From a virus: a stretch of 64,000 bases of DNA. Both the position numbers and the translations under genes were made by a program. The stretch lies in IMG/VR virus record IMGVR_UViG_3300037423_000603. The stretch is one strand, 5' to 3'. A model generated the notes under the pieces. The model was not told where the DNA came from and ran no database searches. It saw only the letters and a list, made by a program, of their open reading frames with translations. Numbering within the stretch: position 1 is the first letter of the stretch; each line of letters starts with the position of its first letter. Shown here piece by piece: positions 1 through 64,000 of this stretch.

Positions 1-79
1 GCTCCGGATACTCAGCCAACAGCTTTCCGATCTCGGCCTTGACGAAGGCGGCATCGAGGAACAGATATTGATCGCTCAT
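1..79 (-). CDS. N-terminus of a probable Siphovirus Gp157-like protein (partial)
   Basis: Reads MSDQYLFLDAAFVKAEIGKLLAEYPE, resembling Gp157 N-termini; ATG overlaps the stop of 76..285. Confidence 0.45.
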   Translation of the reverse strand, partial: MSDQYLFLDAAFVKAEIGKLLAEYPE

Positions 80-285
80 TGTGCGGCCCTCACGGTGTTG
101 GCGTAGTGACGCCAGAAACGAATGGCGCGACGCAACTCCAACCGATGGGCAAAGCGCCATCCCGGTTCTTTGAAGCGAAGCAGACGGGCCGCGTTCTCTC
201 GGCACATCTTGGCGGTCTGGAAATCGGCATCCGCGCGGAACCGCTCAACAAAATCCGGGATGCGCGATAGATCGGCTTGCGTCAC
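76..285 (-). CDS. Phage hypothetical protein (near-identical to 54391..54609)
   Basis: Coupled ORF in the early-left operon, duplicated in prophage 2. Confidence 0.75.
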   Translation of the reverse strand: MTQADLSRIPDFVERFRADADFQTAKMCRENAARLLRFKEPGWRFAHRLELRRAIRFWRHYANTVRAAQ

Positions 286-420
286 GCCGCCCTCCTGCGC
301 TCGCTCTCGATCTCATCCGCCATCGCGCTGAACCGCGCGGCTTCGTTGAGCTGGTGTCTGGCCTCGGCGACTTCGCCGGCATCGAGGCAATGCATCGCCC
401 ATCGACGGGCGCGCAGCGTC
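101..420 (+). repeat. Near-identical block shared with ~54425..54744
   Basis: Direct repeat at offset 54324 covering the two shared early genes. Confidence 0.85.
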
Positions 421-533
421 AAAGCGCGATATTCGCCCGGAGTCAGCGAGCGCAGTTCAACCGGCCTCGGCATATCGAAGTCGTAGAGCGCTTCGGCTTG
501 GGCGTATGCGGAGGTGAGGTGATCGTAGGTCAC
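282..533 (-). CDS. Phage hypothetical protein (paralogue of 54606..54833)
   Basis: Overlapping stop/start; shared YDFDMPRP and ARRWA..CLDAGE motifs. Confidence 0.75.
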   Translation of the reverse strand: MTYDHLTSAYAQAEALYDFDMPRPVELRSLTPGEYRALTLRARRWAMHCLDAGEVAEARHQLNEAARFSAMADEIESERRRAA

Positions 534-1150
534 GGGCCGCTACCATGCTTCGGAACAGGGCGACCAGGGCCATCTGCGTGGCGGAGGAGGAGCGCGGCGA
601 GTTGCCTAGCCTGCGGAGGCGGCAGGCCAAGCCACGCAACCGGCTTGCCGAACTCGACGCGAACGATGCCGTTTAGCGTGTCGTAGGCGACTCCCATCCG
701 AAGTTCGCCCTGATCGTCGTCACTCAGATGGCCTTGCGGGAATTGAGCAGTCGCGCCGAACTGGCGTTTATTCCAAGGCTGGAACGCCTTCAGCATTTCA
801 ATGCTTGGCCATGTGCCGTCGAAGGTCAGCGCGCGATCGTCAATAGTGATCATCGCCGCTGGCTTTTCTTTCGGCCATTCGATTTCCGCCAGCTTGTCGT
901 CGCACGTGGTGCGGTCAGAAGCCCAAGCATCCCGGAAGTGCGCTGTCAGCCACTTGCGCATTGCGCGGATGCCGCCCGTCTGACCGGAGCGTGACGAATA
1001 GATGGCAACGCGGAAATGTTCGGTCGCGTCCCAAATGAAGCGCATGGCACCGGCAACAGGCGGATCGGGAATGACTGCCGCGCCCTGCCACCCGCTCTTG
1101 TAGCTGTGCAGCACGCCATCGAAGTCGAGACAGAGAATTGGCTTTGCCAT
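530..1150 (-). CDS. HAD-superfamily hydrolase-like phage protein
   Basis: LCLDFDGVLH motif I, YSSR, IDDRA; start at MAKPIL overlaps the upstream TGA. Confidence 0.75.
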   Translation of the reverse strand: MAKPILCLDFDGVLHSYKSGWQGAAVIPDPPVAGAMRFIWDATEHFRVAIYSSRSGQTGGIRAMRKWLTAHFRDAWASDRTTCDDKLAEIEWPKEKPAAMITIDDRALTFDGTWPSIEMLKAFQPWNKRQFGATAQFPQGHLSDDDQGELRMGVAYDTLNGIVRVEFGKPVAWLGLPPPQARQLAALLLRHADGPGRPVPKHGSGP

Positions 1151-1560
1151 CACACTCCCCTCAGCCCAGCAATCTGGCGATCGATCCGCGCCTTGCGGGT
1201 CACGGTGTCCATTTCGGAATCGGCGTAATCCAACAGGTCGCGCTCGGCTTCGAGCCTGGCGATGGCTCGGGCTTTTGCCGCCGGTGTCATCTCGATCAGC
1301 GAGGCGATGTTCCGCTGGCTGCGCGCTTCGGCTTCTGCCTGCATTTCCCGATGCATCCGCACATGGTCTGCGCAGACCATCAAAGCATGGTTGAAGCTCC
1401 AGCACTGTTGCTGGTGGCCGGTGAAAGCGATGAAGCCGCTAGGCGCTTTCCTGATCGTGCGAGAGGCAGGTAGGCCATCGACGGAGACGACTTCCCAGCC
1501 GTCATCGGTCTGTACCCACGATACGCCGATGTCTTCGTTGACGAGGGTGTGCGCGGTCAT
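1150..1560 (-). CDS. Phage hypothetical protein (paralogue of 55234..55638)
   Basis: Shared C-terminus AKARAIARLEAERD..RKARIDRQIAGLRGV. Confidence 0.75.
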   Translation of the reverse strand: MTAHTLVNEDIGVSWVQTDDGWEVVSVDGLPASRTIRKAPSGFIAFTGHQQQCWSFNHALMVCADHVRMHREMQAEAEARSQRNIASLIEMTPAAKARAIARLEAERDLLDYADSEMDTVTRKARIDRQIAGLRGV

Positions 1561-1838
1561 GGCTGGGTGCCTTCGGCTTTGGCGATGGCCCTGCGGACCT
1601 GCTCTCGCGTTTCCCCAAAAGAGGAACCGAAGCCAGCACGCATCTCCGCTTCCACCTGTTTGAGCGCAGCCAGCATGTCGGGCGCGGCGGCGATCAAGCG
1701 AGCGTTAGCCTCCGCCCGCCTATCGGTGTCGCCGCAGGCAAGAGCAGCCCACTCCTTCGTCGGTCCCATGATCCAGGCACCGCGCCCCGCGCCGACTTCG
1801 CGCTGCCAAGGCCCCGGCGTATGCTTCGCTTCGCTCAT
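1557..1838 (-). CDS. Phage early hypothetical protein, HTPGPW/ANARLIAAAP family (paralogue of 55635..55931)
   Basis: TPGPW and EANARLIAAAPDML motifs. Confidence 0.8.
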   Translation of the reverse strand: MSEAKHTPGPWQREVGAGRGAWIMGPTKEWAALACGDTDRRAEANARLIAAAPDMLAALKQVEAEMRAGFGSSFGETREQVRRAIAKAEGTQP

Positions 1839-1869
1839 GTCTCGTCTCCTTCACATGGCTTGCTGGGAG

Positions 1870-2100
1870 CTATGCGGCGACCCACTCGGCGCGACCGACG
1901 ACTTCCATTTCTTCGAATTTGGCCCGGTAGTAGGCTAGGCCGCCCATTTTGCCGTTTTCGCCGGTCGCTTGGACGTAACCCTGCGCACCGAAGCTCTTCG
2001 GCTCGGTGACGACCATGAAGCAGCCGGCGAGCATCGGATTGCCGCACGTTTCCGGAGAAAGCTGCACAAGGGTTCCCGGGATAAGTTCACTCGCTTCCAT
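1870..2100 (-). CDS. Phage hypothetical protein (small beta/SH3-like)
   Basis: ORF with RBS in the early-left operon. Confidence 0.65.
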   Translation of the reverse strand: MEASELIPGTLVQLSPETCGNPMLAGCFMVVTEPKSFGAQGYVQATGENGKMGGLAYYRAKFEEMEVVGRAEWVAA

Positions 2101-2146
2101 CTCTCTGTCTCCTGTCGCCGCCTATGCGGGGATGCGGGGTGGGGTG

Positions 2147-2332
2147 CTAGGCGAACTTGCGCTGGATGGCCCTGGCCTTCCGCTGTCGCTTACGTGCTGC
2201 CTTCTTCGCCGGGTCAGTCTTGCGCGGCTTCTTCAGGTGGCGCCGGATGTCGGCGATCTCCTGCTGCGTCGGGATGGACGCTGCCAATGCCAGAGCGGCC
2301 ATTGTGCCAATTAGCGGCGATCTGAGGCTCAT
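2147..2332 (-). CDS. Small basic hypothetical protein
   Basis: Start MSLRSPLIG; basic tail KKAARKRQRKAR. Confidence 0.5.
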   Translation of the reverse strand: MSLRSPLIGTMAALALAASIPTQQEIADIRRHLKKPRKTDPAKKAARKRQRKARAIQRKFA

Positions 2333-2378
2333 TCTCTTCTCCGTTCTCTCCCGTTCAGGCGAACCGTGCGGGGGATGG

Positions 2379-2591
2379 CTAGGCGGACAGCGGTCCAGCA
2401 AACACAAACCAGGGGTCACCTGCTTCGCAGTAGCCGGTCGGGTCGGTATGTTTTTCGGGGTCAAATGCGACCTGCTCGATCAGACCGAACTTCTCGGCCT
2501 GCTCCTGAATGAGATCGCCGCCTTCACATCCGTCCCAAAAGGCGCGGATCATCGCTCTGGCGAATGCTTCAAGGGCAGCAGTCGGTTCCAT
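2379..2591 (-). CDS. Phage hypothetical protein
   Basis: Start MEPTAALEAF after the GGAAGAAGAG RBS. Confidence 0.6.
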   Translation of the reverse strand: MEPTAALEAFARAMIRAFWDGCEGGDLIQEQAEKFGLIEQVAFDPEKHTDPTGYCEAGDPWFVFAGPLSA

Positions 2592-2647
2592 CGTCTCTTC
2601 CTTCCCATATCTGCCCAAATGCGGGGCTTGGTGAGTGGTGTGGTGGG

Positions 2648-2860
2648 TTAGGCTGGCTCGTTTTCATCTATTGATGTGATGGGGTCATAGAAGCGCCGAT
2701 ACACGTCTAACTCTGTGGCTGCTTCTCGGGTTGTGGCGGCGAATTCCGCAGCCCATGGACCGCGCGACGATGCCCAGCACTCCGCGATGTAACCGAGGCG
2801 CGCGATCAAGTTGGATGCATCGATCTCAGGGGGATAGACGCCTGCACTCGGCGTTCTCAC
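2648..2860 (-). CDS. Phage hypothetical protein
   Basis: Coupled ORF in the early-left operon. Confidence 0.55.
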   Translation of the reverse strand: MRTPSAGVYPPEIDASNLIARLGYIAECWASSRGPWAAEFAATTREAATELDVYRRFYDPITSIDENEPA

Positions 2861-3030
2861 GCTTCGTCTCCTGCATAGATGATCGCGCTCGGCTTGATGT
2901 GCGTGGTGAGGCTGTCGAAACGCCAGCCAGTCATGCGGCTGACGAGCGTGCGGGCCTCGTAGTCGTTCTCAGCCTCGATGCGCATGACGAAATCGCGCGT
3001 GGCTTCCCGGCAAACTGTGAAAATGCGCAT
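2857..3030 (-). CDS. Small phage hypothetical protein (57 aa; first gene of the PL operon)
   Basis: MRIFTVCREATRDF..., RBS AAGGAG, below the ORF-track length cutoff. Confidence 0.5.
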   Translation of the reverse strand: MRIFTVCREATRDFVMRIEAENDYEARTLVSRMTGWRFDSLTTHIKPSAIIYAGDEA

Positions 3031-3097
3031 TGGCTTCGTTCTCCTTGCATCGACCGTCGGCGCGGGGCGCTGTGTGGTCTGTTGGAGAGAATATGAA

Positions 3098-3139
3098 CGG
3101 TAAAATTACCGCCGTCAAGCACAATCGGTAAAAAAACCG
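3098..3139. promoter_or_regulatory. Left operator (OL) of prophage 1: two CGGT-N6-ACCG palindromes
   Basis: CGGTAAAATTACCG (3098-3111) and CGGTAAAAAAACCG (3126-3139); same motif as in the cI/cro interval. Confidence 0.8.
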
Positions 3140-3539
3140 CGAAAGTGGTTGCAAGGCAAACCGAGCTATGCGATCTGTAGCGTGCCGCAGATGCGCTGGC
3201 CGACATGGCTCGCCTGATAAGATTCGCGGTGCGCGGGGGTCGAAAGTCCTACGGCGTGTCAGGAAACTGAGGACGGATTAGCCGAGAGGCGTCCTGCCAG
3301 GTGAAAGCGACCGACCGACGGTTCAAGCACGGGCAAATCGGCAAAGACGCTTCCCGCGTCCTCCATGGGCTTTTGCCTGTGGGGGGTAAGGGGGTCTTTG
3401 CCGGCTCCGCTCCCTTACTCGGGTTCAAGACTTCCTGAAGGTACTTGTCAGGAGCCTCAGTGAGTGGATACTGGCAAGTCTCGTTGACTTGTCATCATAG
3501 GACTGGTTTCCTATTCGCTTCTGAGAGCGAAAAGATGAC

Positions 3540-3752
3540 TCAGCCTCTGCCTTTATCAACAATCGCGGCCGCGCCGGCCAAAAGACGCAGCACCTCGTCG
3601 CGCTCGGAATCATCGAGACCGAAGGATCGTTCGAGTCTGCTCGTAACCTCCGCATTCAAGCTGCGGTCATTCTCGACGGCAGCTCTTCTAATCCGCTTGA
3701 GCAAAGCGGGATCAAGGCGGACATGGATGGTGAGGCGATCGGGTGCAGGCAT
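3540..3752 (-). CDS. Arc-family ribbon-helix-helix DNA-binding protein
   Basis: VRLDPALLKRIRRAAVENDRSLNAEVTSRLERSF, typical of Arc/Mnt proteins. Confidence 0.85.
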   Translation of the reverse strand: MPAPDRLTIHVRLDPALLKRIRRAAVENDRSLNAEVTSRLERSFGLDDSERDEVLRLLAGAAAIVDKGRG

Positions 3753-3971
3753 GGCCTGCGACTTATGGCTGAAAGGTTTGCAACCTGTAATCGGTGCATC
3801 GAGTGCTATAAATGTCCCACTCGGTGCTACCAGTTATCCACAGGTTAGAAATGTGATTGTTACACTTCGAAATATTCCGTTAATCAGAAACAACCTGGTC
3901 AGACCAGAAGATTGGCGGCCATCTCGGGGGAATATTAGCCTGACAAAATATAGGTGGAAGGGCAGGGGGAA

Positions 3972-4187
3972 ATGATTCACTACGTGCCGCGTTACAAGTC
4001 GCGGAATGAAGAGATCGTTGCGGAACTTCGCAAGGCAGCGGGGGCAGTCGCGACGATAGACCCAGAAATAGTCATCAAAAAGAAGGCTGCCGAATTGGCT
4101 ATCGCGATGGCACTTCTTCATGGCGGCGACTGGCGTGTTGAGATCGATCATCTGGCGGGCTTTGTTCTGGTTGCCCCACGGGTTTAA
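3972..4187 (+). CDS. Small hypothetical protein convergent with the repressor
   Basis: RBS AGGGGGA before ATG; overlaps the 3' end of cI. Confidence 0.55.
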   Translation: MIHYVPRYKSRNEEIVAELRKAAGAVATIDPEIVIKKKAAELAIAMALLHGGDWRVEIDHLAGFVLVAPRV

Positions 4188-4494
4188 CGAATGTGTTGAT
4201 GATCGTGGTCAGGCGATCGAGCTGGGCCCCATCAACCCCGTAGGCCAATAGAGCAGAGCGTAACTGGTCCTCCGGGGATCCCGTCTCAAATGTCAGATCG
4301 ATCCCGAGCACTCTGCCAACAGCCTGGAGCTTCGCGGTGTTCGCGCCGGCCCGCCGGCCCTCACTGACGGCTCGGCGCCAGTTCCTGATCGTGTCCTTGC
4401 TGCCGGTGGCCTCAAACGAAACGGCGGCGTCGGAGGTGTGGAGAGCAGCGATGCGCTCATCGATCAGGCGGAGGATTTCGGGCATGTCCATCAT
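4099..4494 (-). CDS. cI: CI-like repressor of prophage 1 (HTH, no S24 peptidase domain)
   Basis: Divergent from cro across operator repeats; SKDTIRNWRR helix; only 131 aa. Confidence 0.75.
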   Translation of the reverse strand: MMDMPEILRLIDERIAALHTSDAAVSFEATGSKDTIRNWRRAVSEGRRAGANTAKLQAVGRVLGIDLTFETGSPEDQLRSALLAYGVDGAQLDRLTTIINTFVKPVGQPEQSPPDDRSQHASRRHEEVPSR

Positions 4495-4495
4495 G

Positions 4496-4568
4496 CGGTG
4501 AAATTACCGCCCGGCACTTTTATCAGCGAGCGGTAAGAAAACCGTTGACGATGGCGGTAAAATAACCG
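4496..4568. promoter_or_regulatory. Right operator/PR of prophage 1: three CGGT-N6-ACCG sites around TTGACG
   Basis: Sites at 4496-4509, 4531-4544 and 4555-4568; -35 TTGACG at 4545. Confidence 0.85.
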
Positions 4569-4582
4569 ATAACAGATGCGCC

Positions 4583-4825
4583 ATGACAGAAATCGCGCAT
4601 CTCCTAAGCCTCGCCGACGCGTTTATCGCGGCAACTTCCATCAAGGAGGTGACGCTTAGCCACCGGGTTTTCGGTGACAGCAAAAAGCTTTCGGCAATCC
4701 GCAACGGAGCCGACATCACGCTCGGTCGCTTCAATGCATCGATGGAATGGTTCTCGGCAAATTGGCCAGAGGGGATTGAATGGCCGGCGGATGTCATCCG
4801 TCCTGCGACGGAGAAAGCAGCGTGA
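4583..4825 (+). CDS. cro: Cro-like protein
   Basis: TLSHRVFGDSKKLSAIRNGADITL..WFSANWP, typical alphaproteobacterial phage Cro-like sequence; position. Confidence 0.75.
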   Translation: MTEIAHLLSLADAFIAATSIKEVTLSHRVFGDSKKLSAIRNGADITLGRFNASMEWFSANWPEGIEWPADVIRPATEKAA

Positions 4826-5415
4826 GCGACACTTTCCGCCAAGTTTATTTCGCCGAATGCATCGGCCCGAATGGGCAACCGATCGGTGCCTACAAGATTG
4901 GCTGCTCCCATGGGTGGTCTGATCGCCTCAAGCAGATCAGTTCCGGGTTGCCTTTCTCGCTCGAACTTCGCGCGCTGGTCCTCGGCGATTTGGTCATGGA
5001 AAAGATTTGTCATATCGCGCTCAAGGACCACTGCATTTCGGGCGAGTATTTTCACGCAAGCGAGAAGGTCGTTAAGGTAGCAGAGCGAGCCGCAAAGACC
5101 GGCCGTGCGTTCCCGATGATCGAGGATCTTGGTGAATCGCGGGTGCCGGAAGGGGCCGTCAAGGCCTTCATGGAATATCATGGCGTCGATCTAGGCGAGG
5201 TTTGTGAAATCCTCGGCTTCCAAGCCAGCCAATATGAAAAGCGACTGGCGAATAGCAAATACAAGTCGCGCAATATGGTAGCGGCGGTCGCGGTCGTAGC
5301 GAACCGCCGCGAGCAATACGTTTGCTGGCCCACTGACGCCATGCGTGGCCTTCTCGGTGAAGTTCATCATCTCGTCTTGAAGCGGCGCGCTACATCAGAG
5401 GCGAAGGCCGCATGA
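4822..5415 (+). CDS. GIY-YIG-like (T5orf172/MUG113-type) domain protein
   Basis: VYF..YKIGCS..RLKQI..EKICH..GEYF pattern. Confidence 0.6.
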   Translation: MSDTFRQVYFAECIGPNGQPIGAYKIGCSHGWSDRLKQISSGLPFSLELRALVLGDLVMEKICHIALKDHCISGEYFHASEKVVKVAERAAKTGRAFPMIEDLGESRVPEGAVKAFMEYHGVDLGEVCEILGFQASQYEKRLANSKYKSRNMVAAVAVVANRREQYVCWPTDAMRGLLGEVHHLVLKRRATSEAKAA

Positions 5416-5503
5416 CCACCATCCTCATAGCCTGGTTTCTCCTCTCCATTCCCCCCGGCTTCATAATCGGCAAATGCATCGCTTTCGGCATGGGGAGCGA
5501 GTG

Positions 5504-5734
5504 ATGCCTTTTTACGTGACCTCAAAAATCCACCCCGGGCAGAAATGTCGCGTCCACACATGGTTCGATACGGCGCAGCTTGTCGAAAAGTTCGGCATCG
5601 AGGCGAAGGTAGGAACCAGCTACTGCCACGTTATCAGCGGCAACACGCCTTTGCTCTTCGACACCAAAGATCAAGCCGCAGCAGCCATCTCCGCCGCCCT
5701 CCACTCCAAGACAGCAGACAGCGAGGCGAAATGA
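5504..5734 (+). CDS. Hypothetical protein
   Basis: RBS GGGGAG; ends AALHSKTADSEAK, a tail shared with 60423..60641. Confidence 0.55.
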   Translation: MPFYVTSKIHPGQKCRVHTWFDTAQLVEKFGIEAKVGTSYCHVISGNTPLLFDTKDQAAAAISAALHSKTADSEAK

Positions 5735-5739
5735 CCGCC

Positions 5740-6159
5740 TCATCGAAAACCAGGAGCGTTGTGTACAGCGCGATCTGTAGGTCCAACGGCGTCTTCCTGG
5801 TCAGGGCGCGCGCAACTGTTGGAAGTCGGTTCCCTCTGAACGCAAATCGCGCGTCCGCCCGCATTCCTGAATCCGTTGCCGCTCTCCACCTCATCGGCAA
5901 CGTGATCGCCGCAACCCTCCCGATGCGGTGCAAGCTGCGGAGGAGCGTCGAGCCTACCCGAACCCCTATGGCTCCGCTCCTCCGCATTTTTTCCCGGGGA
6001 CAGCGGGAAATCCTGAATTTCTGCCGGCGCTTGCAGGCGGCCGGCGGCCTTACGTCGTCTTTCTACTCGCTGCTCAAGTTCTGCCAGGAGCCTCGCAGCA
6101 GCATCTTCAATGCGCTCGGTTTCGCGCCAGTCTCGGTCCTTTCGTTTGCCCTCTGTCAT
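5740..6159 (-). CDS. Antisense hypothetical protein (homologue of 60653..61114)
   Basis: DWRE.E..EDAA.RLLA.L..R motif conserved between the two phages with synonymous codon changes. Confidence 0.55.
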   Translation of the reverse strand: MTEGKRKDRDWRETERIEDAAARLLAELEQRVERRRKAAGRLQAPAEIQDFPLSPGKNAEERSHRGSGRLDAPPQLAPHREGCGDHVADEVESGNGFRNAGGRAICVQREPTSNSCARPDQEDAVGPTDRAVHNAPGFR

Positions 6160-6190
6160 GGTCGTAACATGGCACAGGGAAGTTCGGAAA

Positions 6191-6574
6191 ATGCCGAAAT
6201 CAAAGCAGGAAATGTCAGAAATGTCCTCCGTTGAGTTTGTCCAGTACGCACTACGAGAACGGGTAGCGCCGCCCTCTCTCGGGTCCATCAAAGCGCGCAT
6301 CCGTTACGCCTCCAACGCGTTGGGTTGGACGGCGAACAGAACCAAGGATGCTTGGTATGCCGACCCGCGCATATCTATCAGCGCCGACGAACTGAGACAG
6401 ATCGAGAGGAAAACGGGGTTACGCTATGCCCAAGAAGAACTCAGAACCAACGACGACCTCATCTCCAGGGCCGAAGCTCTCATGGTGGGCCATGAGGCGG
6501 ATTTCTATAGCGCGTTCATTGCTGCGCTCCGCTCGCTGGCTCGCCCTCATCATCGCACCGGAACTGAAGGATGA
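6191..6574 (+). CDS. CII-like/HTH-type phage regulatory protein (putative)
   Basis: Position after cro; ARIRYASNALGWTANRTKDAWY; syntenic with 61176..61532. Confidence 0.5.
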   Translation: MPKSKQEMSEMSSVEFVQYALRERVAPPSLGSIKARIRYASNALGWTANRTKDAWYADPRISISADELRQIERKTGLRYAQEELRTNDDLISRAEALMVGHEADFYSAFIAALRSLARPHHRTGTEG

Positions 6575-6577
6575 GCC

Positions 6578-6763
6578 ATGAAGCGCAAAACCATCGCCAC
6601 GCTAGACGGAATCTTCGTGCTCGACGAGGCGACCGGCCACTATGAGCCGGCAGAGGAGCCAGAAAACCACGGCCTAGGTCCTCTCTGGCTCTACCCGCTG
6701 TTGGTCCCGGCCACAATCGCCATTGGCTACTGCATCGCCAAGGCTATCCAGGCTCTCGCATGA
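6578..6763 (+). CDS. Small membrane protein (paralogue of 61966..62154)
   Basis: C-terminal hydrophobic helix; near-identical N-terminus in prophage 2. Confidence 0.7.
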   Translation: MKRKTIATLDGIFVLDEATGHYEPAEEPENHGLGPLWLYPLLVPATIAIGYCIAKAIQALA

Positions 6764-6785
6764 GCCACATGGTTTGAGGGGATAG

Positions 6786-7550
6786 ATGATCCGCCGCGAA
6801 GTTCAGATTGGCGATTGCCGACTTTTGCTAGGGGACATGGGCGATATCTTGCCCGTGCTCGGGCGGGTCGACCACGTCATCACGGACCCGCCATACGAAG
6901 ACGAACTACACAAGGCCATCGGCCGTATTCGCAGGAACGATGGTCGCGAGATGATACAGGATCTTGGCTTCGAAGGCATCAATTCTTCGCGTGCGGATAT
7001 AGCCAAGACACTGGTCGAAATATCTGACGGCTGGGCTCTTATCTTCACTCTTGCCGAGGGAGTTCGCGCTTGGCGCGACGATCTGCAATCGGCCGGTGCG
7101 AAGTGGGATACGGTTCTCGCCTGGGTGAAGCCTGATGCCTCGCCACGGTTCAACGGGCAGGGCGCAGCTCGCGGCTTTGAGAACTGCGTTACCGTCTGGT
7201 GCGGGAAGGGCTATCGCTCTTGGAATGGTGGCGGCAAGCGCGGCATCTACACACATTGCGTCAACACCAATCGCCACGGCGCGCACCCGACCGAAAAGCC
7301 CCTGCCGCTCATGCGCGAACTCGTGGCCGACTATACGCAGCGCGGCCAGACTATCCTCGACCCCTTCATGGGCTCTGGAACGACAGGTCTGGCGTGCCTA
7401 AAGACTGGCCGTAAATTCATCGGCATCGAGATTTCGGAAGAGCATTTCGAGACGGCGATTGAGCGAATTTCTGACGCCTACAGTCGGCCGGATATGTTCA
7501 TTGAAGCCGAGCGCCCGCCAGAGCCGAAGCAGGAGGCTTTGTTCGGATGA
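6786..7550 (+). CDS. Amino (N6A/N4C) DNA methyltransferase, beta-class
   Basis: TDPPY catalytic motif, HPTEKP, LDPFMGSGTTG SAM-binding motif. Confidence 0.92.
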   Translation: MIRREVQIGDCRLLLGDMGDILPVLGRVDHVITDPPYEDELHKAIGRIRRNDGREMIQDLGFEGINSSRADIAKTLVEISDGWALIFTLAEGVRAWRDDLQSAGAKWDTVLAWVKPDASPRFNGQGAARGFENCVTVWCGKGYRSWNGGGKRGIYTHCVNTNRHGAHPTEKPLPLMRELVADYTQRGQTILDPFMGSGTTGLACLKTGRKFIGIEISEEHFETAIERISDAYSRPDMFIEAERPPEPKQEALFG

Positions 7551-7930
7551 TCCGCGTTGCCTTCTCGGAAATGCCGCCATCGGCCAACGCCATGCGCGCG
7601 CATTTTATTGCCGGCGGGAAAGTCCAGTCCGTCAAGAGCAAGACCTATGCGGCATGGAAGAAGGCGGCAGCTTGGGAAATCGCGGCAGCTCGTCCCGGCA
7701 AGATCGATGGCCCCTATCGCCTCTACATCGCCGTACAGCGCGATTGGCGGTCGAAGCGCGCTTCTGACCTTGACAATCGCATTAAGCCAGTGAGCGACGC
7801 CCTGGTCGCGGCCGGCGTGGTCACGGACGACAGCCTTGCCGAGGAAGTAAACGCGAAGTGGGCCGACAATCTTGGCGGGCCTGCGGTCGTGGCATTGATC
7901 TGCCCGGCAGAGCAAGAACTAGCAGCATAA
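7547..7930 (+). CDS. rusA: RusA-family Holliday junction resolvase
   Basis: PPSAN..; DLDNRIKPVSDAL..GVVTDDS. Confidence 0.88.
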   Translation: MIRVAFSEMPPSANAMRAHFIAGGKVQSVKSKTYAAWKKAAAWEIAAARPGKIDGPYRLYIAVQRDWRSKRASDLDNRIKPVSDALVAAGVVTDDSLAEEVNAKWADNLGGPAVVALICPAEQELAA

Positions 7931-7961
7931 GGGCGCAAAGCGCCGCATGAGGGTTTGGGAA

Positions 7962-8363
7962 ATGACAGACTTCGACACCTTTTGGCAGGCATACCCCCGT
8001 CGTGTGGCAAAGGGCCATGCCCGCACAGCCTTCGATAAGGCGATACGCAAAACCACCATCGAGAAGATGCTCTCGGCAATCGCTGACTACGTCCGCTTCA
8101 AGCCCGAGCGCATCGACTTCAAGCATCCGGCGACCTGGCTCAACGGGGAATGCTGGGACGACGAATGGGCCAACGTTCCGCGGGAAACAAACCGGAAACG
8201 CACTTTCACCGACGTAATCATGGACAGGCGAAATGCACGAAGCGGCTTCGAACGAGATCGCGAGAATGCTGGACAGCTTCCCGGCGACGACAGGCAACCC
8301 GGCCACGACCTTGAGTGCATACGAGATGGCGGTGGATGGACTGTCGCCGCAAGCCGTCATTGA
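7962..8363 (+). CDS. Protein resembling the C-terminal domain of phage replication initiators
   Basis: FDTFWQAYPRRVAK..KHPATWLNGECWDDE. Confidence 0.65.
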   Translation: MTDFDTFWQAYPRRVAKGHARTAFDKAIRKTTIEKMLSAIADYVRFKPERIDFKHPATWLNGECWDDEWANVPRETNRKRTFTDVIMDRRNARSGFERDRENAGQLPGDDRQPGHDLECIRDGGGWTVAASRH

Positions 8364-8724
8364 AGCTTGCAGGCGGTTTATCTTGGGCAATGTCGAAGGG
8401 CAGAGCATGGACTTCGCGCCAGCCGCCCCGCGCTTCGCCCAGGAAGCCCGCCAGCGGCAGGAATACATCGACCTGAAGGCGAGGCCGAGACTGCCGGCTC
8501 GGCGGTACTTCCCCGGTCCACTCGCACCGTTCCAGGTCCGCCAGGAAAAGCGCCGCGCACAATACGCCGATCGCCCCGTCACAGAGGCCAACGTGCCTCT
8601 GGACCGCTTCATTGCTATGTCCAAGGCAAAGCAACTGCCTACGGGGGCCGTATGGGTGGCGACGATGGGCATTTTAGGGCCTTCGCCCAAAGAACAAACC
8701 ATCATCAAAGAGGGAACGAAATGA
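8233..8724 (+). CDS. Phage hypothetical protein (replication region)
   Basis: AVIEACRRFI.G.V..FAPAAPRF pattern, typical next to replication genes. Confidence 0.65.
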   Translation: MHEAASNEIARMLDSFPATTGNPATTLSAYEMAVDGLSPQAVIEACRRFILGNVEGQSMDFAPAAPRFAQEARQRQEYIDLKARPRLPARRYFPGPLAPFQVRQEKRRAQYADRPVTEANVPLDRFIAMSKAKQLPTGAVWVATMGILGPSPKEQTIIKEGTK

Positions 8725-8897
8725 ACGTCTTGCAAGGGGCTTGCGTGCTTGTGCTGTGGGAATCCGGCCGTTTCGACACGCTCGATATCGCCAAGGCGCT
8801 GAATGTTTCTGAGGCGGATGTCTGCCGCCTGCTCGACGCCGCAAAGGAAAGGCGACGCGGCCCATCTTTCACGGTCATCGAAGGATCACGCGCATGA
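8721..8897 (+). CDS. Small HTH protein
   Basis: DTLDIAKALNVSEADVCRLL; start MNVLQG. Confidence 0.55.
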   Translation: MNVLQGACVLVLWESGRFDTLDIAKALNVSEADVCRLLDAAKERRRGPSFTVIEGSRA

Positions 8898-9343
8898 GCA
8901 TCCACTGGCGGCAACTCCCGACGTGGGGAAAGATCGAGGCGGTTCGCTCGGTCTGGTACTCTGGCATTTCAGCAAGAGAGATAGCGGCGCATTTCAACGG
9001 TGCGACCCGCAACGCCATCATCGGCCTTTATGATCGCTATCCAGATGATCTCGCCAACGCACCGCTGAACAAGCCCAAAGGTTCCACCGGGGCAGAAGCA
9101 AGGGCCAAAACTGGACGAAATTTCATCGTTCGCAAGCCGAGCGCGCGCAAGCCTGCAACTCCCGCACCCGTAGTCGAGCAGGCGGGCGAATATCATGTCT
9201 GCGGCAGGCCATTGATGATGATGGCCAAGGGTCGATGCAAATGGCCGGTTAATGATGCGGAGGTGGGCGAGACGCATCTTTTCTGCTGCATCCCGGCCAA
9301 CGGCCCTTACTGTGGAGCCCACGCAGCCCGGGGGAGGGTTTGA
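8894..9343 (+). CDS. gcrA: GcrA-family cell-cycle regulator homologue
   Basis: GISAREIAAHF.GATRNAIIG HTH and C-terminal CKWPV..HLFC..GPYCGAHA. Confidence 0.85.
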   Translation: MSIHWRQLPTWGKIEAVRSVWYSGISAREIAAHFNGATRNAIIGLYDRYPDDLANAPLNKPKGSTGAEARAKTGRNFIVRKPSARKPATPAPVVEQAGEYHVCGRPLMMMAKGRCKWPVNDAEVGETHLFCCIPANGPYCGAHAARGRV

Positions 9344-9657
9344 TGAGCAGGCGTCTTCTCTCCGCAGATCAGTTGGCAGAAATCAGTCAATTGGCCGCCC
9401 AAGGCTGGACGCTCAATAGGTTGGCTGAAAGATTCAACTGCCACCACATGACAATCAGAAGGGCACTAAACCCGGCGCTATACCCGATGCCGGGGCGCCC
9501 CAAGACGCTAAAGCGCGAAAACGCCACACCGGTAGCTCTCCGGCAGGACTTCGCAGCACGTCTTACCGAGATTCCGCCGGACACACGAAGCCTCACCGGG
9601 AAAATCTTCGGCGATCCATTGCCTGGCCGTAGCGCATTCGACCGCCTACGAGCCTAA
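9340..9657 (+). CDS. HTH-containing phage protein
   Basis: GWTLNRLAERFNCHHMTIRRAL; C-terminal GDPLPGRSA. Confidence 0.6.
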   Translation: MMSRRLLSADQLAEISQLAAQGWTLNRLAERFNCHHMTIRRALNPALYPMPGRPKTLKRENATPVALRQDFAARLTEIPPDTRSLTGKIFGDPLPGRSAFDRLRA

Positions 9658-9679
9658 TCCCCAGCACAAGGAAGCCAGC

Positions 9680-10318
9680 ATGACGTGGTTCGCAGCTCGC
9701 ACGATGCCCGGCGCCCAAATGCCCCAACGAGAGTATATCGTTAAATCGACATCGCTCGGCGCTGACGGTAGGCCGAGAGGGAAGGGGTATCGGATCGTCC
9801 CGAGCCTCGACCCCAATGTCTCGGCTGTCGAGCGTGCGCTGTCGAATGAAGGCTTTTCCTATTACATGCCAGTCGAGCGCCGGCTGGTGCGAGATCGCAA
9901 GAAAACCGACCTGTGGAAGCCTCGCCGCTTCGCGCTTCTCCTCGGCTACATATTCGTCAAGGATGTCGAGGATTGGGTGAGGCTGGAAGAAACAGCCGGC
10001 ATCGCCAGCGTGGTTCGAAACCAAGGCCGTCCGCTGTCCATCCCTGTGGCGGAAATCGAGATGCTGCGCGAGATGGAAGCAGAGGCAGAAGCCAAGCTTC
10101 AAAAGCTGATTGAGCAGCGAGCGGCTGCGGCCCGCAGATTGCCCCGCAGGAAGGCGACTGGCGTATTCCCGGCCGGTTCCATGGTCGAGATCACCAGCGG
10201 GCCGCTTGAAGACCGCTGCGGCCTGGTGACAGGGACGGACAGAGAGGGCCGCTTGAAACTCCTTGTCCAGAGCCTCGAAATGTCGGTGCCGATGGATGCC
10301 GTGAAGCTGGTTGCATAG
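9680..10318 (+). CDS. NusG-family transcription antiterminator (probable late-gene activator)
   Basis: NGN domain (WFAART, LLLGYIFV) plus KOW motif (GSMVEITSGPLED); immediately before the late operon. Confidence 0.85.
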   Translation: MTWFAARTMPGAQMPQREYIVKSTSLGADGRPRGKGYRIVPSLDPNVSAVERALSNEGFSYYMPVERRLVRDRKKTDLWKPRRFALLLGYIFVKDVEDWVRLEETAGIASVVRNQGRPLSIPVAEIEMLREMEAEAEAKLQKLIEQRAAAARRLPRRKATGVFPAGSMVEITSGPLEDRCGLVTGTDREGRLKLLVQSLEMSVPMDAVKLVA

Positions 10319-10322
10319 GCTA

Positions 10323-10351
10323 TTGCATCAGAAAGAAAAATGCTCTAGGTT
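10323..10351 (+). promoter_or_regulatory. Putative late promoter
   Basis: TTGCAT-N17-TAGGTT upstream of the structured leader. Confidence 0.5.
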
Positions 10352-10467
10352 TTCTGTAGGTGATTTGCGGCGAACCACCCGCGAAGATGCGCTGCGACAG
10401 GGACAAGTCACGGCAGCCCCTACGAAACCCGATCAAATCGGGTAATCCGAAGTTTTGCCAAAATTTA

Positions 10468-10564
10468 GCGGCGCGCTAGGCGCGTAGCGGCTCCGGCGGT
10501 TGGACCTGATCACCCTTCTGCGTTGCTCGACAAGATGGCGCTGCAAATGCGTCACGCCGCTCCA
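10468..10564 (+). ncRNA. tRNA-like structured element, copy 1
   Basis: GCGGCG/CGCCGC acceptor-like stem, GGCGC-TGCAAAT-GCGTC T-arm, T-CCA end; identical to 43128..43224. Confidence 0.6.
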
Positions 10565-10589
10565 GTTTGCCGGAAAAATAAAGGTACCG

Positions 10590-11096
10590 ATGAAGGTTTC
10601 CCAAACCGGAAAGCGCTTCAAGGCCAAGGACGGCGAACCGTTAGAGTTTCTTCTTAAGGCTCTTCGGTTTGATGATCGCAACGCCTGCCTTATCTGGCCT
10701 TACAGCAAAAAGCAGGACGGCTATGGCCATCTCAAGGTCGATGGAAGATTTCACGTCGTCAGTCGATTGATATGTGAGGCGGTGCACGGCAAGTCTCCCG
10801 TCCAGTCGGCTGCCGTAATCCACGCAGCGCATTCATGCGGTAATTCCAGCTGCTGCAATCCGTGGCATTTGTCGTGGAAGACGCCGAAGGAAAACGAGGC
10901 TGATAAAAAAATCCACGGCACAAGAGCGGCCGGTCCAAGTGATGTGAATCCGTGGGCTCGTCTCACATATGAGCAAGCCCTAGCAATTAAGAATTCCCGT
11001 GGGCCAAGAAGGCCTATTGCAGAAAAATACGGGGTCTCGACCGGCACAGTCGGCGCGATCCGCGCAGGAAGATCTTGGGCGCATCTAGAAATTTAG
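10590..11096 (+). CDS. HNH (His-Me finger) endonuclease with C-terminal HTH
   Basis: HAAHSCGNSSCCNPWHL..TPKEN motif. Confidence 0.85.
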   Translation: MKVSQTGKRFKAKDGEPLEFLLKALRFDDRNACLIWPYSKKQDGYGHLKVDGRFHVVSRLICEAVHGKSPVQSAAVIHAAHSCGNSSCCNPWHLSWKTPKENEADKKIHGTRAAGPSDVNPWARLTYEQALAIKNSRGPRRPIAEKYGVSTGTVGAIRAGRSWAHLEI

Positions 11097-11111
11097 CCAA
11101 CCTTTTCAAAG

Positions 11112-11189
11112 TTTGCCGGTCTTCGGGCATCGCCTCAATAGGCATTGCCACGGTTAAGCGCTGGTCTATCGAGATCGCCGCCGGCAAAG
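11112..11189 (+). ncRNA. Putative structured RNA in the late leader
   Basis: TTTGCCGG...CCGGCAAA closing stem, C(TTCG)G loop, GGCA-GCCT-CAAT-AGGC-TGCC hairpin. Confidence 0.35.
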
Positions 11190-11207
11190 CCATATCGGAG
11201 CAACAGC

Positions 11208-11588
11208 ATGAAGCTTGACGAGTTCAAAGCTTGGTTTGAAGGGTTCACCGAGGACATGGACCGCGCACCCACAGCGAAGCAGTGGAAGCGCATCAAGGAG
11301 CGCGTGTCCGAGATCGACGGCGTGGCGATCAGCTACCCAGTCTACATCGACCGCTATGTGCGGCCCTTGTATCCGTACTATCAGGCCAACCCGATTTGGA
11401 ACGGCACCATCCTCTGCGGGGCAACGGCCCAAGGCATCGGCGCCAGCAACAACACCTCGTATACGGCTGCCGCCAACCAGATGGCGAGCCAGAGCTTTGA
11501 CATGCTGGCTGGGGACGGCGGCACAGTGTTCGACGCCACATCTGCCATGTTCGCGGCTGGCAAAGCAGAAGCGGCATCGTTCGCCTGA
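11208..11588 (+). CDS. Phage hypothetical protein
   Basis: MKLDEFKAWFEGF start after GGAG RBS. Confidence 0.7.
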   Translation: MKLDEFKAWFEGFTEDMDRAPTAKQWKRIKERVSEIDGVAISYPVYIDRYVRPLYPYYQANPIWNGTILCGATAQGIGASNNTSYTAAANQMASQSFDMLAGDGGTVFDATSAMFAAGKAEAASFA

Positions 11589-11765
11589 ATGCCTGAACCC
11601 CGCGCCATCACCGAAATAGCAGAGCGGGCCGCTGAGATGTTCCTCGCTGAGCAGGCGAGGCAGTTCCTTGACTGTGCTATCAACCTTGCGGCCACGAGCA
11701 TGCCGATGCCGGCGCTGATCAAGCTTCTCGAAGACCACGCCGAAATCTTGCGAGAATTCGGCTGA
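11589..11765 (+). CDS. Small hypothetical protein (58 aa)
   Basis: MPEPRAITEIAERAAE..., directly follows the upstream stop. Confidence 0.45.
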   Translation: MPEPRAITEIAERAAEMFLAEQARQFLDCAINLAATSMPMPALIKLLEDHAEILREFG

Positions 11766-11775
11766 GGGGATTCAC

Positions 11776-11976
11776 ATGTTCCCATACGAGTACTACATTA
11801 TGGGCATGAACACTTTCGACGAACTCTCAAGCGCAATTCGTTCAGGCTACAACAATCCCGACGCTCATCCCGCCGCCAAGGTCATCGGACAGCTTCTCGG
11901 CAAGTTCGCTTCCGGCATTGCCATTGGCGCCGGCATTGCTCTGGCGATGGCAATAGCGAGAGCTGGCGGGATGTGA
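11776..11976 (+). CDS. Small membrane protein
   Basis: RBS GAGGGG; C-terminal hydrophobic segment. Confidence 0.55.
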   Translation: MFPYEYYIMGMNTFDELSSAIRSGYNNPDAHPAAKVIGQLLGKFASGIAIGAGIALAMAIARAGGM

Positions 11977-12082
11977 AGTTCGCGGCTGTTCTCGCCGCAC
12001 TTCTACTCCTTGCTTCATGTGAAACACAGAACCCATGTCCATTCGATAGATGGCTGGTCGATCCTTATTGCAGGTAAGCACC

Positions 12083-12400
12083 ATGCCTGAAAACAACAGG
12101 CCGGCAACAACGTTCAAGCCCGGCAAGTCCGGCAATCCGAAGGGGCGGCCCAGGGGCGTCCCGAACAAGACCACGCAATTGCTCAAGGATGCCATCCTGC
12201 AGGCTGCTACTGCCGCAGGCGGTGGCGATATGGCGGTTTATCTCGAGAAGCAGGCTCTGGAGAACCCTGGGCCATTTATGAGCCTTCTTAGCAAGGTTCT
12301 GCCGATGCAAATCGCTGGCGACCCCGACAACCCGGTGAGGCATGAAGTCAGAACGCTCGCCGATTTCTACCGCGCCGACGCTAAACCCGGCTCTACGTGA
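12083..12400 (+). CDS. terS: Terminase small subunit
   Basis: FKPGKSGNPKGRPRG motif; directly upstream of terL. Confidence 0.8.
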   Translation: MPENNRPATTFKPGKSGNPKGRPRGVPNKTTQLLKDAILQAATAAGGGDMAVYLEKQALENPGPFMSLLSKVLPMQIAGDPDNPVRHEVRTLADFYRADAKPGST

Positions 12401-13751
12401 CTTCTGGACGGCCCCCGCCCGCAATCGGGTTCTATATGGCGGCCGATCGTCATCGAAATCGTGGGACGCGGCAGGGTTCGCCATCTTCCTGGCCTCGAAT
12501 TACCGCATTCGAGTCCTGTGCGCCCGCCAATTCCAGAACAAGATAGCGGAATCGGTCTACACGCTCCTTAAGATCCAGATCGAGCGGTTTGGACTAAGGG
12601 ACGAGTTTCATATCACCGACAACTCCATCCGGCATAAACTCACCGGGTCGGAGTTCATGTTTTATGGCCTCTGGCGCCACATTGACGAAATCAAGTCGCT
12701 AGAAGGGATCGACATCTGTTGGATCGAGGAAGCCCACAATCTCACACAAGAGCAGTGGGATATCCTGGAGCCAACGCTTAGGTCTGACGGTTCGCAATTC
12801 TGGGTCATCTTCAACCCCAGGCTTGTAACAGACTTCGTATATCGGCGCTTCGTCACCAACACGCCGCCAGATACCGTCAAGCGCAAGATAAACTACGACG
12901 AAAACCCATTCCTTTCGCAAACCATCCTGAAGGTCATTGAGGCCAAGCAGGCGGAAGATGAGGACGACTATCGACACATCTACCTTGGGGAGCCAAGGGA
13001 AGACGACGACGCGGTAATCATCAAGCGATCCTGGCTCCAGGCTGCGATCGACGCTCATGTGAAGCTGGGGCTCAAGCCTTCTGGCAAGAAGCGCATCGGC
13101 TTTGACGTTGCCGACAGTGGACAGGACAAGAACGCATCGGTTCTGGCGCATGGCATCGTTGCTCTCGCTGCCGACGAATGGAAGGGCAGGGAAGACGAGC
13201 TGCTGAAGTCCGCGTCTCGCGTACACGCCCTAGCTGTCAAGGAAGGCGCGGAGATCGACTACGACTGCATCGGCGTCGGAGCTTTCGCTGGCGCCCACTT
13301 CCAGGCGCTGAATGCCGAAAAAAAAGTCGCGGTAGCCTACCACAAGTTCAATGCAGGCGGCGAGGTCGTCAACAAGGGCATGCGGATCGATTTGAACGAT
13401 CCGAAGTCCCCCTTCAACGGCGATTTCTACGCCAACCTCAAGGCCCAATCGTGGTGGGAAGTCGCACGCCGGCTCCGCAACACTTTCAATGCGGTGACGA
13501 AAGGCCAGATCGCCGCGGAAGAGGACATGATCAGCATTTCGAGCGAGTGCGATCATCTGGACGATCTGATCGATGAGCTTTCAACGCCTCGCAAGGACTT
13601 TGATGCGAGGGGCAAAGCCAAGGTCGAGAGCAAGAAAGATCTGGCGGATCGTGAAATCCCGTCACCGAATAAGGCAGACGCTTTTGTGATGGCCTTTGCG
13701 CCCAGGCCGAAGGTAGCGACGGCCTATTCGGCACCGATGCATTGGGGTTGA
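12342..13751 (+). CDS. terL: Terminase large subunit (PBSX-like)
   Basis: YGGRSSSKS Walker A, WIEEA Walker B, IGFDVA nuclease Asp, SPNKADA. Confidence 0.95.
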   Translation: MKSERSPISTAPTLNPALRDFWTAPARNRVLYGGRSSSKSWDAAGFAIFLASNYRIRVLCARQFQNKIAESVYTLLKIQIERFGLRDEFHITDNSIRHKLTGSEFMFYGLWRHIDEIKSLEGIDICWIEEAHNLTQEQWDILEPTLRSDGSQFWVIFNPRLVTDFVYRRFVTNTPPDTVKRKINYDENPFLSQTILKVIEAKQAEDEDDYRHIYLGEPREDDDAVIIKRSWLQAAIDAHVKLGLKPSGKKRIGFDVADSGQDKNASVLAHGIVALAADEWKGREDELLKSASRVHALAVKEGAEIDYDCIGVGAFAGAHFQALNAEKKVAVAYHKFNAGGEVVNKGMRIDLNDPKSPFNGDFYANLKAQSWWEVARRLRNTFNAVTKGQIAAEEDMISISSECDHLDDLIDELSTPRKDFDARGKAKVESKKDLADREIPSPNKADAFVMAFAPRPKVATAYSAPMHWG

Positions 13752-13752
13752 G

Positions 13753-15219
13753 ATGACGACACAGACCGACCCTTCTTGCCCTTCTTGCGCCTATAAGGAG
13801 ATGGCGCCGCAGTGGTGCATGATAGATGATATCCTTGCCGGACCGTTGCGTGTCAGAAAGCAAGCAGAGATCTACCTGCCCAAATACGAAGCGGAATCGC
13901 TCGACGAATATAAGCGTCGTCTTGCCGCTGCACCGTGGCGTCCAGAGTTCGTGGATGCTCTTGAAAGCCTTGCCTCAAAGCCGTTCGGCAAAGAGGTGTC
14001 GCTGGACAAAGGCGCATCGACCCAGATCAAGGGATTGGCGGAGGATATCGACGGTCGCGGCAATAACCTTACGGCTTTTGCCCGGGATGTGTTCCGGGGC
14101 GGCATCGCCAAGGGCATGCACGGCATTCTGGTGGATTTTCCCTCAATCTCGCCCGGCGCTACCCTGGCTGACGAAAGGAAGATCGGCGCTCGCCCTTATT
14201 GGGTAAGCATCCGAGCCGACGACATTATCGCGCTCTATACCGAATTTGTCGGCAGCCGGGAGATCATCTCTCACGTTCGCATCCGAGAATGCACGACGGT
14301 TCGCGATGGCTTTGGCGAAACACAGGTAGAACGCATTCGTGTGTTCGAACCTGGTATGTGGCAGCTCTGGGAGCGCTACACGAACGAAAAGGGTGAAGAT
14401 GGCTACCAACTGGTGGCTGAAGGCGTGATGACGCTCCCTGACGTGCCGCTGGCGCTGTTCTGGACGGGAGAGCGTGAGGGGTCGCAGAAGGTCAAGCCTC
14501 CGCTGCTGGATCTGGCAGACATGCAGATCGAGCTTTACAGAAAGCTCTCCCGGCAGGATGAGATCGAGACCTATGCTGGCTCCCCCATGCTTCAGGGCGA
14601 GGGGATCGGGCCTCCTGGCCCACAGGACGAAAAGTTCGAGGTCGGCCCCAAGCGGATTCTGTTCGCCCCTCCTAGCCAGAACGGCACGACAAACACCAAA
14701 TGGTCATATATCTCGCCCGATGCGCAACTGCTGACGGAAATCAGGGAAGGCATCAAGACCGTCGTTGACGATATGCGCCGGCTCGCAATGCAACCTATGA
14801 CGCAGAGGTCTGGCACGGTAACGGCTACAGCGACCAGCGTTGAGGCGGCCAAGGCACATTCCGTTGTCGAGGCATGGGCTCTCGGCCTCAAGGATGTCTT
14901 GGAACAGGCATTCACCTTCACCTCGCAATGGCTAAACCAGGCCGAGACTGTTGAGGTTGATGTCAACACCGATTTCAGCGTTGAACAGAATGCACAGGCA
15001 CCCCTGACAGCATTGAAGGATGCCAGGGCATCAGGTGACCTCGGGCATAGGGATTATCTCTACGGCCTCCGCCGCTTCGGTGTCCTTCCTCCTGACGCGG
15101 ATATCGACAAGATAGCGGAAGACGCGGTGAACGAGCAGCCATCGCCAGATGACGAGGCTGCTATCGTAGCAGCGATGACGCCGCCTGCAGCGCAGACGAA
15201 ACAACCGACAGTCCAGTGA
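13753..15219 (+). CDS. Portal protein (DUF4055-like)
   Basis: [14 protein letters not shown]; follows terL; 488 aa. Confidence 0.88.
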
Positions 15220-15743
15220 TCCACGAAACCGCCTCGATCCATGTCAGGGCATGGGTTGATGAAAGCGTCTCGATAGGGGCAAGGACGAAGGTCTGGCAGT
15301 TCGCCTCGATCACAAGAGGAACGGTTTTAGGCGAGGATTGCAGCGTCTCGCCCCTCGCCATGCTGGACGGTTCGATCTACGGCGATCGGGCACTGATCAG
15401 TGCAGGATTCGCGGCGGGTGCAGGCTTCAAGGTCGGCTCTGACGTGTTCATTGGGCCGAATGTCACGCTTTGCAATGATATGTGGCCAAGGTCCGACAAG
15501 GAAGGCTATGACGACGCGGCGCTTCGCTCTGGCGAGCGGTTCGCTGTGATCATCGGCGACCGCTGCACGATCGGCGCCAATGCGGTGATCCTTCCGGGCG
15601 TTCGCATTGGGGATGGGTCGATTGTCGCGGCCGGCGCAGTCGTTACACGCTCGATTGCCCCTGGGCTGGTACTGAAGCGGAACGGCTACTGCGCTCCTCT
15701 GACGGATGATTGGAGGCGCGAACGTATGCGGTGGGCGGCTTGA
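15216..15743 (+). CDS. Left-handed beta-helix N-acetyltransferase (WbpD/FdtC-like amino-sugar acetyltransferase)
   Basis: Hexapeptide repeats, [35 protein letters not shown]. Confidence 0.85.
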
Positions 15744-16357
15744 TCTCCATCGCAACTTTGTTCTGGCAGGCAAACAACGCCTCTCGGGATTTCTCGCACT
15801 GCTATACCCCTAGCTGGGTCGAGAAGCTCTATCGCGGTTTCGCCCGCAACCTGCACATGGAATTCGAGTTCCTGTGCTTCGTCGATCGGCCCTATGAGTT
15901 CAACGAGCCGGAGATACAGCAGGTCCTCCTGATCGATCCGAATCCATCCTACGCAACCTGCATAGAGCCATACCGGCTCGGCGTTCCGATGATCCTGGTC
16001 GGGCTGGATACAATCGTCTTGGGCAATGTCGACGGGTTGGCTCGCTATTGCCTTGAGGAGGACGTGATTGCGTTGCCCCGCGATCCGTTCTTCCCATCTA
16101 GGGCTTGCAACGGCGTCGCTCTGGTTCCAGGCGAAAAGTGGTCTGTTTACGACAACTGGAACGGGGAAAACGACATGGAGTGGATGCGCAAGCAGCCGCA
16201 CCGCATGATCGACGACATCTTTCCCGGTCAGGTTGTGTCCTATAAAGGCCATGTGAAGAAAAACGGGTTGGGTGACGCCAGGATCGCTTATTTCCACGGC
16301 CAAGAGAAGCCTCATCAGCTCGGCCATTTGCCTTGGGTGAAGGAACATTGGCGGTAA
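15710..16357 (+). CDS. GT-A (GT8-like) glycosyltransferase
   Basis: [34 protein letters not shown]-terminal YFHGQEKPH. Confidence 0.7.
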
Positions 16358-16890
16358 CGCTCATTCTCGGCGGCGCCAAATGCGTCTGGGCCGATATTGA
16401 AGCAGCTCTGGATATCATGGAATTCGACGGCGTCGTCGCCTGCAACGATGTCGGGGTGCAATGGAAGGGTAATCTGGCGGGATGGGTTTCGCTGCACGCC
16501 GAGAAGCTGCCGAAATGGGTTACTGATCGCATTGCAAATGGCCTTTCGATGCCGGCCAGGATCGCAACCCACGACCAGAAGCAGGACAAGCCGTTCCAGT
16601 GGGAGCGGGTGCCTTACATGTTTCGCGGTCAGCGGCATTCTGGCTCTTCCGGGGAGTTCGCGGCCAAGTACGCACTGGAAGACCTGCGCTTCGACAAGGG
16701 CGTTCTCTGCGGCATTCCAATGCTGAATTCTGAGGCGCATTTCTTCAACCCGAAGATGTGGGAAGCGGCTCGACATTATCGATTGGGCTGGGCCGAGGCA
16801 AAGCCGGCGATTGGTGACAGGCTCCGATCGATGTCCGGATGGACGCGAGAGCAGTTCGGCGCCCCAACGATGGAATGGGCCAATGCGTGA
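16348..16890 (+). CDS. Sialyltransferase/MAF(DUF115)-like glycosyltransferase-fold protein 1
   Basis: LILGGAKCV, VVACND, SLHAEK, GSSGEFAAKYAL, VLCGIPM. Confidence 0.55.
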   Translation: MAVTLILGGAKCVWADIEAALDIMEFDGVVACNDVGVQWKGNLAGWVSLHAEKLPKWVTDRIANGLSMPARIATHDQKQDKPFQWERVPYMFRGQRHSGSSGEFAAKYALEDLRFDKGVLCGIPMLNSEAHFFNPKMWEAARHYRLGWAEAKPAIGDRLRSMSGWTREQFGAPTMEWANA

Positions 16891-17065
16891 TTACGTTGTC
16901 AGGCGCAGCGCCGATATTGACGACAACACGGATGCTGAGAACTATCTCTCGCGCACCGTATACGAGCCCGAAGAACTGATCGACATCGGCATTCTTGACG
17001 CGGACGGCAATAAGGTCATGGCGCGCAGAAGGCTGGACCCGATAGGCTTCATCCGCTGGAAATGA
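16883..17065 (+). CDS. Small phage hypothetical protein
   Basis: GILDADGNKV..PIGF; coupled on both sides. Confidence 0.6.
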   Translation: MRDYVVRRSADIDDNTDAENYLSRTVYEPEELIDIGILDADGNKVMARRRLDPIGFIRWK

Positions 17066-17583
17066 TCGCTCTCGTCCTCGGCGGCGCCTCTTGTGTCTGG
17101 GATGATGCTTTTGAGGCAATAGAGAAGTTCAACCCTGGACTGTTCGTCGCCTGTAACGACATAGGAACACGCTGGAGCGGCCCGCTCGATGCCTGGGTCA
17201 CGCTCCACCCGGAGAAGATGGCCAAATGGCGCTCAGAGCGGGCCGCACAGGGCTTCTCAGAGGCTTTCGAGCATGTGGCCGCAGAAGATGGCCATGCCGG
17301 AATAGACCGCGTTGCTGACTATCGCTGGCCGGGAATGACAGCTTCGGGATCGTCCGGGCTCTTTGCCGTCAAGATCGCCTTGGAGAAGGCGGATAAGGTA
17401 ATCCTGGCCGGCGTTCCGATGACGCCGACAGCGCACTTTTTCGACGATGCCCCTTGGGCGCATGTCAGATCATTCAACGAAGCATGGAAGACAATGCAGC
17501 CCTTTCTGAAGGGCAAGGTAGCCAGCATGTCGGGATGGACCCGCGAATTGCTCGGTGGACCGGAGAATTGGCTGGCGGGGTGA
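17062..17583 (+). CDS. Sialyltransferase/MAF(DUF115)-like glycosyltransferase-fold protein 2 (paralogue of 16348..16890)
   Basis: LVLGGASCV, FVACND, TLHPEK, GSSGLFAVKIAL, ILAGVPM, SMSGWTRE. Confidence 0.55.
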   Translation: MIALVLGGASCVWDDAFEAIEKFNPGLFVACNDIGTRWSGPLDAWVTLHPEKMAKWRSERAAQGFSEAFEHVAAEDGHAGIDRVADYRWPGMTASGSSGLFAVKIALEKADKVILAGVPMTPTAHFFDDAPWAHVRSFNEAWKTMQPFLKGKVASMSGWTRELLGGPENWLAG

Positions 17584-17633
17584 TCCTGCTGCCGTCAACG
17601 GGCGTGATGCCCACAATCAAGCGAGACGCTTAA

Positions 17634-18380
17634 ATGGCACTGAAGCTGATCGTCGATAAGCTCGACGACGTACCCGAGGCATTGCGTGGCGAGTACACGG
17701 AGAAAGACGGCAAATTCCACCTCGGGGTGGATGGTCTGGAAGATACTGGCGGGCTGAAGACCGCTCTTCAGAAGGAGCGCGCTGATCGCGCCGCCTACGA
17801 AAAACAGGTGAAAGCCTGGCAGGGCCTCGGCAAGTCGCCCGACGAGATCAAGGAACTCCTCGAAGCGCAGGCTAGGGCCGACGAGGATAAGGCCACGAAG
17901 GCCGGCGAGTGGGACAAGCTCAAGGCCCAGATGAATGAGAAGCATGAGGCAGCGCTGCGAAGCAAGGACGAGACGATCTCGGCCATGCGCAAGCGCCTCA
18001 ACGCCGAACTTGTGGACGCCAAGGCAGTTGCGGCAATAGCCGCCGCCAAGGGCGTCCCTGAACTCCTTCTGCCGCACGTCCAGCGGCATGTGAAGGTGGA
18101 TGCTGATTTTAATGTCCAGGTCGTCGACGATAAGGGTGATCCGCGCGTCAACGGCAAGGGCGAACCTCTAACGATTGCCGATCTCGTCGCGGAAATGCGC
18201 GGGTCGGAAGTGTTTGGCCGGGCCTTTGAAGGTTCCGGACAATCCGGCAGCGGGAAGCAGCCGGGCAATGGAGCCGGGGGAGCCGGCGTCAACAGGAAAT
18301 CCGATTTCAAGACCGAGAAGGATCGAGCCGCTTTTGTCGATAAGCACGGCTTCGAAGCCTACAAAGCCCTTCCGGACTGA
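17634..18380 (+). CDS. Head scaffolding protein
   Basis: Coiled-coil, acidic/basic; GSGSG tail; precedes the capsid gene. Confidence 0.82.
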   Translation: MALKLIVDKLDDVPEALRGEYTEKDGKFHLGVDGLEDTGGLKTALQKERADRAAYEKQVKAWQGLGKSPDEIKELLEAQARADEDKATKAGEWDKLKAQMNEKHEAALRSKDETISAMRKRLNAELVDAKAVAAIAAAKGVPELLLPHVQRHVKVDADFNVQVVDDKGDPRVNGKGEPLTIADLVAEMRGSEVFGRAFEGSGQSGSGKQPGNGAGGAGVNRKSDFKTEKDRAAFVDKHGFEAYKALPD

Positions 18381-18417
18381 TCGGGATCGTCAACCCGGCT
18401 CTTAAAGGAACCCTCCC

Positions 18418-19410
18418 ATGGCCGACTATCTCGCTTCAAACTTCAAGGTTTACCAGGAATATCTCAAGTCGCGTGCGGCTGAAACGCTGCAGCAGCAGGC
18501 GGATGCGTTCAACGCCGCCGTCAACAATGCGATCATCATGCGCACGGTCGAGAAGCCCGGCGACTACGAATACGAGTCCTTCTTCAAGGACATCACTTCG
18601 CTGGTCAGCCGTCGCGACAACACCTCGACCTCGGCCGCGACCAAACTGTCGATGCTGCAGGACGAGTTCATTCGCGTCAAGCTGAACCGCAAGATCGGCC
18701 CGGTCGATCAGTCGCGCGACAGCTTCCGCAAGATCTTCGCCCGCTTCTCGGAGACGGAGTTTTCCGGCATCCTCGGCGGCCAGATCGCGGTTGCCCAGCA
18801 GCTCGATATGCTGAACTCGGTTCTGCTCGCGGCGCGTGCTGCCCTGGTCAACGTCTCGTCCGGCGCCCTGATGTACACCGTTCCTTCGAGCGGCACGGCA
18901 ACCACCGCCGGCATGATCTCAGCACTGGCCAAGATGGGCGATCGCGCGGATCGTGTCGTGGCTTGGGTCATGCACTCCAAGCCGTACTATGATCTGGTGA
19001 AGGAGCAGGTGTCGGCGAAGATCACCGGCATCTCGAACTTCAACATCCAGACCGGCACGCCGGTTACGCTGAACCGCCCGGTCATCGTGACCGACTCGGC
19101 CAGCCTGGCTGTCACCTCTGGCTCGCCGGCCGTGACCGACTACTACACGCTCGGCCTGACTGCCAATGGTGCGCTGGCCGAGGTGACGGAGACCTCGGAC
19201 ATCGTTGTCCAGGATGTCACCGGCCTGGAAGTCCTGATGACCCGACTGCAGGGCGAGTTCGCCTACAACGTCGGCCTCAAGGGCTTTAAGTACGACGTGA
19301 CTAACGGCGGCGCCAACCCGAACGCCACCGCGCTCGGCACTGGCACCAACTGGGACAAGGCCGCGACCGACGACAAGGCGCTGGCCGGCGTGGTTCTCAA
19401 GAGCCGCTAA
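18418..19410 (+). CDS. Major capsid protein
   Basis: 330 aa, strong codon bias, position after scaffold, followed by a terminator. Confidence 0.88.
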   Translation: MADYLASNFKVYQEYLKSRAAETLQQQADAFNAAVNNAIIMRTVEKPGDYEYESFFKDITSLVSRRDNTSTSAATKLSMLQDEFIRVKLNRKIGPVDQSRDSFRKIFARFSETEFSGILGGQIAVAQQLDMLNSVLLAARAALVNVSSGALMYTVPSSGTATTAGMISALAKMGDRADRVVAWVMHSKPYYDLVKEQVSAKITGISNFNIQTGTPVTLNRPVIVTDSASLAVTSGSPAVTDYYTLGLTANGALAEVTETSDIVVQDVTGLEVLMTRLQGEFAYNVGLKGFKYDVTNGGANPNATALGTGTNWDKAATDDKALAGVVLKSR

Positions 19411-19417
19411 TCAACAG

Positions 19418-19448
19418 AAGGGGCGGTCTTCGTGCCGCCCTTTCCTTT
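19418..19448 (+). terminator. Intrinsic terminator after the capsid gene
   Basis: AAGGGCGG-TCTTCGTG-CCGCCCTT then TCCTTTC. Confidence 0.7.
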
Positions 19449-19454
19449 CTCGGA

Positions 19455-19712
19455 GTGATCATGGAACGCGAAATCATCTACGAGCCCCACCCCGTTTCGC
19501 CGGAACGCAAGGCCGAACTGGTTGCGGCTGGTTATCGCATTGTTGATGCGGTCTACGGTCCTACGCCAGAGCCCAAGCCCGCCCAGAAAGCCGAACTGAC
19601 TGTCGGCAAGGGGCCGGGAGGTCGCTTCTTCATCAAGGATGGCAAGGTCATCCATTCCGGGCCGTTCCATTCAGAGCAGGAAGCCACTGACGCCTTGGAG
19701 CGCATGGCCTGA
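19455..19712 (+). CDS. Virion-associated hypothetical protein
   Basis: YEPHPVSPERKAELVAAGYRIVDA, typical of post-capsid proteins. Confidence 0.7.
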   Translation: MIMEREIIYEPHPVSPERKAELVAAGYRIVDAVYGPTPEPKPAQKAELTVGKGPGGRFFIKDGKVIHSGPFHSEQEATDALERMA

Positions 19713-20128
19713 TGGAAATCGTCTACGCCTCCGGCCGTACAGAATGGCAGAAGGGCCGCATGTTCGGCAATGCCAGACTGTTCCACAGAACTATCGAGGG
19801 CGTCGAGAGGGTTATTGTCGTAGGAGACTGGCCGAATATCGTTGAGGCATATCGCCGGATCGGCGTTCCTGTCCGGGTTGTTGGGACCTGCATTCTTGCC
19901 GATCTGTCTCAGCCGAAGGACTATTCGTTCGTCTCTGCGCAGTGCAATCTGCCGATCGAGCCTGAACCACGTCCGGATGCCGGGTCGGTAGAAATTCCCG
20001 CCGCCTTCCGCGACCTGAAATGGAAAGAGCTTCGCGCCCTCTCCAAGCAGTTGAGCGACACGCCAGCCATCAACTCGAAAGAGGCTCTGGCGATTATCGA
20101 GGCTGAAGTCGAGAGGCGTAGGTCATGA
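19712..20128 (+). CDS. Hypothetical protein with C-terminal helix-extension-helix-like segment
   Basis: Coupled ORF; WKELRALSKQL..INSKEALAII. Confidence 0.65.
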   Translation: MEIVYASGRTEWQKGRMFGNARLFHRTIEGVERVIVVGDWPNIVEAYRRIGVPVRVVGTCILADLSQPKDYSFVSAQCNLPIEPEPRPDAGSVEIPAAFRDLKWKELRALSKQLSDTPAINSKEALAIIEAEVERRRS

Positions 20129-20181
20129 TCATGATCTTCGTGCGCGCCGCTGACCAGGCGCTGGTGTGGGGCGTTTGACCG

Positions 20182-21027
20182 ATGGCATCTCGTTTCTGGG
20201 TCGGTGGCAGCGGCGATTGGGATGCTTCGACTACCACGCATTGGGCTGCGACCTCCGGCGGTGCCGGCGGCCAGAGTGTGCCGGGGGCCTCCGATACCGT
20301 CACCTTCGACGGCAATTCGGGCGGCGGCACGGTCACGCGCAGCGTCGATGTCTCGCTGGTGTCGTTCGCATTCGGGGCGTTCACCGGCACGCTCGATTTC
20401 GCCGCCCACAACAAGAACATGACGCTGAGCACCAACAACTCGGCGTTCAACGGCAGCGGCACCGGAACCAGGACAATCAACCTCGGCAACGGAATCTATA
20501 CGTTCACGAACGGATCGACCGGCACGCCCGTGAACATGGGCACAACCACCAATCTGACGTTCAACGCCAATGGCTCCACGCTGGTCTTCTCCGGCACGCT
20601 TGCATCGCCGGGGACGGTCATAACCTTCACCAACACGCTCACATGGAACGCTATCCAGTTCGGCGCTCAACCGAACGGCGGGGTGTTGAGGTTTTCCGCC
20701 GCCCTCAATGCCGCAAGCCTGTCGGCCACCGGTCCCGGCGTCATCGAACTGAACACCTCGACATTGACCATAGGGACGCTGACGCTCACCGGCTCGGCAA
20801 GCGGTCTCATTCTTGTCCGCTCGGGGACGGAAGGAACCTCCAGGACTCTGTCGGTGGCCAGCAATGCACCGACCATGAGCTATTGCGCCTTCCGTGACAT
20901 GACGGGGGCCGGCGGCGCCAGCTTCATCGCCAACAACAGCTTCGATCTCGGCAACAACAGCGGCATCACCATCAACGGGCCGTCCGGTGGTGGCCACATT
21001 GCCACGCGCCAGCAATTGGGGATGTAG
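20182..21027 (+). CDS. Gly/Thr/Asn-rich beta-helix fibre or adhesin-like virion protein
   Basis: RFWVGGSGDWD..HWAATSGG start; autotransporter-like repeats. Confidence 0.65.
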   Translation: MASRFWVGGSGDWDASTTTHWAATSGGAGGQSVPGASDTVTFDGNSGGGTVTRSVDVSLVSFAFGAFTGTLDFAAHNKNMTLSTNNSAFNGSGTGTRTINLGNGIYTFTNGSTGTPVNMGTTTNLTFNANGSTLVFSGTLASPGTVITFTNTLTWNAIQFGAQPNGGVLRFSAALNAASLSATGPGVIELNTSTLTIGTLTLTGSASGLILVRSGTEGTSRTLSVASNAPTMSYCAFRDMTGAGGASFIANNSFDLGNNSGITINGPSGGGHIATRQQLGM

Positions 21028-21030
21028 ACC

Positions 21031-22614
21031 ATGCGCCGCTTGCCCCAATCCACCGCCTACACGGTGATGCTGAAGCTGTTCCTGTCGAGCGATCACGTCT
21101 CGGCCGCGACCGGAAAGACCGTCGCCATCAAGATCAGCAAGGCCGGCGGTGCCTTCGCCGATCCGAACGCCGGCGCCTCGAACGCGACGGAAGTCTCGAA
21201 CGGCTGGTACAAGTTCGCGCTCGACACCACCGACACCAATACGCTGGGCGATCTGGTGGTGCGCGGCACGGCGGCGAGCTGCGACGATGCCGAGCAGGTC
21301 TGCCAGGTGGTCAAGGCGACCAATGGCGGCCTGACCGCGCTGCCGGATGCGGTTGCCGGCGCCAGTGGCGGCCTGCCGCTGTCAGTGGATGCCTCCGGCC
21401 GCGTCGATGTGCTCAAGATCAACGGAACGTCGCAGACGGCGCGCGATGTCGGCGCAAGCGTGTTGCTCTCTGCCGGCACAGGAACCGGTCAGCTCGACTT
21501 TACCTCGGGCGTCGTCAAGGCGAACCTGGCGCAGATCCTCGGCACAGCGCTGACCGAGACGGCTGGCCAGATCGCGGCCGGCTTCAAGAAATTCTTCAAC
21601 ATCGCCACGCCTGCCGCGACGATGGATCATCTGGTGCTGGTCGATACTGTGACGACCTATACCGGCAACACGCCGCAGACGGGCGATGCCTTTGCCCGCA
21701 TCGGTGCCGCTGGCGCCGGCCTCACCGCGCTTGGCGACACGCGTATCGCGCATCTCGATGCCGATGTCTCGACGCGCTCGACCTATGCCGGTGCCGACAC
21801 TTCGGGCACCACGACATTGCTCTCGCGCCTCACCTCGACACGCGCTGGCCTGCTCGACCATCTCGACGCGGACATATCGAGCCGCATGGCGACGTTCAGC
21901 TATACCGCGCCGCTGGATGCCGCTGGCACGCGCGCCGCGCTCGGCATGGCTTCGGCCAATCTGGACACGCAGATCGCGGCGCTTGCGACGGCGGCGGCCC
22001 TTTCCGACCTCAGCGACGGCATCTCGGCGAGTTTCACCGCGCTGCAAAGCCATGGCGACAGCGCCTGGGCCACGGCGACCGGCTTCTCGACGCTTGGCTC
22101 AAGCGATGTCTCCGCCGCCGTCTGGGATGTCGCCATGGCAGATCATCTCGGTGCCGGCACTACGGGCGACGCGATTTTCCAGGCCGGCGTCCATGCCCCA
22201 TCGGCCGACAGCAAGGCCGACACGATCCTCGCCGACATCGCGGCGCTGAATAATCTCTCGGCCGCCGATGTGAAGACGCAGGCCGACCAGGCGCTCGCCG
22301 ACGCTGGCGTGACAACGGCGCGCATGAGCCACCTTGACGCCGATGTCTCGAGCCGGGCCTCTCAGCCGAGCGTCGATGGCTTGGCGATCCCGACCGCGGC
22401 AGATAACGCCGATGCTGTGCTCGCCGCCACCTATGAAGGCTCCGAGACGGTGCAGGATCACTTCCGCCTGGCGCGCGCCGCGCTCTATGGCAAGGCGAAT
22501 GGTCTTGGCGGATCGACGGTGCATTTCCGCGACGCAGCCGACAGCAAGAACCGGCTGACGGCCAGTGTCGATAGCGATGGCAACCGCGCCGCCGTGACGA
22601 CGGACGCGAGCTGA
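21031..22614 (+). CDS. Ala/Thr/Asp-rich fibre-like virion protein with internal repeats
   Basis: Repeats HLDADVSTR / HLDADISSR / HLDADVSSR. Confidence 0.7.
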   Translation: MRRLPQSTAYTVMLKLFLSSDHVSAATGKTVAIKISKAGGAFADPNAGASNATEVSNGWYKFALDTTDTNTLGDLVVRGTAASCDDAEQVCQVVKATNGGLTALPDAVAGASGGLPLSVDASGRVDVLKINGTSQTARDVGASVLLSAGTGTGQLDFTSGVVKANLAQILGTALTETAGQIAAGFKKFFNIATPAATMDHLVLVDTVTTYTGNTPQTGDAFARIGAAGAGLTALGDTRIAHLDADVSTRSTYAGADTSGTTTLLSRLTSTRAGLLDHLDADISSRMATFSYTAPLDAAGTRAALGMASANLDTQIAALATAAALSDLSDGISASFTALQSHGDSAWATATGFSTLGSSDVSAAVWDVAMADHLGAGTTGDAIFQAGVHAPSADSKADTILADIAALNNLSAADVKTQADQALADAGVTTARMSHLDADVSSRASQPSVDGLAIPTAADNADAVLAATYEGSETVQDHFRLARAALYGKANGLGGSTVHFRDAADSKNRLTASVDSDGNRAAVTTDAS

Positions 22615-22838
22615 TGTTCGGCGGACGTTTCTTCGGCCGCCACTTCTTCGGCAAGCGCTTCTTCGGCGGCGGCTTCGAGCCGGTGGATCTGGTGTTCCCG
22701 ACCGAGGAAGGCTTCTTCGCCGTGGTCGATAGCGTCTCACGAAGCGCCACGGTCGACGCGCCCTCGAGGTCCGCAACCGTTGATGCCGTGCAGCGAACCG
22801 CAACCGTCGATGCAGTTTCAAGGATGGCGACGACATGA
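22614..22838 (+). CDS. Small repeat protein
   Basis: FGGRFFGRHFFGKRFFGG and tandem SRSATVDA repeats. Confidence 0.65.
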   Translation: MFGGRFFGRHFFGKRFFGGGFEPVDLVFPTEEGFFAVVDSVSRSATVDAPSRSATVDAVQRTATVDAVSRMATT

Positions 22839-23119
22839 CATGGGGACCGAAAGACCCGGATGCCATCCGCGACTATGGCATCAATTGGTTGCCGGACCTC
22901 GGCGACAAGACGATCACCGCCTCGACGTGGCTGCTCAACGGCGCGGCGTGGACCGGCTCCGATCTGGTGAAGGTGGCGGATTCGTTCGCCGACACGACAG
23001 CGACGGTGCGGATTTCAGGCGGTACGGTGGGCGAGAGCTATGTCGTCACGAACCACATCGTCATGTCGGACGGCGAGGAAGACGACTTCTCGCAGAAGCT
23101 GAAGATCAAGGAGCGCTGA
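22835..23119 (+). CDS. Phage fibre-adaptor-like protein
   Basis: KDPDAIRDYGINW..ATVRISGGTVG..VTNHI motif. Confidence 0.65.
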   Translation: MTWGPKDPDAIRDYGINWLPDLGDKTITASTWLLNGAAWTGSDLVKVADSFADTTATVRISGGTVGESYVVTNHIVMSDGEEDDFSQKLKIKER

Positions 23120-23122
23120 CCG

Positions 23123-23653
23123 ATGATCGTTGAGGATGGCACGGGGATCGAAGGCGCTGAAAGCTATATCACCGTTGACCAGGCCATCGATTATGCCGCC
23201 GCGCATGGTCTGTCATTCCCTGACACCACGTCGGATGATGACGGGGAAGCAGCTTGCCGCCGAGCAACGGCCTGGGTTGACGCAACCTATCGCTCACGCT
23301 TCCCAGGCTATCGAACAAACCGCCGCGAGCAGGCTTTGGAATGGCCGCGCGCATACGCTTACGATGCGATGTGCCCGCCGAACCTTATCCCGAGCGACGA
23401 AGTGCCAAGCGAGGTGATAAAAGCCACCTGTGAAGCCGCTGTGAGGGAATTGGCTTCGCCTGGCTCACTATCGCCAGACTATGTGCCGTCGCAGAGCGTC
23501 AAGCAGGAAACCGTTGGGCCTATCACCACCGTCTTCGGCGGCACCGGCACTATTGCGGACGTTAGGCCCTTGCTTCCGATTATCGACGGCATCATGGCTA
23601 CCTTGGTCGGCTCTGGATCGAGTTCGCTCTTCGGCAAGGCTATTCGCGGATGA
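23123..23653 (+). CDS. Head-tail connector (family often annotated DnaT-like)
   Basis: MIVEDGTG..AESYITV, QALEWPR, VKQETVGPIT. Confidence 0.8.
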   Translation: MIVEDGTGIEGAESYITVDQAIDYAAAHGLSFPDTTSDDDGEAACRRATAWVDATYRSRFPGYRTNRREQALEWPRAYAYDAMCPPNLIPSDEVPSEVIKATCEAAVRELASPGSLSPDYVPSQSVKQETVGPITTVFGGTGTIADVRPLLPIIDGIMATLVGSGSSSLFGKAIRG

Positions 23654-24012
23654 CCGCGTTCAACTACGCCCGGCCACAAGCGACGGCCTCACGGCTCATT
23701 GCTCGATTCGGGCAGACCGGAGCAATTGTCAGGCCAACCCCTGGCAATGGGCCAGCCTATGATCCGGGGGAGCCGACAAACACTAGCCATGCCTGTCAAA
23801 TGGTCGTGCTAGACTACGCCGACAGCGATCGTGACGGGACACTGATCCAGTATGGCGACAAGAAGGTGTTGGTTTCTGTTGAAGGACTGACGATCGAGCC
23901 GAAGCTTTCGGACAAGGTTTCAATCGGCGGGTCCTCGCATAACATAGTGGCGATCAAGCCGCTCAATCCTGGCGGAACCATCGTCATGTATGAGATCCAG
24001 ATCCGGCACTGA
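23650..24012 (+). CDS. Head-tail joining/closure protein
   Basis: ASRLIARFG, GTLIQYGDKK, YEIQIR. Confidence 0.75.
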   Translation: MTAFNYARPQATASRLIARFGQTGAIVRPTPGNGPAYDPGEPTNTSHACQMVVLDYADSDRDGTLIQYGDKKVLVSVEGLTIEPKLSDKVSIGGSSHNIVAIKPLNPGGTIVMYEIQIRH

Positions 24013-25025
24013 TGGCCACGAAGGAGACGATTGCCTCCCTTCTCGACGAATGGGAGCCGAAAATCCGGCAGGCGTTCCTGTCCTCTGTCGATGAAATCCG
24101 CAGCAAGGCTGAAATCGGCCGCATTGCCGACATGCTGGAACGGGGAGACATCCACGCCGCGCTTAGGGCTGTCCATCTCGACCCGGCAGCATTCAAGGAC
24201 TTGGATGGTGCTATTTCAGGGTCGTTCAATGCAGGCGGATCGGCAACCGCTGGCAATCTACCCATTCTTCGTGATGCCGGCGGCGGCTTGGTCATTGTCC
24301 GTTTCGATGGCCGAAATATAGAGGCGGAGAACATTCTGAGGACGCAATCCTCCAACCTGGTCACGAACATCATCGAAGACCAACGGACGATGCTGCGGAA
24401 CACGTTGACCTCTGGAATGGAGGCAGGATCAAATCCGCGCACCGTCGCTCTCGATATCGTAGGCCGCTACAATCGCCTTACGGGGCAGCGTGAGGGCGGT
24501 TTCATCGGCCTGACTGCCGCACAGCAGCAGACTGTCGCAAAGCTCTCTGCCGGGCTGCTGTCGGGCGATGAGCAGGCATTGCGGGACTATCTGACCCTCG
24601 CAAGGCGCGACAAGCGGTTTGACCGGGCAGTTTTGAAGGCACTTGAGGAAGGCAAGCCGCTCGATAAGCCGACGATTGATCGGATCGTTTCACGGTACAA
24701 GGACGGGCTGCTGAAGCTTCGCGGCGAGACGATCGGCAGGACCGAGGCGCTTTCCTCCCTGCACAATGCGCAGAACGAAGCGATCAGGCAGGCCATCCTG
24801 TCAGGGGCAGTAAAGCCGGAGCAGGTGAGGCGCATCTGGCGATCGGCTGCCGATGATCGAGTGCGTGAATCGCATCGCTTCATGAACGGGCAAAGCGTCG
24901 GGCTTTATGAGCGCTTTCCGAATGGCCTGCTCTATCCGGGTGAGCCGGGCGCTCCGGCCTCGGAAGTGATCAACTGTCGATGCAATCTAGATATCCGCAT
25001 CGACTTCCTGGCGAACATACGCTGA
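24012..25025 (+). CDS. Minor head protein (Mu gpF/SPP1 gp7-like)
   Basis: IGRTEAL, RIWRSAADDRVRESH, YPGEPG..EVINCRC. Confidence 0.82.
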   Translation: MATKETIASLLDEWEPKIRQAFLSSVDEIRSKAEIGRIADMLERGDIHAALRAVHLDPAAFKDLDGAISGSFNAGGSATAGNLPILRDAGGGLVIVRFDGRNIEAENILRTQSSNLVTNIIEDQRTMLRNTLTSGMEAGSNPRTVALDIVGRYNRLTGQREGGFIGLTAAQQQTVAKLSAGLLSGDEQALRDYLTLARRDKRFDRAVLKALEEGKPLDKPTIDRIVSRYKDGLLKLRGETIGRTEALSSLHNAQNEAIRQAILSGAVKPEQVRRIWRSAADDRVRESHRFMNGQSVGLYERFPNGLLYPGEPGAPASEVINCRCNLDIRIDFLANIR

Positions 25026-25465
25026 TGGCCCAACAGTCATTCACGGCTCAGATCAACGCCTGGGTAGCGGCAACCAAAGAGCGGGGGGAAGCCGTCTTCA
25101 AGCAATCGGCTCAGGAAGTCATCGAGACCATGCAGACGCCAGTTGCGGCGGGCGGAAACATGCCGGTCGACACCGGGTTTCTCCGAGCCTCGCTCAGGAC
25201 CACGCTCAATGCGCCTACTCAGGGCGGCTTGGCCAATCCTGGCACGCCGGCACAATATGATAGCGGCAGCGTGTCTCTCGCCATCAACGGCGCCGGGCTG
25301 GGGGACACGATCTATGCCGTCTACACGGCCAACTATGCCAGCTTCGTCGAGTATGGGTCTCGCGGTCGGCCGGGTAGGGGTTTTGTGCGCCTGGCCGCAC
25401 AGCAATGGCCCCAGATCGTCGATCAGGTGGCTAAAGAGGCTCAGTCTCGCTCTCAGAAGCCTTGA
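25025..25465 (+). CDS. HK97 gp10-like tail completion protein
   Basis: PVDTGFLRAS, ANYASFVEYG. Confidence 0.85.
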   Translation: MAQQSFTAQINAWVAATKERGEAVFKQSAQEVIETMQTPVAAGGNMPVDTGFLRASLRTTLNAPTQGGLANPGTPAQYDSGSVSLAINGAGLGDTIYAVYTANYASFVEYGSRGRPGRGFVRLAAQQWPQIVDQVAKEAQSRSQKP

Positions 25466-25616
25466 TCAGGGCAGCAAGGTAAAGCAGCAGCGCGCCACGG
25501 CTGGCTTTAAGGGCGGTATCACCTCGGGTGGTCTGCCCGCTCAACTGTGACAACTGAAACACCATCCGGTGAAGCAGATCGGCAACGTCGTTGTCGGTGA
25601 GGATTTCTTCAGCCAT
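25431..25616 (-). CDS. Small antisense moron-like protein
   Basis: 61-aa ORF on the opposite strand filling the gap between tail genes. Confidence 0.5.
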   Translation of the reverse strand: MAEEILTDNDVADLLHRMVFQLSQLSGQTTRGDTALKASRGALLLYLAALIKASESETEPL

Positions 25617-25636
25617 GAAGCACAGGAAATAGCACC

Positions 25637-26065
25637 ATGGCAGAGACGATAGAAGGCCAAATCGCCGAGCTGCTCCTGGCTCATCTGGAGGAAATCGAGT
25701 TCTCGCCTGTCCTGCCGATTGCTTATCCAGGCATCAACTTCAAGCCAGATCCAAGCGAAACCTATCTCGAAGCCGTCTTTCTGCCCAATGCAACCGTAAC
25801 GCGCACCATCAACACGGGCGGATCGAACCAATACCAGGGGATGTTGCAAGTCAGCGTCATGCACCCCGTCGGGAGGGGCGCTTTGGCAGCAACTGACATT
25901 GCTGGCCGTGTCATTTCGCACTTCAAGCGCGGGACCGTCATTGCCGGCGACACAATCGCAGTGCGGATGATCCGTCAGCCTTACCAGTCCCCTTCCATGA
26001 CCGAACCGGACTGGCTCAGAGTGCCGGTCACGATCCCTTATCTCTGCTTCGCGGCAGAAAACTAA
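25637..26065 (+). CDS. Tail terminator protein (DUF4128-like)
   Basis: IAYPGINFKP, YQGMLQVSV, VPVTIPY. Confidence 0.8.
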   Translation: MAETIEGQIAELLLAHLEEIEFSPVLPIAYPGINFKPDPSETYLEAVFLPNATVTRTINTGGSNQYQGMLQVSVMHPVGRGALAATDIAGRVISHFKRGTVIAGDTIAVRMIRQPYQSPSMTEPDWLRVPVTIPYLCFAAEN

Positions 26066-26066
26066 T

Positions 26067-26166
26067 CCGGGTTCCCCGGTAATAGCCCAATCCGCCCTTG
26101 GGCAAGGCGAACCGGAGCGTCGCGATGACGCCCCATTCCCCGTAACAGCCCCTTCTGGGGCTTTTC
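26067..26166 (+). promoter_or_regulatory. Structured intergenic leader with terminator-like hairpin before the major tail gene
   Basis: TCCGG(G)TTC/GAACCGGA stem, GCGTC/GACGC hairpin, AGCCCC-TTCT-GGGGCT-TTT. Confidence 0.45.
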
Positions 26167-26181
26167 TGATGGAGCCCGTCA

Positions 26182-26661
26182 ATGGCTATCAATACTGCCT
26201 CCGGTACGATCGTCTACATCGGTACGACCGCTCTTGCCTCTACACTCACCGAATTCGAGGCCGACACATGGATTCCTATCGGCGAGAATGAAAACCTCGG
26301 CGAGTTTGGCGATCAGTCGTCGGAAGTGACATTTGCCGCCATCGGCGATGGTCGTGTCCGTCGTTCCAAGGGCGCTCGCGACGCTGGCACCATGCAGATC
26401 GTTGTTGCCCGCGACCCCAATGACGTAGGTCAGAATGCGATGATTGCCGCTGAGGCGACCAATTTCAACTACAACTTCAAGGTAGTTCACGCAGACGCCA
26501 TCAACGAAAACTGGTCCGACACGATCGAGTATTTCCGTGGCCTGGTGATGTCCAAGCGCACTAATGTCGGCACCAACGACAACGTGGTCCGCCGCACCTT
26601 CAATGTCGGCATCAACACCGCGATCGTGGAAGATCCGTCCGTCCAGATCACCTCGCCGTAA
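26182..26661 (+). CDS. Major tail tube protein
   Basis: IGENENLGEFGD, KGARDAGTMQI; position. Confidence 0.82.
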   Translation: MAINTASGTIVYIGTTALASTLTEFEADTWIPIGENENLGEFGDQSSEVTFAAIGDGRVRRSKGARDAGTMQIVVARDPNDVGQNAMIAAEATNFNYNFKVVHADAINENWSDTIEYFRGLVMSKRTNVGTNDNVVRRTFNVGINTAIVEDPSVQITSP

Positions 26662-26697
26662 TGGCGGGGTGACATTCCCTCCAGCGAAGAGACAAAT

Positions 26698-27102
26698 ATG
26701 GACCTATCCAATCTCGATACCGTGGCGGCGGCCTCCGAGGGCGCCGTCATGCCTTTGCTTCATCCGGTTTCAAGGGCACCGCTCAAGACGGACGACAAGA
26801 AGCCGATCACGTTGACGCTTCTGGGCTACGATTCCATACAATTTCAGGACTTCGAACGCATTAAGATCAACAGGCGGTTGAACGGCGAGGATGCCCCAGA
26901 GCGTTCGGCTGAGGCCCACGAGGCGGATAAGCTTGAAACGCTGTCCCTGTGCGTCAAAAGCTGGCAAAACATCATCGTGGACGGCAAGGCGTTGGAATGC
27001 ACGGCGGAAAACGTGCGCATGGTCCTGAAGCGCTTCCCTTGGATACGTGAACAGGTCGATTTGTTTGTGGGGAACCGCGCAAATTTTTTGCCAAAAGCAT
27101 AG
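26698..27102 (+). CDS. Tail assembly chaperone (gpG-like)
   Basis: Between tail tube and tape measure; ends in a slippery site. Confidence 0.8.
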   Translation: MDLSNLDTVAAASEGAVMPLLHPVSRAPLKTDDKKPITLTLLGYDSIQFQDFERIKINRRLNGEDAPERSAEAHEADKLETLSLCVKSWQNIIVDGKALECTAENVRMVLKRFPWIREQVDLFVGNRANFLPKA

Positions 27103-27416
27103 GCGGGCTGATCGCCTATGCGGAGGCGGTAAACACGCCTCGGAACAAGAACGACCCACTGCCTGAATTGCCAGATGCTTTGGCGCATGTCTGGGGATGG
27201 TTTCAGACGCTCTCAAAGGCAAGGTTGGAGGGTTATCCCATAACCTTTCCGGACATCGATGCATTTTCCCGACTGATGTGCATCAGAATACGCCCTTGGG
27301 AAGCGTCGTTGATACGCCGGCTTGACATGGAAGTTCTTGCTGCTCCTGCTCGTAGGAGGGCTCTGGAGGAGCAGGAAAATTCCAAAGTGATCAAGCGGGT
27401 CAGGGGACAGCGCTAA
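27081..27416 (+). CDS. -1 frameshift extension of the tail chaperone (gpT-like)
   Basis: A AAT TTT heptamer at 27081-27087; the -1 frame stays open into ORF 27168..27416. Confidence 0.75.
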   Translation, partial: KFFAKSIGGLIAYAEAVNTPRNKNDPLPELPDALAHVWGWFQTLSKARLEGYPITFPDIDAFSRLMCIRIRPWEASLIRRLDMEVLAAPARRRALEEQENSKVIKRVRGQR

Positions 27417-27712
27417 AGGAAGTTCAGGAGCCGGCAAGTGTCGGTGATCTGCCGGATTTCTTTCTTGGTGTCATCTGGGATATTGCTATCGCCTAACCGC
27501 CTGTCGGCAAGGCCGCAGAATGTCCTGACCTTGTCATCTTGTCCCGGTTGCGCGTCGGATAGCCTATATAGCCTTGCAACATTGGCATCTTGGGCAGCGC
27601 TCATCCGGGCCTGTTCCTCGCTGCGCTGCCACTCCCTGACAGCCATATAGGCGCCGCCGGCGATCACCGTGATGCAGGCGGCGGCCACCAAGACTTTCAG
27701 AGTTTTGTCCAA
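27413..27712 (-). CDS. Antisense membrane-anchored moron protein
   Basis: TTG start with AGGGGAG RBS; N-terminal TM helix; two Cys in the extracytoplasmic part. Confidence 0.65.
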   Translation of the reverse strand: MDKTLKVLVAAACITVIAGGAYMAVREWQRSEEQARMSAAQDANVARLYRLSDAQPGQDDKVRTFCGLADRRLGDSNIPDDTKKEIRQITDTCRLLNFL

Positions 27713-27768
27713 AGCCAATTCTCCCCTTGGACGAAAGCTAATCGACAACCGATTTCGGAGCAACAGGC

Positions 27769-30390
27769 ATGACCGATCTGGCCACGCTTGGCATTGCCGT
27801 TGACAGCAAGGGTGCGGTTTCCGCTACCTCTGACCTCGACAGGCTGACGGCTTCGGCCGCGAAGGCTGAGCAGGCGACGAAATCGCTCGAAGCCTCAACT
27901 ACCAAAGCAGGCACTGCGACAGCGCAAATGGGCAAGAATGTTGCCCAGGCGCTCTCCGAGTATGACAAGCTGGGCGCAGTCGAAAAAGAACTTGCCACCC
28001 AGGCCAATACACTCGGCAAAGTGGCGACTGCCACGGGGACGGTAACCGCGGCATCACGGCTTGGTGCGGCACAGATGATGTCGCTGAGCCATTCGGCACG
28101 TTCGGCAGCCGAAAGCCTCCTGATCGGCGCCTCTCCTCTTCAGGCGTTCGCACAACAGGCCAACCATCTTTCATTCGCCCTGTCTGGTCCGCAGGGTCTT
28201 ATTGCCGCCACGGCAGCGTCGAGGGCGGCTTTCGTTGGCTGGCTCGCATCAACACCAGGCCTGATTACAACGGCCGGCGTTGGGGCTGTTGCAGCCGTTG
28301 CCGCGTACTTGCTCGCCACCCGCGAAGATATTAAGTCCGTCGATGAAATCCTTGAGGGCCACAAGGCACTTATTGAGGAGATCGCTGGCGCCTACCCAAA
28401 GGCCGAAGAGGCGCTCAAGCATTACGAGGCTGAGGCCAAGAAGCTGCCACAATCCGTCGTGGTGGCCGACATTGCAAAGAATGTAAGCGACGCCCAAAAG
28501 ACGCTAAGTTCGCTCTTGGATGGCCTTCGTATTGACCTGAGCGTCATCGGCGGCGATTTCGGCGTCATGGGCGCGGCAGGGTCGGAAGCATTCTCAAAGC
28601 TTTCGGCCGGCATCAAAGACGGGTCTGTCAATGCTGAAGCACTTCAGGATGCGCTCGGCAAGCTTCGCATTGATCCCAACCTTAGCGACTTTGCAAAAGA
28701 GTTTGCTGCCAGTCTGCAGGATAGAGCCAACGATGCAGCGAAAGCTGCAAAAGTCATTGCTTCGGAATCCGGCCTGAAAGATGTCATCGTTGACGGCAAG
28801 CAGGTCGAAAAGACCCTTTCCGAGATCGCCGCTGGCTTCAAGGATGTCGGCTCCAAGGCAGGGGATGCCGACTCGATCATCGCTAAACTGTTCGGGGGCG
28901 TAAACACGAACGTCAGCACTTCAGCGCTGGGCAAGATGTCGGCCTCCATCGAGGCATCCGTAGGTCAGTTCGGTCGTGTCGATGATGTTTTCAAAAAAGT
29001 GAGGCAGGATCAGCTAAGCGGCATCCTCGAACTTGAACAGAAATATCGGGATGCAACCAAAAGCGTCGAGACGTGGAGCAAGGCCCTCGAAACCGCAGGC
29101 GGCAAGGAAAACATCAACGAGATTTTTGGGGATGTGTCCGGTATCAAGGGCGCCAATGAAGCCATCCAAGACGCAATCTCGACGGTCAACAAACTCTTCG
29201 ATGCGCTGAACAGCGGTGGCGCGTCGGCAAGCACTGTAGCCAGCGGTCTCGACATGATCCGCCAAACTTTGATCCAGAACGGTCTTGGCGTCGATCAGGT
29301 CAACAAGTTTATCAACAGCCTCATCCTTGCACGTCAGCAGATGGATGCAGGTTCGGCTGATGCGGCCAAGCTCAATCGGGCAATCCAGGCGATCAAGAAT
29401 CGTACCGTGACGATTACCGTCGTCACCCGCAGGGTGGGTTCTGGCACTCAGTCACTCTATGATGTGCCGAATGGTTCTGGCGGCACGTCCACGGTCGGCG
29501 TGACGCGCTACGGAGGCGATGATGAGACTTCCGGCCCATCGATTACTTCAAACAGCGTTCCGCGCACGTCTGGCTATGGCTCAATGGGCGGTTCGGGCGA
29601 TCTTGGGTCGACGAATGTCAACGTCACCCGTTTCGCCACCGGCGGCATGATCCATCCCGGCGATACGCAGCGCGTATCGTTCTTCAAGAGCCCGGATGAG
29701 ACGGTCGGCATCTTCACGCCACAGCAGATGAATGCTCTTGCTGGTGGCGCTCAATCTCTTGGCACAACCGACACGTCGGCTACCGACAAACTGTCGATGG
29801 CCATCACAGACACGGCGGCCAACACAAAGAAAACCGCGCAGATTCTCGACGATATCAAGACCAGCTCGGCCAGCGCATCGTCTGCCTTTGGTGGCTCGTC
29901 CTATGGCGACCCGTCTTCTGACGTCGACACCAGCCAGCAGGCGCAGCTTTCCGCGCAATACGCGCAGGTGCTGAAGCAGGTCCAGGCGAACTTCCAGGCG
30001 GCTGGAATCATCGGGCGCGGCATCATCGGCTATGGGCTGGATGGCCTCGCGGCAACCCCTCAAGAGATCGCCCGCAATATCGTCTATGGTGGATCTCATC
30101 CTACGATGGGCTTTGCATCCGGCGGCATGATCGGCGGGGATGCTGGCGACACGCAAAAGGTCGAGTTCTTCAAGAATCCGAATGAGCGCGTCATCATCGC
30201 AAGGCCGGATCAGTTCGAGGATGTCCGCTCGCAGACCTCGACTATCGCAGTCGACCAGCGACCGATCGTCTTCCACATGCCGATCACGGTTCAAGCTAAC
30301 GCCCAGGTCAGCAACGACAGCATTGCAGAGATGAAGCGCCAGTTCGCCCTTCAACTGCGCGAAGGTTTGAGGTCGATCAATGGTCGATAA
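27769..30390 (+). CDS. Tape measure protein
   Basis: 873 aa, Ala-rich; MTDLATLGIAVDS start; FATGG/FASGG motifs. Confidence 0.92.
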   Translation: MTDLATLGIAVDSKGAVSATSDLDRLTASAAKAEQATKSLEASTTKAGTATAQMGKNVAQALSEYDKLGAVEKELATQANTLGKVATATGTVTAASRLGAAQMMSLSHSARSAAESLLIGASPLQAFAQQANHLSFALSGPQGLIAATAASRAAFVGWLASTPGLITTAGVGAVAAVAAYLLATREDIKSVDEILEGHKALIEEIAGAYPKAEEALKHYEAEAKKLPQSVVVADIAKNVSDAQKTLSSLLDGLRIDLSVIGGDFGVMGAAGSEAFSKLSAGIKDGSVNAEALQDALGKLRIDPNLSDFAKEFAASLQDRANDAAKAAKVIASESGLKDVIVDGKQVEKTLSEIAAGFKDVGSKAGDADSIIAKLFGGVNTNVSTSALGKMSASIEASVGQFGRVDDVFKKVRQDQLSGILELEQKYRDATKSVETWSKALETAGGKENINEIFGDVSGIKGANEAIQDAISTVNKLFDALNSGGASASTVASGLDMIRQTLIQNGLGVDQVNKFINSLILARQQMDAGSADAAKLNRAIQAIKNRTVTITVVTRRVGSGTQSLYDVPNGSGGTSTVGVTRYGGDDETSGPSITSNSVPRTSGYGSMGGSGDLGSTNVNVTRFATGGMIHPGDTQRVSFFKSPDETVGIFTPQQMNALAGGAQSLGTTDTSATDKLSMAITDTAANTKKTAQILDDIKTSSASASSAFGGSSYGDPSSDVDTSQQAQLSAQYAQVLKQVQANFQAAGIIGRGIIGYGLDGLAATPQEIARNIVYGGSHPTMGFASGGMIGGDAGDTQKVEFFKNPNERVIIARPDQFEDVRSQTSTIAVDQRPIVFHMPITVQANAQVSNDSIAEMKRQFALQLREGLRSINGR

Positions 30391-30583
30391 ATTGCTGGCG
30401 CGGCTGCGCACGATCTTTTCTCGCAAGCCGCGCGTGCCGGGGCCCTTTGCCACTGGTGGGATGATCTATCCAGCCACCGTTGTTGTGAATGTGCAGACGA
30501 TGCCGCCTGAAAAGATGGCCGAGATGCGCCGGCAAGTCGAGATCGCCGTGCGGGACTCGTTGAGGTCCATCAATGGCCGTTGA
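30380..30583 (+). CDS. Mini-paralogue of the tape measure C-terminus
   Basis: FATGGMI motif and the same ...LRSINGR end as the TMP. Confidence 0.55.
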   Translation: MVDKLLARLRTIFSRKPRVPGPFATGGMIYPATVVVNVQTMPPEKMAEMRRQVEIAVRDSLRSINGR

Positions 30584-31181
30584 TAACCTCATCATGCCGG
30601 AAACCGTATCTGTCGGGTTCAGGGGCGGCCCAACCTTCTCGACCGATAAGGTCGTGGCGGTAAACATGCAGGAGCGTCGACTGCAGAATCTGTCGAAGGT
30701 TCGCCATGTTTATTCATGGAACTTGCAGTATGCCGATATTGAACTTACGGACCAGTTGAGGGCGTTCTGGTACGATCGGAGAGGGGATTTCAAAGCCTTC
30801 TTGATGAAGGACTGGACGGATTTCCGGGCCGTTGGGCAATCGCTTGGCCTCGGGGACGGGTCGCAGACGACGTTCCCCTTCAGCAAGACCTATTCGGCTG
30901 GAAATAATCCTTACGTGCGGCTTCTGCCATATGTGAAGGCTGCGACAGTGGTTGTTTACATCGATGGCCACGAGGCCGATGCAAGCTCATGGTCGATCGT
31001 CGGTGGCGCTGTTGAATTCCTCTCAGGTAATGCGCCATCGCTTGGCGAAGAGGTAACCGCCGATTTCGAGTTCTATGTTCCCGTGCGTTTTGATGGCGAC
31101 GCATTCTCGGCCTCGCTCCCGGTGCAAAATGAGAACGTTGTAGACCTGTCAGACCTCAAGGCAATCGAGGTCATTCCTTGA
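30573..31181 (+). CDS. Distal tail protein, DUF2460/TIGR02217-like
   Basis: FRGGPTFST, FLMKDWTD, VTADFEFYVPVRFD. Confidence 0.85.
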   Translation: MAVDNLIMPETVSVGFRGGPTFSTDKVVAVNMQERRLQNLSKVRHVYSWNLQYADIELTDQLRAFWYDRRGDFKAFLMKDWTDFRAVGQSLGLGDGSQTTFPFSKTYSAGNNPYVRLLPYVKAATVVVYIDGHEADASSWSIVGGAVEFLSGNAPSLGEEVTADFEFYVPVRFDGDAFSASLPVQNENVVDLSDLKAIEVIP

Positions 31182-32017
31182 GCCGGGATTGGTCGCCGAC
31201 ACTGGTCTCCGAGCTTCAAAGCCTGGAGGTGGGCCGCTGTTTCCTCATTAAGCTAGTGAGCCCGATAAAGGGCACTGTGCTGATGACGGACGCCGATGTC
31301 GATAAGACCGTCTCGGCCGAGACCTTCGTCAAGTCGCCCGGCTTCACCGTGACCAAATGGACCGTCGCCAACGGCGGGCGCCCGGCCGGCATCGATCTGA
31401 CGCTGCCCTTCGATGACATTGGGCCTCTCCTTGCCGATGATATCAAGCGCGGCGCATGGCGGGGGGCTACCATCACCTGCTGGGTGGCGCGATCCGCGGA
31501 TCCATCAGATCGAGAGATCATCGTCGACGGCTTCATCGGCAACACGCAGTTCACCGATCGCATCACCGGCTCGATCGAGATCACGACCAAGGCTGACGCC
31601 ATGGCCGATATCTTCCTCTTCACCATCCAGCCGATGTGCTCATTCAAGTTCGGCGGCACGGAATGCGGCGTCGATCTCGCTCCCCTGACGCTCACCGCGA
31701 CCGTTGCGAGCGTCACTGATACCGGGAAATTCACCATCGCCGTGACCAACCCGAGCAATTTCGATTTCACGCATGGCAAGGTGACCTTCACCTCCGGCGC
31801 GAACGATGGCTACGAGGATTGGGCCAGGAACTGGACGGCCGGAACCTCGCTGGTCGATCTGGTCAACGGGACGCCCTTCGATATCGCGATCGGCGACACC
31901 GTCACCATCAGCGCCGGCTGCGATCTGACGCGCAACGGCGGCTGTAAGAAATACAACAACCTCAACCGCTTCCCGGGTCAGGATTATACCCCGGCCGAAT
32001 TGTCGAGCGCCGCCTGA
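31178..32017 (+). CDS. Baseplate hub protein, DUF2163/BR0599-like
   Basis: CSFKFGGTECGVD, ISAGCD..C.KYNNLNRFPG. Confidence 0.85.
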   Translation: MSRDWSPTLVSELQSLEVGRCFLIKLVSPIKGTVLMTDADVDKTVSAETFVKSPGFTVTKWTVANGGRPAGIDLTLPFDDIGPLLADDIKRGAWRGATITCWVARSADPSDREIIVDGFIGNTQFTDRITGSIEITTKADAMADIFLFTIQPMCSFKFGGTECGVDLAPLTLTATVASVTDTGKFTIAVTNPSNFDFTHGKVTFTSGANDGYEDWARNWTAGTSLVDLVNGTPFDIAIGDTVTISAGCDLTRNGGCKKYNNLNRFPGQDYTPAELSSAA

Positions 32018-35000
32018 TGGCCTACACCTCCGTCGGCGCGCGGCCGTTCTTTCATCTTGGCCCGATCAGCCAGGACGCCACCAAGCAGCCCGATCCGGTT
32101 TCTGCGACGTCGCCATATTCCTTCACGTCCGTGCTCGGGCGCCAGATTCCGATCGTCATCGGCACCGGCAAGGTCGACGGCAACCCGGTGATCGGCGGCT
32201 CGGTCACCTCGCGCGTCATCACGGGCTACACGCAATATCCGAACTCGGTTTCTGGCGCGAAAGCGGCCGGCGGCTCCGGCTTCGACAGGGCCTTGGACAG
32301 TTGGCCGCCGGGCAGCAAATACACCACGGGAGACGCCCTCAGCCCGACCGTCGATGTTCCTGTCTATGGCACCTCGGTCGGGGCGCAGATCGGCTATCTG
32401 CTGGCCTACGACCCGTTCAATCTGGGCTACATCCTGGTCCGGCTCGAGGTGAATGATGAGGTCGTCTACGACGCCGAGAACGGGATTGGCGCCACGACCA
32501 CCTTCCGCTTCTATGGCGGGCAGCACACCGCGATTGATCCAATAGCGTCCGCCGCCATCGGCGCCAATGCCGGCGCCTGGCAGAACTTCGCCATGGTCTA
32601 TCTCGACGGTTTCGCGGCCTCGAGCCCGCCGACCGTCAAGGCGGTGATTTCGAATGCCTCGACGATGACGCCACCAAGCGGCGAGATCGTCTGGACCGGC
32701 CCGGCGCCGAGTGGCGTGATGAATGCCTTTCCGAATGGCTCTGCCTACGATCCGGCGGAAGATGTCATCTACCAGATCCTTGAACCGACCGACATTCCGG
32801 GCCTGACGCAGATTTATCTCGCCGTGCTCGACGTGGCGACGCGCACGGAGCGCTACCGCGTACCATTGGAAGGATCGGAGCCATATCTCACCACTGAGGG
32901 CTACCAGCTTAGCCGAGCGATAGCGATGCCGGGCACGGGACTGCTCCTCGCTCAGCTTTATGGCGCCACATCGCGCCTTTCCGGCATCTACGATAGCGCC
33001 ACCGGTCATCTGCTCGCTTCCTGGGCAGACACGGTGAACATGACTTGGACGAATGCTCAGGCGTTCGGGAATCTATGGCTCTTCATTGGCGGCAACTTCG
33101 ACGCAGGCACCCTGGCAACAGGCGTATACGACACGACTGCGGGTACATTTGACGTCGACCCCGAAGGCGCGGCGGGCCGCAACATCGTCGCCAACGGCCG
33201 GCGCACTACGGGCGCTTCGTCATTCTTCACCATCGATTCCCGTTTAGACGACACCGCCGATGTGTATGAGTTGAAATACGACGGCAGCGCGTGGACATCG
33301 ACGTTTCTGTTGTCGCTGGCCGGCGATTCACCGACGGTGGACGTGCTCTGGTTCGATACGCAGACCGGCTATCTGGTGATCCTGCAGCGTTCCGACCCGG
33401 AAGAGTTCAAATACGTAAATCCCGACACCGGCGCGGTCGTCGATTCCTTCACCATCGCGACTGGCGCAGGCGGTTCCAACACGGCGATCGGCGGCCACAA
33501 CGGGCGCCTCGTCAGCCGTCCGGGCTATGTGCTGATGTTGGCTTGGACCGATGCATCCCACTACGACATCCGCCTGCTCGATATCGTTGGGAAGTCGATC
33601 TCGACCTTCGCCTCCGGTCTTTCGGCAGACGATGACCTGCGCCGGGAACTGGTGATCGCCGACCAGGCCAAGGGCCAATACATCACGGCCATCGGCGAAT
33701 ACGTCTGGACCGTCCATCAGCAACAGAACGTGGTGCCGGGCGCGATCACGCTGCAGAGCCTCATCACCAAGACGATGTTCCTGGCGGGCTATTCCTCGGG
33801 CGAATTGACCTTCTCCGGCTTCGATGGGCTCACCGCCTACGGCTTCGTCATCGACCAGGACACCAATGTCAGGACGGTGCTCCAGTCGATTGCCGACATC
33901 TACACCTTTTCCTTCGCCGACACGGGCAACGGCTTCTATTTCAAGAAGCCGGGGCGCGATGACAATTTCCTGATCGATGATGCGATCACCACCGCCGATC
34001 TGGTCTATGTCGATGCCGACGGCTCGGTGAAGAGCAAGGACGACGCCACGATCCGCAGCGTCTCGCGCGTCGAGTTGCAATATATCTCGAAGGACCAGGG
34101 CTACGTCTCGCGGCCCGCTTCCTTCTCCATGCCGGCCATCAACAATTCCATCCGCACAGAGCGCTATTCGACGCCGCTGGTGATGACCGATCAGGACGCG
34201 CAGACCTTCGTCACGGAGAAATTCTTCGATCTGCAGGCCAAGCGTCGCAACCACACGTTTTCGGTCACCGGCAAGCCGACTTATCTTCCCGGTGATGTGG
34301 TGACGGTGCCCTCGGGCGATGTTTCCTATGCCGTCCAGATCGATAGCGTCGGCACCGATCGCAACTTCACGGCGGAGATCGCCGCGCTCGACTTCCAGAC
34401 GAGGGTATCGACCATCGTCACGTCGGTCACCGGACCGGACGTTTCGGCTGTCAGCCAGGCCACGCAGTACATCCACCTCGATCTGCCGCTGGTCAGCTAT
34501 GCAGACGACCTCGCAGGCCTTGGCCTTTGCCAATATGGAATCCTGGCCGGCAGGGGACAGGCGAACTGGTCCGGCGGCCTCCTGCTCATGGGCTCGGCGG
34601 TGGACGCTCTCGCGCAGGCCTTCACGCAGGCACCGCACCAAGGCGTCGTCGCGACCTGCATCACGCAGTTGAATGGCCCGGTCGATCCCTTCGCGACCGA
34701 CGATGCCTCGACCGTCACCATCCGCAGAACGGCCGGTAGCGTCGCGCTCCTCGTCGACAAGACGGAAGCCGAAGTGTTGGCCGGCGCAAACCTTGCCTTC
34801 ATCGGCAGGGCGGGGCGCTGGGAAGGTGTCGGCTACAAGACCGTCACCGACAATGGTGACAACACCTACACGCTGTCCGGCTTCACCGTGCGAGGGTATC
34901 ACGGCTCGGAGGTTTACGCCTATTCGCATGAGGTCGGCGACATCTTCGTAATGATTGACGCGGCTTGGCTACATGTTATGGCGCTGCCGCTCACGGATCT

Positions 35001-35469
35001 CGGCGAGACCAAGTATTTCGAGGCGGTGGGCGCGGGGCAAAGCCCGACATCTGGCGCCATCGTTCCTAACGTGATCCGTGGTTTCGCCGAGACGCCATAC
35101 GCCTGCGTCAATCTCAATGCCGTGGTCGGATCGCCGGATGGTATCGATCTCTCCTGGGACTATCGTTCCAGGCTGGCTTCTGGCCTCAACCCGGCGAATT
35201 TTGGAGAGGCAACGCTTTCGTTCGAAATCGACATCATCGACACCGACGGCACCACGGTGAAGCGGACTCTGACATCAACGACCAATTCGAAGCATTACGA
35301 TAGCGCCGACGTGGTGACAGATTTCGGCTCTGATCCGCCGGATGAGCTTTTCTTCGACGTCTATATGATGAGCGCGGTCGTCGGGCGTGGTTATAGGGCG
35401 CGCCATCACGTCTATTTCACGGGGGGCGGCACGCCTCTTGGCCTTCTCCTCGCACTGACAAGGGCTTGA
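32017..35469 (+). CDS. Large tail tip/host-specificity protein (GTA-like phage tail protein)
   Basis: 1150 aa; GRQIPIVIG start, YLPGDVVTV, RGYHGSE, C-terminal ISWDYRSR-like segment. Confidence 0.85.
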   Translation: MAYTSVGARPFFHLGPISQDATKQPDPVSATSPYSFTSVLGRQIPIVIGTGKVDGNPVIGGSVTSRVITGYTQYPNSVSGAKAAGGSGFDRALDSWPPGSKYTTGDALSPTVDVPVYGTSVGAQIGYLLAYDPFNLGYILVRLEVNDEVVYDAENGIGATTTFRFYGGQHTAIDPIASAAIGANAGAWQNFAMVYLDGFAASSPPTVKAVISNASTMTPPSGEIVWTGPAPSGVMNAFPNGSAYDPAEDVIYQILEPTDIPGLTQIYLAVLDVATRTERYRVPLEGSEPYLTTEGYQLSRAIAMPGTGLLLAQLYGATSRLSGIYDSATGHLLASWADTVNMTWTNAQAFGNLWLFIGGNFDAGTLATGVYDTTAGTFDVDPEGAAGRNIVANGRRTTGASSFFTIDSRLDDTADVYELKYDGSAWTSTFLLSLAGDSPTVDVLWFDTQTGYLVILQRSDPEEFKYVNPDTGAVVDSFTIATGAGGSNTAIGGHNGRLVSRPGYVLMLAWTDASHYDIRLLDIVGKSISTFASGLSADDDLRRELVIADQAKGQYITAIGEYVWTVHQQQNVVPGAITLQSLITKTMFLAGYSSGELTFSGFDGLTAYGFVIDQDTNVRTVLQSIADIYTFSFADTGNGFYFKKPGRDDNFLIDDAITTADLVYVDADGSVKSKDDATIRSVSRVELQYISKDQGYVSRPASFSMPAINNSIRTERYSTPLVMTDQDAQTFVTEKFFDLQAKRRNHTFSVTGKPTYLPGDVVTVPSGDVSYAVQIDSVGTDRNFTAEIAALDFQTRVSTIVTSVTGPDVSAVSQATQYIHLDLPLVSYADDLAGLGLCQYGILAGRGQANWSGGLLLMGSAVDALAQAFTQAPHQGVVATCITQLNGPVDPFATDDASTVTIRRTAGSVALLVDKTEAEVLAGANLAFIGRAGRWEGVGYKTVTDNGDNTYTLSGFTVRGYHGSEVYAYSHEVGDIFVMIDAAWLHVMALPLTDLGETKYFEAVGAGQSPTSGAIVPNVIRGFAETPYACVNLNAVVGSPDGIDLSWDYRSRLASGLNPANFGEATLSFEIDIIDTDGTTVKRTLTSTTNSKHYDSADVVTDFGSDPPDELFFDVYMMSAVVGRGYRARHHVYFTGGGTPLGLLLALTRA

Positions 35470-35473
35470 TCTC

Positions 35474-35983
35474 ATGGCAGACAACATCGATGTGACGCCA
35501 GGCACCGGCAAAACCATTTCGGCAGATGACATCGGCGGCGGCCTCCTCGTCCAGCGCGTCAAGGCGACATGGGGTCCAGACGGCACCGCCAATGATGTGG
35601 ACACCGCCTCCGGAAAGGCGCTTCCGGTGGCACTGCGCGGCAGCGACGGCACCGACCGCTCAAGCTCGCTCAAGGCGCTCACCGATCTCGGCGCCGGAGA
35701 ATATGAGACGGTGGCAGCATCGGTCACCGCGCAAACTCTAGGCGCTACCGGTGCCGCCGGCGACTTCATCAGTCATATCCTGGTGATTCCGGCCTCGCTC
35801 GATGCTGGAGCTGTCGCGCTCTTGGATGGCGCGACCTCGATCACGGTTTTTGCCGGCGGCACCGCCAGCCTTTCCAATCTGGTTCCTTTCGTCATCCCGC
35901 TCGGGATGATCAGCGTATCAGGTGCATGGAAGATTACCACCGGCGCTGATGTGAGCTGCATCGGCGTGGGCAATTTCCTATGA
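35474..35983 (+). CDS. Tail-associated hypothetical protein
   Basis: MADNIDVTPGTGKTISADDI.. motif; position. Confidence 0.7.
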   Translation: MADNIDVTPGTGKTISADDIGGGLLVQRVKATWGPDGTANDVDTASGKALPVALRGSDGTDRSSSLKALTDLGAGEYETVAASVTAQTLGATGAAGDFISHILVIPASLDAGAVALLDGATSITVFAGGTASLSNLVPFVIPLGMISVSGAWKITTGADVSCIGVGNFL

Positions 35984-36657
35984 TGTTCTATCTTCGCAAG
36001 GGCTTCTGGTCTTCGGTCGCAGCGCTCTCGCCGCCGTCCGGCTTTGTCCCGCCGGCTGGCTTCGATTGGAGCCTCGATTATCTAAGCGAGATCTACACAA
36101 ACAACGGCTCCCCGGTGGCGATTGCCGACATCATCGACAAGCCGTCGCGCGTCGGGGCTAGCGGCCTCGAAATCCTCGATAACGATGTTGATGGCGTCGT
36201 AGATTCCCTCGGCGATTACCTGGCCGCCTATCAGACGATGAATTGGACCACCACTATCGAGTGGGAGGAACTGACCACCGACGGTGCCACCTATCTGCTC
36301 TATCTCGTCGATGCGGGCCTAAGCCAGTCTTTGGTGATAGAACGCAGCACGGCGTTCACCGGGTTGCGCGTCGACGCCCATGAGTCGAGCTTTGTCATCC
36401 GCAATGTTGAGATCGACACCTCGCATGGGCCGGGTGTGCATAAAATTGCGGTTACACGCACCAATGACCGGCTCAGTTTCTCATGCGATGGCAGCTCGGT
36501 CGTTAACGACACGATGGCAAACACCACGATGAATCCGATGGCCACCGCGTCGTTCGGCGGCGATCCTAATGATCAATCCTACAATGGAACATTCATCCGA
36601 AAGGTAACGCTGACCGCGCCCGTCGACGATGCCGTTCTGCCAACGCTCTCGGCTTAA
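35980..36657 (+). CDS. Putative receptor-binding protein with LamG/concanavalin-like beta-sandwich
   Basis: HKIAVTR..LSFSCDGSSV, FIRKVT, typical lectin-like pattern. Confidence 0.55.
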   Translation: MMFYLRKGFWSSVAALSPPSGFVPPAGFDWSLDYLSEIYTNNGSPVAIADIIDKPSRVGASGLEILDNDVDGVVDSLGDYLAAYQTMNWTTTIEWEELTTDGATYLLYLVDAGLSQSLVIERSTAFTGLRVDAHESSFVIRNVEIDTSHGPGVHKIAVTRTNDRLSFSCDGSSVVNDTMANTTMNPMATASFGGDPNDQSYNGTFIRKVTLTAPVDDAVLPTLSA

Positions 36658-36956
36658 TTGCCGCAGTCCTTGATCGCCTTGGCAAAGGCCTCAAGCGATG
36701 CCTTGTAGACACGCAGCGCCGATTCCGCGCCGATCCTGGCGTCGTCGAGATCGCCGGCTTCATCCTTGGCGCTGTCCGGCATGACAGCCATGGCGGCGCG
36801 GAAGGCGTCGCCCTTCATGGTGAGAAGGGTTTCCTCGAGCCTATCCGCCGCCGAGGCCGCAGATTCGCTCAAGGCGTTGCAGCCGACCGGCGACATTTCC
36901 TCCGCCGAAGCCGGCAGGACAAAGGTGATCGCGCAAATGGTCAACGCCTTCATCAT
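36654..36956 (-). CDS. Small secreted helical protein (moron)
   Basis: Signal peptide MMKALTICAITFVLPASA; two Cys; coupled to tadG. Confidence 0.7.
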   Translation of the reverse strand: MMKALTICAITFVLPASAEEMSPVGCNALSESAASAADRLEETLLTMKGDAFRAAMAVMPDSAKDEAGDLDDARIGAESALRVYKASLEAFAKAIKDCGN

Positions 36957-38431
36957 CGGTAAAGCTGCGCCTCATTGCGAACGAATTGGTCAAGCGTTCC
37001 TTGGCCGCCAGCGGAGATATCGACTAACTCCACCATGACGGAGGCATCGTCCGCCGCCGACATGACGGGCTCAGTGATGAAGAAGCTGCCGAACGCCGCG
37101 ACGGGAACGCCAACGCTGTGGCCGGAGAGATCGTTACCTGCGGCTTCCAGCGCATTGCAGTTGAGGATGGCGCCATAAAGCAGCCGCCGGTCGATGGACG
37201 TGATAGCAGATGGGCAGGCGTTGGCCGGCGTCCCTGTTTCGCCGCCAGTTGATGCATGATTCACCAATCCGGCGGACTGCTCGTACTTGTAGACCTCGTA
37301 TCTGGTGGGCTTCGTCGACGACCAACTCTGCGGCATCGGAATGGAGGACCCGAAATTGGTGCTCCAATATGTGCTTAGCGGCCAATTCCCGTCACCCATT
37401 CGCCCGTTCAGGTACGGTTGGGATTGATCTCTCGGCAGCCCCATGTTGCCGGCCAGCCCGAAGGTCAATTGGTTCATTGCCGGGCATTGGCCGGCGCCAC
37501 CGGAAGTCTTCTTGGCGCCCTTCCTGACATTGGCGGCCGGGCCATATTCGGCGGTATTGAAACCGCCGCCTGTGGCACGGATGCCGAACCGGACATTGAA
37601 GGCATCCTGCACAGGCCCAGCGTTCTGGCCGGTCTTGGTGTCGACCCCCTTTTGCCCGTAGCAGCCTCTGGGTTTCGATGTCGCAATGGTCTCTGCGAGG
37701 CCCTTGGCGCCGTTGCCGACGCCATCCGGCGGTTGCAGGAAACCGAAATTGCCTGGGCCAGCGGCCGCACCGTTGCCGACCTTGCGGACCTCGATCAGAC
37801 GGCGCCGAAGGTTGGGATCGGCAGCCGCCTCTTGAAGGGTGTGGTTGGGGTCATTCTCATATGGATTACAGATGAATATCGGAGTGAAATCGCAGACGGA
37901 TGTCTGAAAGCCAGCAACAGCCTGCGGGCGGATATCCATCGTGTCGTTGCCAGCATTAAAGCCGACTGGAAAGATGGCCTCGAAGCCGCCGGCACCATCC
38001 GCGTTGACAGTCACCTCGGCGAAGCTCACCGCCTCGGGGTCAGTGCTGGCCCAATTTACGCCGTTTGCATCCACGCCGTTAGCATCAAGCCCGATATCGT
38101 CGCTGGCGGGGATGCCGGTCAGATAGGTCACGGTCACGTCGGCCAAGGCGATCTGGTGACTGCCCGACGTGGAAAACAGCGTTCTGTTGGCGATGAGATT
38201 GGTGATGGCCCGATCAGCCCTCGTGATGCTGTCGGGGCGCCCATCCAGTTCACCGGCGCCCGCTAGAGCAAGCGCGTCAATGCCCTTCTGCAGATCGTTG
38301 TGAAGCCCGTTCGCGCGACTCAGGTCGACGGCCAGAACCGCAAAGCCGATCAGTGCCGGCAGCATGATCGCCACCAAGATCATCGCTACGCCGCGCTGAT
38401 CCTTCCAGAATTTACGCAAGACGCGAAGCAT
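36953..38431 (-). CDS. tadG: TadG-like Flp/Tad pilus protein (moron)
   Basis: DQRGVAMILVAIMLPALIGFAVLAVDLS..LQKGIDALALAGA pilin-like N-terminus; Cys-rich body; RBS GGAGG. Confidence 0.85.
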   Translation of the reverse strand: MLRVLRKFWKDQRGVAMILVAIMLPALIGFAVLAVDLSRANGLHNDLQKGIDALALAGAGELDGRPDSITRADRAITNLIANRTLFSTSGSHQIALADVTVTYLTGIPASDDIGLDANGVDANGVNWASTDPEAVSFAEVTVNADGAGGFEAIFPVGFNAGNDTMDIRPQAVAGFQTSVCDFTPIFICNPYENDPNHTLQEAAADPNLRRRLIEVRKVGNGAAAGPGNFGFLQPPDGVGNGAKGLAETIATSKPRGCYGQKGVDTKTGQNAGPVQDAFNVRFGIRATGGGFNTAEYGPAANVRKGAKKTSGGAGQCPAMNQLTFGLAGNMGLPRDQSQPYLNGRMGDGNWPLSTYWSTNFGSSIPMPQSWSSTKPTRYEVYKYEQSAGLVNHASTGGETGTPANACPSAITSIDRRLLYGAILNCNALEAAGNDLSGHSVGVPVAAFGSFFITEPVMSAADDASVMVELVDISAGGQGTLDQFVRNEAQLYR

Positions 38432-38553
38432 CGCAGCGCCCTCCAACCCCTATAAGCCGCATGCATTTTCCCCGTGCCTCAAGCATAGGACCGGCAACTC
38501 GGACGGGCAAGAGCTTCGTTAGCAACTGGTTAAAGCCCTCTGGAATCAACGCC

Positions 38554-38760
38554 ATGCCCACCAAGAAGCGCAAGACTGTCGGCCGCAGGCTGCGCTTCCA
38601 CGCCGCATGGCTCGGCCTTCTGATGCTCATCCTCGATGCGATAAGCCAAATGTGGTTCGCCTTCCAAGAGTGGCTGCAGATATCGCCTGAAGTCTACACG
38701 GCGCTTGGCGTGGCGCTCTTCATCGCCTCTGGCATCGGCCACCTCTACCGGAACGATTAG
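38554..38760 (+). CDS. Putative holin
   Basis: Basic N-terminus and two TM helices directly before the endolysin. Confidence 0.6.
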   Translation: MPTKKRKTVGRRLRFHAAWLGLLMLILDAISQMWFAFQEWLQISPEVYTALGVALFIASGIGHLYRND

Positions 38761-38772
38761 GAGACATCTCCC

Positions 38773-39354
38773 ATGCTTGCAAAGCTACGGGCGAGCGGTC
38801 GCGCTCGGGCCGCGATTGCCGCTGTCCTCGCCATGGTTGGCGTCACAGTCGGCGGCGTCCGCTACATCAACGGCACGCCGGACGATGTGGTGCTGGCCTC
38901 AACCTATCTGGTTGAGCCGTGGGAAGGCGAAGTGCTTCGCGCCTACCTCGATCGCATCCCTAAGCCGCCAGTCTGGACCATCTGCGCGGGCGATACCCAG
39001 AACGTAAAGCCTGGCATGGTCGAGACGCCGAAGGGCTGCAAAGAACGCCTTGAGCGCCGCATGACGAAGGAATTTCGGCCGGCGCTAGTGTCCTGCATTC
39101 CCGGCTTCAACAAAGCTCCGATTTCGTGGCGAGCGATGATGGATAGCCTCGCCTGGAACATCGGCTCCAGCGCCGCCTGCAATTCGCGCGCGGCGGCCTT
39201 CGGCATCAAGCAGATGTGGATTGCCAGTTGCAATGCCGCGACGGCGTTCAATAAGTCGGGCGGCAGGGTGATCATCGGCTTGGTGAACAGGCGCACCAAT
39301 GGCGATGCGACGCGCATAGGCGAGGGCGAGTTGTGCCTTTCGGGAGCGCTCTGA
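38773..39354 (+). CDS. GH24 lysozyme endolysin with N-terminal SAR-like helix
   Basis: WEG..YLD..WTICAGDT catalytic pattern, LAWNIG, GLVNRR. Confidence 0.9.
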   Translation: MLAKLRASGRARAAIAAVLAMVGVTVGGVRYINGTPDDVVLASTYLVEPWEGEVLRAYLDRIPKPPVWTICAGDTQNVKPGMVETPKGCKERLERRMTKEFRPALVSCIPGFNKAPISWRAMMDSLAWNIGSSAACNSRAAAFGIKQMWIASCNAATAFNKSGGRVIIGLVNRRTNGDATRIGEGELCLSGAL

Positions 39355-39470
39355 TGGAAAACCTCAAAGCCGTCTTCGCTCTCATCATAGACGAGTACGC
39401 CACTGAGATCGGCATCTTCCTTGCCGGCATCGCGGCTCTGATCGGACTGGTGCTGTTATGGCCACTCTGA
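39354..39470 (+). CDS. Small membrane peptide (38 aa)
   Basis: Coupled to the endolysin stop; single TM helix. Confidence 0.45.
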   Translation: MENLKAVFALIIDEYATEIGIFLAGIAALIGLVLLWPL

Positions 39471-39841
39471 TCCTTTGGCTCATGGGCAAGACCGGACTCG
39501 GCAAGCTTCTCGCCTCGCTCATCGTCTATGCCGCCATAATCGGCGCGATTGCTCTCGGCATTTGGTGGTGGAGCGATCATCTCTACAATAACGGCATCGC
39601 CCACGAGCGCCAGGCTTGGGAGAAACAGCGCGAGAAGGACCTAGCCCAGCAGGAAGCCGACAAGCGCAAGACGCAGGCCGAGATAGACCGCATAGCGGCA
39701 GAACATCAGCTCGACGCCCAGAGGCGCAAGGACGAGCAAGCCGACGCCGATCTGAAGAAGGCGCAAGACGCCTCGGCCACCAAGAAGAACATATGCGTCC
39801 CGCGCGAAGTCGGCCGCGCCTTGAACAGGGTGGGGCGCTGA
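39458..39841 (+). CDS. Inner-membrane spanin (Rz-like)
   Basis: N-terminal TM helix followed by coiled coil. Confidence 0.7.
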   Translation: MATLILWLMGKTGLGKLLASLIVYAAIIGAIALGIWWWSDHLYNNGIAHERQAWEKQREKDLAQQEADKRKTQAEIDRIAAEHQLDAQRRKDEQADADLKKAQDASATKKNICVPREVGRALNRVGR

Positions 39842-39842
39842 T

Positions 39843-40127
39843 ATGAAGAAACTTGCGCTCCTCTCTGCTTTCCTCATCTGCTCTGGCTTCACGGGCTGCA
39901 TGACGGTCGATCGTCACATGCCGTTGACGCCTACGCCCGCCCACATTCCCGATAGCCTGAAGAAGCCCTGCGGCGAACTCTCCAACATTCCCGACCGCGA
40001 TCTGACGCAGGCGGAAAGCAATCCACTCTGGGCAAATGACCGCCGCGTCGGCGGATGTGCCCTTCGGCAAAATAGGGCACTCATCAAAGCTGCAGAAGCC
40101 CTTGAGAAACAGGGGCAGAAGCGATGA
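39843..40127 (+). CDS. Outer-membrane spanin lipoprotein (Rz1-like)
   Basis: Lipobox FTGC; Pro-rich. Confidence 0.7.
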   Translation: MKKLALLSAFLICSGFTGCMTVDRHMPLTPTPAHIPDSLKKPCGELSNIPDRDLTQAESNPLWANDRRVGGCALRQNRALIKAAEALEKQGQKR

Positions 40128-40354
40128 CGGAGCACGAACTGAAGAAGATCGTAGCGGAAGCCGTTTCCGAAACGCTCCTGCAGCTCGGCATCGACGCCAG
40201 CGATCCCGTCGAAATGCAGAAGGATATGGCGCATTTGCGCTCTTGGCGCGAATCCGTCGCGACGATCAAGCAGCAAAGCTTGGTGACTGCTGTTGGCATC
40301 GTCGTGGCCGGCGCGCTCGGGCTGCTGTGGCTCGCCTTCAGAGGCTCTCCGTAA
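40124..40354 (+). CDS. Phage membrane protein of the lysis region
   Basis: LGIDASDPVEMQKDMAHLRSWR; C-terminal TM helix. Confidence 0.7.
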   Translation: MTEHELKKIVAEAVSETLLQLGIDASDPVEMQKDMAHLRSWRESVATIKQQSLVTAVGIVVAGALGLLWLAFRGSP

Positions 40355-40385
40355 GACTACCTCCTTACATCGAAAGGATATCGCC

Positions 40386-40568
40386 GTGGCCCAATTCTCT
40401 TGGCGCTTCGTCGTTTGGTTTTGCGTCCTTCTTTCCGTGATGATGCTGTCCTTCATCGTCGCGGTTTTCATGACTGTTCGCGTCCATGCGGCAGATCGCT
40501 ATGCCTGCACCCAATCCGGCGCCGGCATGACCACTTACTGCCACGTTCCTTCCTCCCACAAAGGCTAA
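40386..40568 (+). CDS. Small membrane/secreted protein
   Basis: GTG start; hydrophobic N-terminal half; two Cys. Confidence 0.5.
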   Translation: MAQFSWRFVVWFCVLLSVMMLSFIVAVFMTVRVHAADRYACTQSGAGMTTYCHVPSSHKG

Positions 40569-40572
40569 ATCC

Positions 40573-41325
40573 ATGTCTCGCATCGTCCTCAAGCCGGCCC
40601 TGTGGCTGGCCGCCTTGCTTTGTGCTGCCATCTTCTCTGCGGTTGGCATTGCGCATGCCGCCGACAAAGCCGAACTGGAAAAGCTTCAGCGCGAAGTCCT
40701 CGGCGTCACGGTCCAGCTCAATGGCAATTGCAGCGGCACTGTCATCTATTCGAACCGTGATAAGGTATCGGGCGAAGTCACCACGCTTATCCTCTCGGCA
40801 GGCCATTGCGCCATAGACAAGGACGCAGACCAGCGCATCGAGTTCCCGGTCTACCAGGACAACGAAGTGGTCAAGAGGGACGCCTATGTCGGCAAGATTC
40901 TGGGTGTCTACTTCAACGCCGATCTGTCGCTCTGGAAGCTGAAGGACAAGCAGACTTTTTTCCCCAATGTAGCCAAGCTGGCGCCGGAGAAACCTACCTT
41001 GCTTATGGGCGAGGATGTGTGGACTGCGGGTTATCCGCTCGGCGGAGTGCTGACGATCACCAAAGGCCTGTTCGGTTCCAAAGAGACGAACGACTTCGCG
41101 AAGCCTGGGAGCGTCTATTACAGGGCCACGCCAGACATCGCGCCTGGTTCATCGGGCGGAGCGCTCTATCACAAAAATGATGCCGGCGATTACGAGCTGC
41201 TCGGCGTCACGACTGCCATGGCCCGCGGCTTCCCATATTTTGCCATGTACACCCCAATCTCCGATATCTACGCCTATCTGAAGGTTGCACAGCCGGACAT
41301 CGTGATCCCGCCTGCAAAGCCCTGA
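40573..41325 (+). CDS. Secreted trypsin-like serine protease
   Basis: Signal peptide; SAGHC (His), DLSL (Asp), PGSSGG (Ser). Confidence 0.9.
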   Translation: MSRIVLKPALWLAALLCAAIFSAVGIAHAADKAELEKLQREVLGVTVQLNGNCSGTVIYSNRDKVSGEVTTLILSAGHCAIDKDADQRIEFPVYQDNEVVKRDAYVGKILGVYFNADLSLWKLKDKQTFFPNVAKLAPEKPTLLMGEDVWTAGYPLGGVLTITKGLFGSKETNDFAKPGSVYYRATPDIAPGSSGGALYHKNDAGDYELLGVTTAMARGFPYFAMYTPISDIYAYLKVAQPDIVIPPAKP

Positions 41326-41401
41326 TTTCCACTCTCGCGACGCCCGTCTGGCCACTCCAGTGGAAAACTACCCTCCCTCAACAGCATAGGGACCAAACCG
41401 C

Positions 41402-42427
41402 ATGGGAATTCCCACGGATGATGAGGAGTTGCGCGCTATGCAGCGCGCGGTCGCGGAGCACGGCTCCAGAGCCGCCGCTGCCAGAGCGCTTGGAATACCC
41501 GTCACCACGCTGAAAGGCCGCCTCGGCGCAGCGGAGCGTGCCGGCATTAGGGCAGAGAAGGACGAGGCAATTGAGCTACCCGAGTTCGTTCACGGCGACG
41601 AAGAGGAGCCAATTGATGAATTGCTGGCGCGGTTCCGTAAGGCTCACGAGCGGAAGCAAAAAGCCATCGACGCGCGAACCTGGTTTCCGCTAAAAGTCAA
41701 GGAAGAGAAGCCCTACGGCATCCTCTGGTTTGGTGACCCGCACCTTGGGCCTCATTGTAATTGGGCGCTCCTCGAAAGCCATATTGCCATTGCACGGCAA
41801 CCCGGCGTTTATGGCGGGAACATAGGAGACACAACCGACAATTGGCCTTGGACCGGCCGCCTTGCCCGCCTCTGGGCAGAGAACGACATTTCCCACAAGA
41901 CAGAACGCCGGCTGGCAACATGGTTCATGATGGAAGCCGGCATCAAGTGGCTTCTGTGGCTTGGGGGGAACCATGACGAATGGAACGGCGGCACCGAGTT
42001 CTACAAGATGCTCGGTGCCTCGCAAGTCCCGGTGATCGACTGGCGGGCACAATTCACCCTCTGTCACAAGAACGGCTCACAGACACGCATAGATGCAGCA
42101 CACGGGCGCAAGGGCTCATCGATCTACAATCCCGCACACGGCACGCTGAGGGACGCTAAATTCGGCGAGGAGGCGGCACTTTTCATCACGGGTCACATTC
42201 ATTCCTTCGGCCTGTTTGATATCGAGTTCCCCGAGAAGAAGACGCAAACCTGGCTGGCGCAAATCTCTGGCTACAAAATGGGCGATCGGCACGCGCTGGT
42301 GAATGGTTATGCGCAAGCCAATCGCGGTGCTGCCGTCCTGTCTGTGATCGATCCGACATCGGGCAAGATCCAATGCTTCGCGGATGTCGAGGAGGGCGCC
42401 GAGTTCTTGGCGTTCAAGCGTCGATGA
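41402..42427 (+). CDS. HTH plus calcineurin-like metallophosphoesterase
   Basis: AAARALGIPVTTLKGRL HTH; GDPH, GD, GNHD, H, GHIH motifs. Confidence 0.85.
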   Translation: MGIPTDDEELRAMQRAVAEHGSRAAAARALGIPVTTLKGRLGAAERAGIRAEKDEAIELPEFVHGDEEEPIDELLARFRKAHERKQKAIDARTWFPLKVKEEKPYGILWFGDPHLGPHCNWALLESHIAIARQPGVYGGNIGDTTDNWPWTGRLARLWAENDISHKTERRLATWFMMEAGIKWLLWLGGNHDEWNGGTEFYKMLGASQVPVIDWRAQFTLCHKNGSQTRIDAAHGRKGSSIYNPAHGTLRDAKFGEEAALFITGHIHSFGLFDIEFPEKKTQTWLAQISGYKMGDRHALVNGYAQANRGAAVLSVIDPTSGKIQCFADVEEGAEFLAFKRR

Positions 42428-42591
42428 CCAGAAAAGCCTATATCGCCGTTGATATGCGCGGCGACCAACCGATCTACGAGCTTATCATTGATGGCGTGAA
42501 GCAGTGCGAGCTGAGCGCTATCGAGACGCTGGAACTTGGCCTTAATGCATCGAGCGCGGTGAGATGGGCGATACCTCTTCGGAAGAAATAA
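42424..42591 (+). CDS. Small hypothetical protein
   Basis: ATGA overlap with the phosphoesterase stop. Confidence 0.55.
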   Translation: MTRKAYIAVDMRGDQPIYELIIDGVKQCELSAIETLELGLNASSAVRWAIPLRKK

Positions 42592-42758
42592 CCGCCACGT
42601 TTGACCAGATAGACGAGTTTGCCCGCGCTCTTTTCCACAAGGCTGACGCAACCGGCATCTGGGCAGCGCAGGATGAGATGACGCGGCTGTACTGGCGCAA
42701 GGAAGCCGTCCGCCGACTCCAGCAGGCGCGTTATAAGGAAATGGCAGAACGCACTTAA
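42564..42758 (+). CDS. Small hypothetical protein
   Basis: Overlapping coupled ORF. Confidence 0.5.
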   Translation: MGDTSSEEITATFDQIDEFARALFHKADATGIWAAQDEMTRLYWRKEAVRRLQQARYKEMAERT

Positions 42759-43000
42759 CCGGCGGGAGGCGGCTCTACGCGCTCCATCTTCGCGCCGTCC
42801 CAAATGTGTACTGGCATGTCGGGGTGGCAGATCACCAGTTTCCCGTTGAAATAGGTAGCTGCCGCACCGCCATTGCGCTGAAGCTCTGCTGCGAGCGCTG
42901 CCTCAGCCTTCTCCGCCCGCTCTTGCCACTCCGCTGCGATCTCTTTCCATTCGTTGGCACTCAGGCCGAGTCCATCAAACAGTTTTGCGCCATATACCAT
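42755..43000 (-). CDS. Small hypothetical protein
   Basis: Convergent ORF with short coiled coil. Confidence 0.5.
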   Translation of the reverse strand: MVYGAKLFDGLGLSANEWKEIAAEWQERAEKAEAALAAELQRNGGAAATYFNGKLVICHPDMPVHIWDGAKMERVEPPPAG

Positions 43001-43010
43001 TTGATTATCC

Positions 43011-43039
43011 TAGCATTTCTGCGGGATTCGCGCTATAAA
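43011..43039 (+). promoter_or_regulatory. Putative promoter for the ncRNA unit
   Basis: TAGCAT-N17-TATAAA. Confidence 0.5.
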
Positions 43040-43127
43040 AATCGCGGCAGGGCGACGACAGGAACCGGGCGGCCCGAATTCGCGACAGAACAGTCCAACC
43101 TGTGACAGGTCGGAGAGACGACACAAA

Positions 43128-43224
43128 GCGGCGCGCTAGGCGCGTAGCGGCTCCGGCGGTTGGACCTGATCACCCTTCTGCGTTGCTCGACAAGATGGCG
43201 CTGCAAATGCGTCACGCCGCTCCA
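43128..43224 (+). ncRNA. tRNA-like structured element, copy 2 (stand-alone unit)
   Basis: Identical to 10468..10564; lies between a promoter and a terminator with no ORF. Confidence 0.62.
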
Positions 43225-43253
43225 TCTTCCTCCCTGCATCTCCCCGCGCTATC

Positions 43254-43284
43254 GCCCGCTGGCTCCGACCGGCGGGCTCTTTTT
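43254..43284 (+). terminator. Intrinsic terminator
   Basis: GCCCGCTGG-CTCCGA-CCGGCGGGC-TCTTTTT. Confidence 0.8.
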
Positions 43285-43288
43285 CGTG

Positions 43289-43597
43289 TCAGGTTGGCTT
43301 ATCCACCAGTGGCTTTGTCCGCTTGGGCGGCACATAGCGCTGTACCAGCCTTACCTTGCCGATCGGCACCGTGATCCCAAGGTCTCTGCCGCCGACCGTC
43401 ACGCTGTCCTCGTCTACGCGCAATACCTCTCCCGTAAGCTCGATCTGCTGGCCGCGCTTGACCTTGGTGGTGGTGTCTCTGATCGAATGCGGGAAGTTGT
43501 AGCCCGGGATCGAGACACTGACCCGATCCTCGAGGACGCGACGGCGCACCGTCGCGGTGATGGCGACCTCATCGCCGACCTTGATGCCCTTGCCCAT
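43289..43597 (-). CDS. Hypothetical protein (small beta-barrel repeats)
   Basis: IKVGDEVAITATV / KRGQQIELTGEV internal repeat. Confidence 0.7.
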   Translation of the reverse strand: MGKGIKVGDEVAITATVRRRVLEDRVSVSIPGYNFPHSIRDTTTKVKRGQQIELTGEVLRVDEDSVTVGGRDLGITVPIGKVRLVQRYVPPKRTKPLVDKPT

Positions 43598-43653
43598 GGC
43601 TGGAGTCTGGCGCGCGGCTGGCGCTCGTCAAGTCTCAGCGCTATATCGGCCGG

Positions 43654-43839
43654 ATGGAACTCCAGACCGCCATCAACCAAGCCGTGGACCAGGAAGACCG
43701 GTGCGTCTCGATCACGCTGGCCATCCGACGGATCAGAGAAGCAACCGAAACAGAACTTTCCGATGTCGACCTTCAGACTGAAGTCGCCAGCGCCGCGGCC
43801 GCGCGGGGCAAGGCTATCCTGTTCGATCTGCGGTCATGA
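43654..43839 (+). CDS. Hypothetical protein
   Basis: Divergent ORF coupled to the next gene. Confidence 0.6.
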   Translation: MELQTAINQAVDQEDRCVSITLAIRRIREATETELSDVDLQTEVASAAAARGKAILFDLRS

Positions 43840-44090
43840 GCACCATCCAGGAATGCATAGACCGTGGCGAGCGCATTGCCGTACATTGCCACAATCCCGT
43901 CTGCTATCGAGAGAGCGCCTATCTCGATCTTGAAGCGCTGAAGGCCAAGCTCGGGCCGGGTCATGGGGCGATGCATTGGGATCTGGTGCCGCTCCTTCGA
44001 TGCTCCGTCTGCGGCTCCAAGAACGTCGGCATCACCATTCATGTGGACCAGCGGCCAACTGGCGATCTGAGGAGCCCGTTTAGGGGCTAG
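43836..44090 (+). CDS. Zinc-ribbon hypothetical protein
   Basis: CHNPVC and CSVCG pairs. Confidence 0.7.
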   Translation: MSTIQECIDRGERIAVHCHNPVCYRESAYLDLEALKAKLGPGHGAMHWDLVPLLRCSVCGSKNVGITIHVDQRPTGDLRSPFRG

Positions 44091-44316
44091 GCTGAAGCGC
44101 TGCATGCTCCAAGTCGGTCATGTCGAGATGCAGCACGTAGGCTAGCTGGCAGATGACGCGGAAACTCGGCTCTTGAATGTAGCCAGTTTCGATGTGAGAG
44201 ATGACCGAGTGTGGGACATCGCTGATGAACGCGAGTTCGCGCAAGCTCAGGCCACGTTCCCTCCTTGACGCGGCTAGGAACTCAGAAAGCGGCGAGGGAG
44301 TTTTCTCGCGGGTCAT
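44080..44316 (-). CDS. XRE-family HTH protein
   Basis: RRERGLSLRELAFISDVPHSVISHIETG..PSF. Confidence 0.88.
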   Translation of the reverse strand: MTREKTPSPLSEFLAASRRERGLSLRELAFISDVPHSVISHIETGYIQEPSFRVICQLAYVLHLDMTDLEHAALQPSP

Positions 44317-44543
44317 TTGCGCAATACGGAGACGGGTCGAACGATCTGCGCTCGCTGGTTGGCGATAGTCTGCGGAGCGCTGCCCCAGAAAAATTCGCCT
44401 GACGAAACGATATAGGCGTCAATCCGCCCCTCGTTGTTCCCATATTCAGTCTTGAGGCATAGTTCATCGCCGCTGAGGAACAGCCCAATTGGACATTCCT
44501 CCAGTGTGGTCGGTTCACCGGGTACGCATTCGATCTTTTCCAT
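44313..44543 (-). CDS. Phage hypothetical protein
   Basis: CLKTEYG..AYIVSSGEFFWG. Confidence 0.7.
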   Translation of the reverse strand: MEKIECVPGEPTTLEECPIGLFLSGDELCLKTEYGNNEGRIDAYIVSSGEFFWGSAPQTIANQRAQIVRPVSVLRK

Positions 44544-44700
44544 CTCGCCAATATACTCCGAAAGCCTTGTATTTCCTAGCGTTTTGCGCGATAAATGTAG
44601 CGTGGCGCTGGCCCCGACGCCCCTAGTATCGGGGCGCTTTCACCACCACCCCATCGCATGCATCACCACCCTCACCGGTAGATACACCCCCAAGACCCCT

Positions 44701-44880
44701 GACTGCTGCCAGGATAGCACTGACATCCTCCCCTAAGCGGGGTCTCCAAGAGCCGATGCCCTTGGATGGTTCGCACTTCATAGACAGCAGGCTTCCGAAA
44801 CCGAGGTCTCGGCGGCTCTTACGCCATCTCCATGCGCTGCAACCGTGTGTCCCACGGCCAAGATATTTTTAGCTGCATTC
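44701..44880 (-). ncRNA. TnpB omegaRNA (scaffold overlapping the tnpB 3' end and right end) plus predicted guide
   Basis: IS200/IS605 right-end signature CCCC-GCTTA-GGGG-AGGATGTCA ending at 44721; predicted guide GTGCTATCCTGGCAGCAGTC (44720-44701); 5' boundary approximate. Confidence 0.7.
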
Positions 44881-45920
44881 TCGTCCCGATCATGAACGGC
44901 ACCGCAGGACGGGCAGTCCCACTCGCGGGTTGACAGCGGCAAGACCGAAACGACATGCCCGCAATTAGAACACATCTTCGAGGACGGGAAGAAGCGGTCC
45001 ACTCGGACGATGCGCTTCCCGTATCGCTCGCCCTTCTCTTCAAGCATCCGCATAGCCATGCCAATACCGGCGTCGCTCAAGCTGCGGGCAAGGGCGTGGT
45101 TCTTGACCATGCCGCGCAGATGCAGATCCTCGATCGCGATCACGTCGAACTCTCTTACGAGTCGCGTGGTCAACTTATTCAGCGCATCTTTGCGCGCGTT
45201 AGAAACCTTCTCGTGGCAACGTGCCACCGCGCGCTTGGCCAACTGGCGGCGCTTCGAGCCCTTCTGCTTTCTGGCTAGGTTACGTTGCAGAAAAGCGAGG
45301 CGCTTGGCGCGTGCGTAGGAGTGCCGGGGGTTGATGATTGTCTCGCCAGTCGAAAGTGTGGCGAGGCGCGCAACGCCGAAGTCGATTCCAATGCTCTGGC
45401 CAGTCATCGGGAGCGGGTCAACGTTGACGCGCACAACGAAGCTGACGTAGTACCGTCCAGTCGGTTCGCGAATGACCGTTACCGTGCTCGGCTCGGATGG
45501 TACGTTGCGGTCCCATCGAACACGCAGAACACCAAGCTTGCCGATCTGAAGGCGGCGCCCGTCCGTCAACTTGAAGCCAGACTTGGTATAGCGAGCAGAT
45601 TGCCGCCCGTCACGGCGCTTGAAGGAAGGATACGCCGCTCGTTTGGCGAAAAAGTTGGAGTAAGCCGCCTGCAGGTCGCGCAACGCCTGTTGCAACGGCA
45701 CCGAATGCACCTCATTGAGCCATACCGTCTCGGGCTGACGCTTCAACACGGTAAGAGCCGCATCGGACTGCGCGTACAACATGCGTCGGCCTTCCTTGAA
45801 TGCCTCCGATCGTGCCGCAAGGCCCCAATTGTAGACGTAGCGCACACAGCCAAACGTGCGAGCCAAGATTTGTTCCTGCTCGGCTGTTGGGTAGCAGCGA
45901 TACGTCCACCGTTGTTGCAC
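44778..45920 (-). CDS. tnpB: RNA-guided endonuclease TnpB (IS200/IS605 family) with intact RuvC
   Basis: YRCYPT..FGCVRYVYN, GIDFG (D), IEDL (E), CSNCG/CPSCG zinc finger, DRDENAAKNI (D). Confidence 0.95.
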   Translation of the reverse strand: MQQRWTYRCYPTAEQEQILARTFGCVRYVYNWGLAARSEAFKEGRRMLYAQSDAALTVLKRQPETVWLNEVHSVPLQQALRDLQAAYSNFFAKRAAYPSFKRRDGRQSARYTKSGFKLTDGRRLQIGKLGVLRVRWDRNVPSEPSTVTVIREPTGRYYVSFVVRVNVDPLPMTGQSIGIDFGVARLATLSTGETIINPRHSYARAKRLAFLQRNLARKQKGSKRRQLAKRAVARCHEKVSNARKDALNKLTTRLVREFDVIAIEDLHLRGMVKNHALARSLSDAGIGMAMRMLEEKGERYGKRIVRVDRFFPSSKMCSNCGHVVSVLPLSTREWDCPSCGAVHDRDENAAKNILAVGHTVAAHGDGVRAAETSVSEACCL

Positions 45921-45927
45921 GTCTCTC

Positions 45928-46149
45928 CTAGGGCTGGTTGCGGATGGCGGCGGAAATGTTCATGCTTGCAATTCGCGCTTGCTGCCCGTGCGTCAGATTG
46001 TAGAAGGTCTCCGCTATCTTCGCATCCCGCTCTTTCTGTGCCGCGAGCGCATTTGCAATTAGATCGACGGCGTTCAGATATTCATGGTTGCGGAAGATCA
46101 ACTGAGCGACCCGCTCAGCCTCCTGCCTGATATGATCCTGTTTGGTCAC
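45928..46149 (-). CDS. Phage hypothetical protein directly upstream of tnpB
   Basis: ERDAKIAE..SAAIR pattern of phage early proteins; its stop TAG overlaps the tnpB RBS. Confidence 0.65.
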   Translation of the reverse strand: MTKQDHIRQEAERVAQLIFRNHEYLNAVDLIANALAAQKERDAKIAETFYNLTHGQQARIASMNISAAIRNQP

Positions 46150-46177
46150 GGCTTATCCTCTCGCTAGTGTAGCTTTT

Positions 46178-46192
46178 GTTCTGCGTCTGTGC
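46178..46192. promoter_or_regulatory. Possible alphaproteobacterial LexA box over the promoter of the 46149/tnpB operon
   Basis: GTTC-N7-GTGC (7 of 8 consensus bases) next to a minus-strand -10 TACACT at 46166-46171. Confidence 0.35.
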
Positions 46193-46211
46193 CATATTCG
46201 TGCTCGTCCGC

Positions 46212-46350
46212 ATGAGCATCATCACCTTCAAATTCAGGATCAAGGACGCCACGGTCGGGAAGCACCTCGATCGTCATGCGATCGCCTGCAACCAGGTCTG
46301 GAACTTCTGCGTCGCCACCCACCGCGAAACGGAACGTCGCCGCAAGCAGG
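46212..46350 (+). pseudogene. tnpB: Truncated N-terminus of a second tnpB
   Basis: MSIITFKFRIKD..HAIACNQVWNFC matches the TnpB N-terminal region; breaks after RRKQG. Confidence 0.7.
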
Positions 46351-46398
46351 GTAGCTTTCGGCGCGCTGTCGTAGGCGTTCGATGAGATCAGAAGACAT
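46351..46398 (-). pseudogene. Truncated phage gene start (homologue of 49066..49554)
   Basis: MSSDLIERLRQRAESY versus MADLIERLRERAESY. Confidence 0.6.
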
Positions 46399-46930
46399 AG
46401 GCATCATCCTCCGCCGGTAGCCGCGAAGCATGGGGCGGAACGCGCCCTTGGATCGTTCGACAATCCATGCCAGCGGGAGCGCCACATTCTGGGCATGCGT
46501 CATAGCCATTTTCCTGGCTATCGACCTCTGGCTGCACCTCTCTGAGAGTTTCGATGTCACGATCGATCCACAGGTCAAACGAGCCGTAGCGCTCTTGCGG
46601 GGTCATTTGCTGGAATTGCCAGCCGATAGACCATTCGGCCGGCTGCTCTTGCGTCATGGGATAGTGCGTGCCCCAATGGTCGCGCAGGTAGCGATATCGT
46701 CGAGCGTCGGCTAACTGCTTCTCAATCTCATCCGCCGCTAGCCTGAAATGGGTGGCGTCGGATCGAGCGGTAGCGTTGTCCTCTTGCTCGGCGATAACAG
46801 CGCGAGAGCGGAGTCGCTCGATCAACTTGACCGCCCTGTCATCATCGACCCACTGGTCAGCCTGCTCTTCGCGCGGATCGCGCTCAGAATAACCGCTGTC
46901 TGTCTTCCATTGGTCGTAGGTCATATTCAT
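46388..46930 (-). CDS. Phage Ead/Ea22-like protein with C-terminal zinc finger
   Basis: DARRYRYLRD motif; CPECGAPAGMDC..H. Confidence 0.65.
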   Translation of the reverse strand: MNMTYDQWKTDSGYSERDPREEQADQWVDDDRAVKLIERLRSRAVIAEQEDNATARSDATHFRLAADEIEKQLADARRYRYLRDHWGTHYPMTQEQPAEWSIGWQFQQMTPQERYGSFDLWIDRDIETLREVQPEVDSQENGYDACPECGAPAGMDCRTIQGRVPPHASRLPAEDDAYVF

Positions 46931-46939
46931 CTCCCAAAA

Positions 46940-47100
46940 GGTGCGGCACTCAGGCGAAATTCTCTAAGCGTTTTTGTGGGTCCGATCATACCAAAAAGCT
47001 GTCTTCGACGCCACCTTAGTTTTTGTTTTCATTGCGAAATTTCCGCTCGCCAACCGAATGTGTCAAATTTAGAGCCTGCATTCTAAAGGCTTATTCCCGC
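46940..47100. other. Probable att junction between the two prophages (core not resolved)
   Basis: AT-rich non-coding gap directly downstream of the integrase; GCGAAATT twice; AGCCT-N9-AGGCT inverted repeat. Confidence 0.45.
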
Positions 47101-48180
47101 TTATTTTTTCGGGCTCGATCCTGAAACCAAACGAGGTGCGGTCTTCGAGTTGTTCGCAATGCGTTCTGCGGCGACCTTTGCGAGCCGCGCTTTGTCGGCC
47201 TGTTTCGTGTAGACTTCGGCCATCGCCAGTTTCGACCATCCGAACATCGCCATAAGCTCGTGAGGGGTCGCGCCGTTGTTCGCGGCTATGGTCGCTCCAG
47301 CCTTGCGGACGCCGTGCGCGGTGCATTCGAGGCTTAGGTCCGCCTTCCTTGCCTGGCGCTGGAACCACTGGCTGAACGACTGGCCCGTATGGAACGGCTG
47401 GCCGCGCTTGTTGGTGAGGAAGATCATCTCGCCGGTAGGCGTCGCATCGATCGAGGCTTGCAGCTCGGCGAAGATCGGAAGCTGAAGGCCGGCCTTGTTC
47501 TTCTGTGCACGGATGGTCAAGAGTCCGTCCTTGACGTTCTGCCGGCCGACGGTGATGACATCCGAGCGGCGCAAGCCGGTGAAGAGAAGAAGATCCAGCG
47601 CAAGGCGCGGCTTCGTCCCGACAGGGTGTTTGGCTCGGAACTGCGCCACCTCGTCCAGCGTCCAGGTATGGTGGCCCTCGATCTTGTCCTTGCGGCGGGC
47701 AACGCCATCGCAAGGGTTTGTGTCGAGCATGTCGTTTGACATCGCCCATTTGAATAGCACCGACATGGCGACGAGGAAGTTGTTCGCACCGTGAGGGGTC
47801 TTGGCCCGGCGGTCCATGGCCTCCTGGATGTGCTTGCGCGTTATCCTGGAAAACTGCTTATCGCCGGCATCCTTGCAAACGCCTTTCAGGATGTAATCCC
47901 GCGCCATCTGGCTCGTCGGTGCCAGCGAGGCGAAATGGCCGCTGGCCTTGTAGCGCTCCACCAGCCATGCCAGCGTGCCTTTCTCGGCCTTCTGCGGCTT
48001 ATCGACAGCGACACCCGCGAGTGCGTTGGCATAGGCTGCTAGGTACTCTGGCGAGCCATATATGCCGGGAAGTCGGATGCGCTTGCCGCCCGGCCTTCGG
48101 AAGTACCAGACGGTCTTCCCATGGCGAGTGACTTCCTTGCGTTCAAACAGGCGGCGGCGGCGAGGCATGTCTTCGGTCAA
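47101..48180 (-). CDS. int: Tyrosine recombinase/integrase
   Basis: TGLRRSD (R), AQKNK (K), HGVRKAG (HxxR), FGWS..EVYT (Y). Confidence 0.95.
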   Translation of the reverse strand: MTEDMPRRRRLFERKEVTRHGKTVWYFRRPGGKRIRLPGIYGSPEYLAAYANALAGVAVDKPQKAEKGTLAWLVERYKASGHFASLAPTSQMARDYILKGVCKDAGDKQFSRITRKHIQEAMDRRAKTPHGANNFLVAMSVLFKWAMSNDMLDTNPCDGVARRKDKIEGHHTWTLDEVAQFRAKHPVGTKPRLALDLLLFTGLRRSDVITVGRQNVKDGLLTIRAQKNKAGLQLPIFAELQASIDATPTGEMIFLTNKRGQPFHTGQSFSQWFQRQARKADLSLECTAHGVRKAGATIAANNGATPHELMAMFGWSKLAMAEVYTKQADKARLAKVAAERIANNSKTAPRLVSGSSPKK

Positions 48181-48350
48181 AGCCGGATGTCCTCTTGCTC
48201 GTCAATTCGTCCCTGTGCCTGTGCATCACCCTTGGGGACAAGTCGGATAACCACGTCGCCTATCTTGACTTCCGCGATGCAGCCGGCGGCTGCGGCGCCC
48301 TTGGCGAGCGCCGTCACCTGCTTCTGCTTGAGCGGTAGCGCGCGTGTCAC
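48177..48350 (-). CDS. Putative excisionase/recombination directionality factor
   Basis: 57 aa directly upstream of int; QKQVTALAKGAAAAG..IRLVP. Confidence 0.55.
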   Translation of the reverse strand: MTRALPLKQKQVTALAKGAAAAGCIAEVKIGDVVIRLVPKGDAQAQGRIDEQEDIRL

Positions 48351-48706
48351 GGCTTCTCCCCTGTGTTGGCGGGGGCGTTGGCAAGTTCGAGCAAAACGTC
48401 GGCGTGGCACGGCTTGCCGTCGAGCCGGCACCAGCAGGCCAAGTCCTTCCCGCGAAGGGTCGAGACATTCTCGGCAATGAACGAGCGCGTCTTGGTGAGG
48501 CTCTGGACTGTCGCGCCGCCGGCATTGACGATCGACATATAGCCGTTCAACATGTGCTTGTAGAGTTCGACGCAATAGGCGCGGTTGCCGTCCTTGCCGA
48601 CAATGAACGGATTGCCCCAAGGGCCCGGCCGCGCCACGTTTACCGCATTCTCTGGCATCCGCCAGCCCTTGCGTCTCGAAAGCTGGATTCGCTTCGGCTC
48701 AGCCAT
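48347..48706 (-). CDS. DUF4326-like protein
   Basis: RIQLSRRKGWRMP, VARPGPWGNPF, LRGKDLACWC..CHADVL. Confidence 0.85.
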   Translation of the reverse strand: MAEPKRIQLSRRKGWRMPENAVNVARPGPWGNPFIVGKDGNRAYCVELYKHMLNGYMSIVNAGGATVQSLTKTRSFIAENVSTLRGKDLACWCRLDGKPCHADVLLELANAPANTGEKP

Positions 48707-49076
48707 CCCGTCCCCCGTTCGATGTGGAGAGAGCGGCGGCGCGGCGGCGAATTTCAGCAAGCCTCGCAAGCGCGCCTAGCGTAGTGTCGTCGCCGCTGTT
48801 GTATTCCGCGATGTCCGCCAGCGCCTCTCTCGCCTCCGCCAGCGCCTTCTCCAGGGTGGCGGACCGATCTTTCCATGTTTCGTTCTCGGTGGCGTACACA
48901 AGCTTGCCGAGCGTCATGATGTCCTCGGCCTGCTTGCGGATGTGCTCGCGCTGTTCCGCTATATGCTCTAGAAGGCGGCGATACCGGTCGTGCAGCGATG
49001 ACTTAAGGCCAAGCGCGGCATCATGCTCGACCTCGAACCTGATCTGCTTTATGAGTTCGGAGATGTCAGCGCTCAT
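48699..49076 (-). CDS. Phage coiled-coil hypothetical protein
   Basis: Start MSADISELIK; coupled. Confidence 0.65.
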   Translation of the reverse strand: MSADISELIKQIRFEVEHDAALGLKSSLHDRYRRLLEHIAEQREHIRKQAEDIMTLGKLVYATENETWKDRSATLEKALAEAREALADIAEYNSGDDTTLGALARLAEIRRRAAALSTSNGGRDG

Positions 49077-49554
49077 GGTTCGGCTCCTGAGAGAGGAAGC
49101 GGGCTGCGGCGCGGAGATCGCGCACAGCGATATTGTCGTGGATGCTCGACCAATGCGTTTCGTGATCCAACCATGCGGCGCCCAAGCCGCCACCGATATC
49201 CGCGAACGGTTTCAGCAGCCGCTTAGCCTCGGCAAGGGATGCCTCTGCGGCTTCGGCGCGGGCCTTGTTGATGCGGGCGCTGTCTTCCCACGCCGACATG
49301 TGCAGTTGCGCCTTCTCCCGCGCTTCCCGCTCTTGGGAGAGGACTGCCTTGGTCTGCTCGTGCTCGTCGTACTCCTTCTGAAGATATTCCTTGTATTCGG
49401 ACTTGGCGCTGTCGTAGCCATCGACATAGGCCGACATCAGCTTGTCTATTTTCTCGGCGGCTTCGTCCAGCAAGGAAGCGGTATGCTCGGAACTTGGGCC
49501 GCCAGCGCGATAACTCTCCGCGCGTTCCCGCAGCCGTTCGATCAGGTCAGCCAT
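49066..49554 (-). CDS. Phage coiled-coil hypothetical protein
   Basis: MADLIERLRE start; ARAEAAEASL. Confidence 0.7.
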   Translation of the reverse strand: MADLIERLRERAESYRAGGPSSEHTASLLDEAAEKIDKLMSAYVDGYDSAKSEYKEYLQKEYDEHEQTKAVLSQEREAREKAQLHMSAWEDSARINKARAEAAEASLAEAKRLLKPFADIGGGLGAAWLDHETHWSSIHDNIAVRDLRAAARFLSQEPNHER

Positions 49555-49762
49555 TGTCCTGCTCCTTAAGTGCGGAGCGTCCGGCTTCGGTGATACGCCA
49601 AGCCCAGACCTTCCGGTCGAACGACGCCCACCCGTATTTCTTGGCGCGAGTCCTGGCGCGATCACTTGCTCTTGTCGCCAATGGCAATAGCCACGATCCT
49701 GTTGGCGATCCGTCAGGCTTGAGGGCACCGAGAAACTTGCGATCATCGTCTGTCAACTTCAT
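49547..49762 (-). CDS. Small winged-helix-like hypothetical protein
   Basis: MKLTDDDRKFL..WRITEAGRSAL. Confidence 0.6.
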   Translation of the reverse strand: MKLTDDDRKFLGALKPDGSPTGSWLLPLATRASDRARTRAKKYGWASFDRKVWAWRITEAGRSALKEQDNG

Positions 49763-50517
49763 TCTGCCTGCCCCCTCTTTGCTGCGAGGGAGAGGGGCGA
49801 AGCGGTTGGAATTTCTCGCCACGCTACGGGCACGTTTTCCTCCCCGAGATCGCGGCCGATAGCCCACCCGAATGTCATCCACCGCCTGCCGGTTCCCATG
49901 TCCACCAGCATCCCGGCATAGACGCCATCGTTGCCGTAATAGTCCAAATTAGGAACGTGAATGAGGATCGCTTTGTTCGTCGGCGCAGTCTCGATAGGGT
50001 GCCATTCCCTTACCCCCGCTTCGGGGGCAGAGGGGCGGGGAGAGGCGGCGGATTCAAATTCTGCTTCGGTAATGAGGCCGATGCGAAGCATCATGCCGCG
50101 CTCGTCACAGGTAGCTTTTATGCCCTTGAGCCATGCCTCTTTTTCGATGGCGCTGATATCCACTGGCGCCCGGTCGTCTGTGGTGGCGATATAGTATGCC
50201 AGTTCGAAAGCGTGTTCCCGCGTCCACTTCGGGTTGGCCGATCCGCGCGACAGGCGCACGAACCAATGAAGCAATTCCCGCACGCGCTCGGCCTGCGTCT
50301 TCTGGTCGCCGGATATTTCCTCAGGCTTGAGGCCATTGGAGCGGAGCGCTTCGATGTTGTCTTTGTCGAGGCCGAACGGTTGAGCAACCGCCGCCCCCTC
50401 GCCAGCGGCTTCTTCCTCGTCGCTCGGCAGCACATGAACGCTAGGACCGTCGCCTAGCCACTTGTCATCGAATGGCTCGACGTTCCCCTCGACAGCGGCT
50501 TCGTCCTCGTCTCTCAT
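49759..50517 (-). CDS. Phage hypothetical protein with C-terminal WxPIETAP domain
   Basis: WHPIETAPTNKAILI..PVAWREIP. Confidence 0.65.
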   Translation of the reverse strand: MRDEDEAAVEGNVEPFDDKWLGDGPSVHVLPSDEEEAAGEGAAVAQPFGLDKDNIEALRSNGLKPEEISGDQKTQAERVRELLHWFVRLSRGSANPKWTREHAFELAYYIATTDDRAPVDISAIEKEAWLKGIKATCDERGMMLRIGLITEAEFESAASPRPSAPEAGVREWHPIETAPTNKAILIHVPNLDYYGNDGVYAGMLVDMGTGRRWMTFGWAIGRDLGEENVPVAWREIPTASPLSLAAKRGQAE

Positions 50518-51071
50518 TGTTCGCCCCTAAATTTAGGAGCGACCGACGCCCCGTGGTTTTCATGGAACCCATATTTTCTGTTGGCTCTTTGTCGGGCTGC
50601 GGCAGCATCAGAACGGTTCTCGAACAAGCCAAGATTGACGTACTTTCCGTCAACCGTCATGTGGGCGCGCCATTTTCCCGATTCTTCCTGGACAACGCCC
50701 ACGATGTGGTCTTTTCGCCTGTTCTGACGCGATACATTTCGACAGTTCTGGGATCGGCTCACATCGCGCAGATTGGCGAACCGATTGTTACCTCTGTTGT
50801 GATCGATATGGTCGATCTCGCCTGCCGGCCAATTCCCGGTCATATATAGCCATACAAGCCTGTGGCTCCGGTACCCACGATCGAAGATGGAAATACTCGC
50901 GTAGCCAGTGGCCTGTGTGTAGCCGGCTGGCTGGCCTGCGCATTTCCTATTCCATGCGCGCCAGAGGGAATCATTTGGGAAGTATTTCCGATCGCGTGCC
51001 AGCCAGGTCACGATGCCCGTTTCGGGATCGTAGGAAACAAGTTCGCGTAGCATGTCTGCCGTCAGGGGCAT
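50514..51071 (-). CDS. HNH endonuclease with AP2-like C-terminus
   Basis: YDPETG, HRLVWLYMTG, IDHIDHNRGNNRFANLR, WRAHMTVDGK..LGLF. Confidence 0.9.
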   Translation of the reverse strand: MPLTADMLRELVSYDPETGIVTWLARDRKYFPNDSLWRAWNRKCAGQPAGYTQATGYASISIFDRGYRSHRLVWLYMTGNWPAGEIDHIDHNRGNNRFANLRDVSRSQNCRNVSRQNRRKDHIVGVVQEESGKWRAHMTVDGKYVNLGLFENRSDAAAARQRANRKYGFHENHGASVAPKFRGEQ

Positions 51072-51715
51072 TTGTCCGCCTCCTTTGCTGTTGAAGCTTG
51101 GGACGCGAGGGAGGCGATGTGTCCTGCGCCGCCACACTTGCCGCAAACCGTTCTGGCAAGAGTAAGGCGAGCGCCGCCTTTATCCTTGAAGCCCGTTCCG
51201 GCGCACTCAGAGCACTCCCCATCCACCGCCTCCCCCTCTCCGGCGGCTTGGGACGCGAGGGAGGCTTCGAGACGCGCAAGCAAAGCCTCCGCTGCGATAC
51301 GGTTGTCTGAGCGCTCCGTGAAGTTCCGCTGAATATCGGCAACTCGCTCGCGGACGAACGCGACCATCTCCCCATCCACCGCCGCTGTCTGAACTGGCGG
51401 GGAGGATTGGAGGGCGGCGTCCCAAGCCTTGCGCGCAAATTCGATCCAACTATCAGGCGCTTGGAACTGATCCGCCCATTGCTCGAATGTCTGCCCCACC
51501 GGCACGGCTGGCGCTTCGGGAAGGGCGGAGAGCGCGCGACGGTTCCAAGCAGCGCGACATTCATCGATCTGCGGTCCCGGCATGCAATCTTCCGGGAATT
51601 TCACGTCCGGCCCGCGAGCGCCGCAGTCGCCACACCAGACCGCGATACGGTCATTCGATGCGCCCTGTGCGACAAAGGTGCCGCCGCAAAACGGGCATGG
51701 CTTGAGATCAGTCAT
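51062..51715 (-). CDS. lar: Lar-family restriction alleviation domain protein
   Basis: LKPCPFCGG..CGDCGARGP..AAWNRR. Confidence 0.75.
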   Translation of the reverse strand: MTDLKPCPFCGGTFVAQGASNDRIAVWCGDCGARGPDVKFPEDCMPGPQIDECRAAWNRRALSALPEAPAVPVGQTFEQWADQFQAPDSWIEFARKAWDAALQSSPPVQTAAVDGEMVAFVRERVADIQRNFTERSDNRIAAEALLARLEASLASQAAGEGEAVDGECSECAGTGFKDKGGARLTLARTVCGKCGGAGHIASLASQASTAKEADKCP

Positions 51716-52068
51716 CGGGTCTGCTCCTTGTACATCTGCCTCGGCGGCAGCGGCGGCTTGCTCATCGGGGCGCGGGGCTGCTTGGGACGGGATAGGCTGG
51801 AGGAGGGGCGAATTGCGCCGCTGTGCTTGTCGCGCTGCCTGTCAGCCTTGCGAGTGCGCTGGATATCGGCTGCGGTCTTTTCCGCATGGCATTGCCGGCA
51901 TAAGACTTGGGCATTCGCCAGAACCGGCTCACCGCCCAAGATATCGGGCAGGATGTGGTCGACCTCTCCTTCGTGCGGCTTGAGGACGGCGTTGCACCGC
52001 TGGCAATTACCGGCGGCACGGACGAGCGCGGCTTGCCTAACCTTGCGGCTGAATTCCTTGCGGGCCAT
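51712..52068 (-). CDS. HNH endonuclease
   Basis: CQRC..EVDHILP..NAQVLCRQCHAEKT. Confidence 0.88.
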   Translation of the reverse strand: MARKEFSRKVRQAALVRAAGNCQRCNAVLKPHEGEVDHILPDILGGEPVLANAQVLCRQCHAEKTAADIQRTRKADRQRDKHSGAIRPSSSLSRPKQPRAPMSKPPLPPRQMYKEQTR

Positions 52069-52430
52069 CACCTCACCTCCTGCTTGGGCAGATGCCGGCT
52101 CACGGCCTTGACGCGGACACGGTTGCGCAAAGTCACCTCGCGCCGCAGCAATGCCGTCATGGCCTCGCGCTTGCGGGAGACGTTTAGCTCTGAGAGATGA
52201 GAAGGCCGCTTCATGCCGACGTCCTCTTGGCAATTTCGGCGCGGTAGACTTTCCGGTCTTCGTTCATCACGAGCCGATCAGCGGCACTGATGCCGAAGCC
52301 TTGAAGTTCGGCCGAGATATCAGCGACTGCCTGATGTAGTTCTTCGAGGGTTAGGTGGTCGACGCGGGGAGGGTTAGCCGCGGCGTGTTTCAGAGCATGC
52401 TTGATGATCTGCGCGTAAGTAGGCATCGGC

Positions 52431-52961
52431 TCAAACTCCCTTCGCCTGCGCATAAGAGGAACTGGCCGGCGCCGAGACGGCACAATTGCCGCTCTCTTCA
52501 ATGGCGCCGGCCGTTGGCCCGCCGCTCTGGGCTGGGCTCATACCGGACTTGGAGGTGTTGGGGGCTTGGTCCGGTGTATTTGGTTCGTTGAAGTGGACGC
52601 CGTTCTCAGCGCCCCATGCTGCAATGAAGTCGATGAGATCGGTCATCTCGTCTTTACTGAGATCCGATGACGACTGTCCCCAGGGGATGAAGGTCTTGCC
52701 GTCGAGCGAAGGAAGGAATGAAACCTCCTTGCCGCAGGCATGCATGAAGATCGCCTTCCACTGGTCGGTCGTGTAGTCCTTGCCCTGCTTGCGCATATGG
52801 GCCGCGACATCGGTGAGCATCGCCCAAAAACGGTCGTTCTGGGGCAGGGTGCGCTTCGGTGCCTTGAACTCGATACGCGTCCCCCATGGGGCCGATGCGA
52901 CCCAGCGAGACGCTTTCTCGCGGTCGGAGTTGAAGGCTAGGACGACGAGGGCGCGTGCCAT
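52431..52961 (-). CDS. ninB: NinB/Orf recombination protein
   Basis: KRTLPQNDRFWAMLTDVA, SSSDLSKDEMTDLIDFI.AWG. Confidence 0.88.
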   Translation of the reverse strand: MARALVVLAFNSDREKASRWVASAPWGTRIEFKAPKRTLPQNDRFWAMLTDVAAHMRKQGKDYTTDQWKAIFMHACGKEVSFLPSLDGKTFIPWGQSSSDLSKDEMTDLIDFIAAWGAENGVHFNEPNTPDQAPNTSKSGMSPAQSGGPTAGAIEESGNCAVSAPASSSYAQAKGV

Positions 52962-52962
52962 G

Positions 52963-53709
52963 TCAGCCGGCCCTCATGCTGTCGGCGTAGGCATTGCCCT
53001 TGACAGGCTTGTCACCAGGGAACTCGTCGGCGGACTGTTGATCGATCAGCTTACGCTTCGCCGTGCCGAAGTCCTGCTGCATGGCTTCGATCCATGCGCC
53101 GTTCCAGTCGTCCTTGCGGGCCTTGGCGACCCAGACCTTGTAGAGCGTGTCGAGCGCCAGGGTCGTGCCGCACTCGCTGATCTCGTGCCGCCATTGCTTC
53201 GGCAGATCATCGCCGCGCGCATCGACTTCCTTGCGCATGGATGAACTGGTGCGTGCCGCACCCTTGACGAACGACCATGGATCGGCGGTCCAGCGCTTCC
53301 ACTGTTTCTTGCCGTTCCATTCGGAGGTCTCACAGGGCACCCATGGAGCCTCCAGGGCGTAGAGATAGCGCCCGATACCCCACTTCACCGCGGCACGCTT
53401 CAGCGCGTCTGAAATGGCCCCCTTTTCGGCCTCGACGTCGCTATCGCCGGCGCCGTCCGCCTTGGTTATCCATTCGCCATCGACGCGGATCGACAGGTAG
53501 CAGATGGTCCTGGCGCCGTGGAATTCGTAGCGGTCCTGCCATTCCGACGCGCCAAGCACCGAGTCCAGCCGATCCATCACGTCGCGGGCGTCGATATAGG
53601 CAAGCGCCATCGCCTTGGTGCCGTCCTTGGTGACGGACTGCGCGCGCCAGCTAATGGCATCTCGAGGAAATTCGGCGAATAGAAGCTTGATGTCTTCAGC
53701 GGTCGGCAT
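52963..53709 (-). CDS. Rad52/Rad22-family (Sak) single-strand annealing protein
   Basis: LAYIDARDVMDRLD, KGAISDALKRAAVKWGIGRYLY. Confidence 0.92.
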   Translation of the reverse strand: MPTAEDIKLLFAEFPRDAISWRAQSVTKDGTKAMALAYIDARDVMDRLDSVLGASEWQDRYEFHGARTICYLSIRVDGEWITKADGAGDSDVEAEKGAISDALKRAAVKWGIGRYLYALEAPWVPCETSEWNGKKQWKRWTADPWSFVKGAARTSSSMRKEVDARGDDLPKQWRHEISECGTTLALDTLYKVWVAKARKDDWNGAWIEAMQQDFGTAKRKLIDQQSADEFPGDKPVKGNAYADSMRAG

Positions 53710-54389
53710 CACGCGGCCTCCCCATAAGCAACGAGCATCCGGCGATGGATTTCGCGGGTGCGCTCGACGTCGGCCCGGCAATAGGAGGCGATGCGGTCAT
53801 ATTCGCCGGCCGCCCATAGGTCTCCGATCATGGAGCCGTCGATATCGCCTTTCCCCTCCATCCCGAGAGCTAGGCAAAGACGATCCATGCCGATGGTGTT
53901 CCGCTGGCCGGCGAAAGCCGTCATCGTATCGAAGCAGTCGGCGCCCCACGGTTTCGGATCGCGCGGGAACCATGACGGCATCCTGATGCCCAGAACGATC
54001 GCGCGCTGCCAGAGGAACCGGATATCGAAATTAATTACGTTGTGGCCGATGATGGTGACGGGCGCATATGTTTCGGTCTGCACCTTCACGGCCCATGACG
54101 CGAGCACGCTTCGGATCGATTCCGCTTCGTCGGCGGCATCCTCGATCCACTGGCTTGTCGAATAGCCATCGTCCCACGCCCACCCGATGCAGCATACATG
54201 CCCTACAGAGCCGTCCAGTGCCGTCTTGGCGATGGCATCCTTTGTTGCCGCTGGCTTCTCGTCACGCTCCCACGCCGCTATCGTGTCGGCTTTCTTGTAA
54301 TTTGCCGGCGGCTTGATGGTGTCGGCGATCCGCGCATGGACTTCGGAGGATTGCGACGGAATCGTTTCGATATCGAGGTAAAGGAACAT
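53709..54389 (-). CDS. 3'-5' exonuclease (DEDD, PolB-exo-like)
   Basis: LDIET (ExoI), GHNVINFD (ExoII), YCRADV (ExoIII). Confidence 0.88.
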   Translation of the reverse strand: MFLYLDIETIPSQSSEVHARIADTIKPPANYKKADTIAAWERDEKPAATKDAIAKTALDGSVGHVCCIGWAWDDGYSTSQWIEDAADEAESIRSVLASWAVKVQTETYAPVTIIGHNVINFDIRFLWQRAIVLGIRMPSWFPRDPKPWGADCFDTMTAFAGQRNTIGMDRLCLALGMEGKGDIDGSMIGDLWAAGEYDRIASYCRADVERTREIHRRMLVAYGEAA

Positions 54390-54390
54390 G

Positions 54391-54609
54391 TCAGTTCTCC
54401 TGCGATGCAAGCCTAACGGCGGTGGCGTAGTGACGCCAGAAACGGATGGCGCGACGCAACTCCAACCGATGGGCAAAGCGCCATCCCGGTTCTTTGAAGC
54501 GAAGCAGACGGGCCGCGTTCTCTCGGCACATCTTGGCGGTCTGGAAATCGGCATCCGCGCGGAACCGCTCAACAAAATCCGGGATGCGCGATAGATCGGC
54601 TTGCGTCAC
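54391..54609 (-). CDS. Hypothetical protein (near-identical to 76..285)
   Basis: Near-identical DNA. Confidence 0.75.
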   Translation of the reverse strand: MTQADLSRIPDFVERFRADADFQTAKMCRENAARLLRFKEPGWRFAHRLELRRAIRFWRHYATAVRLASQEN

Positions 54610-54833
54610 GCCGCTCTCCTGCGTTCGTTCTCGATCTCATCCGCCAGCGCGCTGAACCGCGCGGCTTCGTTAAGCTGGTGCTTGGCTTCGGCGATCTCGC
54701 CGGCATCGAGGCAAGCGTTGGCCCATCGACGGGCGCGCAGCGTCATGGCTCTGTACTGTCCTGCCGGCCTCGGCATATCGAAGTCGTAGAGCGCTCCCGC
54801 TTGGGCATACATGGCGGTCATGTGGTCGGTCAT
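54606..54833 (-). CDS. Hypothetical protein (paralogue of 282..533)
   Basis: Shared motifs. Confidence 0.75.
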   Translation of the reverse strand: MTDHMTAMYAQAGALYDFDMPRPAGQYRAMTLRARRWANACLDAGEIAEAKHQLNEAARFSALADEIENERRRAA

Positions 54834-55237
54834 GCTCTGCCACCCATGTCGCCGTTAATGGACGTCTTGCCGACCTGAACGCTGGCAGTAGAATTGCCAT
54901 CGATATGATGCGCGATAGTCTCAGCCGCCTTCTCAAGGATGGCGTTCAGGACATCGGTCGGCTCAAACTCGGTGTTGTCGGCGAAGCTCCAAAGCATCGA
55001 CCCGATAGCGGCGCCGGCGGCCTGGATGAGCAATTCGATGTCGACGCCCTTGTTGACCTGGCGAAGTTGCCAGAGGGCGAACTGGACTTGCGTTTCCTGA
55101 CAATCGATCTGCGCGTCAACAAACTGGTGGTCGCGCTTCTTCATGGAGGATGGCCGCGGCATGTCGTTCATGCCGACGAAACTGGCGCGGATGGTGCGCT
55201 CGGCTTCCGTCATGTCGTAGTGGACGTGATCCATCAC
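54830..55237 (-). CDS. Hypothetical protein occupying the slot held by the HAD gene in prophage 1
   Basis: Coupled ORF between shared flanking genes. Confidence 0.65.
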   Translation of the reverse strand: MMDHVHYDMTEAERTIRASFVGMNDMPRPSSMKKRDHQFVDAQIDCQETQVQFALWQLRQVNKGVDIELLIQAAGAAIGSMLWSFADNTEFEPTDVLNAILEKAAETIAHHIDGNSTASVQVGKTSINGDMGGRA

Positions 55238-55638
55238 ACTCCCCTCAGCCCTGCGATCTGGCGATCGATCCGCGCCTTGCGGGCCGGCACTTCCATGTGA
55301 GCTGGCGAATAGTCGAGACGGTCGCGCTCGGCTTCTAGCCTGGCGATCGCCTTCGCTTTTTGTGCCGGCGTCATCTGCATGAGCGAAGCAATTTGCTCGT
55401 CATGCTTGCGCTGGTCTTCTGCAGCGAGAAACAGCCGGTATTCGATATCTTCGACGCAGGCCCGCACGGCGCTGGAAAGGCACCAGTGATGGCTCTGATG
55501 GCCGATCCAGGCGATGTAGTCGCCATGTGCCGGCATGGTGATCACGCGGCTCTCGTGGCCTAGGCGGACTTCCCAGCGACCGGGACTGGTTTCGACGTAG
55601 CTCGCCTCGCTGGCGGTGGTCGGGGTGTGCGCGGTCAT
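55234..55638 (-). CDS. Hypothetical protein (paralogue of 1150..1560)
   Basis: Shared termini. Confidence 0.75.
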   Translation of the reverse strand: MTAHTPTTASEASYVETSPGRWEVRLGHESRVITMPAHGDYIAWIGHQSHHWCLSSAVRACVEDIEYRLFLAAEDQRKHDEQIASLMQMTPAQKAKAIARLEAERDRLDYSPAHMEVPARKARIDRQIAGLRGV

Positions 55639-55931
55639 GGCTGGGTGCCTTCGGCTTTGGCGATGACAGCTTCAATCCTGTCCAGCAAATCGCTGGCTCG
55701 GTTGAACGGCTGCACGAAGTCGGCGCATTCGTTCAGGATGGTCAGCATGTCGGGAGCAGCGGCGATCAGGCGGGCGTTTGCTTCCGCTTTACCGCTGGTG
55801 TCTTGCGGCAGTTGGCAAACGAAATAGTGCTCGCCAGCCCGAACAATGTGCGTGTACGCGTCAGACTCTTCTTGGTAGCGCCACGGCCCAGGCGTGAATT
55901 TCGTCGCTTCGCTCATAGTCGTATCCTTCAC
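55635..55931 (-). CDS. TPGPW/ANARLIAAAP-family protein (paralogue of 1557..1838)
   Basis: Shared motifs. Confidence 0.8.
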   Translation of the reverse strand: MKDTTMSEATKFTPGPWRYQEESDAYTHIVRAGEHYFVCQLPQDTSGKAEANARLIAAAPDMLTILNECADFVQPFNRASDLLDRIEAVIAKAEGTQP

Positions 55932-55946
55932 CTGGCTTGCTGGGAG

Positions 55947-56486
55947 CTATGCGGCGTCGTCTTCGAACCGTTCGACGCCCCACAGAAGTTTGTGCATGCG
56001 CCGATGCTCTTCCTCGGGCGCCTGTTCCTCGCTCCACGGCTGATCTCCGAGGCCGTCCGAATAGGTTGTGAACCGACCGACCTTGGCACTGATCGCGCCC
56101 TCATCTAAGTAGCTGTATTCGAAGCGCAATTCGCCGATGTGCCAGAGCGCCAGCAGCCAGCCGTAAGGCGTTGACCACGCCGTTTGGAACGTCAGAGTGA
56201 GCGTGTCGTCAGTCGTGGCGATGGTCTTGTAGCGGCCGCCTTCATCGATGCCGTAGGCGTTCCACTTCGTGCCCCAATTGGCGCGCGCCCAGTCGAGAGC
56301 GTTGCCGGGGAAAACGGCGTGCTTCTGGCCGACGCTGCCCTGCCAGATGTTGCTCGGGATCGGTAGAAGCGTGCCGAAGTCGATGGGGCTCTCAGGCCCG
56401 CGACAAAGCGCCAAGATCGCGCCCTGCTGGTCGGCGTCGATGTTCTTGAAGCGGATTTCAGTCAGGACGTGGTTCGGCATCATCAT
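55947..56486 (-). CDS. YubB/DUF1281-like ferredoxin-fold protein
   Basis: MPNHV, WARANWGTKWNA, LTFQTAWSTP. Confidence 0.8.
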   Translation of the reverse strand: MMMPNHVLTEIRFKNIDADQQGAILALCRGPESPIDFGTLLPIPSNIWQGSVGQKHAVFPGNALDWARANWGTKWNAYGIDEGGRYKTIATTDDTLTLTFQTAWSTPYGWLLALWHIGELRFEYSYLDEGAISAKVGRFTTYSDGLGDQPWSEEQAPEEEHRRMHKLLWGVERFEDDAA

Positions 56487-56525
56487 CTTCCTTCGTTTAC
56501 CCAGAGCATCAGGAGCGGGGAGGGG

Positions 56526-56735
56526 CTAAGGGGCGGCATCCCAATCTTTGGAAATTGCGCTTTCCGCTTCGTCACGGCTCACGCCATCCGCGATGCGATG
56601 GCCCGATCCATCAATTGACCAGACCGTGAATTTGCCGCTGTCTTCGTGGATGCAGTGCCCCGTGTCCTCAACGCCCCGATAGGACGAGCCGAACGAGCCG
56701 TTCCGGCGCATGTAAATTTTGGCGACTTGGCTCAT
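56526..56735 (-). CDS. Small hypothetical protein
   Basis: Start MSQVAKIY after GGAGAG RBS. Confidence 0.5.
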   Translation of the reverse strand: MSQVAKIYMRRNGSFGSSYRGVEDTGHCIHEDSGKFTVWSIDGSGHRIADGVSRDEAESAISKDWDAAP

Positions 56736-56791
56736 CTCGTCTCTCCTGCTTCTTCCCATCGGCCCGAGGGCTTGTTACGTGGTGTGGTGGG

Positions 56792-57439
56792 TTAGGCGGC
56801 GGCTCGCTGTTGGTGGTTCGCCGCGAACACAGCCCGAGAAAACCCGAGCGGGGTTGCCGAGCGGAAGTCTGCGCGATCTGCCGAAGGCGGGGCCTTGTGG
56901 ATGCGGTCGTCAGGCTTTCCGAGCCACGGGGCCGGCTGCTTGGGCGGCATCACAAAACCGTTGTGAGCCCAAATGCATGTCTTCTTGGTGTAGTTGTCGT
57001 CTTCGCAGAGAGCCGCGTAGTCGGACGGATCAAAGTAGAAGTCCGGCTTGCCGATATGCGGGATGCTGGAAAGGACGCCGACCGGGTTCTCGTTGAACGA
57101 CGGTGCGCCAGACCAGCGAAGCACCTGCCGACCGGCCTCGAACATCTCCAAGGCGTCGCGCAGCATGTAGCTGCCCTTCTTGAGGAAATCCCTTGCGCCC
57201 GATCCCGAGACATGGGTGCATGGCGACCAGCAAGCGCCGAATGCGACGTGCCGTCCTGCAGGCGGGGACCAGTTGCGAACGTCACCCCACACGTAGTGGA
57301 TGACGCCAGCACCTACCCGCTCTTCGCGGTCGCGGCGGATCGAATGCTCGATATCAACGCAGTAGCATTCGTATCCGGCTGCGGCCCAAGGGTGAACGAA
57401 GATGCCGGTCAGATCGCAAAGAGAGACAACGACTGACAT
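56792..57439 (-). CDS. Phage C5-cytosine methyltransferase-like protein (compact)
   Basis: VVSLCDLTG, CVDI, SPCTH (PC), ENPVG, YTKKTCIW, RSATP.GF. Confidence 0.7.
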   Translation of the reverse strand: MSVVVSLCDLTGIFVHPWAAAGYECYCVDIEHSIRRDREERVGAGVIHYVWGDVRNWSPPAGRHVAFGACWSPCTHVSGSGARDFLKKGSYMLRDALEMFEAGRQVLRWSGAPSFNENPVGVLSSIPHIGKPDFYFDPSDYAALCEDDNYTKKTCIWAHNGFVMPPKQPAPWLGKPDDRIHKAPPSADRADFRSATPLGFSRAVFAANHQQRAAA

Positions 57440-57645
57440 CACCGGCCCCACTTCTTCGCCAGTCTGGCGACGGCATCGGCAGGCGACTTACCAGCGTCGA
57501 ACATCGGCTCGACTTCGGACATGAGCGTCGGAGGAAGGCCGCGCTCCTGCGCAAGCGACTCGACCTCGAAATGCCAGTAACTGAACGCCGCGACCGGAGA
57601 CGCGAATTTCAGACTGTCCAGAAAATCGGCTGCTGCGTTCATCAT
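57439..57645 (-). CDS. Small hypothetical protein
   Basis: RBS AAGGAG; coupled. Confidence 0.6.
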   Translation of the reverse strand: MMNAAADFLDSLKFASPVAAFSYWHFEVESLAQERGLPPTLMSEVEPMFDAGKSPADAVARLAKKWGR

Positions 57646-57696
57646 CGTTCTCCTTCATCGACCGTCGGCGCGGGGCGCTGTGTGGTCTGTTGGGGT

Positions 57697-57900
57697 TCAG
57701 GCTGCTCGGCAAAGCACGATGTCGACCGAATGCCCGTCGACCTTTTCCTCGACCAGCTTCACGCTGCCGAACCGGTTGCCGTTCTCGTCCTCGACGTTGA
57801 CCGTCGCCAGATCGATGCCGGCGTCTTCAATGTCCTGCAGGAACTCGGCCAGGGTCTGCGCCTTGTCGGTAAGCGGCCGGTGGTCGGTGACGATCTTCAT
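57697..57900 (-). CDS. Small acidic protein, first gene of the PL operon
   Basis: MKIVTDHRPL start after GAGG RBS. Confidence 0.6.
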   Translation of the reverse strand: MKIVTDHRPLTDKAQTLAEFLQDIEDAGIDLATVNVEDENGNRFGSVKLVEEKVDGHSVDIVLCRAA

Positions 57901-57930
57901 GGCGGCGTCCTCTGTTGTTGAGGACCATAT

Positions 57931-58011
57931 TCGCGATAATCGCAAAGATAGTCAAGCGAAAAGATCGCGATAATCGCAAAAATGTTGACACGACATTTGC
58001 GAAGGCGCAAA
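57931..58011. promoter_or_regulatory. Left operator/PL of prophage 2
   Basis: TCGCGATAATCGCAAA at 57931 and 57965; TTTGCGAAGGCGCAAA at 57996; minus-strand TTGACT. Confidence 0.8.
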
Positions 58012-58599
58012 AGAAAAGCGCCGGCGGGATGATCCGCACGGCGCGCGAGGCAAGGTCAAAAGTCGATGCCGTTATACCGTAACAGTCAGCGGTCCGCAAC
58101 GGAAATCACCGCCTCGCGGCGCAAAATTCGCAACATCTTGCGTCTGCTCGGAGGTTCCCGGCAAGACATTGCGTCTAGAGCGCTTAAGGCGGCGGTTTTT
58201 TCTGAGGTGTCTCCCGCCTGCTCCGATCATCCGGCGCATGAAACCTCACGCGGTTCCAGGTTCAGCATAAACCTGGCGGTTGAGACGGGTAGGCGCCGTC
58301 CGAATGCTTTGGATGCGAGCTGAGGAGTAAACCGCGCGACATACCCTCAAGCTCTTGAGACGGCCTGGTCCACCGGCGGAACGGACAGCGCGGGATATCT
58401 CAACTTCATAGCATCTCGACCCGTCAGCATAGGGCTGGGTCGTAAGGGCGGAACCCCTTGGGCTTGAGGGTGAACGTCTTGATAGGTCGAGGTGCGTCTA
58501 CATTTCAGGATGAAGCATATGCGCGCGAGGGAATTTCCGTGGCGGGACGATAGCCGAACGATCAACAGATTTCCGCGGTGCCGCGCGTATTTGAAGGCC

Positions 58600-58980
58600 A
58601 TGCGGATCAAGTTCGATGACCCGTCACAGACGGATTACTGGCTGGCTGTTTCGATGTCGGATGCCTTCACGGAAAAGACCCTGGCCAAGCACGGAATCAG
58701 CTTCGACACGATGAGGGGTGCAACGCTTCTCACGGCTTTCGAGGGCATCCTTGCCGCAGAGGCCAAACCGAAGAAGCCAATCAAGGCCAAGGCGGCTACC
58801 ACACTAATAGCCGGTCTTGAGCAAATAACCGCTGCTGTAAGCGACGCGGAGATTCGCGCGGCCATGACGCCCAAGGGTGGGTGGAAGGCCAAGACGCTGG
58901 CAGGGTGGGGCGTTACATGGCCGCCGCCGCACGGATGGCGCCGGAGGCTTGTCGAAAACTTCGAGGCCCAAGCCGGCTAG
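58600..58980 (+). CDS. Hypothetical protein with C-terminal TPKGGW..LAGWGVTWPPPHGW motif
   Basis: RBS GAAGG; convergent with cI. Confidence 0.65.
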   Translation: MRIKFDDPSQTDYWLAVSMSDAFTEKTLAKHGISFDTMRGATLLTAFEGILAAEAKPKKPIKAKAATTLIAGLEQITAAVSDAEIRAAMTPKGGWKAKTLAGWGVTWPPPHGWRRRLVENFEAQAG

Positions 58981-59579
58981 CGCGGCTCCATGCTCTTCAC
59001 CTTAGCAGCCCAGACGATCTCGACATCGTTGATCGTCGGCTCGGTGTTCGAATCGAGATGGAAAAAGCCTGGCGTCTTGGCGCGGCGGATACGCTTGACC
59101 AGCACGCGGTCATCTGGAAGGCCGACTACGCATAGCACTCCGATCATGTCGGGCGTCACCGGCGAGCGCACGTCGTCATAATAGACCAGCCATTGATCGA
59201 AGAGGGCGCCCAGACTCTCGCCTCGGATCTGAACGGCAACCGTGTCAGGCGTCATTCCCTTGGGGGCCTTCACCCGCTCAAGCTCGCCCTGGGTGTCGGC
59301 GTAGAAGTGGGCGGCAGCGCCGGCGCCGACATAACCGACAAGCGGGACGGTCTCATCGTCCTCGAACGATTCGTGCTCGACGCCGAAGAATTCGCGCATC
59401 TTCTCCAGCTCATGCGCGCGTATCTCCCGAGTTTCCTTGTTCGGGTCGGTATTCATCATACGCGTGATGGCGTCAGGACGCACGTTGAGAAACTTGGCCA
59501 GCGCGCCCTTTGCACCATGGCCGCGCTTCGCCAGTTCGGCCTGACCCCAAAGCCGGATTTCTCGCTGCGGGTCGCTCAT
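58977..59579 (-). CDS. cI: CI repressor of prophage 2 (HTH plus S24 autocleavage peptidase)
   Basis: LAKFLNVRPDAITRM HTH; VGYVGAG; IRGESL (Ser); VLVKRI (Lys). Confidence 0.9.
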   Translation of the reverse strand: MSDPQREIRLWGQAELAKRGHGAKGALAKFLNVRPDAITRMMNTDPNKETREIRAHELEKMREFFGVEHESFEDDETVPLVGYVGAGAAAHFYADTQGELERVKAPKGMTPDTVAVQIRGESLGALFDQWLVYYDDVRSPVTPDMIGVLCVVGLPDDRVLVKRIRRAKTPGFFHLDSNTEPTINDVEIVWAAKVKSMEPR

Positions 59580-59589
59580 GGCGCGATAT

Positions 59590-59662
59590 TCGCGATGCTC
59601 GCAAAAATTCCTATCGCGAAGTTCGCGAAAATCGCTTGACATAAAGTCGCGATAATCGCAAA
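59590..59662. promoter_or_regulatory. Right operator/PR of prophage 2
   Basis: TCGCGATGCTCGCAAA, TCGCGAAGTTCGCGAA, TCGCGATAATCGCAAA around TTGACA (59636). Confidence 0.85.
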
Positions 59663-59672
59663 TATAGCGGGC

Positions 59673-59906
59673 ATGAGCGATACCCATCTCAATCCGGCCA
59701 AATCAGTCATCGCCAAAATCGGCATCGACAAGGTGTGCGCAATCACCGGGAAGCACGTCTCGCGCGTGTACCGGTGGATGTACCCGAAGGAGCGCGGCGG
59801 CACGGGCGGCCGCGTCCCCCAGGAAGATGCCGAGAAGCTGCTTGCTTACGCCAAGGATAAGAGCATCGACCTCTCGCCTGCAGACTTCTTTGCCGACGCG
59901 GCGTGA
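59673..59906 (+). CDS. cro: Cro-like protein
   Basis: IDKVCAITGKHVSRVYRWMYPKERGGTGGRVP. Confidence 0.85.
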   Translation: MSDTHLNPAKSVIAKIGIDKVCAITGKHVSRVYRWMYPKERGGTGGRVPQEDAEKLLAYAKDKSIDLSPADFFADAA

Positions 59907-59908
59907 CC

Positions 59909-60199
59909 TCAATGCTGGATGAAGTGATCTCCCTCGACCAGTTTCACCGCCAGTTCCCGCGCGGTCTTCAAGATCGCAAGCTGAGCATCGGCGTTCGACA
60001 TGATGATGTGAACTCTCGGGACGTAAATTACCCTGTCGCCCACCCGGCGCTCGGCTACGAGAACATGGCGCGAAACCGTGCCCATATTCTCGATACGACC
60101 GACACCAGAAACGAAATACTCCGGCACGGCGGCCGGTTCGAAAATGCTCAATTGCGCCTCCCAAACAAGCGGGGAGGTTGTTGTTGGTCTTCCCCGCAC
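59909..60199 (-). CDS. Antisense hypothetical protein after cro
   Basis: Protein-like composition (PEYFVSGVGRIE..RVHIIMS). Confidence 0.5.
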   Translation of the reverse strand: MRGRPTTTSPLVWEAQLSIFEPAAVPEYFVSGVGRIENMGTVSRHVLVAERRVGDRVIYVPRVHIIMSNADAQLAILKTARELAVKLVEGDHFIQH

Positions 60200-60422
60200 G
60201 TGAAGGCTGAAACGGATCGGCTGTCGGCTTCAAGCGCATTTCAGCAACTGTTCACCTTAAGCTCAGCTTATCAACAATCAATTGTTAACGACTGTAACCA
60301 GCGCGTGAACTTCTCGCGCGGCGGTTTCATGAGGGGTGACTAATGTCTTCTGCCCCAAAGGCAATTCGCCGCAATCGGCCCATCCTCGGGCATTCGTCTT
60401 CCCATTCGATGGAGTCCTGTTC

Positions 60423-60641
60423 ATGAGCGAGCCAATCACTTGCATCGTCTTCAAAGAGTGGACTTCCGACATGGCCGACGCGGCATATGAGTTCGCGGCT
60501 CAAATGAGTGACGAAGGCGAGCGTCAAGCAACGATTGTCGGGATGCTCCATATCGCCTGGCCCCGTCTGCTTGAGGCGTCCAGCCGCAGCTACGTCGCCG
60601 CCCTCCACTCCAAGACAGCAGACAGCGAGGCGGCGAAGTGA
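60423..60641 (+). CDS. Hypothetical protein
   Basis: MSEPITC start; tail AALHSKTADSEAAK shared with 5504..5734. Confidence 0.5.
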   Translation: MSEPITCIVFKEWTSDMADAAYEFAAQMSDEGERQATIVGMLHIAWPRLLEASSRSYVAALHSKTADSEAAK

Positions 60642-60652
60642 GCGCCTCATCA

Positions 60653-61114
60653 TCAACCCCGACGCGCGTTGCCGCTCGAAAACGGCACCGTAAACCCGCC
60701 GGCTACCTCATTCGCGTCAAGGCGCGGGCAGGGGGTAGTGACGACCGAGATTCCTCCCCTCGGGCCGGCATTTTGTCGATTAGAGTCAACCTGCCCGCAA
60801 ACCAATCCGTTGCCGTCCTCCCCACTTCCGGCAATTGGATCTCTGCCGTTTCCTCCCTCGGCAGAGTGACTGCGGCCAGAGTTCTTGAGCGCGGCGGACC
60901 CCTTAGTTGCGCTCGAACTCTGGCCGCTATTTTCCAAGGCTACGCAGGGACAGGCGGCCTCGGAACTGCAATCTTGGCCGGTGCCAAGTCCACCACCGGC
61001 AAGTGTTTTTCTCTTCTTCGCGCGCTCGTCCAGCTTCGCCAAAAGTCTACGAGCTGCGTCTTCCATGCTCTCGAATTCCCGCCAGTCGGGCTCCCTTCGT
61101 TGCTTGCTGCTCAT
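60653..61114 (-). CDS. Antisense hypothetical protein (homologue of 5740..6159)
   Basis: DWREFESMEDAARRLLAKLDER motif. Confidence 0.55.
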   Translation of the reverse strand: MSSKQRREPDWREFESMEDAARRLLAKLDERAKKRKTLAGGGLGTGQDCSSEAACPCVALENSGQSSSATKGSAALKNSGRSHSAEGGNGRDPIAGSGEDGNGLVCGQVDSNRQNAGPRGGISVVTTPCPRLDANEVAGGFTVPFSSGNARRG

Positions 61115-61175
61115 GAAAGCAACGTAGCAAAGGGTTTATGTCATGAGCGGCAAGTCACATGTAAAGGGTAACAAA

Positions 61176-61532
61176 ATGTCTGTGATCGATATCAACGATC
61201 CGATGTTTGCAGGCAGAAGCGCCAAGAAAATGGCGTCAGACCTGCTGGGGAAGTACCATCGTGGTCCGGGGGACAACATCGAGACCGCAGCATACCGTAT
61301 TCAAAGCGAGTGTGGGGTAGACGCCGATATCATTCTGCAGGGGTGGAACAGACCGCCGAGGGGGATGCTTACTCATCGTTGGCTTCCTCTTTTCCAAGCC
61401 TGGTGTGCGGCCGGCTTTGCGAGAGCTGATAGAGCGTACGACGAGGAAAGGGCGCGCCATGATGACACTTCGGCGCTTGTTAGGCTGGCTGATCTTGTGG
61501 CTGGCAAGAAAGCTGAGAGGGAAATGAAATGA
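61176..61532 (+). CDS. CII-like phage regulatory protein (putative)
   Basis: Syntenic with 6191..6574; DNIETAAYRIQSECGV. Confidence 0.5.
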   Translation: MSVIDINDPMFAGRSAKKMASDLLGKYHRGPGDNIETAAYRIQSECGVDADIILQGWNRPPRGMLTHRWLPLFQAWCAAGFARADRAYDEERARHDDTSALVRLADLVAGKKAEREMK

Positions 61533-61969
61533 GCGACATATCTGAGAAACTGTTTGACGAGACGGTACGCGTCGAAGCGATCATTTGGATTCCGGGCGCG
61601 GTGGCCGACCCGGAATCTACGCCAGATGCTTTTCGGGAAGGTTTTTTCGAGGATATCATCGACGGCAACACCGACGAACTTATGCGCTCTCTGCCGGGCC
61701 TGAAACGAGCGTTGAAAGACTCGGAATTTGCGGAAGTTATAGATGTCGCCGAGGCGCTTCTGTTCGTTCCCGGCTTCCTTGTGAAACTCGCTACGCCCAT
61801 CAGGGAATTCTATGCCGACGGCGGGTCTAGCTTCTCGTGGGGATGTTGCCGAACTGGCTGGATTTATGTCGAGAAGGAAGTCGACCTTGAGCCATCTGTC
61901 ATAAATTGGGCTCGGGCCGAAGTCGGGCGGCAAAAGGCGAAAGCCGCCGCAAAGGCTGACGCAGCATGA
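61529..61969 (+). CDS. Hypothetical protein
   Basis: Coupled ORF, acidic. Confidence 0.65.
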   Translation: MSDISEKLFDETVRVEAIIWIPGAVADPESTPDAFREGFFEDIIDGNTDELMRSLPGLKRALKDSEFAEVIDVAEALLFVPGFLVKLATPIREFYADGGSSFSWGCCRTGWIYVEKEVDLEPSVINWARAEVGRQKAKAAAKADAA

Positions 61970-62154
61970 AGCGCAAGACCATCGCCACGCTCGACGGCAT
62001 CTTCGTGCTCAACGAACTCACCGGCTTCTATGAGCCACAGACCGACGAGCCAGAAAACCACGGCCGCTGGCCTCTCTTGCACTACGCATTCCTAGCCGTC
62101 GCCGTGATCGCCATTGGCTACTGCATCGCCAAGGCTATTCACGCTCTCGCATGA
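61966..62154 (+). CDS. Small membrane protein (paralogue of 6578..6763)
   Basis: MKRKTIATLDGIFVL identical start. Confidence 0.7.
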   Translation: MKRKTIATLDGIFVLNELTGFYEPQTDEPENHGRWPLLHYAFLAVAVIAIGYCIAKAIHALA

Positions 62155-62175
62155 GCAACATGGTTTGAGGGGCAC

Positions 62176-62949
62176 ATGGACGACTACGATCCCCAAGACG
62201 ACGCCGTGAAGTCCTACTACGCCGCAATAGAGGCGAAGCGGCTGCGCGGGGATGCGGCTATCCGCAAGGAAGTGCAGATCGGCGACTGCCGGCTCATCCT
62301 TGGCGATTGCCTTGAGGTACTGCCGGCGCTCGGCAAGGTCGATGCGGTGGTGACCGATCCGCCATATGGCATCAACGCGGCGCGCGACCGCAACTCGGAG
62401 AAATGGGGCTGGCGCGATTTCCCGGTGACTGGATGGGACAAGGACCGCCCATCACCGGAAGCGTTCAAGGCCATCCTCGGGGTCGCCGACCATCATGTCA
62501 TCTGGGGCGGAAATTACTTCTCCGACCTTCTTCCCGCCTCAGATAAATGGCTTGTTTGGGACAAGTGCCAGACCGACTTCTCTCTCGCGGATGTTGAGCT
62601 TGCATGGTGCTCATTTCCCGGCGCAGCCCGTCGCATCAGCTACCCGCGCTCACGCGCCCTGCAGGATGGCAAGGTCCACCACACCCAAAAGGCCCTTGAG
62701 GTCATGTCGTGGTCGCTTGGGCAGCTTCCCAAGGGCGTCCATACCGTCTGCGATCCTTATACCGGCTCCGGGACAACAGGCGTGGCCTGCGTGAAGGCCG
62801 GCCTCTCGTTCATCGGCATTGAGGTCAACGAGCATTATTTCGACATCGCCTGCGAGCGCATACGCAAGGCGTACGCCCAGCCAGACATGTTCGTTCCACG
62901 CCCGCCAAAGCCGAAGCAGGAAAGCCTCTTCAACGGAGAGGCCGCATGA
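62176..62949 (+). CDS. Amino (N6A/N4C) DNA methyltransferase, beta-class
   Basis: TDPPYG, HHTQKA, CDPYTGSGTTG. Confidence 0.92.
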   Translation: MDDYDPQDDAVKSYYAAIEAKRLRGDAAIRKEVQIGDCRLILGDCLEVLPALGKVDAVVTDPPYGINAARDRNSEKWGWRDFPVTGWDKDRPSPEAFKAILGVADHHVIWGGNYFSDLLPASDKWLVWDKCQTDFSLADVELAWCSFPGAARRISYPRSRALQDGKVHHTQKALEVMSWSLGQLPKGVHTVCDPYTGSGTTGVACVKAGLSFIGIEVNEHYFDIACERIRKAYAQPDMFVPRPPKPKQESLFNGEAA

Positions 62950-63308
62950 TCCGCATAGAGATTCCCTTTCCCGTGCCGCTCTCCGCCTGCTTCACAAATG
63001 CACCTGGCAAAGGCCGCGTGCCTACATCTCGCTACAAGGCATGGCAGACCGAAGCCATGTGGTCGATCAAGGCGCAGCGCGTTAAGCCGGTGGGCGGACA
63101 GGTCTCGGTATTCATTCGCCTCGTCGCTCCCGACAAGCGCCATCGTGACGCCGGCAATTGCGACAAGGCCATAGGCGACATCCTGGTCAAGGCCGGGATC
63201 ATCAAGGACGACAGCAACAGATACATCCGCCGGCTCACCTACGAATGGGCCGAGGAAGGGCCGCCCTGCGTAGTGGTCATCCAGGAAGCAGAACAACTAG
63301 CAGCATAA
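62946..63308 (+). CDS. rusA: RusA-family resolvase
   Basis: DAGNCDKAIGDIL..GIIKDDS. Confidence 0.85.
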   Translation: MIRIEIPFPVPLSACFTNAPGKGRVPTSRYKAWQTEAMWSIKAQRVKPVGGQVSVFIRLVAPDKRHRDAGNCDKAIGDILVKAGIIKDDSNRYIRRLTYEWAEEGPPCVVVIQEAEQLAA

Positions 63309-63339
63309 GGGCGCAAAGCGCCACATGAGGGTTTGGGAA

Positions 63340-63855
63340 ATGGGCAAGCGTTCCGATTTCGCGCGTCGACCGATGGACGCCTACGCGACGCCGTTCTCAG
63401 CGGTCATTCCGTTGATTCCGCATCTGCGTGGAGTCGAGACATTTGCGGAGCCGTGCTGCGGCGAGCTGGATCTGGTGAACCACCTGACCGGTTTTGGCCT
63501 CCAATGCGTCTATTACAGCGACATCCAGCGAGGCCATGACGCGCTCGATCTGGTGATGATTGATGCCGATGCGATCATAACCAACCCGCCGTGGACGCGG
63601 GAAATCCTTCACCCGATGATCCGGCATTTCCAGCGGCTTGCGCCGACTTGGCTGCTTTTTGACGCTGATTGGGCTCATACGCGCCAGTCCGCCCATCTGA
63701 TCGCCAATTGCAGCCACATCGTAGCCGTCGGGCGCGTGAAGTGGATTGCCGGCTCAAAGTACACAGGCAAGGACAACTGCGCCTGGTACCGCTTCCACGC
63801 CCAACACCATGACGGGCCGCGCTTCATAGGCCCGATGCTCAAGGAGGCCGCATGA
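63340..63855 (+). CDS. Small amino-DNA-methyltransferase-like protein
   Basis: YATP, FAEPCCG, SDI, IITNPPW. Confidence 0.8.
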   Translation: MGKRSDFARRPMDAYATPFSAVIPLIPHLRGVETFAEPCCGELDLVNHLTGFGLQCVYYSDIQRGHDALDLVMIDADAIITNPPWTREILHPMIRHFQRLAPTWLLFDADWAHTRQSAHLIANCSHIVAVGRVKWIAGSKYTGKDNCAWYRFHAQHHDGPRFIGPMLKEAA

Positions 63856-64000
63856 CAGACTTCGATACATTCTGGGCGGCCTATCCCCGTCGCGTCGCCA
63901 AGGGCCACGCGCGATCGGCCTTCGACAAGGCGATACGCAAAACCACCATCGAAAAGATGCTCTCGGCGATAGCGGATTACATCCGCTTCAAGCCGGAGCG
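63852..64000 (+). CDS. Replication-initiator C-domain-like protein (partial; homologue of 7962..8363)
   Basis: MTDFDTFWAAYPRRVAKGHARSAFDKAIRKTT. Confidence 0.75.
   Translation, partial: MTDFDTFWAAYPRRVAKGHARSAFDKAIRKTTIEKMLSAIADYIRFKPE

Follow-up and report, generated by a model that had tools for sequence, protein, structure and literature searches.

The late leader and the two copies of element E

The window (the whole 64,000-nucleotide stretch of viral DNA analysed here, which carries prophage sequence of a soil bacterium and is also present in soil and rhizosphere metagenomes) contains a gene for a NusG paralogue and, beyond it, a late promoter with a structured leader, a 98-nt element designated E, an HNH endonuclease gene and the terminase and portal genes. 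A second copy of E lies in the accessory arm, 3.9 kb from a tyrosine integrase gene. The relevant features are as follows:

9680..10318, plus strand: NusG paralogue, late antiterminator candidate (PF02357, E=5.7e-9; phrog_25909 'transcription antiterminator', E=2e-37)
10318..10466, plus strand: late promoter and leader (ATTGCA-N17-CTAGGT, invariant core TTTCTGTAGGTGATTTG, GGGAC/GTC hairpin, box L)
10467..10564, plus strand: E copy 1, a module of 98 nt that fills the variable slot in the leader of the late operon; exact repeat
10565..11120, plus strand: HNH endonuclease cassette (gene 10581-11096; PF13392 and PHROG HNH matches)
11112..11207, plus strand: leader box R, ~70 nt, conserved and structured (TTTGCCGG...CCGGCAAA), ahead of the first late gene (ATG 11208)
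43009..43042, strand ambiguous: promoter-like motif CCTAGCATTTCT-N9-GCGCTATAAAAAT, 5' of copy 2
43127..43224, plus strand: E copy 2, an identical module in the accessory arm with unrelated flanks; exact repeat
43254..43285, plus strand: intrinsic terminator, a 9-bp stem with 8 GC pairs (43254-43277), then TCTTTTT
46937..48180, minus strand: tyrosine integrase of a second prophage (gene 47101-48180; phrog_1, E=9e-44) plus 164 bp past its 3' end

A sequence-only reading of this DNA had described an exact duplication that begins one base (A) before GCGGCG, ends in CGCCGC-T-CCA and has its first copy just after the NusG paralogue. Our comparison agrees on each point: the 98 nt of 10467-10564 match those of 43127-43224 at every position (100%), the identity breaks on both sides, and copy 1 begins 149 nt past the stop codon of the NusG-family gene. 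Such an identity is far beyond chance within 64 kb. A gap of 17 nt separates copy 1 from the HNH gene.

The promoter and leader preceding copy 1 are common to ~30 related phage loci, in which a hypervariable slot lies between two conserved boxes. A profile of the leaders of 12 relatives, searched with nhmmer, matched the window at 10318-10417 (E=1.1e-14) and nowhere else. In the window, E copy 1 occupies the slot, between box L (TTTGCCAAAAT) and box R (GTTTGCCGG), the latter being kept in L097, L099, L102, L106, L109 and others. Elsewhere the slot may hold ~5 nt, closed hairpins of 34-118 nt, an HNH gene, a canonical tRNA-Met or E, and among the relatives compared all inserts fold as closed stem structures. 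The HNH cassette of the window, flanked by a 9-bp direct repeat (GTTTGCCGG), is missing in L097 and L109 and is present without E in L101. In L001, a tRNA-Met sits in the same slot as E, after box L; tRNAs also follow the NusG paralogue in L105 and L129 (Pro, Arg, Gln), L124 (Met) and L138 (Thr), while the distant relatives L133-L137 carry terminator-like hairpins in the slot. The complete relative G403 (CheckV-complete, 45 kb) lacks E, and its own slot insert is single copy, indicating that duplication is not a general design. Relatives with a nearly empty slot also have 'CCA' before box R, so that the CCA of E may belong to the leader and not to a tRNA-like end.

The surroundings of copy 2 are of another kind. 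A resemblance by eye between its upstream flank and the leader was ruled out by the nhmmer profile, which does not match there. The sequence-only reading had placed this copy between a promoter and a strong terminator. The terminator is indeed present on the plus strand, starting 30 nt past copy 2 with CU-rich tracts between, but a consensus scan called no sigma-70 promoter 5' of the copy. No U run was found on the minus strand of the terminator (43254..43285). Upstream lies a 35-bp promoter-like motif that is kept in G403 at 21345-21380, where the sequences downstream differ, and that is absent from 10 other related records. Its strand is ambiguous because it abuts the start codon (ATG, 43000) of a minus-strand gene, 42755-43000. 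A relative of the 102-aa gene neighbouring copy 2 lacks E. A gene for an IS605-family TnpB lies 1.5 kb from copy 2. The integrase region (46937-48377) is 88% identical to G403 at the nucleotide level, and relatives of the integrase sit 30-60 bp from tRNA-Arg(TCT). The conservation with G403 of the 164 bp adjoining the integrase gene places the att site near 47000, and the region 46937..48180 is, on this comparison, likely to be the att junction of tandem prophages.

Distribution and natural variation of E

Outside the window, E was found in one other phage, represented by two IMG/VR contigs (L067/L068) and carrying it in the same slot, which brings the total to three contigs in all collections searched. 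Exact-word scans of genome contigs (185,579 species genomes), metagenome contigs and viral contigs gave none in the first two and only L067/L068 in the third. BLAST recovered none from the phage or plasmid collections and no convincing copy from 401 Hyphomicrobiales genomes, in which short, chance-like pieces fell in coding regions. E is missing in all but one of ~20 other distinct loci that carry the paralogue. The window holds no further full or long copy, the longest other match being 15 nt. In all three contexts (copy 1, copy 2 and the L067/L068 slot) the borders of E are identical, and every copy is oriented along late transcription.

The L067/L068 variant differs from the window element by 5 substitutions, all within the first 40 nt, the last 58 nt being invariant. 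E is better conserved than its flanks: between the two phages that bear it E is 95% identical, as against ~70% for the NusG gene and 71-86% for the downstream leader. One reading frame through E is open; a coding role was rejected because the changes in the variant are non-synonymous.

Tests for tRNA, tmRNA and known RNA families

Judged by ARAGORN, Rfam and a custom model of tRNA-Arg, E is neither a tRNA nor a tmRNA. With default settings ARAGORN reported 0 genes and no tmRNA in the window, and at 70-80% of its threshold it made only noise-level calls, on both strands. Rfam gave no match to E at gathering score and no tRNA match at E<=10 (109 nt, 501 nt); E has no match among the RNA families searched (Rfam 15). 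A tRNA-Arg(TCT) covariance model (R1), built from tRNA-Arg genes beside related integrases and run with filters off, did not include E among its matches at E<=10. These runs, of which the sequence-only reading had proposed ARAGORN and Rfam, yielded nothing credible, and E is not a detectable tRNA or derivative of one. That reading is borne out in part, since E is a discrete unit in the transcribed orientation at a leader position that holds genuine tRNAs in relatives.

The acceptor-like end consists of a 6-bp stem, a C.A mismatch, U73 and CCA, and is the same in both variants, so that it offers no covariation. The loop UGCAAAU is near-canonical, one base off the T-loop (UUCAAAU) of the L001 tRNA-Met. 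Of the T-arm and D-arm hairpins that had been described, the letters are present, but the predicted pair probabilities are low, 0.14 (T-arm) and 0.03 (D-arm) for the window copy and 0.00 for the variant, and forcing the acceptor stem together with the T-arm costs 1.4 kcal/mol (window) and 7.8 kcal/mol (variant). The one stem that resembles an anticodon stem carries a C.C mismatch. In the L067 variant the 'D-arm' is disrupted by a C-to-A change and the anticodon-like stem by the other changes, and none of the 5 substitutions supports a cloverleaf. E has no U8 and no loop with U33/R37. The tmRNA candidate was likewise discarded, ARAGORN making no such call and position 3-70 being G-C rather than G3.U70.

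Predicted fold and candidate antisense site

The terminal stem of E has a predicted pair probability of 0.8-1.0 in both variants. Taken whole, the window copy folds no more stably than shuffled sequences (z = +0.66), and the variant reaches only z = -1.5; the two predicted folds (n=2 variants) differ in register, and the middle 60 nt have no conserved fold. E is bounded by a 7-bp terminal inverted repeat (AGCGGCG/CGCCGCT) and has two arms, each palindromic within itself, which are also able to pair with one another. Because G.U pairs are used, the fold is strand-asymmetric, with energies of -36.9 kcal/mol for the plus and -29.4 kcal/mol for the minus strand.

The best antisense site for E in the window comprises 15 nt at 54602-54616 (13 nt at 278-290), a length equalled by 8/300 shuffles. 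It falls on the stop/start junction of two early-left ORFs, and the examined parts of the other E-bearing phage hold no further instance.

Discussion

E is most likely an optional structured RNA module. In its fuller form, that of a discrete plus-strand module that travels as cargo of the leader and has two sites of expression, we hold this reading tentatively, at somewhat less than an even chance. The sequence comparisons establish the borders of E, its slot, its distribution and that it is no tRNA. We infer transcription, processing and any function in trans along the following lines. E would be an RNA of ~97 nt, closed by a GC stem of 6-7 bp (GCGGCG/CGCCGC) and ending in a UCCA tail, and would serve as optional cargo of the hypervariable late-leader slot in a group of temperate phages that have the NusG paralogue and infect Hyphomicrobiales-type hosts. 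The slot itself seems to accept interchangeable closed RNA structures, genuine tRNA genes among them. Copy 1 would be made within an abundant late leader transcript. Copy 2 would make up the body of a short plus-strand RNA, which would stop at a terminator of its own and would start from a promoter nearby or else be the tail end of late transcription reading through. The module might then be excised at the base of its terminal stem, as are tRNAs and other substrates with a stem and NCCA, or might persist as a protective stem-loop; in either case the same small RNA, or RNA end, would be supplied in two expression regimes. Processing at a GC-clamped stem with an NCCA tail is a plausible hypothesis: bacterial RNase P recognises a stem followed by NCCA at the 3' end, and the non-tRNA phage RNAs that it cleaves include the precursor of P1/P7 C4 (PMC4919922). 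The enzyme prefers U(-1)/RCCA (PMC4919922), unlike E, which has A at position -1 and U as its discriminator. In favour of the module are the constant borders in three contexts, a slot between conserved boxes that otherwise takes closed structures and tRNAs, the 95% identity of E amid less conserved neighbours, the common orientation with a terminator on the plus strand only, and the strand-asymmetric fold with its well-paired terminal stem. Against it stand the preference of RNase P, a fold no stabler than shuffles, the differing registers of the two variants, the CCA that relatives with a nearly empty slot also have, the rarity of E and its absence from the complete G403.

A bolder form of the RNA-module reading, which we think improbable, would make E a new class of tRNA-slot RNA, CCA-ended and with an acceptor stem, lacking an anticodon, that host tRNA-processing enzymes excise from the late leader and that is also produced from a separate gene. 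Such an RNA might act in trans, for example as a decoy for a defence system that targets tRNAs, or by regulating the early-left operon with the 15 nt at its 3' end.

The main rival of the RNA module is a selfish or repair-captured hairpin. E could be functionless DNA, either a mobile hairpin of the MITE or REPIN kind or filler captured in double-strand-break repair at a recombination hotspot beside a homing-type HNH gene. Its presence/absence polymorphism with exact borders would fit such an origin, as would the terminal inverted repeat, the mutually pairing palindromic arms, the rarity and dispensability of E, the use of the slot as a cassette hotspot (the HNH insertion with its 9-bp flanking repeat being one example) and the TnpB gene near copy 2. 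However, the three insertion sites show neither a target-site duplication nor a common target sequence, the neighbouring ORFs include no Y1 transposase, the window has no other long copy (the 15-nt match being of a length that shuffles reach), and neither the 401 Hyphomicrobiales genomes, the phage and plasmid collections nor the 185,579 species genomes gave a convincing one. Together with an orientation that is always transcriptional, a fold that depends on G.U pairs and on the strand, and a conservation of E that exceeds that of its flanks, these results make selfish or accidental DNA an unlikely explanation, if one to be taken seriously. We find it harder to see E as a tRNA mimic, that is, an acceptor/T-arm minihelix with CCA, matured by RNase P and RNase Z/E, whose role would be that of a decoy for anticodon nucleases or for some other factor that binds tRNA. 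E does occupy a tRNA slot, possesses the acceptor-like stem with UCCA and a loop close to the T-loop of a genuine tRNA, and the identity of its copies corresponds exactly to the would-be mature RNA. Against this, none of the three tRNA searches returned a credible match, the T-arm is rarely paired and costly to impose, the variant disrupts both the 'D-arm' and the sole anticodon-like stem, and U8, the U33/R37 loop and G3.U70 are all missing. The mimic is improbable.

Two further proposals have very little left in their favour. The sequence-only reading had suggested a put-like antitermination signal in cis for the NusG paralogue, a proposal to which we add an ops-like loading signal, and the position of E in the late leader, just past the regulator gene, was suggestive. 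The distribution largely refutes this, as far as sequence comparison can: L097-L099, L101 and L102 have paralogues that are 80-86% identical and the same promoter and leader, yet lack E, and one of them is a complete genome. Copy 2, moreover, has no leader context. The invariant core beside the promoter (TTTCTGyAGG(G)TGATTTG) is the better candidate, and it is likely this core, not E, at which the paralogue acts. No more tenable is an integration scar of the attL/attR type or an assembly artefact at a repeat. The copies of E are direct repeats, separated by 32.66 kb, within a tandem double lysogen, and relatives of the integrase target the 3' end of a tRNA. As geometry, the earlier remark that the copies bracket the late region stands; as an att pair they fail, since phage DNA lies on both sides of each copy, the interval between them holds only late, lysis and accessory genes, and the att site is placed beside the integrase by the 164 bp conserved with G403, itself complete and without E. 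An artefact is countered by independent IMG/VR contigs in which the copy-1 context (leader, E, box R) recurs; a Logan contig from another sample also appears, only by coordinates (its listed length and gene positions), to span the GcrA-like gene, the NusG gene and ~360 nt beyond, a stretch that would include E and reach into the HNH gene.

If E is a functional RNA, then tRNA genes and non-tRNA structured RNAs would be interchangeable cargo at one leader position, and the phages concerned would offer a natural system for the roles of phage 'tRNA-like' RNAs beyond decoding; the second expression site would argue for a trans-acting product. Should E prove to be a captured or selfish hairpin, the useful result would be the map of a conserved late promoter and leader with its insertion hotspot. 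This leader map aids the annotation of many rhizobial prophages.

Comparison with known systems

REP/REPIN and MITE elements resemble E in size (~100 bp), in having two inverted palindromic arms, in being intergenic and in being present or absent with sharp borders. Unlike them, E has no multi-copy family, RAYT or transposase, or target duplication, and its fold is strand-asymmetric. The lambda PR'-qut-tR' region (6S RNA), RfaH-ops and the LoaP leader share with the present leader a regulator gene, a strong promoter, a promoter-proximal element and a structured leader before the late genes; the likeness concerns the leader and not E, which the module can do without and which lacks a U tract.

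Small RNAs of other phages offer parallels too. The C4 antisense RNA of P1/P7 and the CI RNA of P4, which RNase P releases from operon leaders, control immunity, and their complementary targets have been mapped within their own operon. Like E, they are short structured RNAs of a phage leader, and they share with it a terminal stem and, at the 3' end, a CCA-like sequence, which could direct RNase P; unlike them, E has as its only candidate target a 15-nt match of marginal significance, and its processing is putative. 'Species 1 and 2' of phage T4 (rnaC, rnaD) are stable non-tRNA RNAs with tRNA-like ends, encoded in a tRNA gene cluster, and are not known to have a function. They parallel E as non-tRNA RNAs that stand among, or replace, phage tRNA genes, although phage and sequence are unrelated and the T4 species were seen as RNA, E being known from DNA alone. 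A further parallel lies in the late-leader phage tRNA genes themselves (Met in L001 and L124; Pro, Arg and Gln in L105 and L129; Thr in L138). E (97 nt) lacks their cloverleaf, their anticodon loop and any match to tRNA detectors, but shares their position after the NusG paralogue, their orientation, their status as optional cargo and a closed terminal stem ending in NCCA.

A duplicated element in a tandem prophage region

The exact duplication described by the sequence-only reading holds: nucleotides 10467-10564 match 43127-43224 at all 98 positions, and the identity breaks off sharply at both ends (5' A-GCGGCG, 3' CGCCGC-T-CCA). The repeat, termed E, lies in a window where two related prophages, A and B, are arranged in tandem:

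1-10318: prophage A early-right region, its last genes GcrA-like, HTH and NusG-family
10467-10564: E, copy 1
10581-11096: HNH gene, prophage A late region
12342: large terminase, prophage A late region
13753: portal, prophage A late region
38773-39841: lysis genes, prophage A
43127-43224: E, copy 2
44778-45920, minus strand: IS605-family TnpB (OrfB_IS605, Cas12f1-like TNB, HTH), accessory arm, between copy 2 and the integrase
47101-48180, minus strand: tyrosine integrase, start of prophage B
54412-64000: prophage B early-right region, a mosaic relative of 88-8110

Prophage A late genes also include tail genes and are followed by an accessory arm containing a trypsin-like peptidase, a metallophosphatase, small minus-strand ORFs and the IS605-type TnpB; no TnpA was found among the ORFs neighbouring the latter. 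The peptidase (PF13365) and the HTH-metallophosphatase-like protein, both encoded within 40573-42427, 3' of the lysis module, may be a moron or defence pair.

Tests for tRNA identity

E had been likened to a tRNA, with an acceptor-like stem, a T-arm and a D-arm-like hairpin. ARAGORN called neither a tRNA nor a tmRNA anywhere in the window. Rfam 15 gave nothing at gathering score, and its tRNA families had no match at E<=10, either around copy 2 or in the 109 nt taken around copy 1. Relaxed ARAGORN returned sub-threshold calls only, one per strand. Since one of these was a tRNA-Arg(TCT), and in loci L004-L018 the 3' end of a gene for this tRNA is found 30-60 bp from an integrase relative (45-55% identity), a covariance model was built from eight such genes adjoining related integrases and the window was searched with filters off. 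E was absent among the matches at E<=10 and is thus no detectable derivative of tRNA-Arg(TCT).

The only other E in the collections searched occurs on two IMG/VR contigs of one phage (L067/L068), in the same genomic slot, without an HNH gene. Relative to the window copy it has 5 changed positions, none of them beyond nt 40, and the final 58 nt are identical, while the neighbouring NusG gene is only ~70% and the downstream leader 71-86% identical. A C to A change breaks the supposed D-arm hairpin, and the remaining changes disrupt the only anticodon-like stem. The T-arm fares no better, with predicted pair probabilities of 0.14 (window copy) and 0.00 (variant); a fold constrained to contain both the acceptor stem and the T-arm is less stable by 1.4 and 7.8 kcal/mol in the two variants. 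The terminal stem, by comparison, is robust in predictions for both (P = 0.8-1.0). With a minimum free energy of -36.9 kcal/mol, E folds no more stably than its shuffles (z = +0.66). Several variant changes instead allow new Watson-Crick pairing with the 3' half, which is invariant, in a predicted rod-like fold (-41.2 kcal/mol, z = -1.5). The two variants are predicted to pair in different registers and are too few for covariation to decide the fold, so no internal fold can be taken as established. On the plus strand E comes out 7.5 kcal/mol more stable than on the minus strand, a modelled asymmetry that mildly favours a plus-strand RNA over a DNA palindrome.

Positions 82-96 of E have a perfect 15-nt complement at 54602-54616, spanning the GTGA in which the stop and start codons of two small early-left ORFs (54606-54833, 54391-54609) overlap, and 13 nt at 278-290 in the other prophage (minus-strand transcripts). 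As 8/300 shuffles of E reached 15 nt, this complementarity to the early-left junction in both prophages is only marginally unusual.

A conserved late leader with a variable slot

Loci with a related NusG paralogue were retrieved by protein (one MAG, ~30 IMG/VR contigs and 12 metagenome contigs). Most have in common one conserved unit, starting at the paralogue stop codon:

Part 1: promoter CTTGCr-N17-CTATAT
Part 2: invariant core TTTCTGyAGG(G)TGATTTG
Part 3: GGGAC/GTC hairpin
Part 4: box L, TTTGCCAAAAT
Part 5: variable slot, between box L and box R
Part 6: box R, GTTTGCCGG ... CCGGCAAA, ~70 nt, then the first late gene

Contents of the slot in related loci

4-5 nt: L097, L102, L115
Closed hairpins, 34-52 nt: L099, L106, L107, L114, L116, L117
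Closed structure, 118 nt: L112
HNH gene: L101
Canonical tRNA-Met: L001
E: L067/L068
E + HNH cassette: window

Elsewhere, tRNAs stand immediately 3' of the paralogue (Met in L124, Pro/Arg/Gln in L105/L129, Thr in L138), and the more distant relatives L133-L137 have a terminator-like hairpin there. E is found nowhere in G403, a CheckV-complete relative of 45,373 bp, and is missing from most loci with the paralogue. It is therefore optional and not a partner of the NusG paralogue, which speaks strongly against its proposed role as a cis signal for that protein. A profile of this leader has a single match in the window, 10318-10417 (E = 1e-14); the promoter, core and hairpin of this stretch, conserved in ~20 related loci, make a better candidate than E for the site where the NusG paralogue loads.

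The HNH cassette (10565-11120) has a 9-bp direct repeat, GTTTGCCGG, at both sides, corresponding to the first bases of box R. Cassette and E are separable, as relatives have the slot but no cassette, or the HNH gene without E. A conserved leader element of ~70 nt (11112-11207), closed by TTTGCCGG/CCGGCAAA immediately 5' of the first late gene, may act as a structured RNA or be related to a cos site.

Surroundings of copy 2

Two accessory genes on the minus strand enclose copy 2 in a gap of 288 bp; the integrase lies 3.9 kb away. The flank upstream of copy 2 was not leader-like in the profile search of the window. Both flanks of the region have matches in G403. The integrase and 164 bp past its 3' end (46937-47100) are 88% identical to G403; the likely att junction of the tandem prophages therefore adjoins the integrase, and E was rejected as an att site. 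No tRNA-Arg fragment is detectable at that junction in the window.

Upstream of copy 2, at 43009-43042, stands a promoter-like motif of 35 bp that is kept in G403 (L093 1345-1380), inside an otherwise unrelated ~280-bp gap between minus-strand accessory genes. It is followed in the window by E, CU-rich tracts and a terminator, and in G403 by a different body with a long C-rich tract. A relative of the 102-aa gene downstream of copy 2 has its own terminator and no E. Of the promoter and terminator once assigned to copy 2, the latter stands, predicted on the plus strand only; the strand served by the motif is ambiguous because it abuts a minus-strand start codon. The predicted terminator implies plus-strand transcription through copy 2.

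Possible nature of E

The borders of E are identical in three contexts, E is more conserved than its surroundings, its orientation always follows transcription, and it sits where relatives have tRNAs or closed hairpins. For these reasons we tentatively read E as a discrete, optional structured-RNA cargo that may be produced from two places. The main rival, a selfish or repair-captured hairpin in a cassette hotspot, gains from the 9-bp repeat flanking the adjoining HNH cassette, but we consider it less likely: E shows no target duplication and no multi-copy family, and no transposase was found for it.

As an RNA cargo, E could be cut out at the base of its GC stem, as a candidate RNase P substrate. 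Excision at this point is plausible, because bacterial RNase P uses a stem with a 3' NCCA and is known to cut phage RNAs other than tRNAs (PMC4919922). The A at position -1 and the U as discriminator nevertheless count against such excision, and 'CCA' also stands 5' of box R in relatives whose slot is almost empty, which counts against a tRNA-like end.

Follow-up and report, generated by a model that had tools for sequence, protein, structure and literature searches.

How did a gene for an RNA-guided nuclease come to lie in a phage gene array with neither a transposase nor a left transposon end beside it, and what might it do there? The question is raised by a 64,000-nucleotide stretch of viral DNA (record IMGVR_UViG_3300037423_000603; here, the window), in which a tnpB gene directly follows a small phage gene. 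TnpB is the ancestor of Cas12, and by the accepted view it naturally serves to retain its own transposon at a site from which TnpA has excised it; TnpA-free spread has been demonstrated on plasmids in the laboratory, and for phages it has been a theoretical proposal. The sequences compared here are all metagenome contigs, designated L036, L144, etc., and the features under discussion are collected in Table 1.

TABLE 1 Coordinates of the tnpB cassette and of neighboring features in the window
Feature	Position	Strand	Remarks
Gene X remnant, 3' part	44642..44720	(-)	Ends ..GVLGVYLPVRVVMHAMGWW*; right homology arm common to L036, L039, and L144
Guide region	44701..44720	(-)	First ~16-20 nt past the right end; equals gene X codons 9-15
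4-nt insertion	44702..44705	(-)	Absent from L036 and L039; shifts the reading frame of the gene X remnant; at target positions 17-22
omegaRNA scaffold	44721..44860	(-)	Overlaps the tnpB 3' end and stops at the right end (..GGGGAGGATGTCA)
Shortened right-end terminal hairpin	44730..44742	(-)	CCCC-GCTTA-GGGG; relatives have an 8-bp stem and a TTCA-type loop
tnpB	44778..45920	(-)	380 aa, GTG start; RuvC D180/E264/D346 and zinc finger C317/C320/C336/C339 intact
Deletion joint	45921..45930	(-)	Gene U TAG plus GAGAGAC; captured RBS region of deleted gene V, abutting the tnpB GTG
Left homology shared with L036	45921..45951	(-)	Last 8 gene U codons, stop, and RBS; L036 identity starts at 45951
Gene U	45928..46149	(-)	Conserved small phage gene, 73 aa, ends ..AAIRNQP*; homologues in L036, L142, L143, and L144
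Tyrosine integrase	47101..48180	(-)	Pfam Phage_integrase; head of the same-strand accessory arm; same gene order in L036 and L144
Rad52/22-family annealing recombinase	52963..53781	(-)	Pfam PF04098, E 1.7e-15

TnpB, its omegaRNA, and the guide

A Pfam search of the tnpB reading frame recovered the TnpB domain order, with HTH_OrfB_IS605 (E = 7e-18), OrfB_IS605 (E = 4e-30), and Cas12f1-like_TNB (E = 1e-22), and the gene was assigned to phrog_506 (E = 7e-128). Residues 5 to 370 of the product aligned with ISDra2 TnpB (8BF8/8EXA/8H1J) over 366 residues (E = 1e-74); by our own count on this alignment, the motifs GIDFG (D180), IEDL (E264), and HDRDENA (D346) lie opposite D191, E278, and D361 of ISDra2. 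The four cysteines of the zinc finger are invariant across 27 homologues. These comparisons confirmed that the RuvC residues and the zinc finger are retained, as the original prediction had read from the letters of the window. The GTG start is correct because homologues align from residue 1; the JGI gene call starting at Met47 is therefore too short.

The scaffold of the omegaRNA is supported by covariation, since the RNAalifold consensus of 25 relatives contains 37 pairs, 23 of which show compensatory changes. The window keeps the stems, with GGCCGTG/CACGGTT where relatives have GGCGGTC/GACCGTT, and the same stems were obtained when the window omegaRNA sequence was folded by itself. An Rfam scan of positions 43500-47500 gave no match. 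At the right end, the terminal hairpin of the window shows a 7-nt gap relative to 24 of 24 relatives, which reduces the stem from 8 bp to 4 bp and leaves the terminal motif intact.

As to the position of the guide, conservation among 34 related loci reaches ..GGAGGATGTCA plus A or G and then ends abruptly, and elements of the family terminate in TCAA or TCAG. This stop places the right end of the window element at 44721 or 44720 and thus the first guide nucleotide at 44720 or 44719, in line with the predicted right end at 44721 and to within 1 nt of the predicted guide start. When the guide was searched against the window, it matched only itself, as had been noted earlier by eye. The guide 17-mer has three matches in IMG/VR, which were treated as chance (no TAM, unrelated context), and a search of 401 genomes gave one 1-mismatch match, again at chance level. 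Neither the TAM-plus-target and gene X patterns nor a close copy was found in IMG/VR.

Loss of the left end and fusion to a phage gene

The loci P0002 (86% amino acid identity; L151-L154) and P0003 (83%; L042-L051) belong to the same TnpB clade as the window copy and share its omegaRNA scaffold and right-end motif (..GGAGGATGTCAG). Elements of this IS1341 type possess a left-end hairpin with a GGGGAGGGATAG box, a promoter-like site, an ATG start, and an 8-bp right-end hairpin, all of which the window copy lacks. The closest relative, at P0002, is a normal insertion sequence (IS) with left-end hairpin, promoter, and full right-end hairpin. In 15 distinct relatives, the closest one included, the left-end hairpin and GGGGAGGGATAG box lie about 150 nt upstream of the ATG. 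Both are missing in the window and in L036, and a motif scan of the window, including gene U and the region upstream of it, yielded only chance-level matches. No Y1 transposase domain (Y1_Tnp, TnpA) is recorded within 6 kb on either side, and no promoter-like site was found between 44000 and 47300. The reported absence of tnpA and of a left end was thus borne out. Searches farther afield gave nothing among plasmids (megablast), one weak 81-nt match among phages (blastn), and, in a scan of genome contigs, relatives of at most 51% identity plus one partial match at 66%.

We found the tnpB GTG (45920) at the predicted distance, 7 nt past a TAG that proved to be the stop of gene U. The homologues of gene U in L036, L142, L143, and L144 end in AIRNQP*/AIRQS*/AVRNQ... 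At the joint, L144 reads ..GGAGAGAGACG followed by CATGGGC, the start of gene V; L036 reads ..GGAGAGAGACG followed by TGCAACAACGG; and the relatives of the element read ATGCAACAACG. This three-way comparison indicates that a deletion fused the RBS of gene V to the start codon of tnpB, yielding the GTG start, and that the same deletion removed gene V, codons 1-8 of gene X, the TAM, and the left end.

On the other side, the right end is followed by 80 nt (44720..44642) that represent the 3' portion of gene X, which in its intact form encodes 33 amino acids. The co-inherited unit therefore extends to 44642, 80 nt past the right end, which corrects the earlier boundary. Relative to L036, this remnant carries five single-nucleotide polymorphisms, four synonymous in frame and one exchanging Met and Leu, and the stop codon is retained. 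A 52-aa reading frame at 44623..44781 was rejected as a gene, as the 4-nt indel shifts its frame between phages. Searches gave no hit for the gene X peptide in phage records (tblastn), no candidates for a 45-aa reading frame of L036 (protein search), and no record for an 84-aa protein of L036 (exact look-up).

From these junctions, the history of the locus can very probably be reconstructed as follows. A tnpB-only element of the IS200/IS605 family (IS1341 type) would have inserted 3' of a TCAC, within codon 9 of gene X, in the genome of a temperate phage from soil. A deletion that began just before the gene V start codon and reached base 1 of the tnpB ATG would have followed, taking with it the left-end hairpin and the element promoter and leaving a GTG start served by the gene V RBS. 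The product would be an immobile cassette (45951..44642) that comprises tnpB, the scaffold of the omegaRNA, and a guide fixed in sequence as the residual part of gene X. In line with the original prediction, the loss of left end and TAM argues that this copy cannot transpose, and the loss of its own promoter together with the fusion of its start codon to a phage RBS points to expression from a phage operon. Two of the terms used there lack support. As for "prophage," the window contains no host genes and no tRNA and spans more than one genome length of two related phages, so that an integrated state is not supported; as for "domesticated," the pattern fits a selfish element equally as well as one benefiting the phage.

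The TnpB-less allele and the island of identity

Alignment of phage arms with and without tnpB, which had been suggested as a check, identified an empty site and its TAM. The TnpB-less allele, L144, was recovered from three JGI samples belonging to the same soil study, and two of them contain the TnpB-positive phage as well. It carries an intact gene X, in which a TCAC immediately precedes, on the 5' side, a stretch that agrees with the guide at 16 of 17 positions (..CTCAC-C-GCTATCCTGGCAGCAG..), and homology to the window begins 2 nt past the TCAC. TCAC is also the family TAM in 11 of 14 distinct left-end junctions, the TAM of the window orthologue being inferred from these relatives. In the carrier, the guide-matching DNA is preceded by the TCAG of the right end, not by TCAC, and so, as for homing genes, a target is present in the gene-less allele and changed in the carrier. 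The single mismatch in L144, the only empty allele recovered, lies at TAM-proximal position 1 (C versus T) in a Thr codon, where it is synonymous; it may weaken cutting or mark a resistant survivor allele. Four short contigs considered as empty sites (L140, L141, L157, and L158) are assembly breaks inside tnpB, and look-ups of the 73-aa, 76-aa, and L036 93-aa neighbors returned TnpB-positive contexts only.

Among Logan contigs, one of 3421 nt represents a third variant, with a gene X allele ending in ..GQWAGWW*. A weak joint, 44566|45922, in the same collection was not counted, being confined to a single contig with a side of 26 nt. No RNA run appears among the sequencing runs listed for the locus.

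When the window was compared with L036, a core of 1215 nt was found to be 100% identical, and the flanks beyond are unrelated, which constitutes a sharp-edged, near-identical island in divergent genomes, as is characteristic of homing genes. There are 0 differences in the 1215-nt core versus 6 in the 78-nt tail (Fisher p = 4e-8), and all differences lie at the edges, starting from target position 18. The cut zone of ISDra2 TnpB is located 15-21 bp from the TAM (PMC8612924), and in our alignment the right edge of identity falls within that zone. The tail of L036 matches the gene X allele of L144 and that of the window is a different allele, indicating that past roughly target position 18 each recipient retained the sequence it already had. 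As at least two phage backgrounds carry this core without a difference, the cassette must have moved between phages very recently. The proposal that the nuclease may cut the empty allele of related phages is thus supported both by the TAM-bearing target in L144 and by an identical core that ends in the expected cut zone.

Much of this could also be read as the trace of a recently crippled IS that serves no present function, is intact only through its youth, and passed between phages through the usual exchange of modules, with crossovers at the conserved end of gene U and in what is left of gene X. Recombination at short conserved junctions of mosaic phages can give an identical core in the absence of any nuclease; the region is highly mosaic, with different genes occupying one slot in L142, L143, and L144; and L039, a recombinant haplotype at the cassette locus, is an instance of plain recombination there. 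The right-end hairpin is shortened and the gene X remnant of the window is frameshifted, and with zero substitutions since immobilization, purifying selection on the immobile copy is not measurable. However, the deletion produced an in-frame start served by an RBS rather than a dead gene, the cassette was always present with both right-flank types examined (17 and 6 contigs), and perfect identity ends, on the right, where cutting is predicted in a TAM-bearing target that actually exists in co-occurring phages. We therefore consider the functionless relic a doubtful explanation.

Proposed function and comparison with known systems

A fixed guide that matches a gene of sibling phages suggests spread, or competition, by cutting those phages. 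We lean slightly toward regarding the locus as a truncated cassette that acts as a TnpA-independent, free-standing RNA-guided nuclease in homing or competition; the case for a nuclease-driven function as such appears evenly balanced. TnpB would be translated within the integrase-proximal accessory operon, would bind an omegaRNA made from its own transcript, and would cut TCAC plus gene X of related phages lacking the cassette during coinfection or superinfection of a lysogen. The break would either destroy the rival or be repaired from the TnpB-positive genome, possibly by the phage Rad52-type recombinase, which could mend breaks via short homologies; in the latter case, with the end of gene U and the 3' end of gene X serving as homology arms, the rival genome would acquire a copy of the cassette. 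The carrier would be immune because the right-end TCAG replaces TCAC before its own guide-matching DNA. Such a process would amount to TnpA-independent "non-restorative" homing, by analogy with the free-standing homing endonuclease genes of T-even phages. Somewhat more tentatively, the locus could represent a natural RNA-guided gene drive among temperate phages, in which a TnpB/omegaRNA unit devoid of left end and TnpA converts siblings at gene X with the right-hand crossover exactly at the cut site; L144, with its synonymous change at target position 1, may then be a drive-resistant variant.

An active nuclease might instead serve the phage otherwise, through superinfection exclusion without copying, through addiction to a TnpB toxin paired with the downstream helix-turn-helix (HTH) protein, or through a target in the host. 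Phage homing endonucleases can kill without conversion, and pairing of a TnpB toxin with a DNA-binding antitoxin has been proposed (PMC13565253); an XRE-type HTH gene does lie two genes downstream of tnpB in the window. Yet in L036 and L039 the cassette comes without this gene and the 76-aa gene, the guide searches described above revealed no second match beyond chance level, and the identical core across backgrounds shows that copying occurred. These services are accordingly improbable. The element might also be still mobile, with a cryptic left end farther upstream, the 73-aa reading frame as a passenger, and TnpA supplied in trans, as tnpB-only IS1341-type elements are normally moved in trans and properly ended relatives occur in other phage-like contigs. 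But homology to L036 ends 31 nt upstream of the GTG, inside the conserved end of a phage gene, left-end motifs in the window do not exceed chance, every recovered copy occupies one and the same phage locus, and the carrier lacks the TAM that the empty allele has next to its target, so that mobility is largely refuted and very improbable. Least probable of all is a role like that of TldR, as an RNA-guided transcription factor that would bind but not cleave DNA: prophage-encoded TnpB derivatives of that kind exist (PMC10705468), but the window protein shows neither RuvC-residue loss nor C-terminal truncation, its zinc-finger/RuvC-III region being complete, and its guide matches coding sequence in other phages rather than a promoter.

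The locus offers a natural case, in which a complete ancestral-type IS in a close relative, an empty TAM-bearing allele in the same soils, an operon-wiring deletion, and an identity island with its edge in the expected cut zone come together. If the nuclease is active, RNA-guided nucleases can quit the transposon life cycle and persist as phage homing or competition genes. In that event the locus could plausibly stand midway between an accessory gene of transposons and systems in the service of a host or phage, such as Cas12 and TldR. It would also make available a TnpB that is compact, uses a TCAC-type TAM, and has a defined target in nature.

Among known systems, ISDra2 TnpB (Karvelis 2021, PMC8612924) shares with the window the domain order, the catalytic triad, a scaffold running over the gene 3' end to the right end, a guide taken from flanking DNA, and a TAM 5' of the target. 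ISDra2 itself, however, forms a complete transposon: it has both tnpA and a left end, and its TAM is TTGAT. The window copy lacks tnpA and the left end and shows a TCAC-type TAM (as inferred) and a shortened terminal hairpin. TnpA-independent spread of IS605 elements by TnpB among plasmids has been described as a "gene drive of insertion sequences in plasmids" (PMC11870625) and as "non-restorative homing" (PMC13565253). There, as proposed here, cleavage by the nuclease falls on the orthologous but empty site of a replicon sharing the cell, and the element is copied during repair; the plasmid work employed an intact IS on laboratory plasmids, whereas the window element is truncated and fused to a phage operon, and its evidence comes from natural phage populations. 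A published phage case of TnpB-driven, TnpA-independent spread was not found in the literature searched.

In T-even phages, the free-standing homing endonuclease genes SegF, SegB, and Mob spread by "intronless homing." As in the window, a nuclease gene lies between conserved phage genes, its target is in the gene-less allele, and the identity island is sharp edged. T-even enzymes recognize DNA by protein contacts, whereas the window system is predicted to use a 16-nt RNA guide plus a TAM. Self would be distinguished from nonself in that a genome has the cassette and differs by one base in the TAM/TEM (TCAC versus TCAG). Finally, TldR (PMC10705468) resembles the window protein in being a TnpB relative borne by temperate phages, with a fixed guide and no transposon ends; in contrast to TldR, which has lost RuvC activity and represses host promoters, the window TnpB has its active site complete and a guide that corresponds to coding sequence of a phage.

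TnpB, its omegaRNA and the missing left end

The window TnpB was aligned with the solved ISDra2 TnpB over nearly its full length (E = 1e-74), and counting on this alignment placed GIDFG, IEDL, and HDRDENA opposite D191, E278, and D361 of ISDra2, in agreement with the catalytic motifs named in the original prediction. Activity of ISDra2 TnpB is abolished by D191A and by E278A (PMC8612924). None of the four zinc-finger cysteines varied across 27 aligned close homologues. As had also been predicted, tnpB starts with a GTG 7 nt past the TAG of a 73-aa ORF (45928..46149). This start is right since homologues align from residue 1, and the shorter JGI gene call was rejected on the same ground.

To define the element ends, more than 100 related loci were gathered. 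In all of them, a conserved block 3′ of the tnpB stop ended with ..GGAGGATGTCA plus A or G, beyond which the sequences were unrelated. This motif ends at 44721 in the window, exactly at the right end proposed before, and the guide starts at 44720 or 44719. RNAalifold predicted 37 pairs from 25 loci, 23 of them with compensatory changes, indicating that the block is a structured RNA. The window sequence folded alone gave the same stems. Only its last hairpin departs, being 7 nt shorter (4 bp versus 8), and this shortening may impair RNA binding.

In 15 distinct relatives, a left-end hairpin followed by GGGGAGGGATAG lies about 150 nt 5′ of the ATG, and a promoter-like TTG..TA box is also present upstream of tnpB; the closest relative, P0002, a complete IS (86% amino acid identity), is among them. 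The bases just outside the left end were TCAC at 11 of 14 junctions, TTAC at 2, and TCAT at 1, and judging from these junctions, the family TAM is the TCAC-type pattern. The hairpin, GGGGAGGGATAG, and the promoter-like box were all absent from the window, and no Y1 transposase has been annotated within 6 kb of tnpB; the predicted lack of a left end and of tnpA thus held. Loci of an 83%-identical TnpB (L042 to L051) carry complete left and right ends, with the gene lying antisense between primase, helicase, DUF2303, and NrdR-like genes of a phage- or plasmid-like element, at the same position in over 20 contigs of several runs. That copy is an ordinary IS and could serve as a mobile comparator.

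A TnpB-less allele and the deletion at the left

The 80-nt tail past the right end reads in one frame as ..GVLGVYLPVRVV(M/L)HAMGWW*. Searching outward via a conserved 84-aa neighbour led to L144, a 13-kb contig of the same soil study without tnpB, in which small genes U, V, and X follow one another and gene X overlaps gene V by ATGA (translational coupling).

Features of the tnpB locus in the window and in the TnpB-less contig L144
Feature	Location	Strand	Description
tnpB	window 44778..45920	-	380-aa ORF, three Pfam domains of TnpB
Rad52/Rad22-family single-strand annealing protein	window 52963-53781	-	phage-encoded
gene U	L144		93 aa, ends ..AIRNQP*, like the window 73-aa ORF
RBS	L144		AGGAGAGAGACGC, between gene U and gene V
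gene V	L144 3464-3655	-	63 aa, phrog_22853
gene X	L144 3366-3467	-	33 aa, small hydrophobic (MMRWSILL...HAMGWW), ends ..HAMGWW*

The window tail corresponds to gene X from codon 9 on; in this frame, four of five tail substitutions are synonymous, the fifth is Met/Leu, and the stop codon is unchanged. Just 5′ of the start of homology, L144 reads CTCAC-C and then GCTATCCTGGCAGCAG, so that the family TAM stands directly 5′ of a 16/17 guide match, which fails only at position 1, where the codons ACC and ACT are synonymous. As compared here, L144 and the window show the pattern left by a true IS200/IS605 insertion on the 3′ side of its TAM, and given TAM and match, the frozen guide points at an intact gene X. 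The TnpB-less allele was present in three samples, and in two of them the TnpB+ phage was found as well. The L144 allele may be cut less well owing to the position-1 mismatch, or it may persist because it is resistant.

At the joint, L144 reads ..GGAGAGAGACG followed by CATGGGC (gene V start), L036, a soil contig with the tnpB cassette in a different phage, reads ..GGAGAGAGACG followed by TGCAACAACGG, and relatives have ATGCAACAACG where tnpB starts. One deletion, running from 2 nt 5′ of the gene V start codon up to the A of the tnpB ATG, accounts for the GTG and for the ribosome-binding site taken over from the phage, and likewise for the loss of gene V, codons 1 to 8 of gene X, the TAM, the left end, and the element promoter. 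No promoter-like site was found between window positions 44000 and 47300, consistent with, but not proof of, read-through from the integrase-side operon.

Genes V and X are both dispensable in TnpB+ phages. Several gene X alleles exist, differing mostly at synonymous sites. In a third, more abundant phage variant (3421-nt Logan contig, depth 25-64), the 100 nt that follow the tail (around window 44536-44635) are retained and lie behind a different gene X allele (..GQWAGWW*), with spacing too short for tnpB. Two further related phages carry gene U followed, in the slot of the window tnpB, by other small genes, a 78-aa ORF and a HicB-like antitoxin (L142 5400-6128; L143 6240-6730); the slot from gene U to the 84-aa gene is therefore an accessory-gene hot spot. 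In L036 (7002-7139, +) and L039, another contig with the cassette, a 45-aa frame begins at an ATG that overlaps the tnpB stop and runs through the omegaRNA scaffold, in frame with the gene X remnant, and a fusion peptide with the hydrophobic gene X C terminus is possible; a 4-nt insertion breaks this frame in the window.

Exchange of the cassette between phages

A protein identical to the window TnpB was encoded on JGI soil-metagenome contigs, some of which represent the window phage. L036 has only 45951..44642 in common with the window, its flanks giving no BLAST match, while L039 joins the left flank of the window to the right flank of L036. Base-by-base comparison of the window with L036 revealed no difference over the 1215 nt that begin with the GTG and reach guide position 15. 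Differences were confined to the cassette edges, with a GA indel at the ribosome-binding site and, in the 80 nt past the right end, one 4-nt indel plus five substitutions. Core (0/1215) versus edge (6/78) differences (Fisher p = 4e-8) show that the core was exchanged between the two backgrounds very recently, the edges reflecting older divergence. The core copies hold no divergence on which selection on an immobile copy could be gauged.

TnpB of relatives binds a ~150-nt RNA from its own 3′ region, takes ~16 nt of flank as guide, needs a TAM, and cuts 15 to 21 bp from it, leaving 5′ overhangs (PMC8612924). When the empty site is cut, the element is copied back in (PMC10055086), and between plasmid copies this occurs without TnpA (PMC11870625; PMC13565253). 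At the window locus, the immobile cassette would cut gene X of sibling phages, and the rival would be lost or converted to TnpB+; the phage Rad52-family protein could use short arms in repair. The carrier would be protected since its own target copy is preceded by TCAG, not TCAC. The window, L036, and L144 alleles agree up to target position 17 and differ from position 18 on, within the zone where cuts are expected, which fits conversion. Past that point, the gene X allele of L036 is of the L144 type and that of the window is another one, a pattern that also fits conversion, with each recipient seeming to have retained its own sequence right of the break. Ordinary recombination in a mosaic region could likewise have made the identity island.

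Window make-up and known systems

No host DNA, host genes, or tRNA were found in the window. Positions 1-8110 resemble 54412-64000 (collinear, 80-95% identity, spacing ~54-56 kb); this metagenomic window hence covers two related but distinct phages over more than one genome length and could stem from a tandem lysogen or from two strains assembled together. With this make-up, its description as a prophage is putative and unproven. A perfect 98-nt direct repeat lies at 10467-10564 and 43127-43224, 32.7 kb apart. Contig depth in the bin 43103-43303 was ~7-10x that of adjacent bins in three of four soil runs and less in the fourth, so the repeat element seems common to many more genomes than the window phage.

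The TnpB protein family, its guide-RNA logic, and TnpA-independent homing are already known. A literature search found no published natural, nuclease-intact, left-end-less TnpB in a phage operon with a target allele in co-occurring phages. TldRs, the prophage TnpB derivatives already described, are likewise end-less but nuclease-dead.
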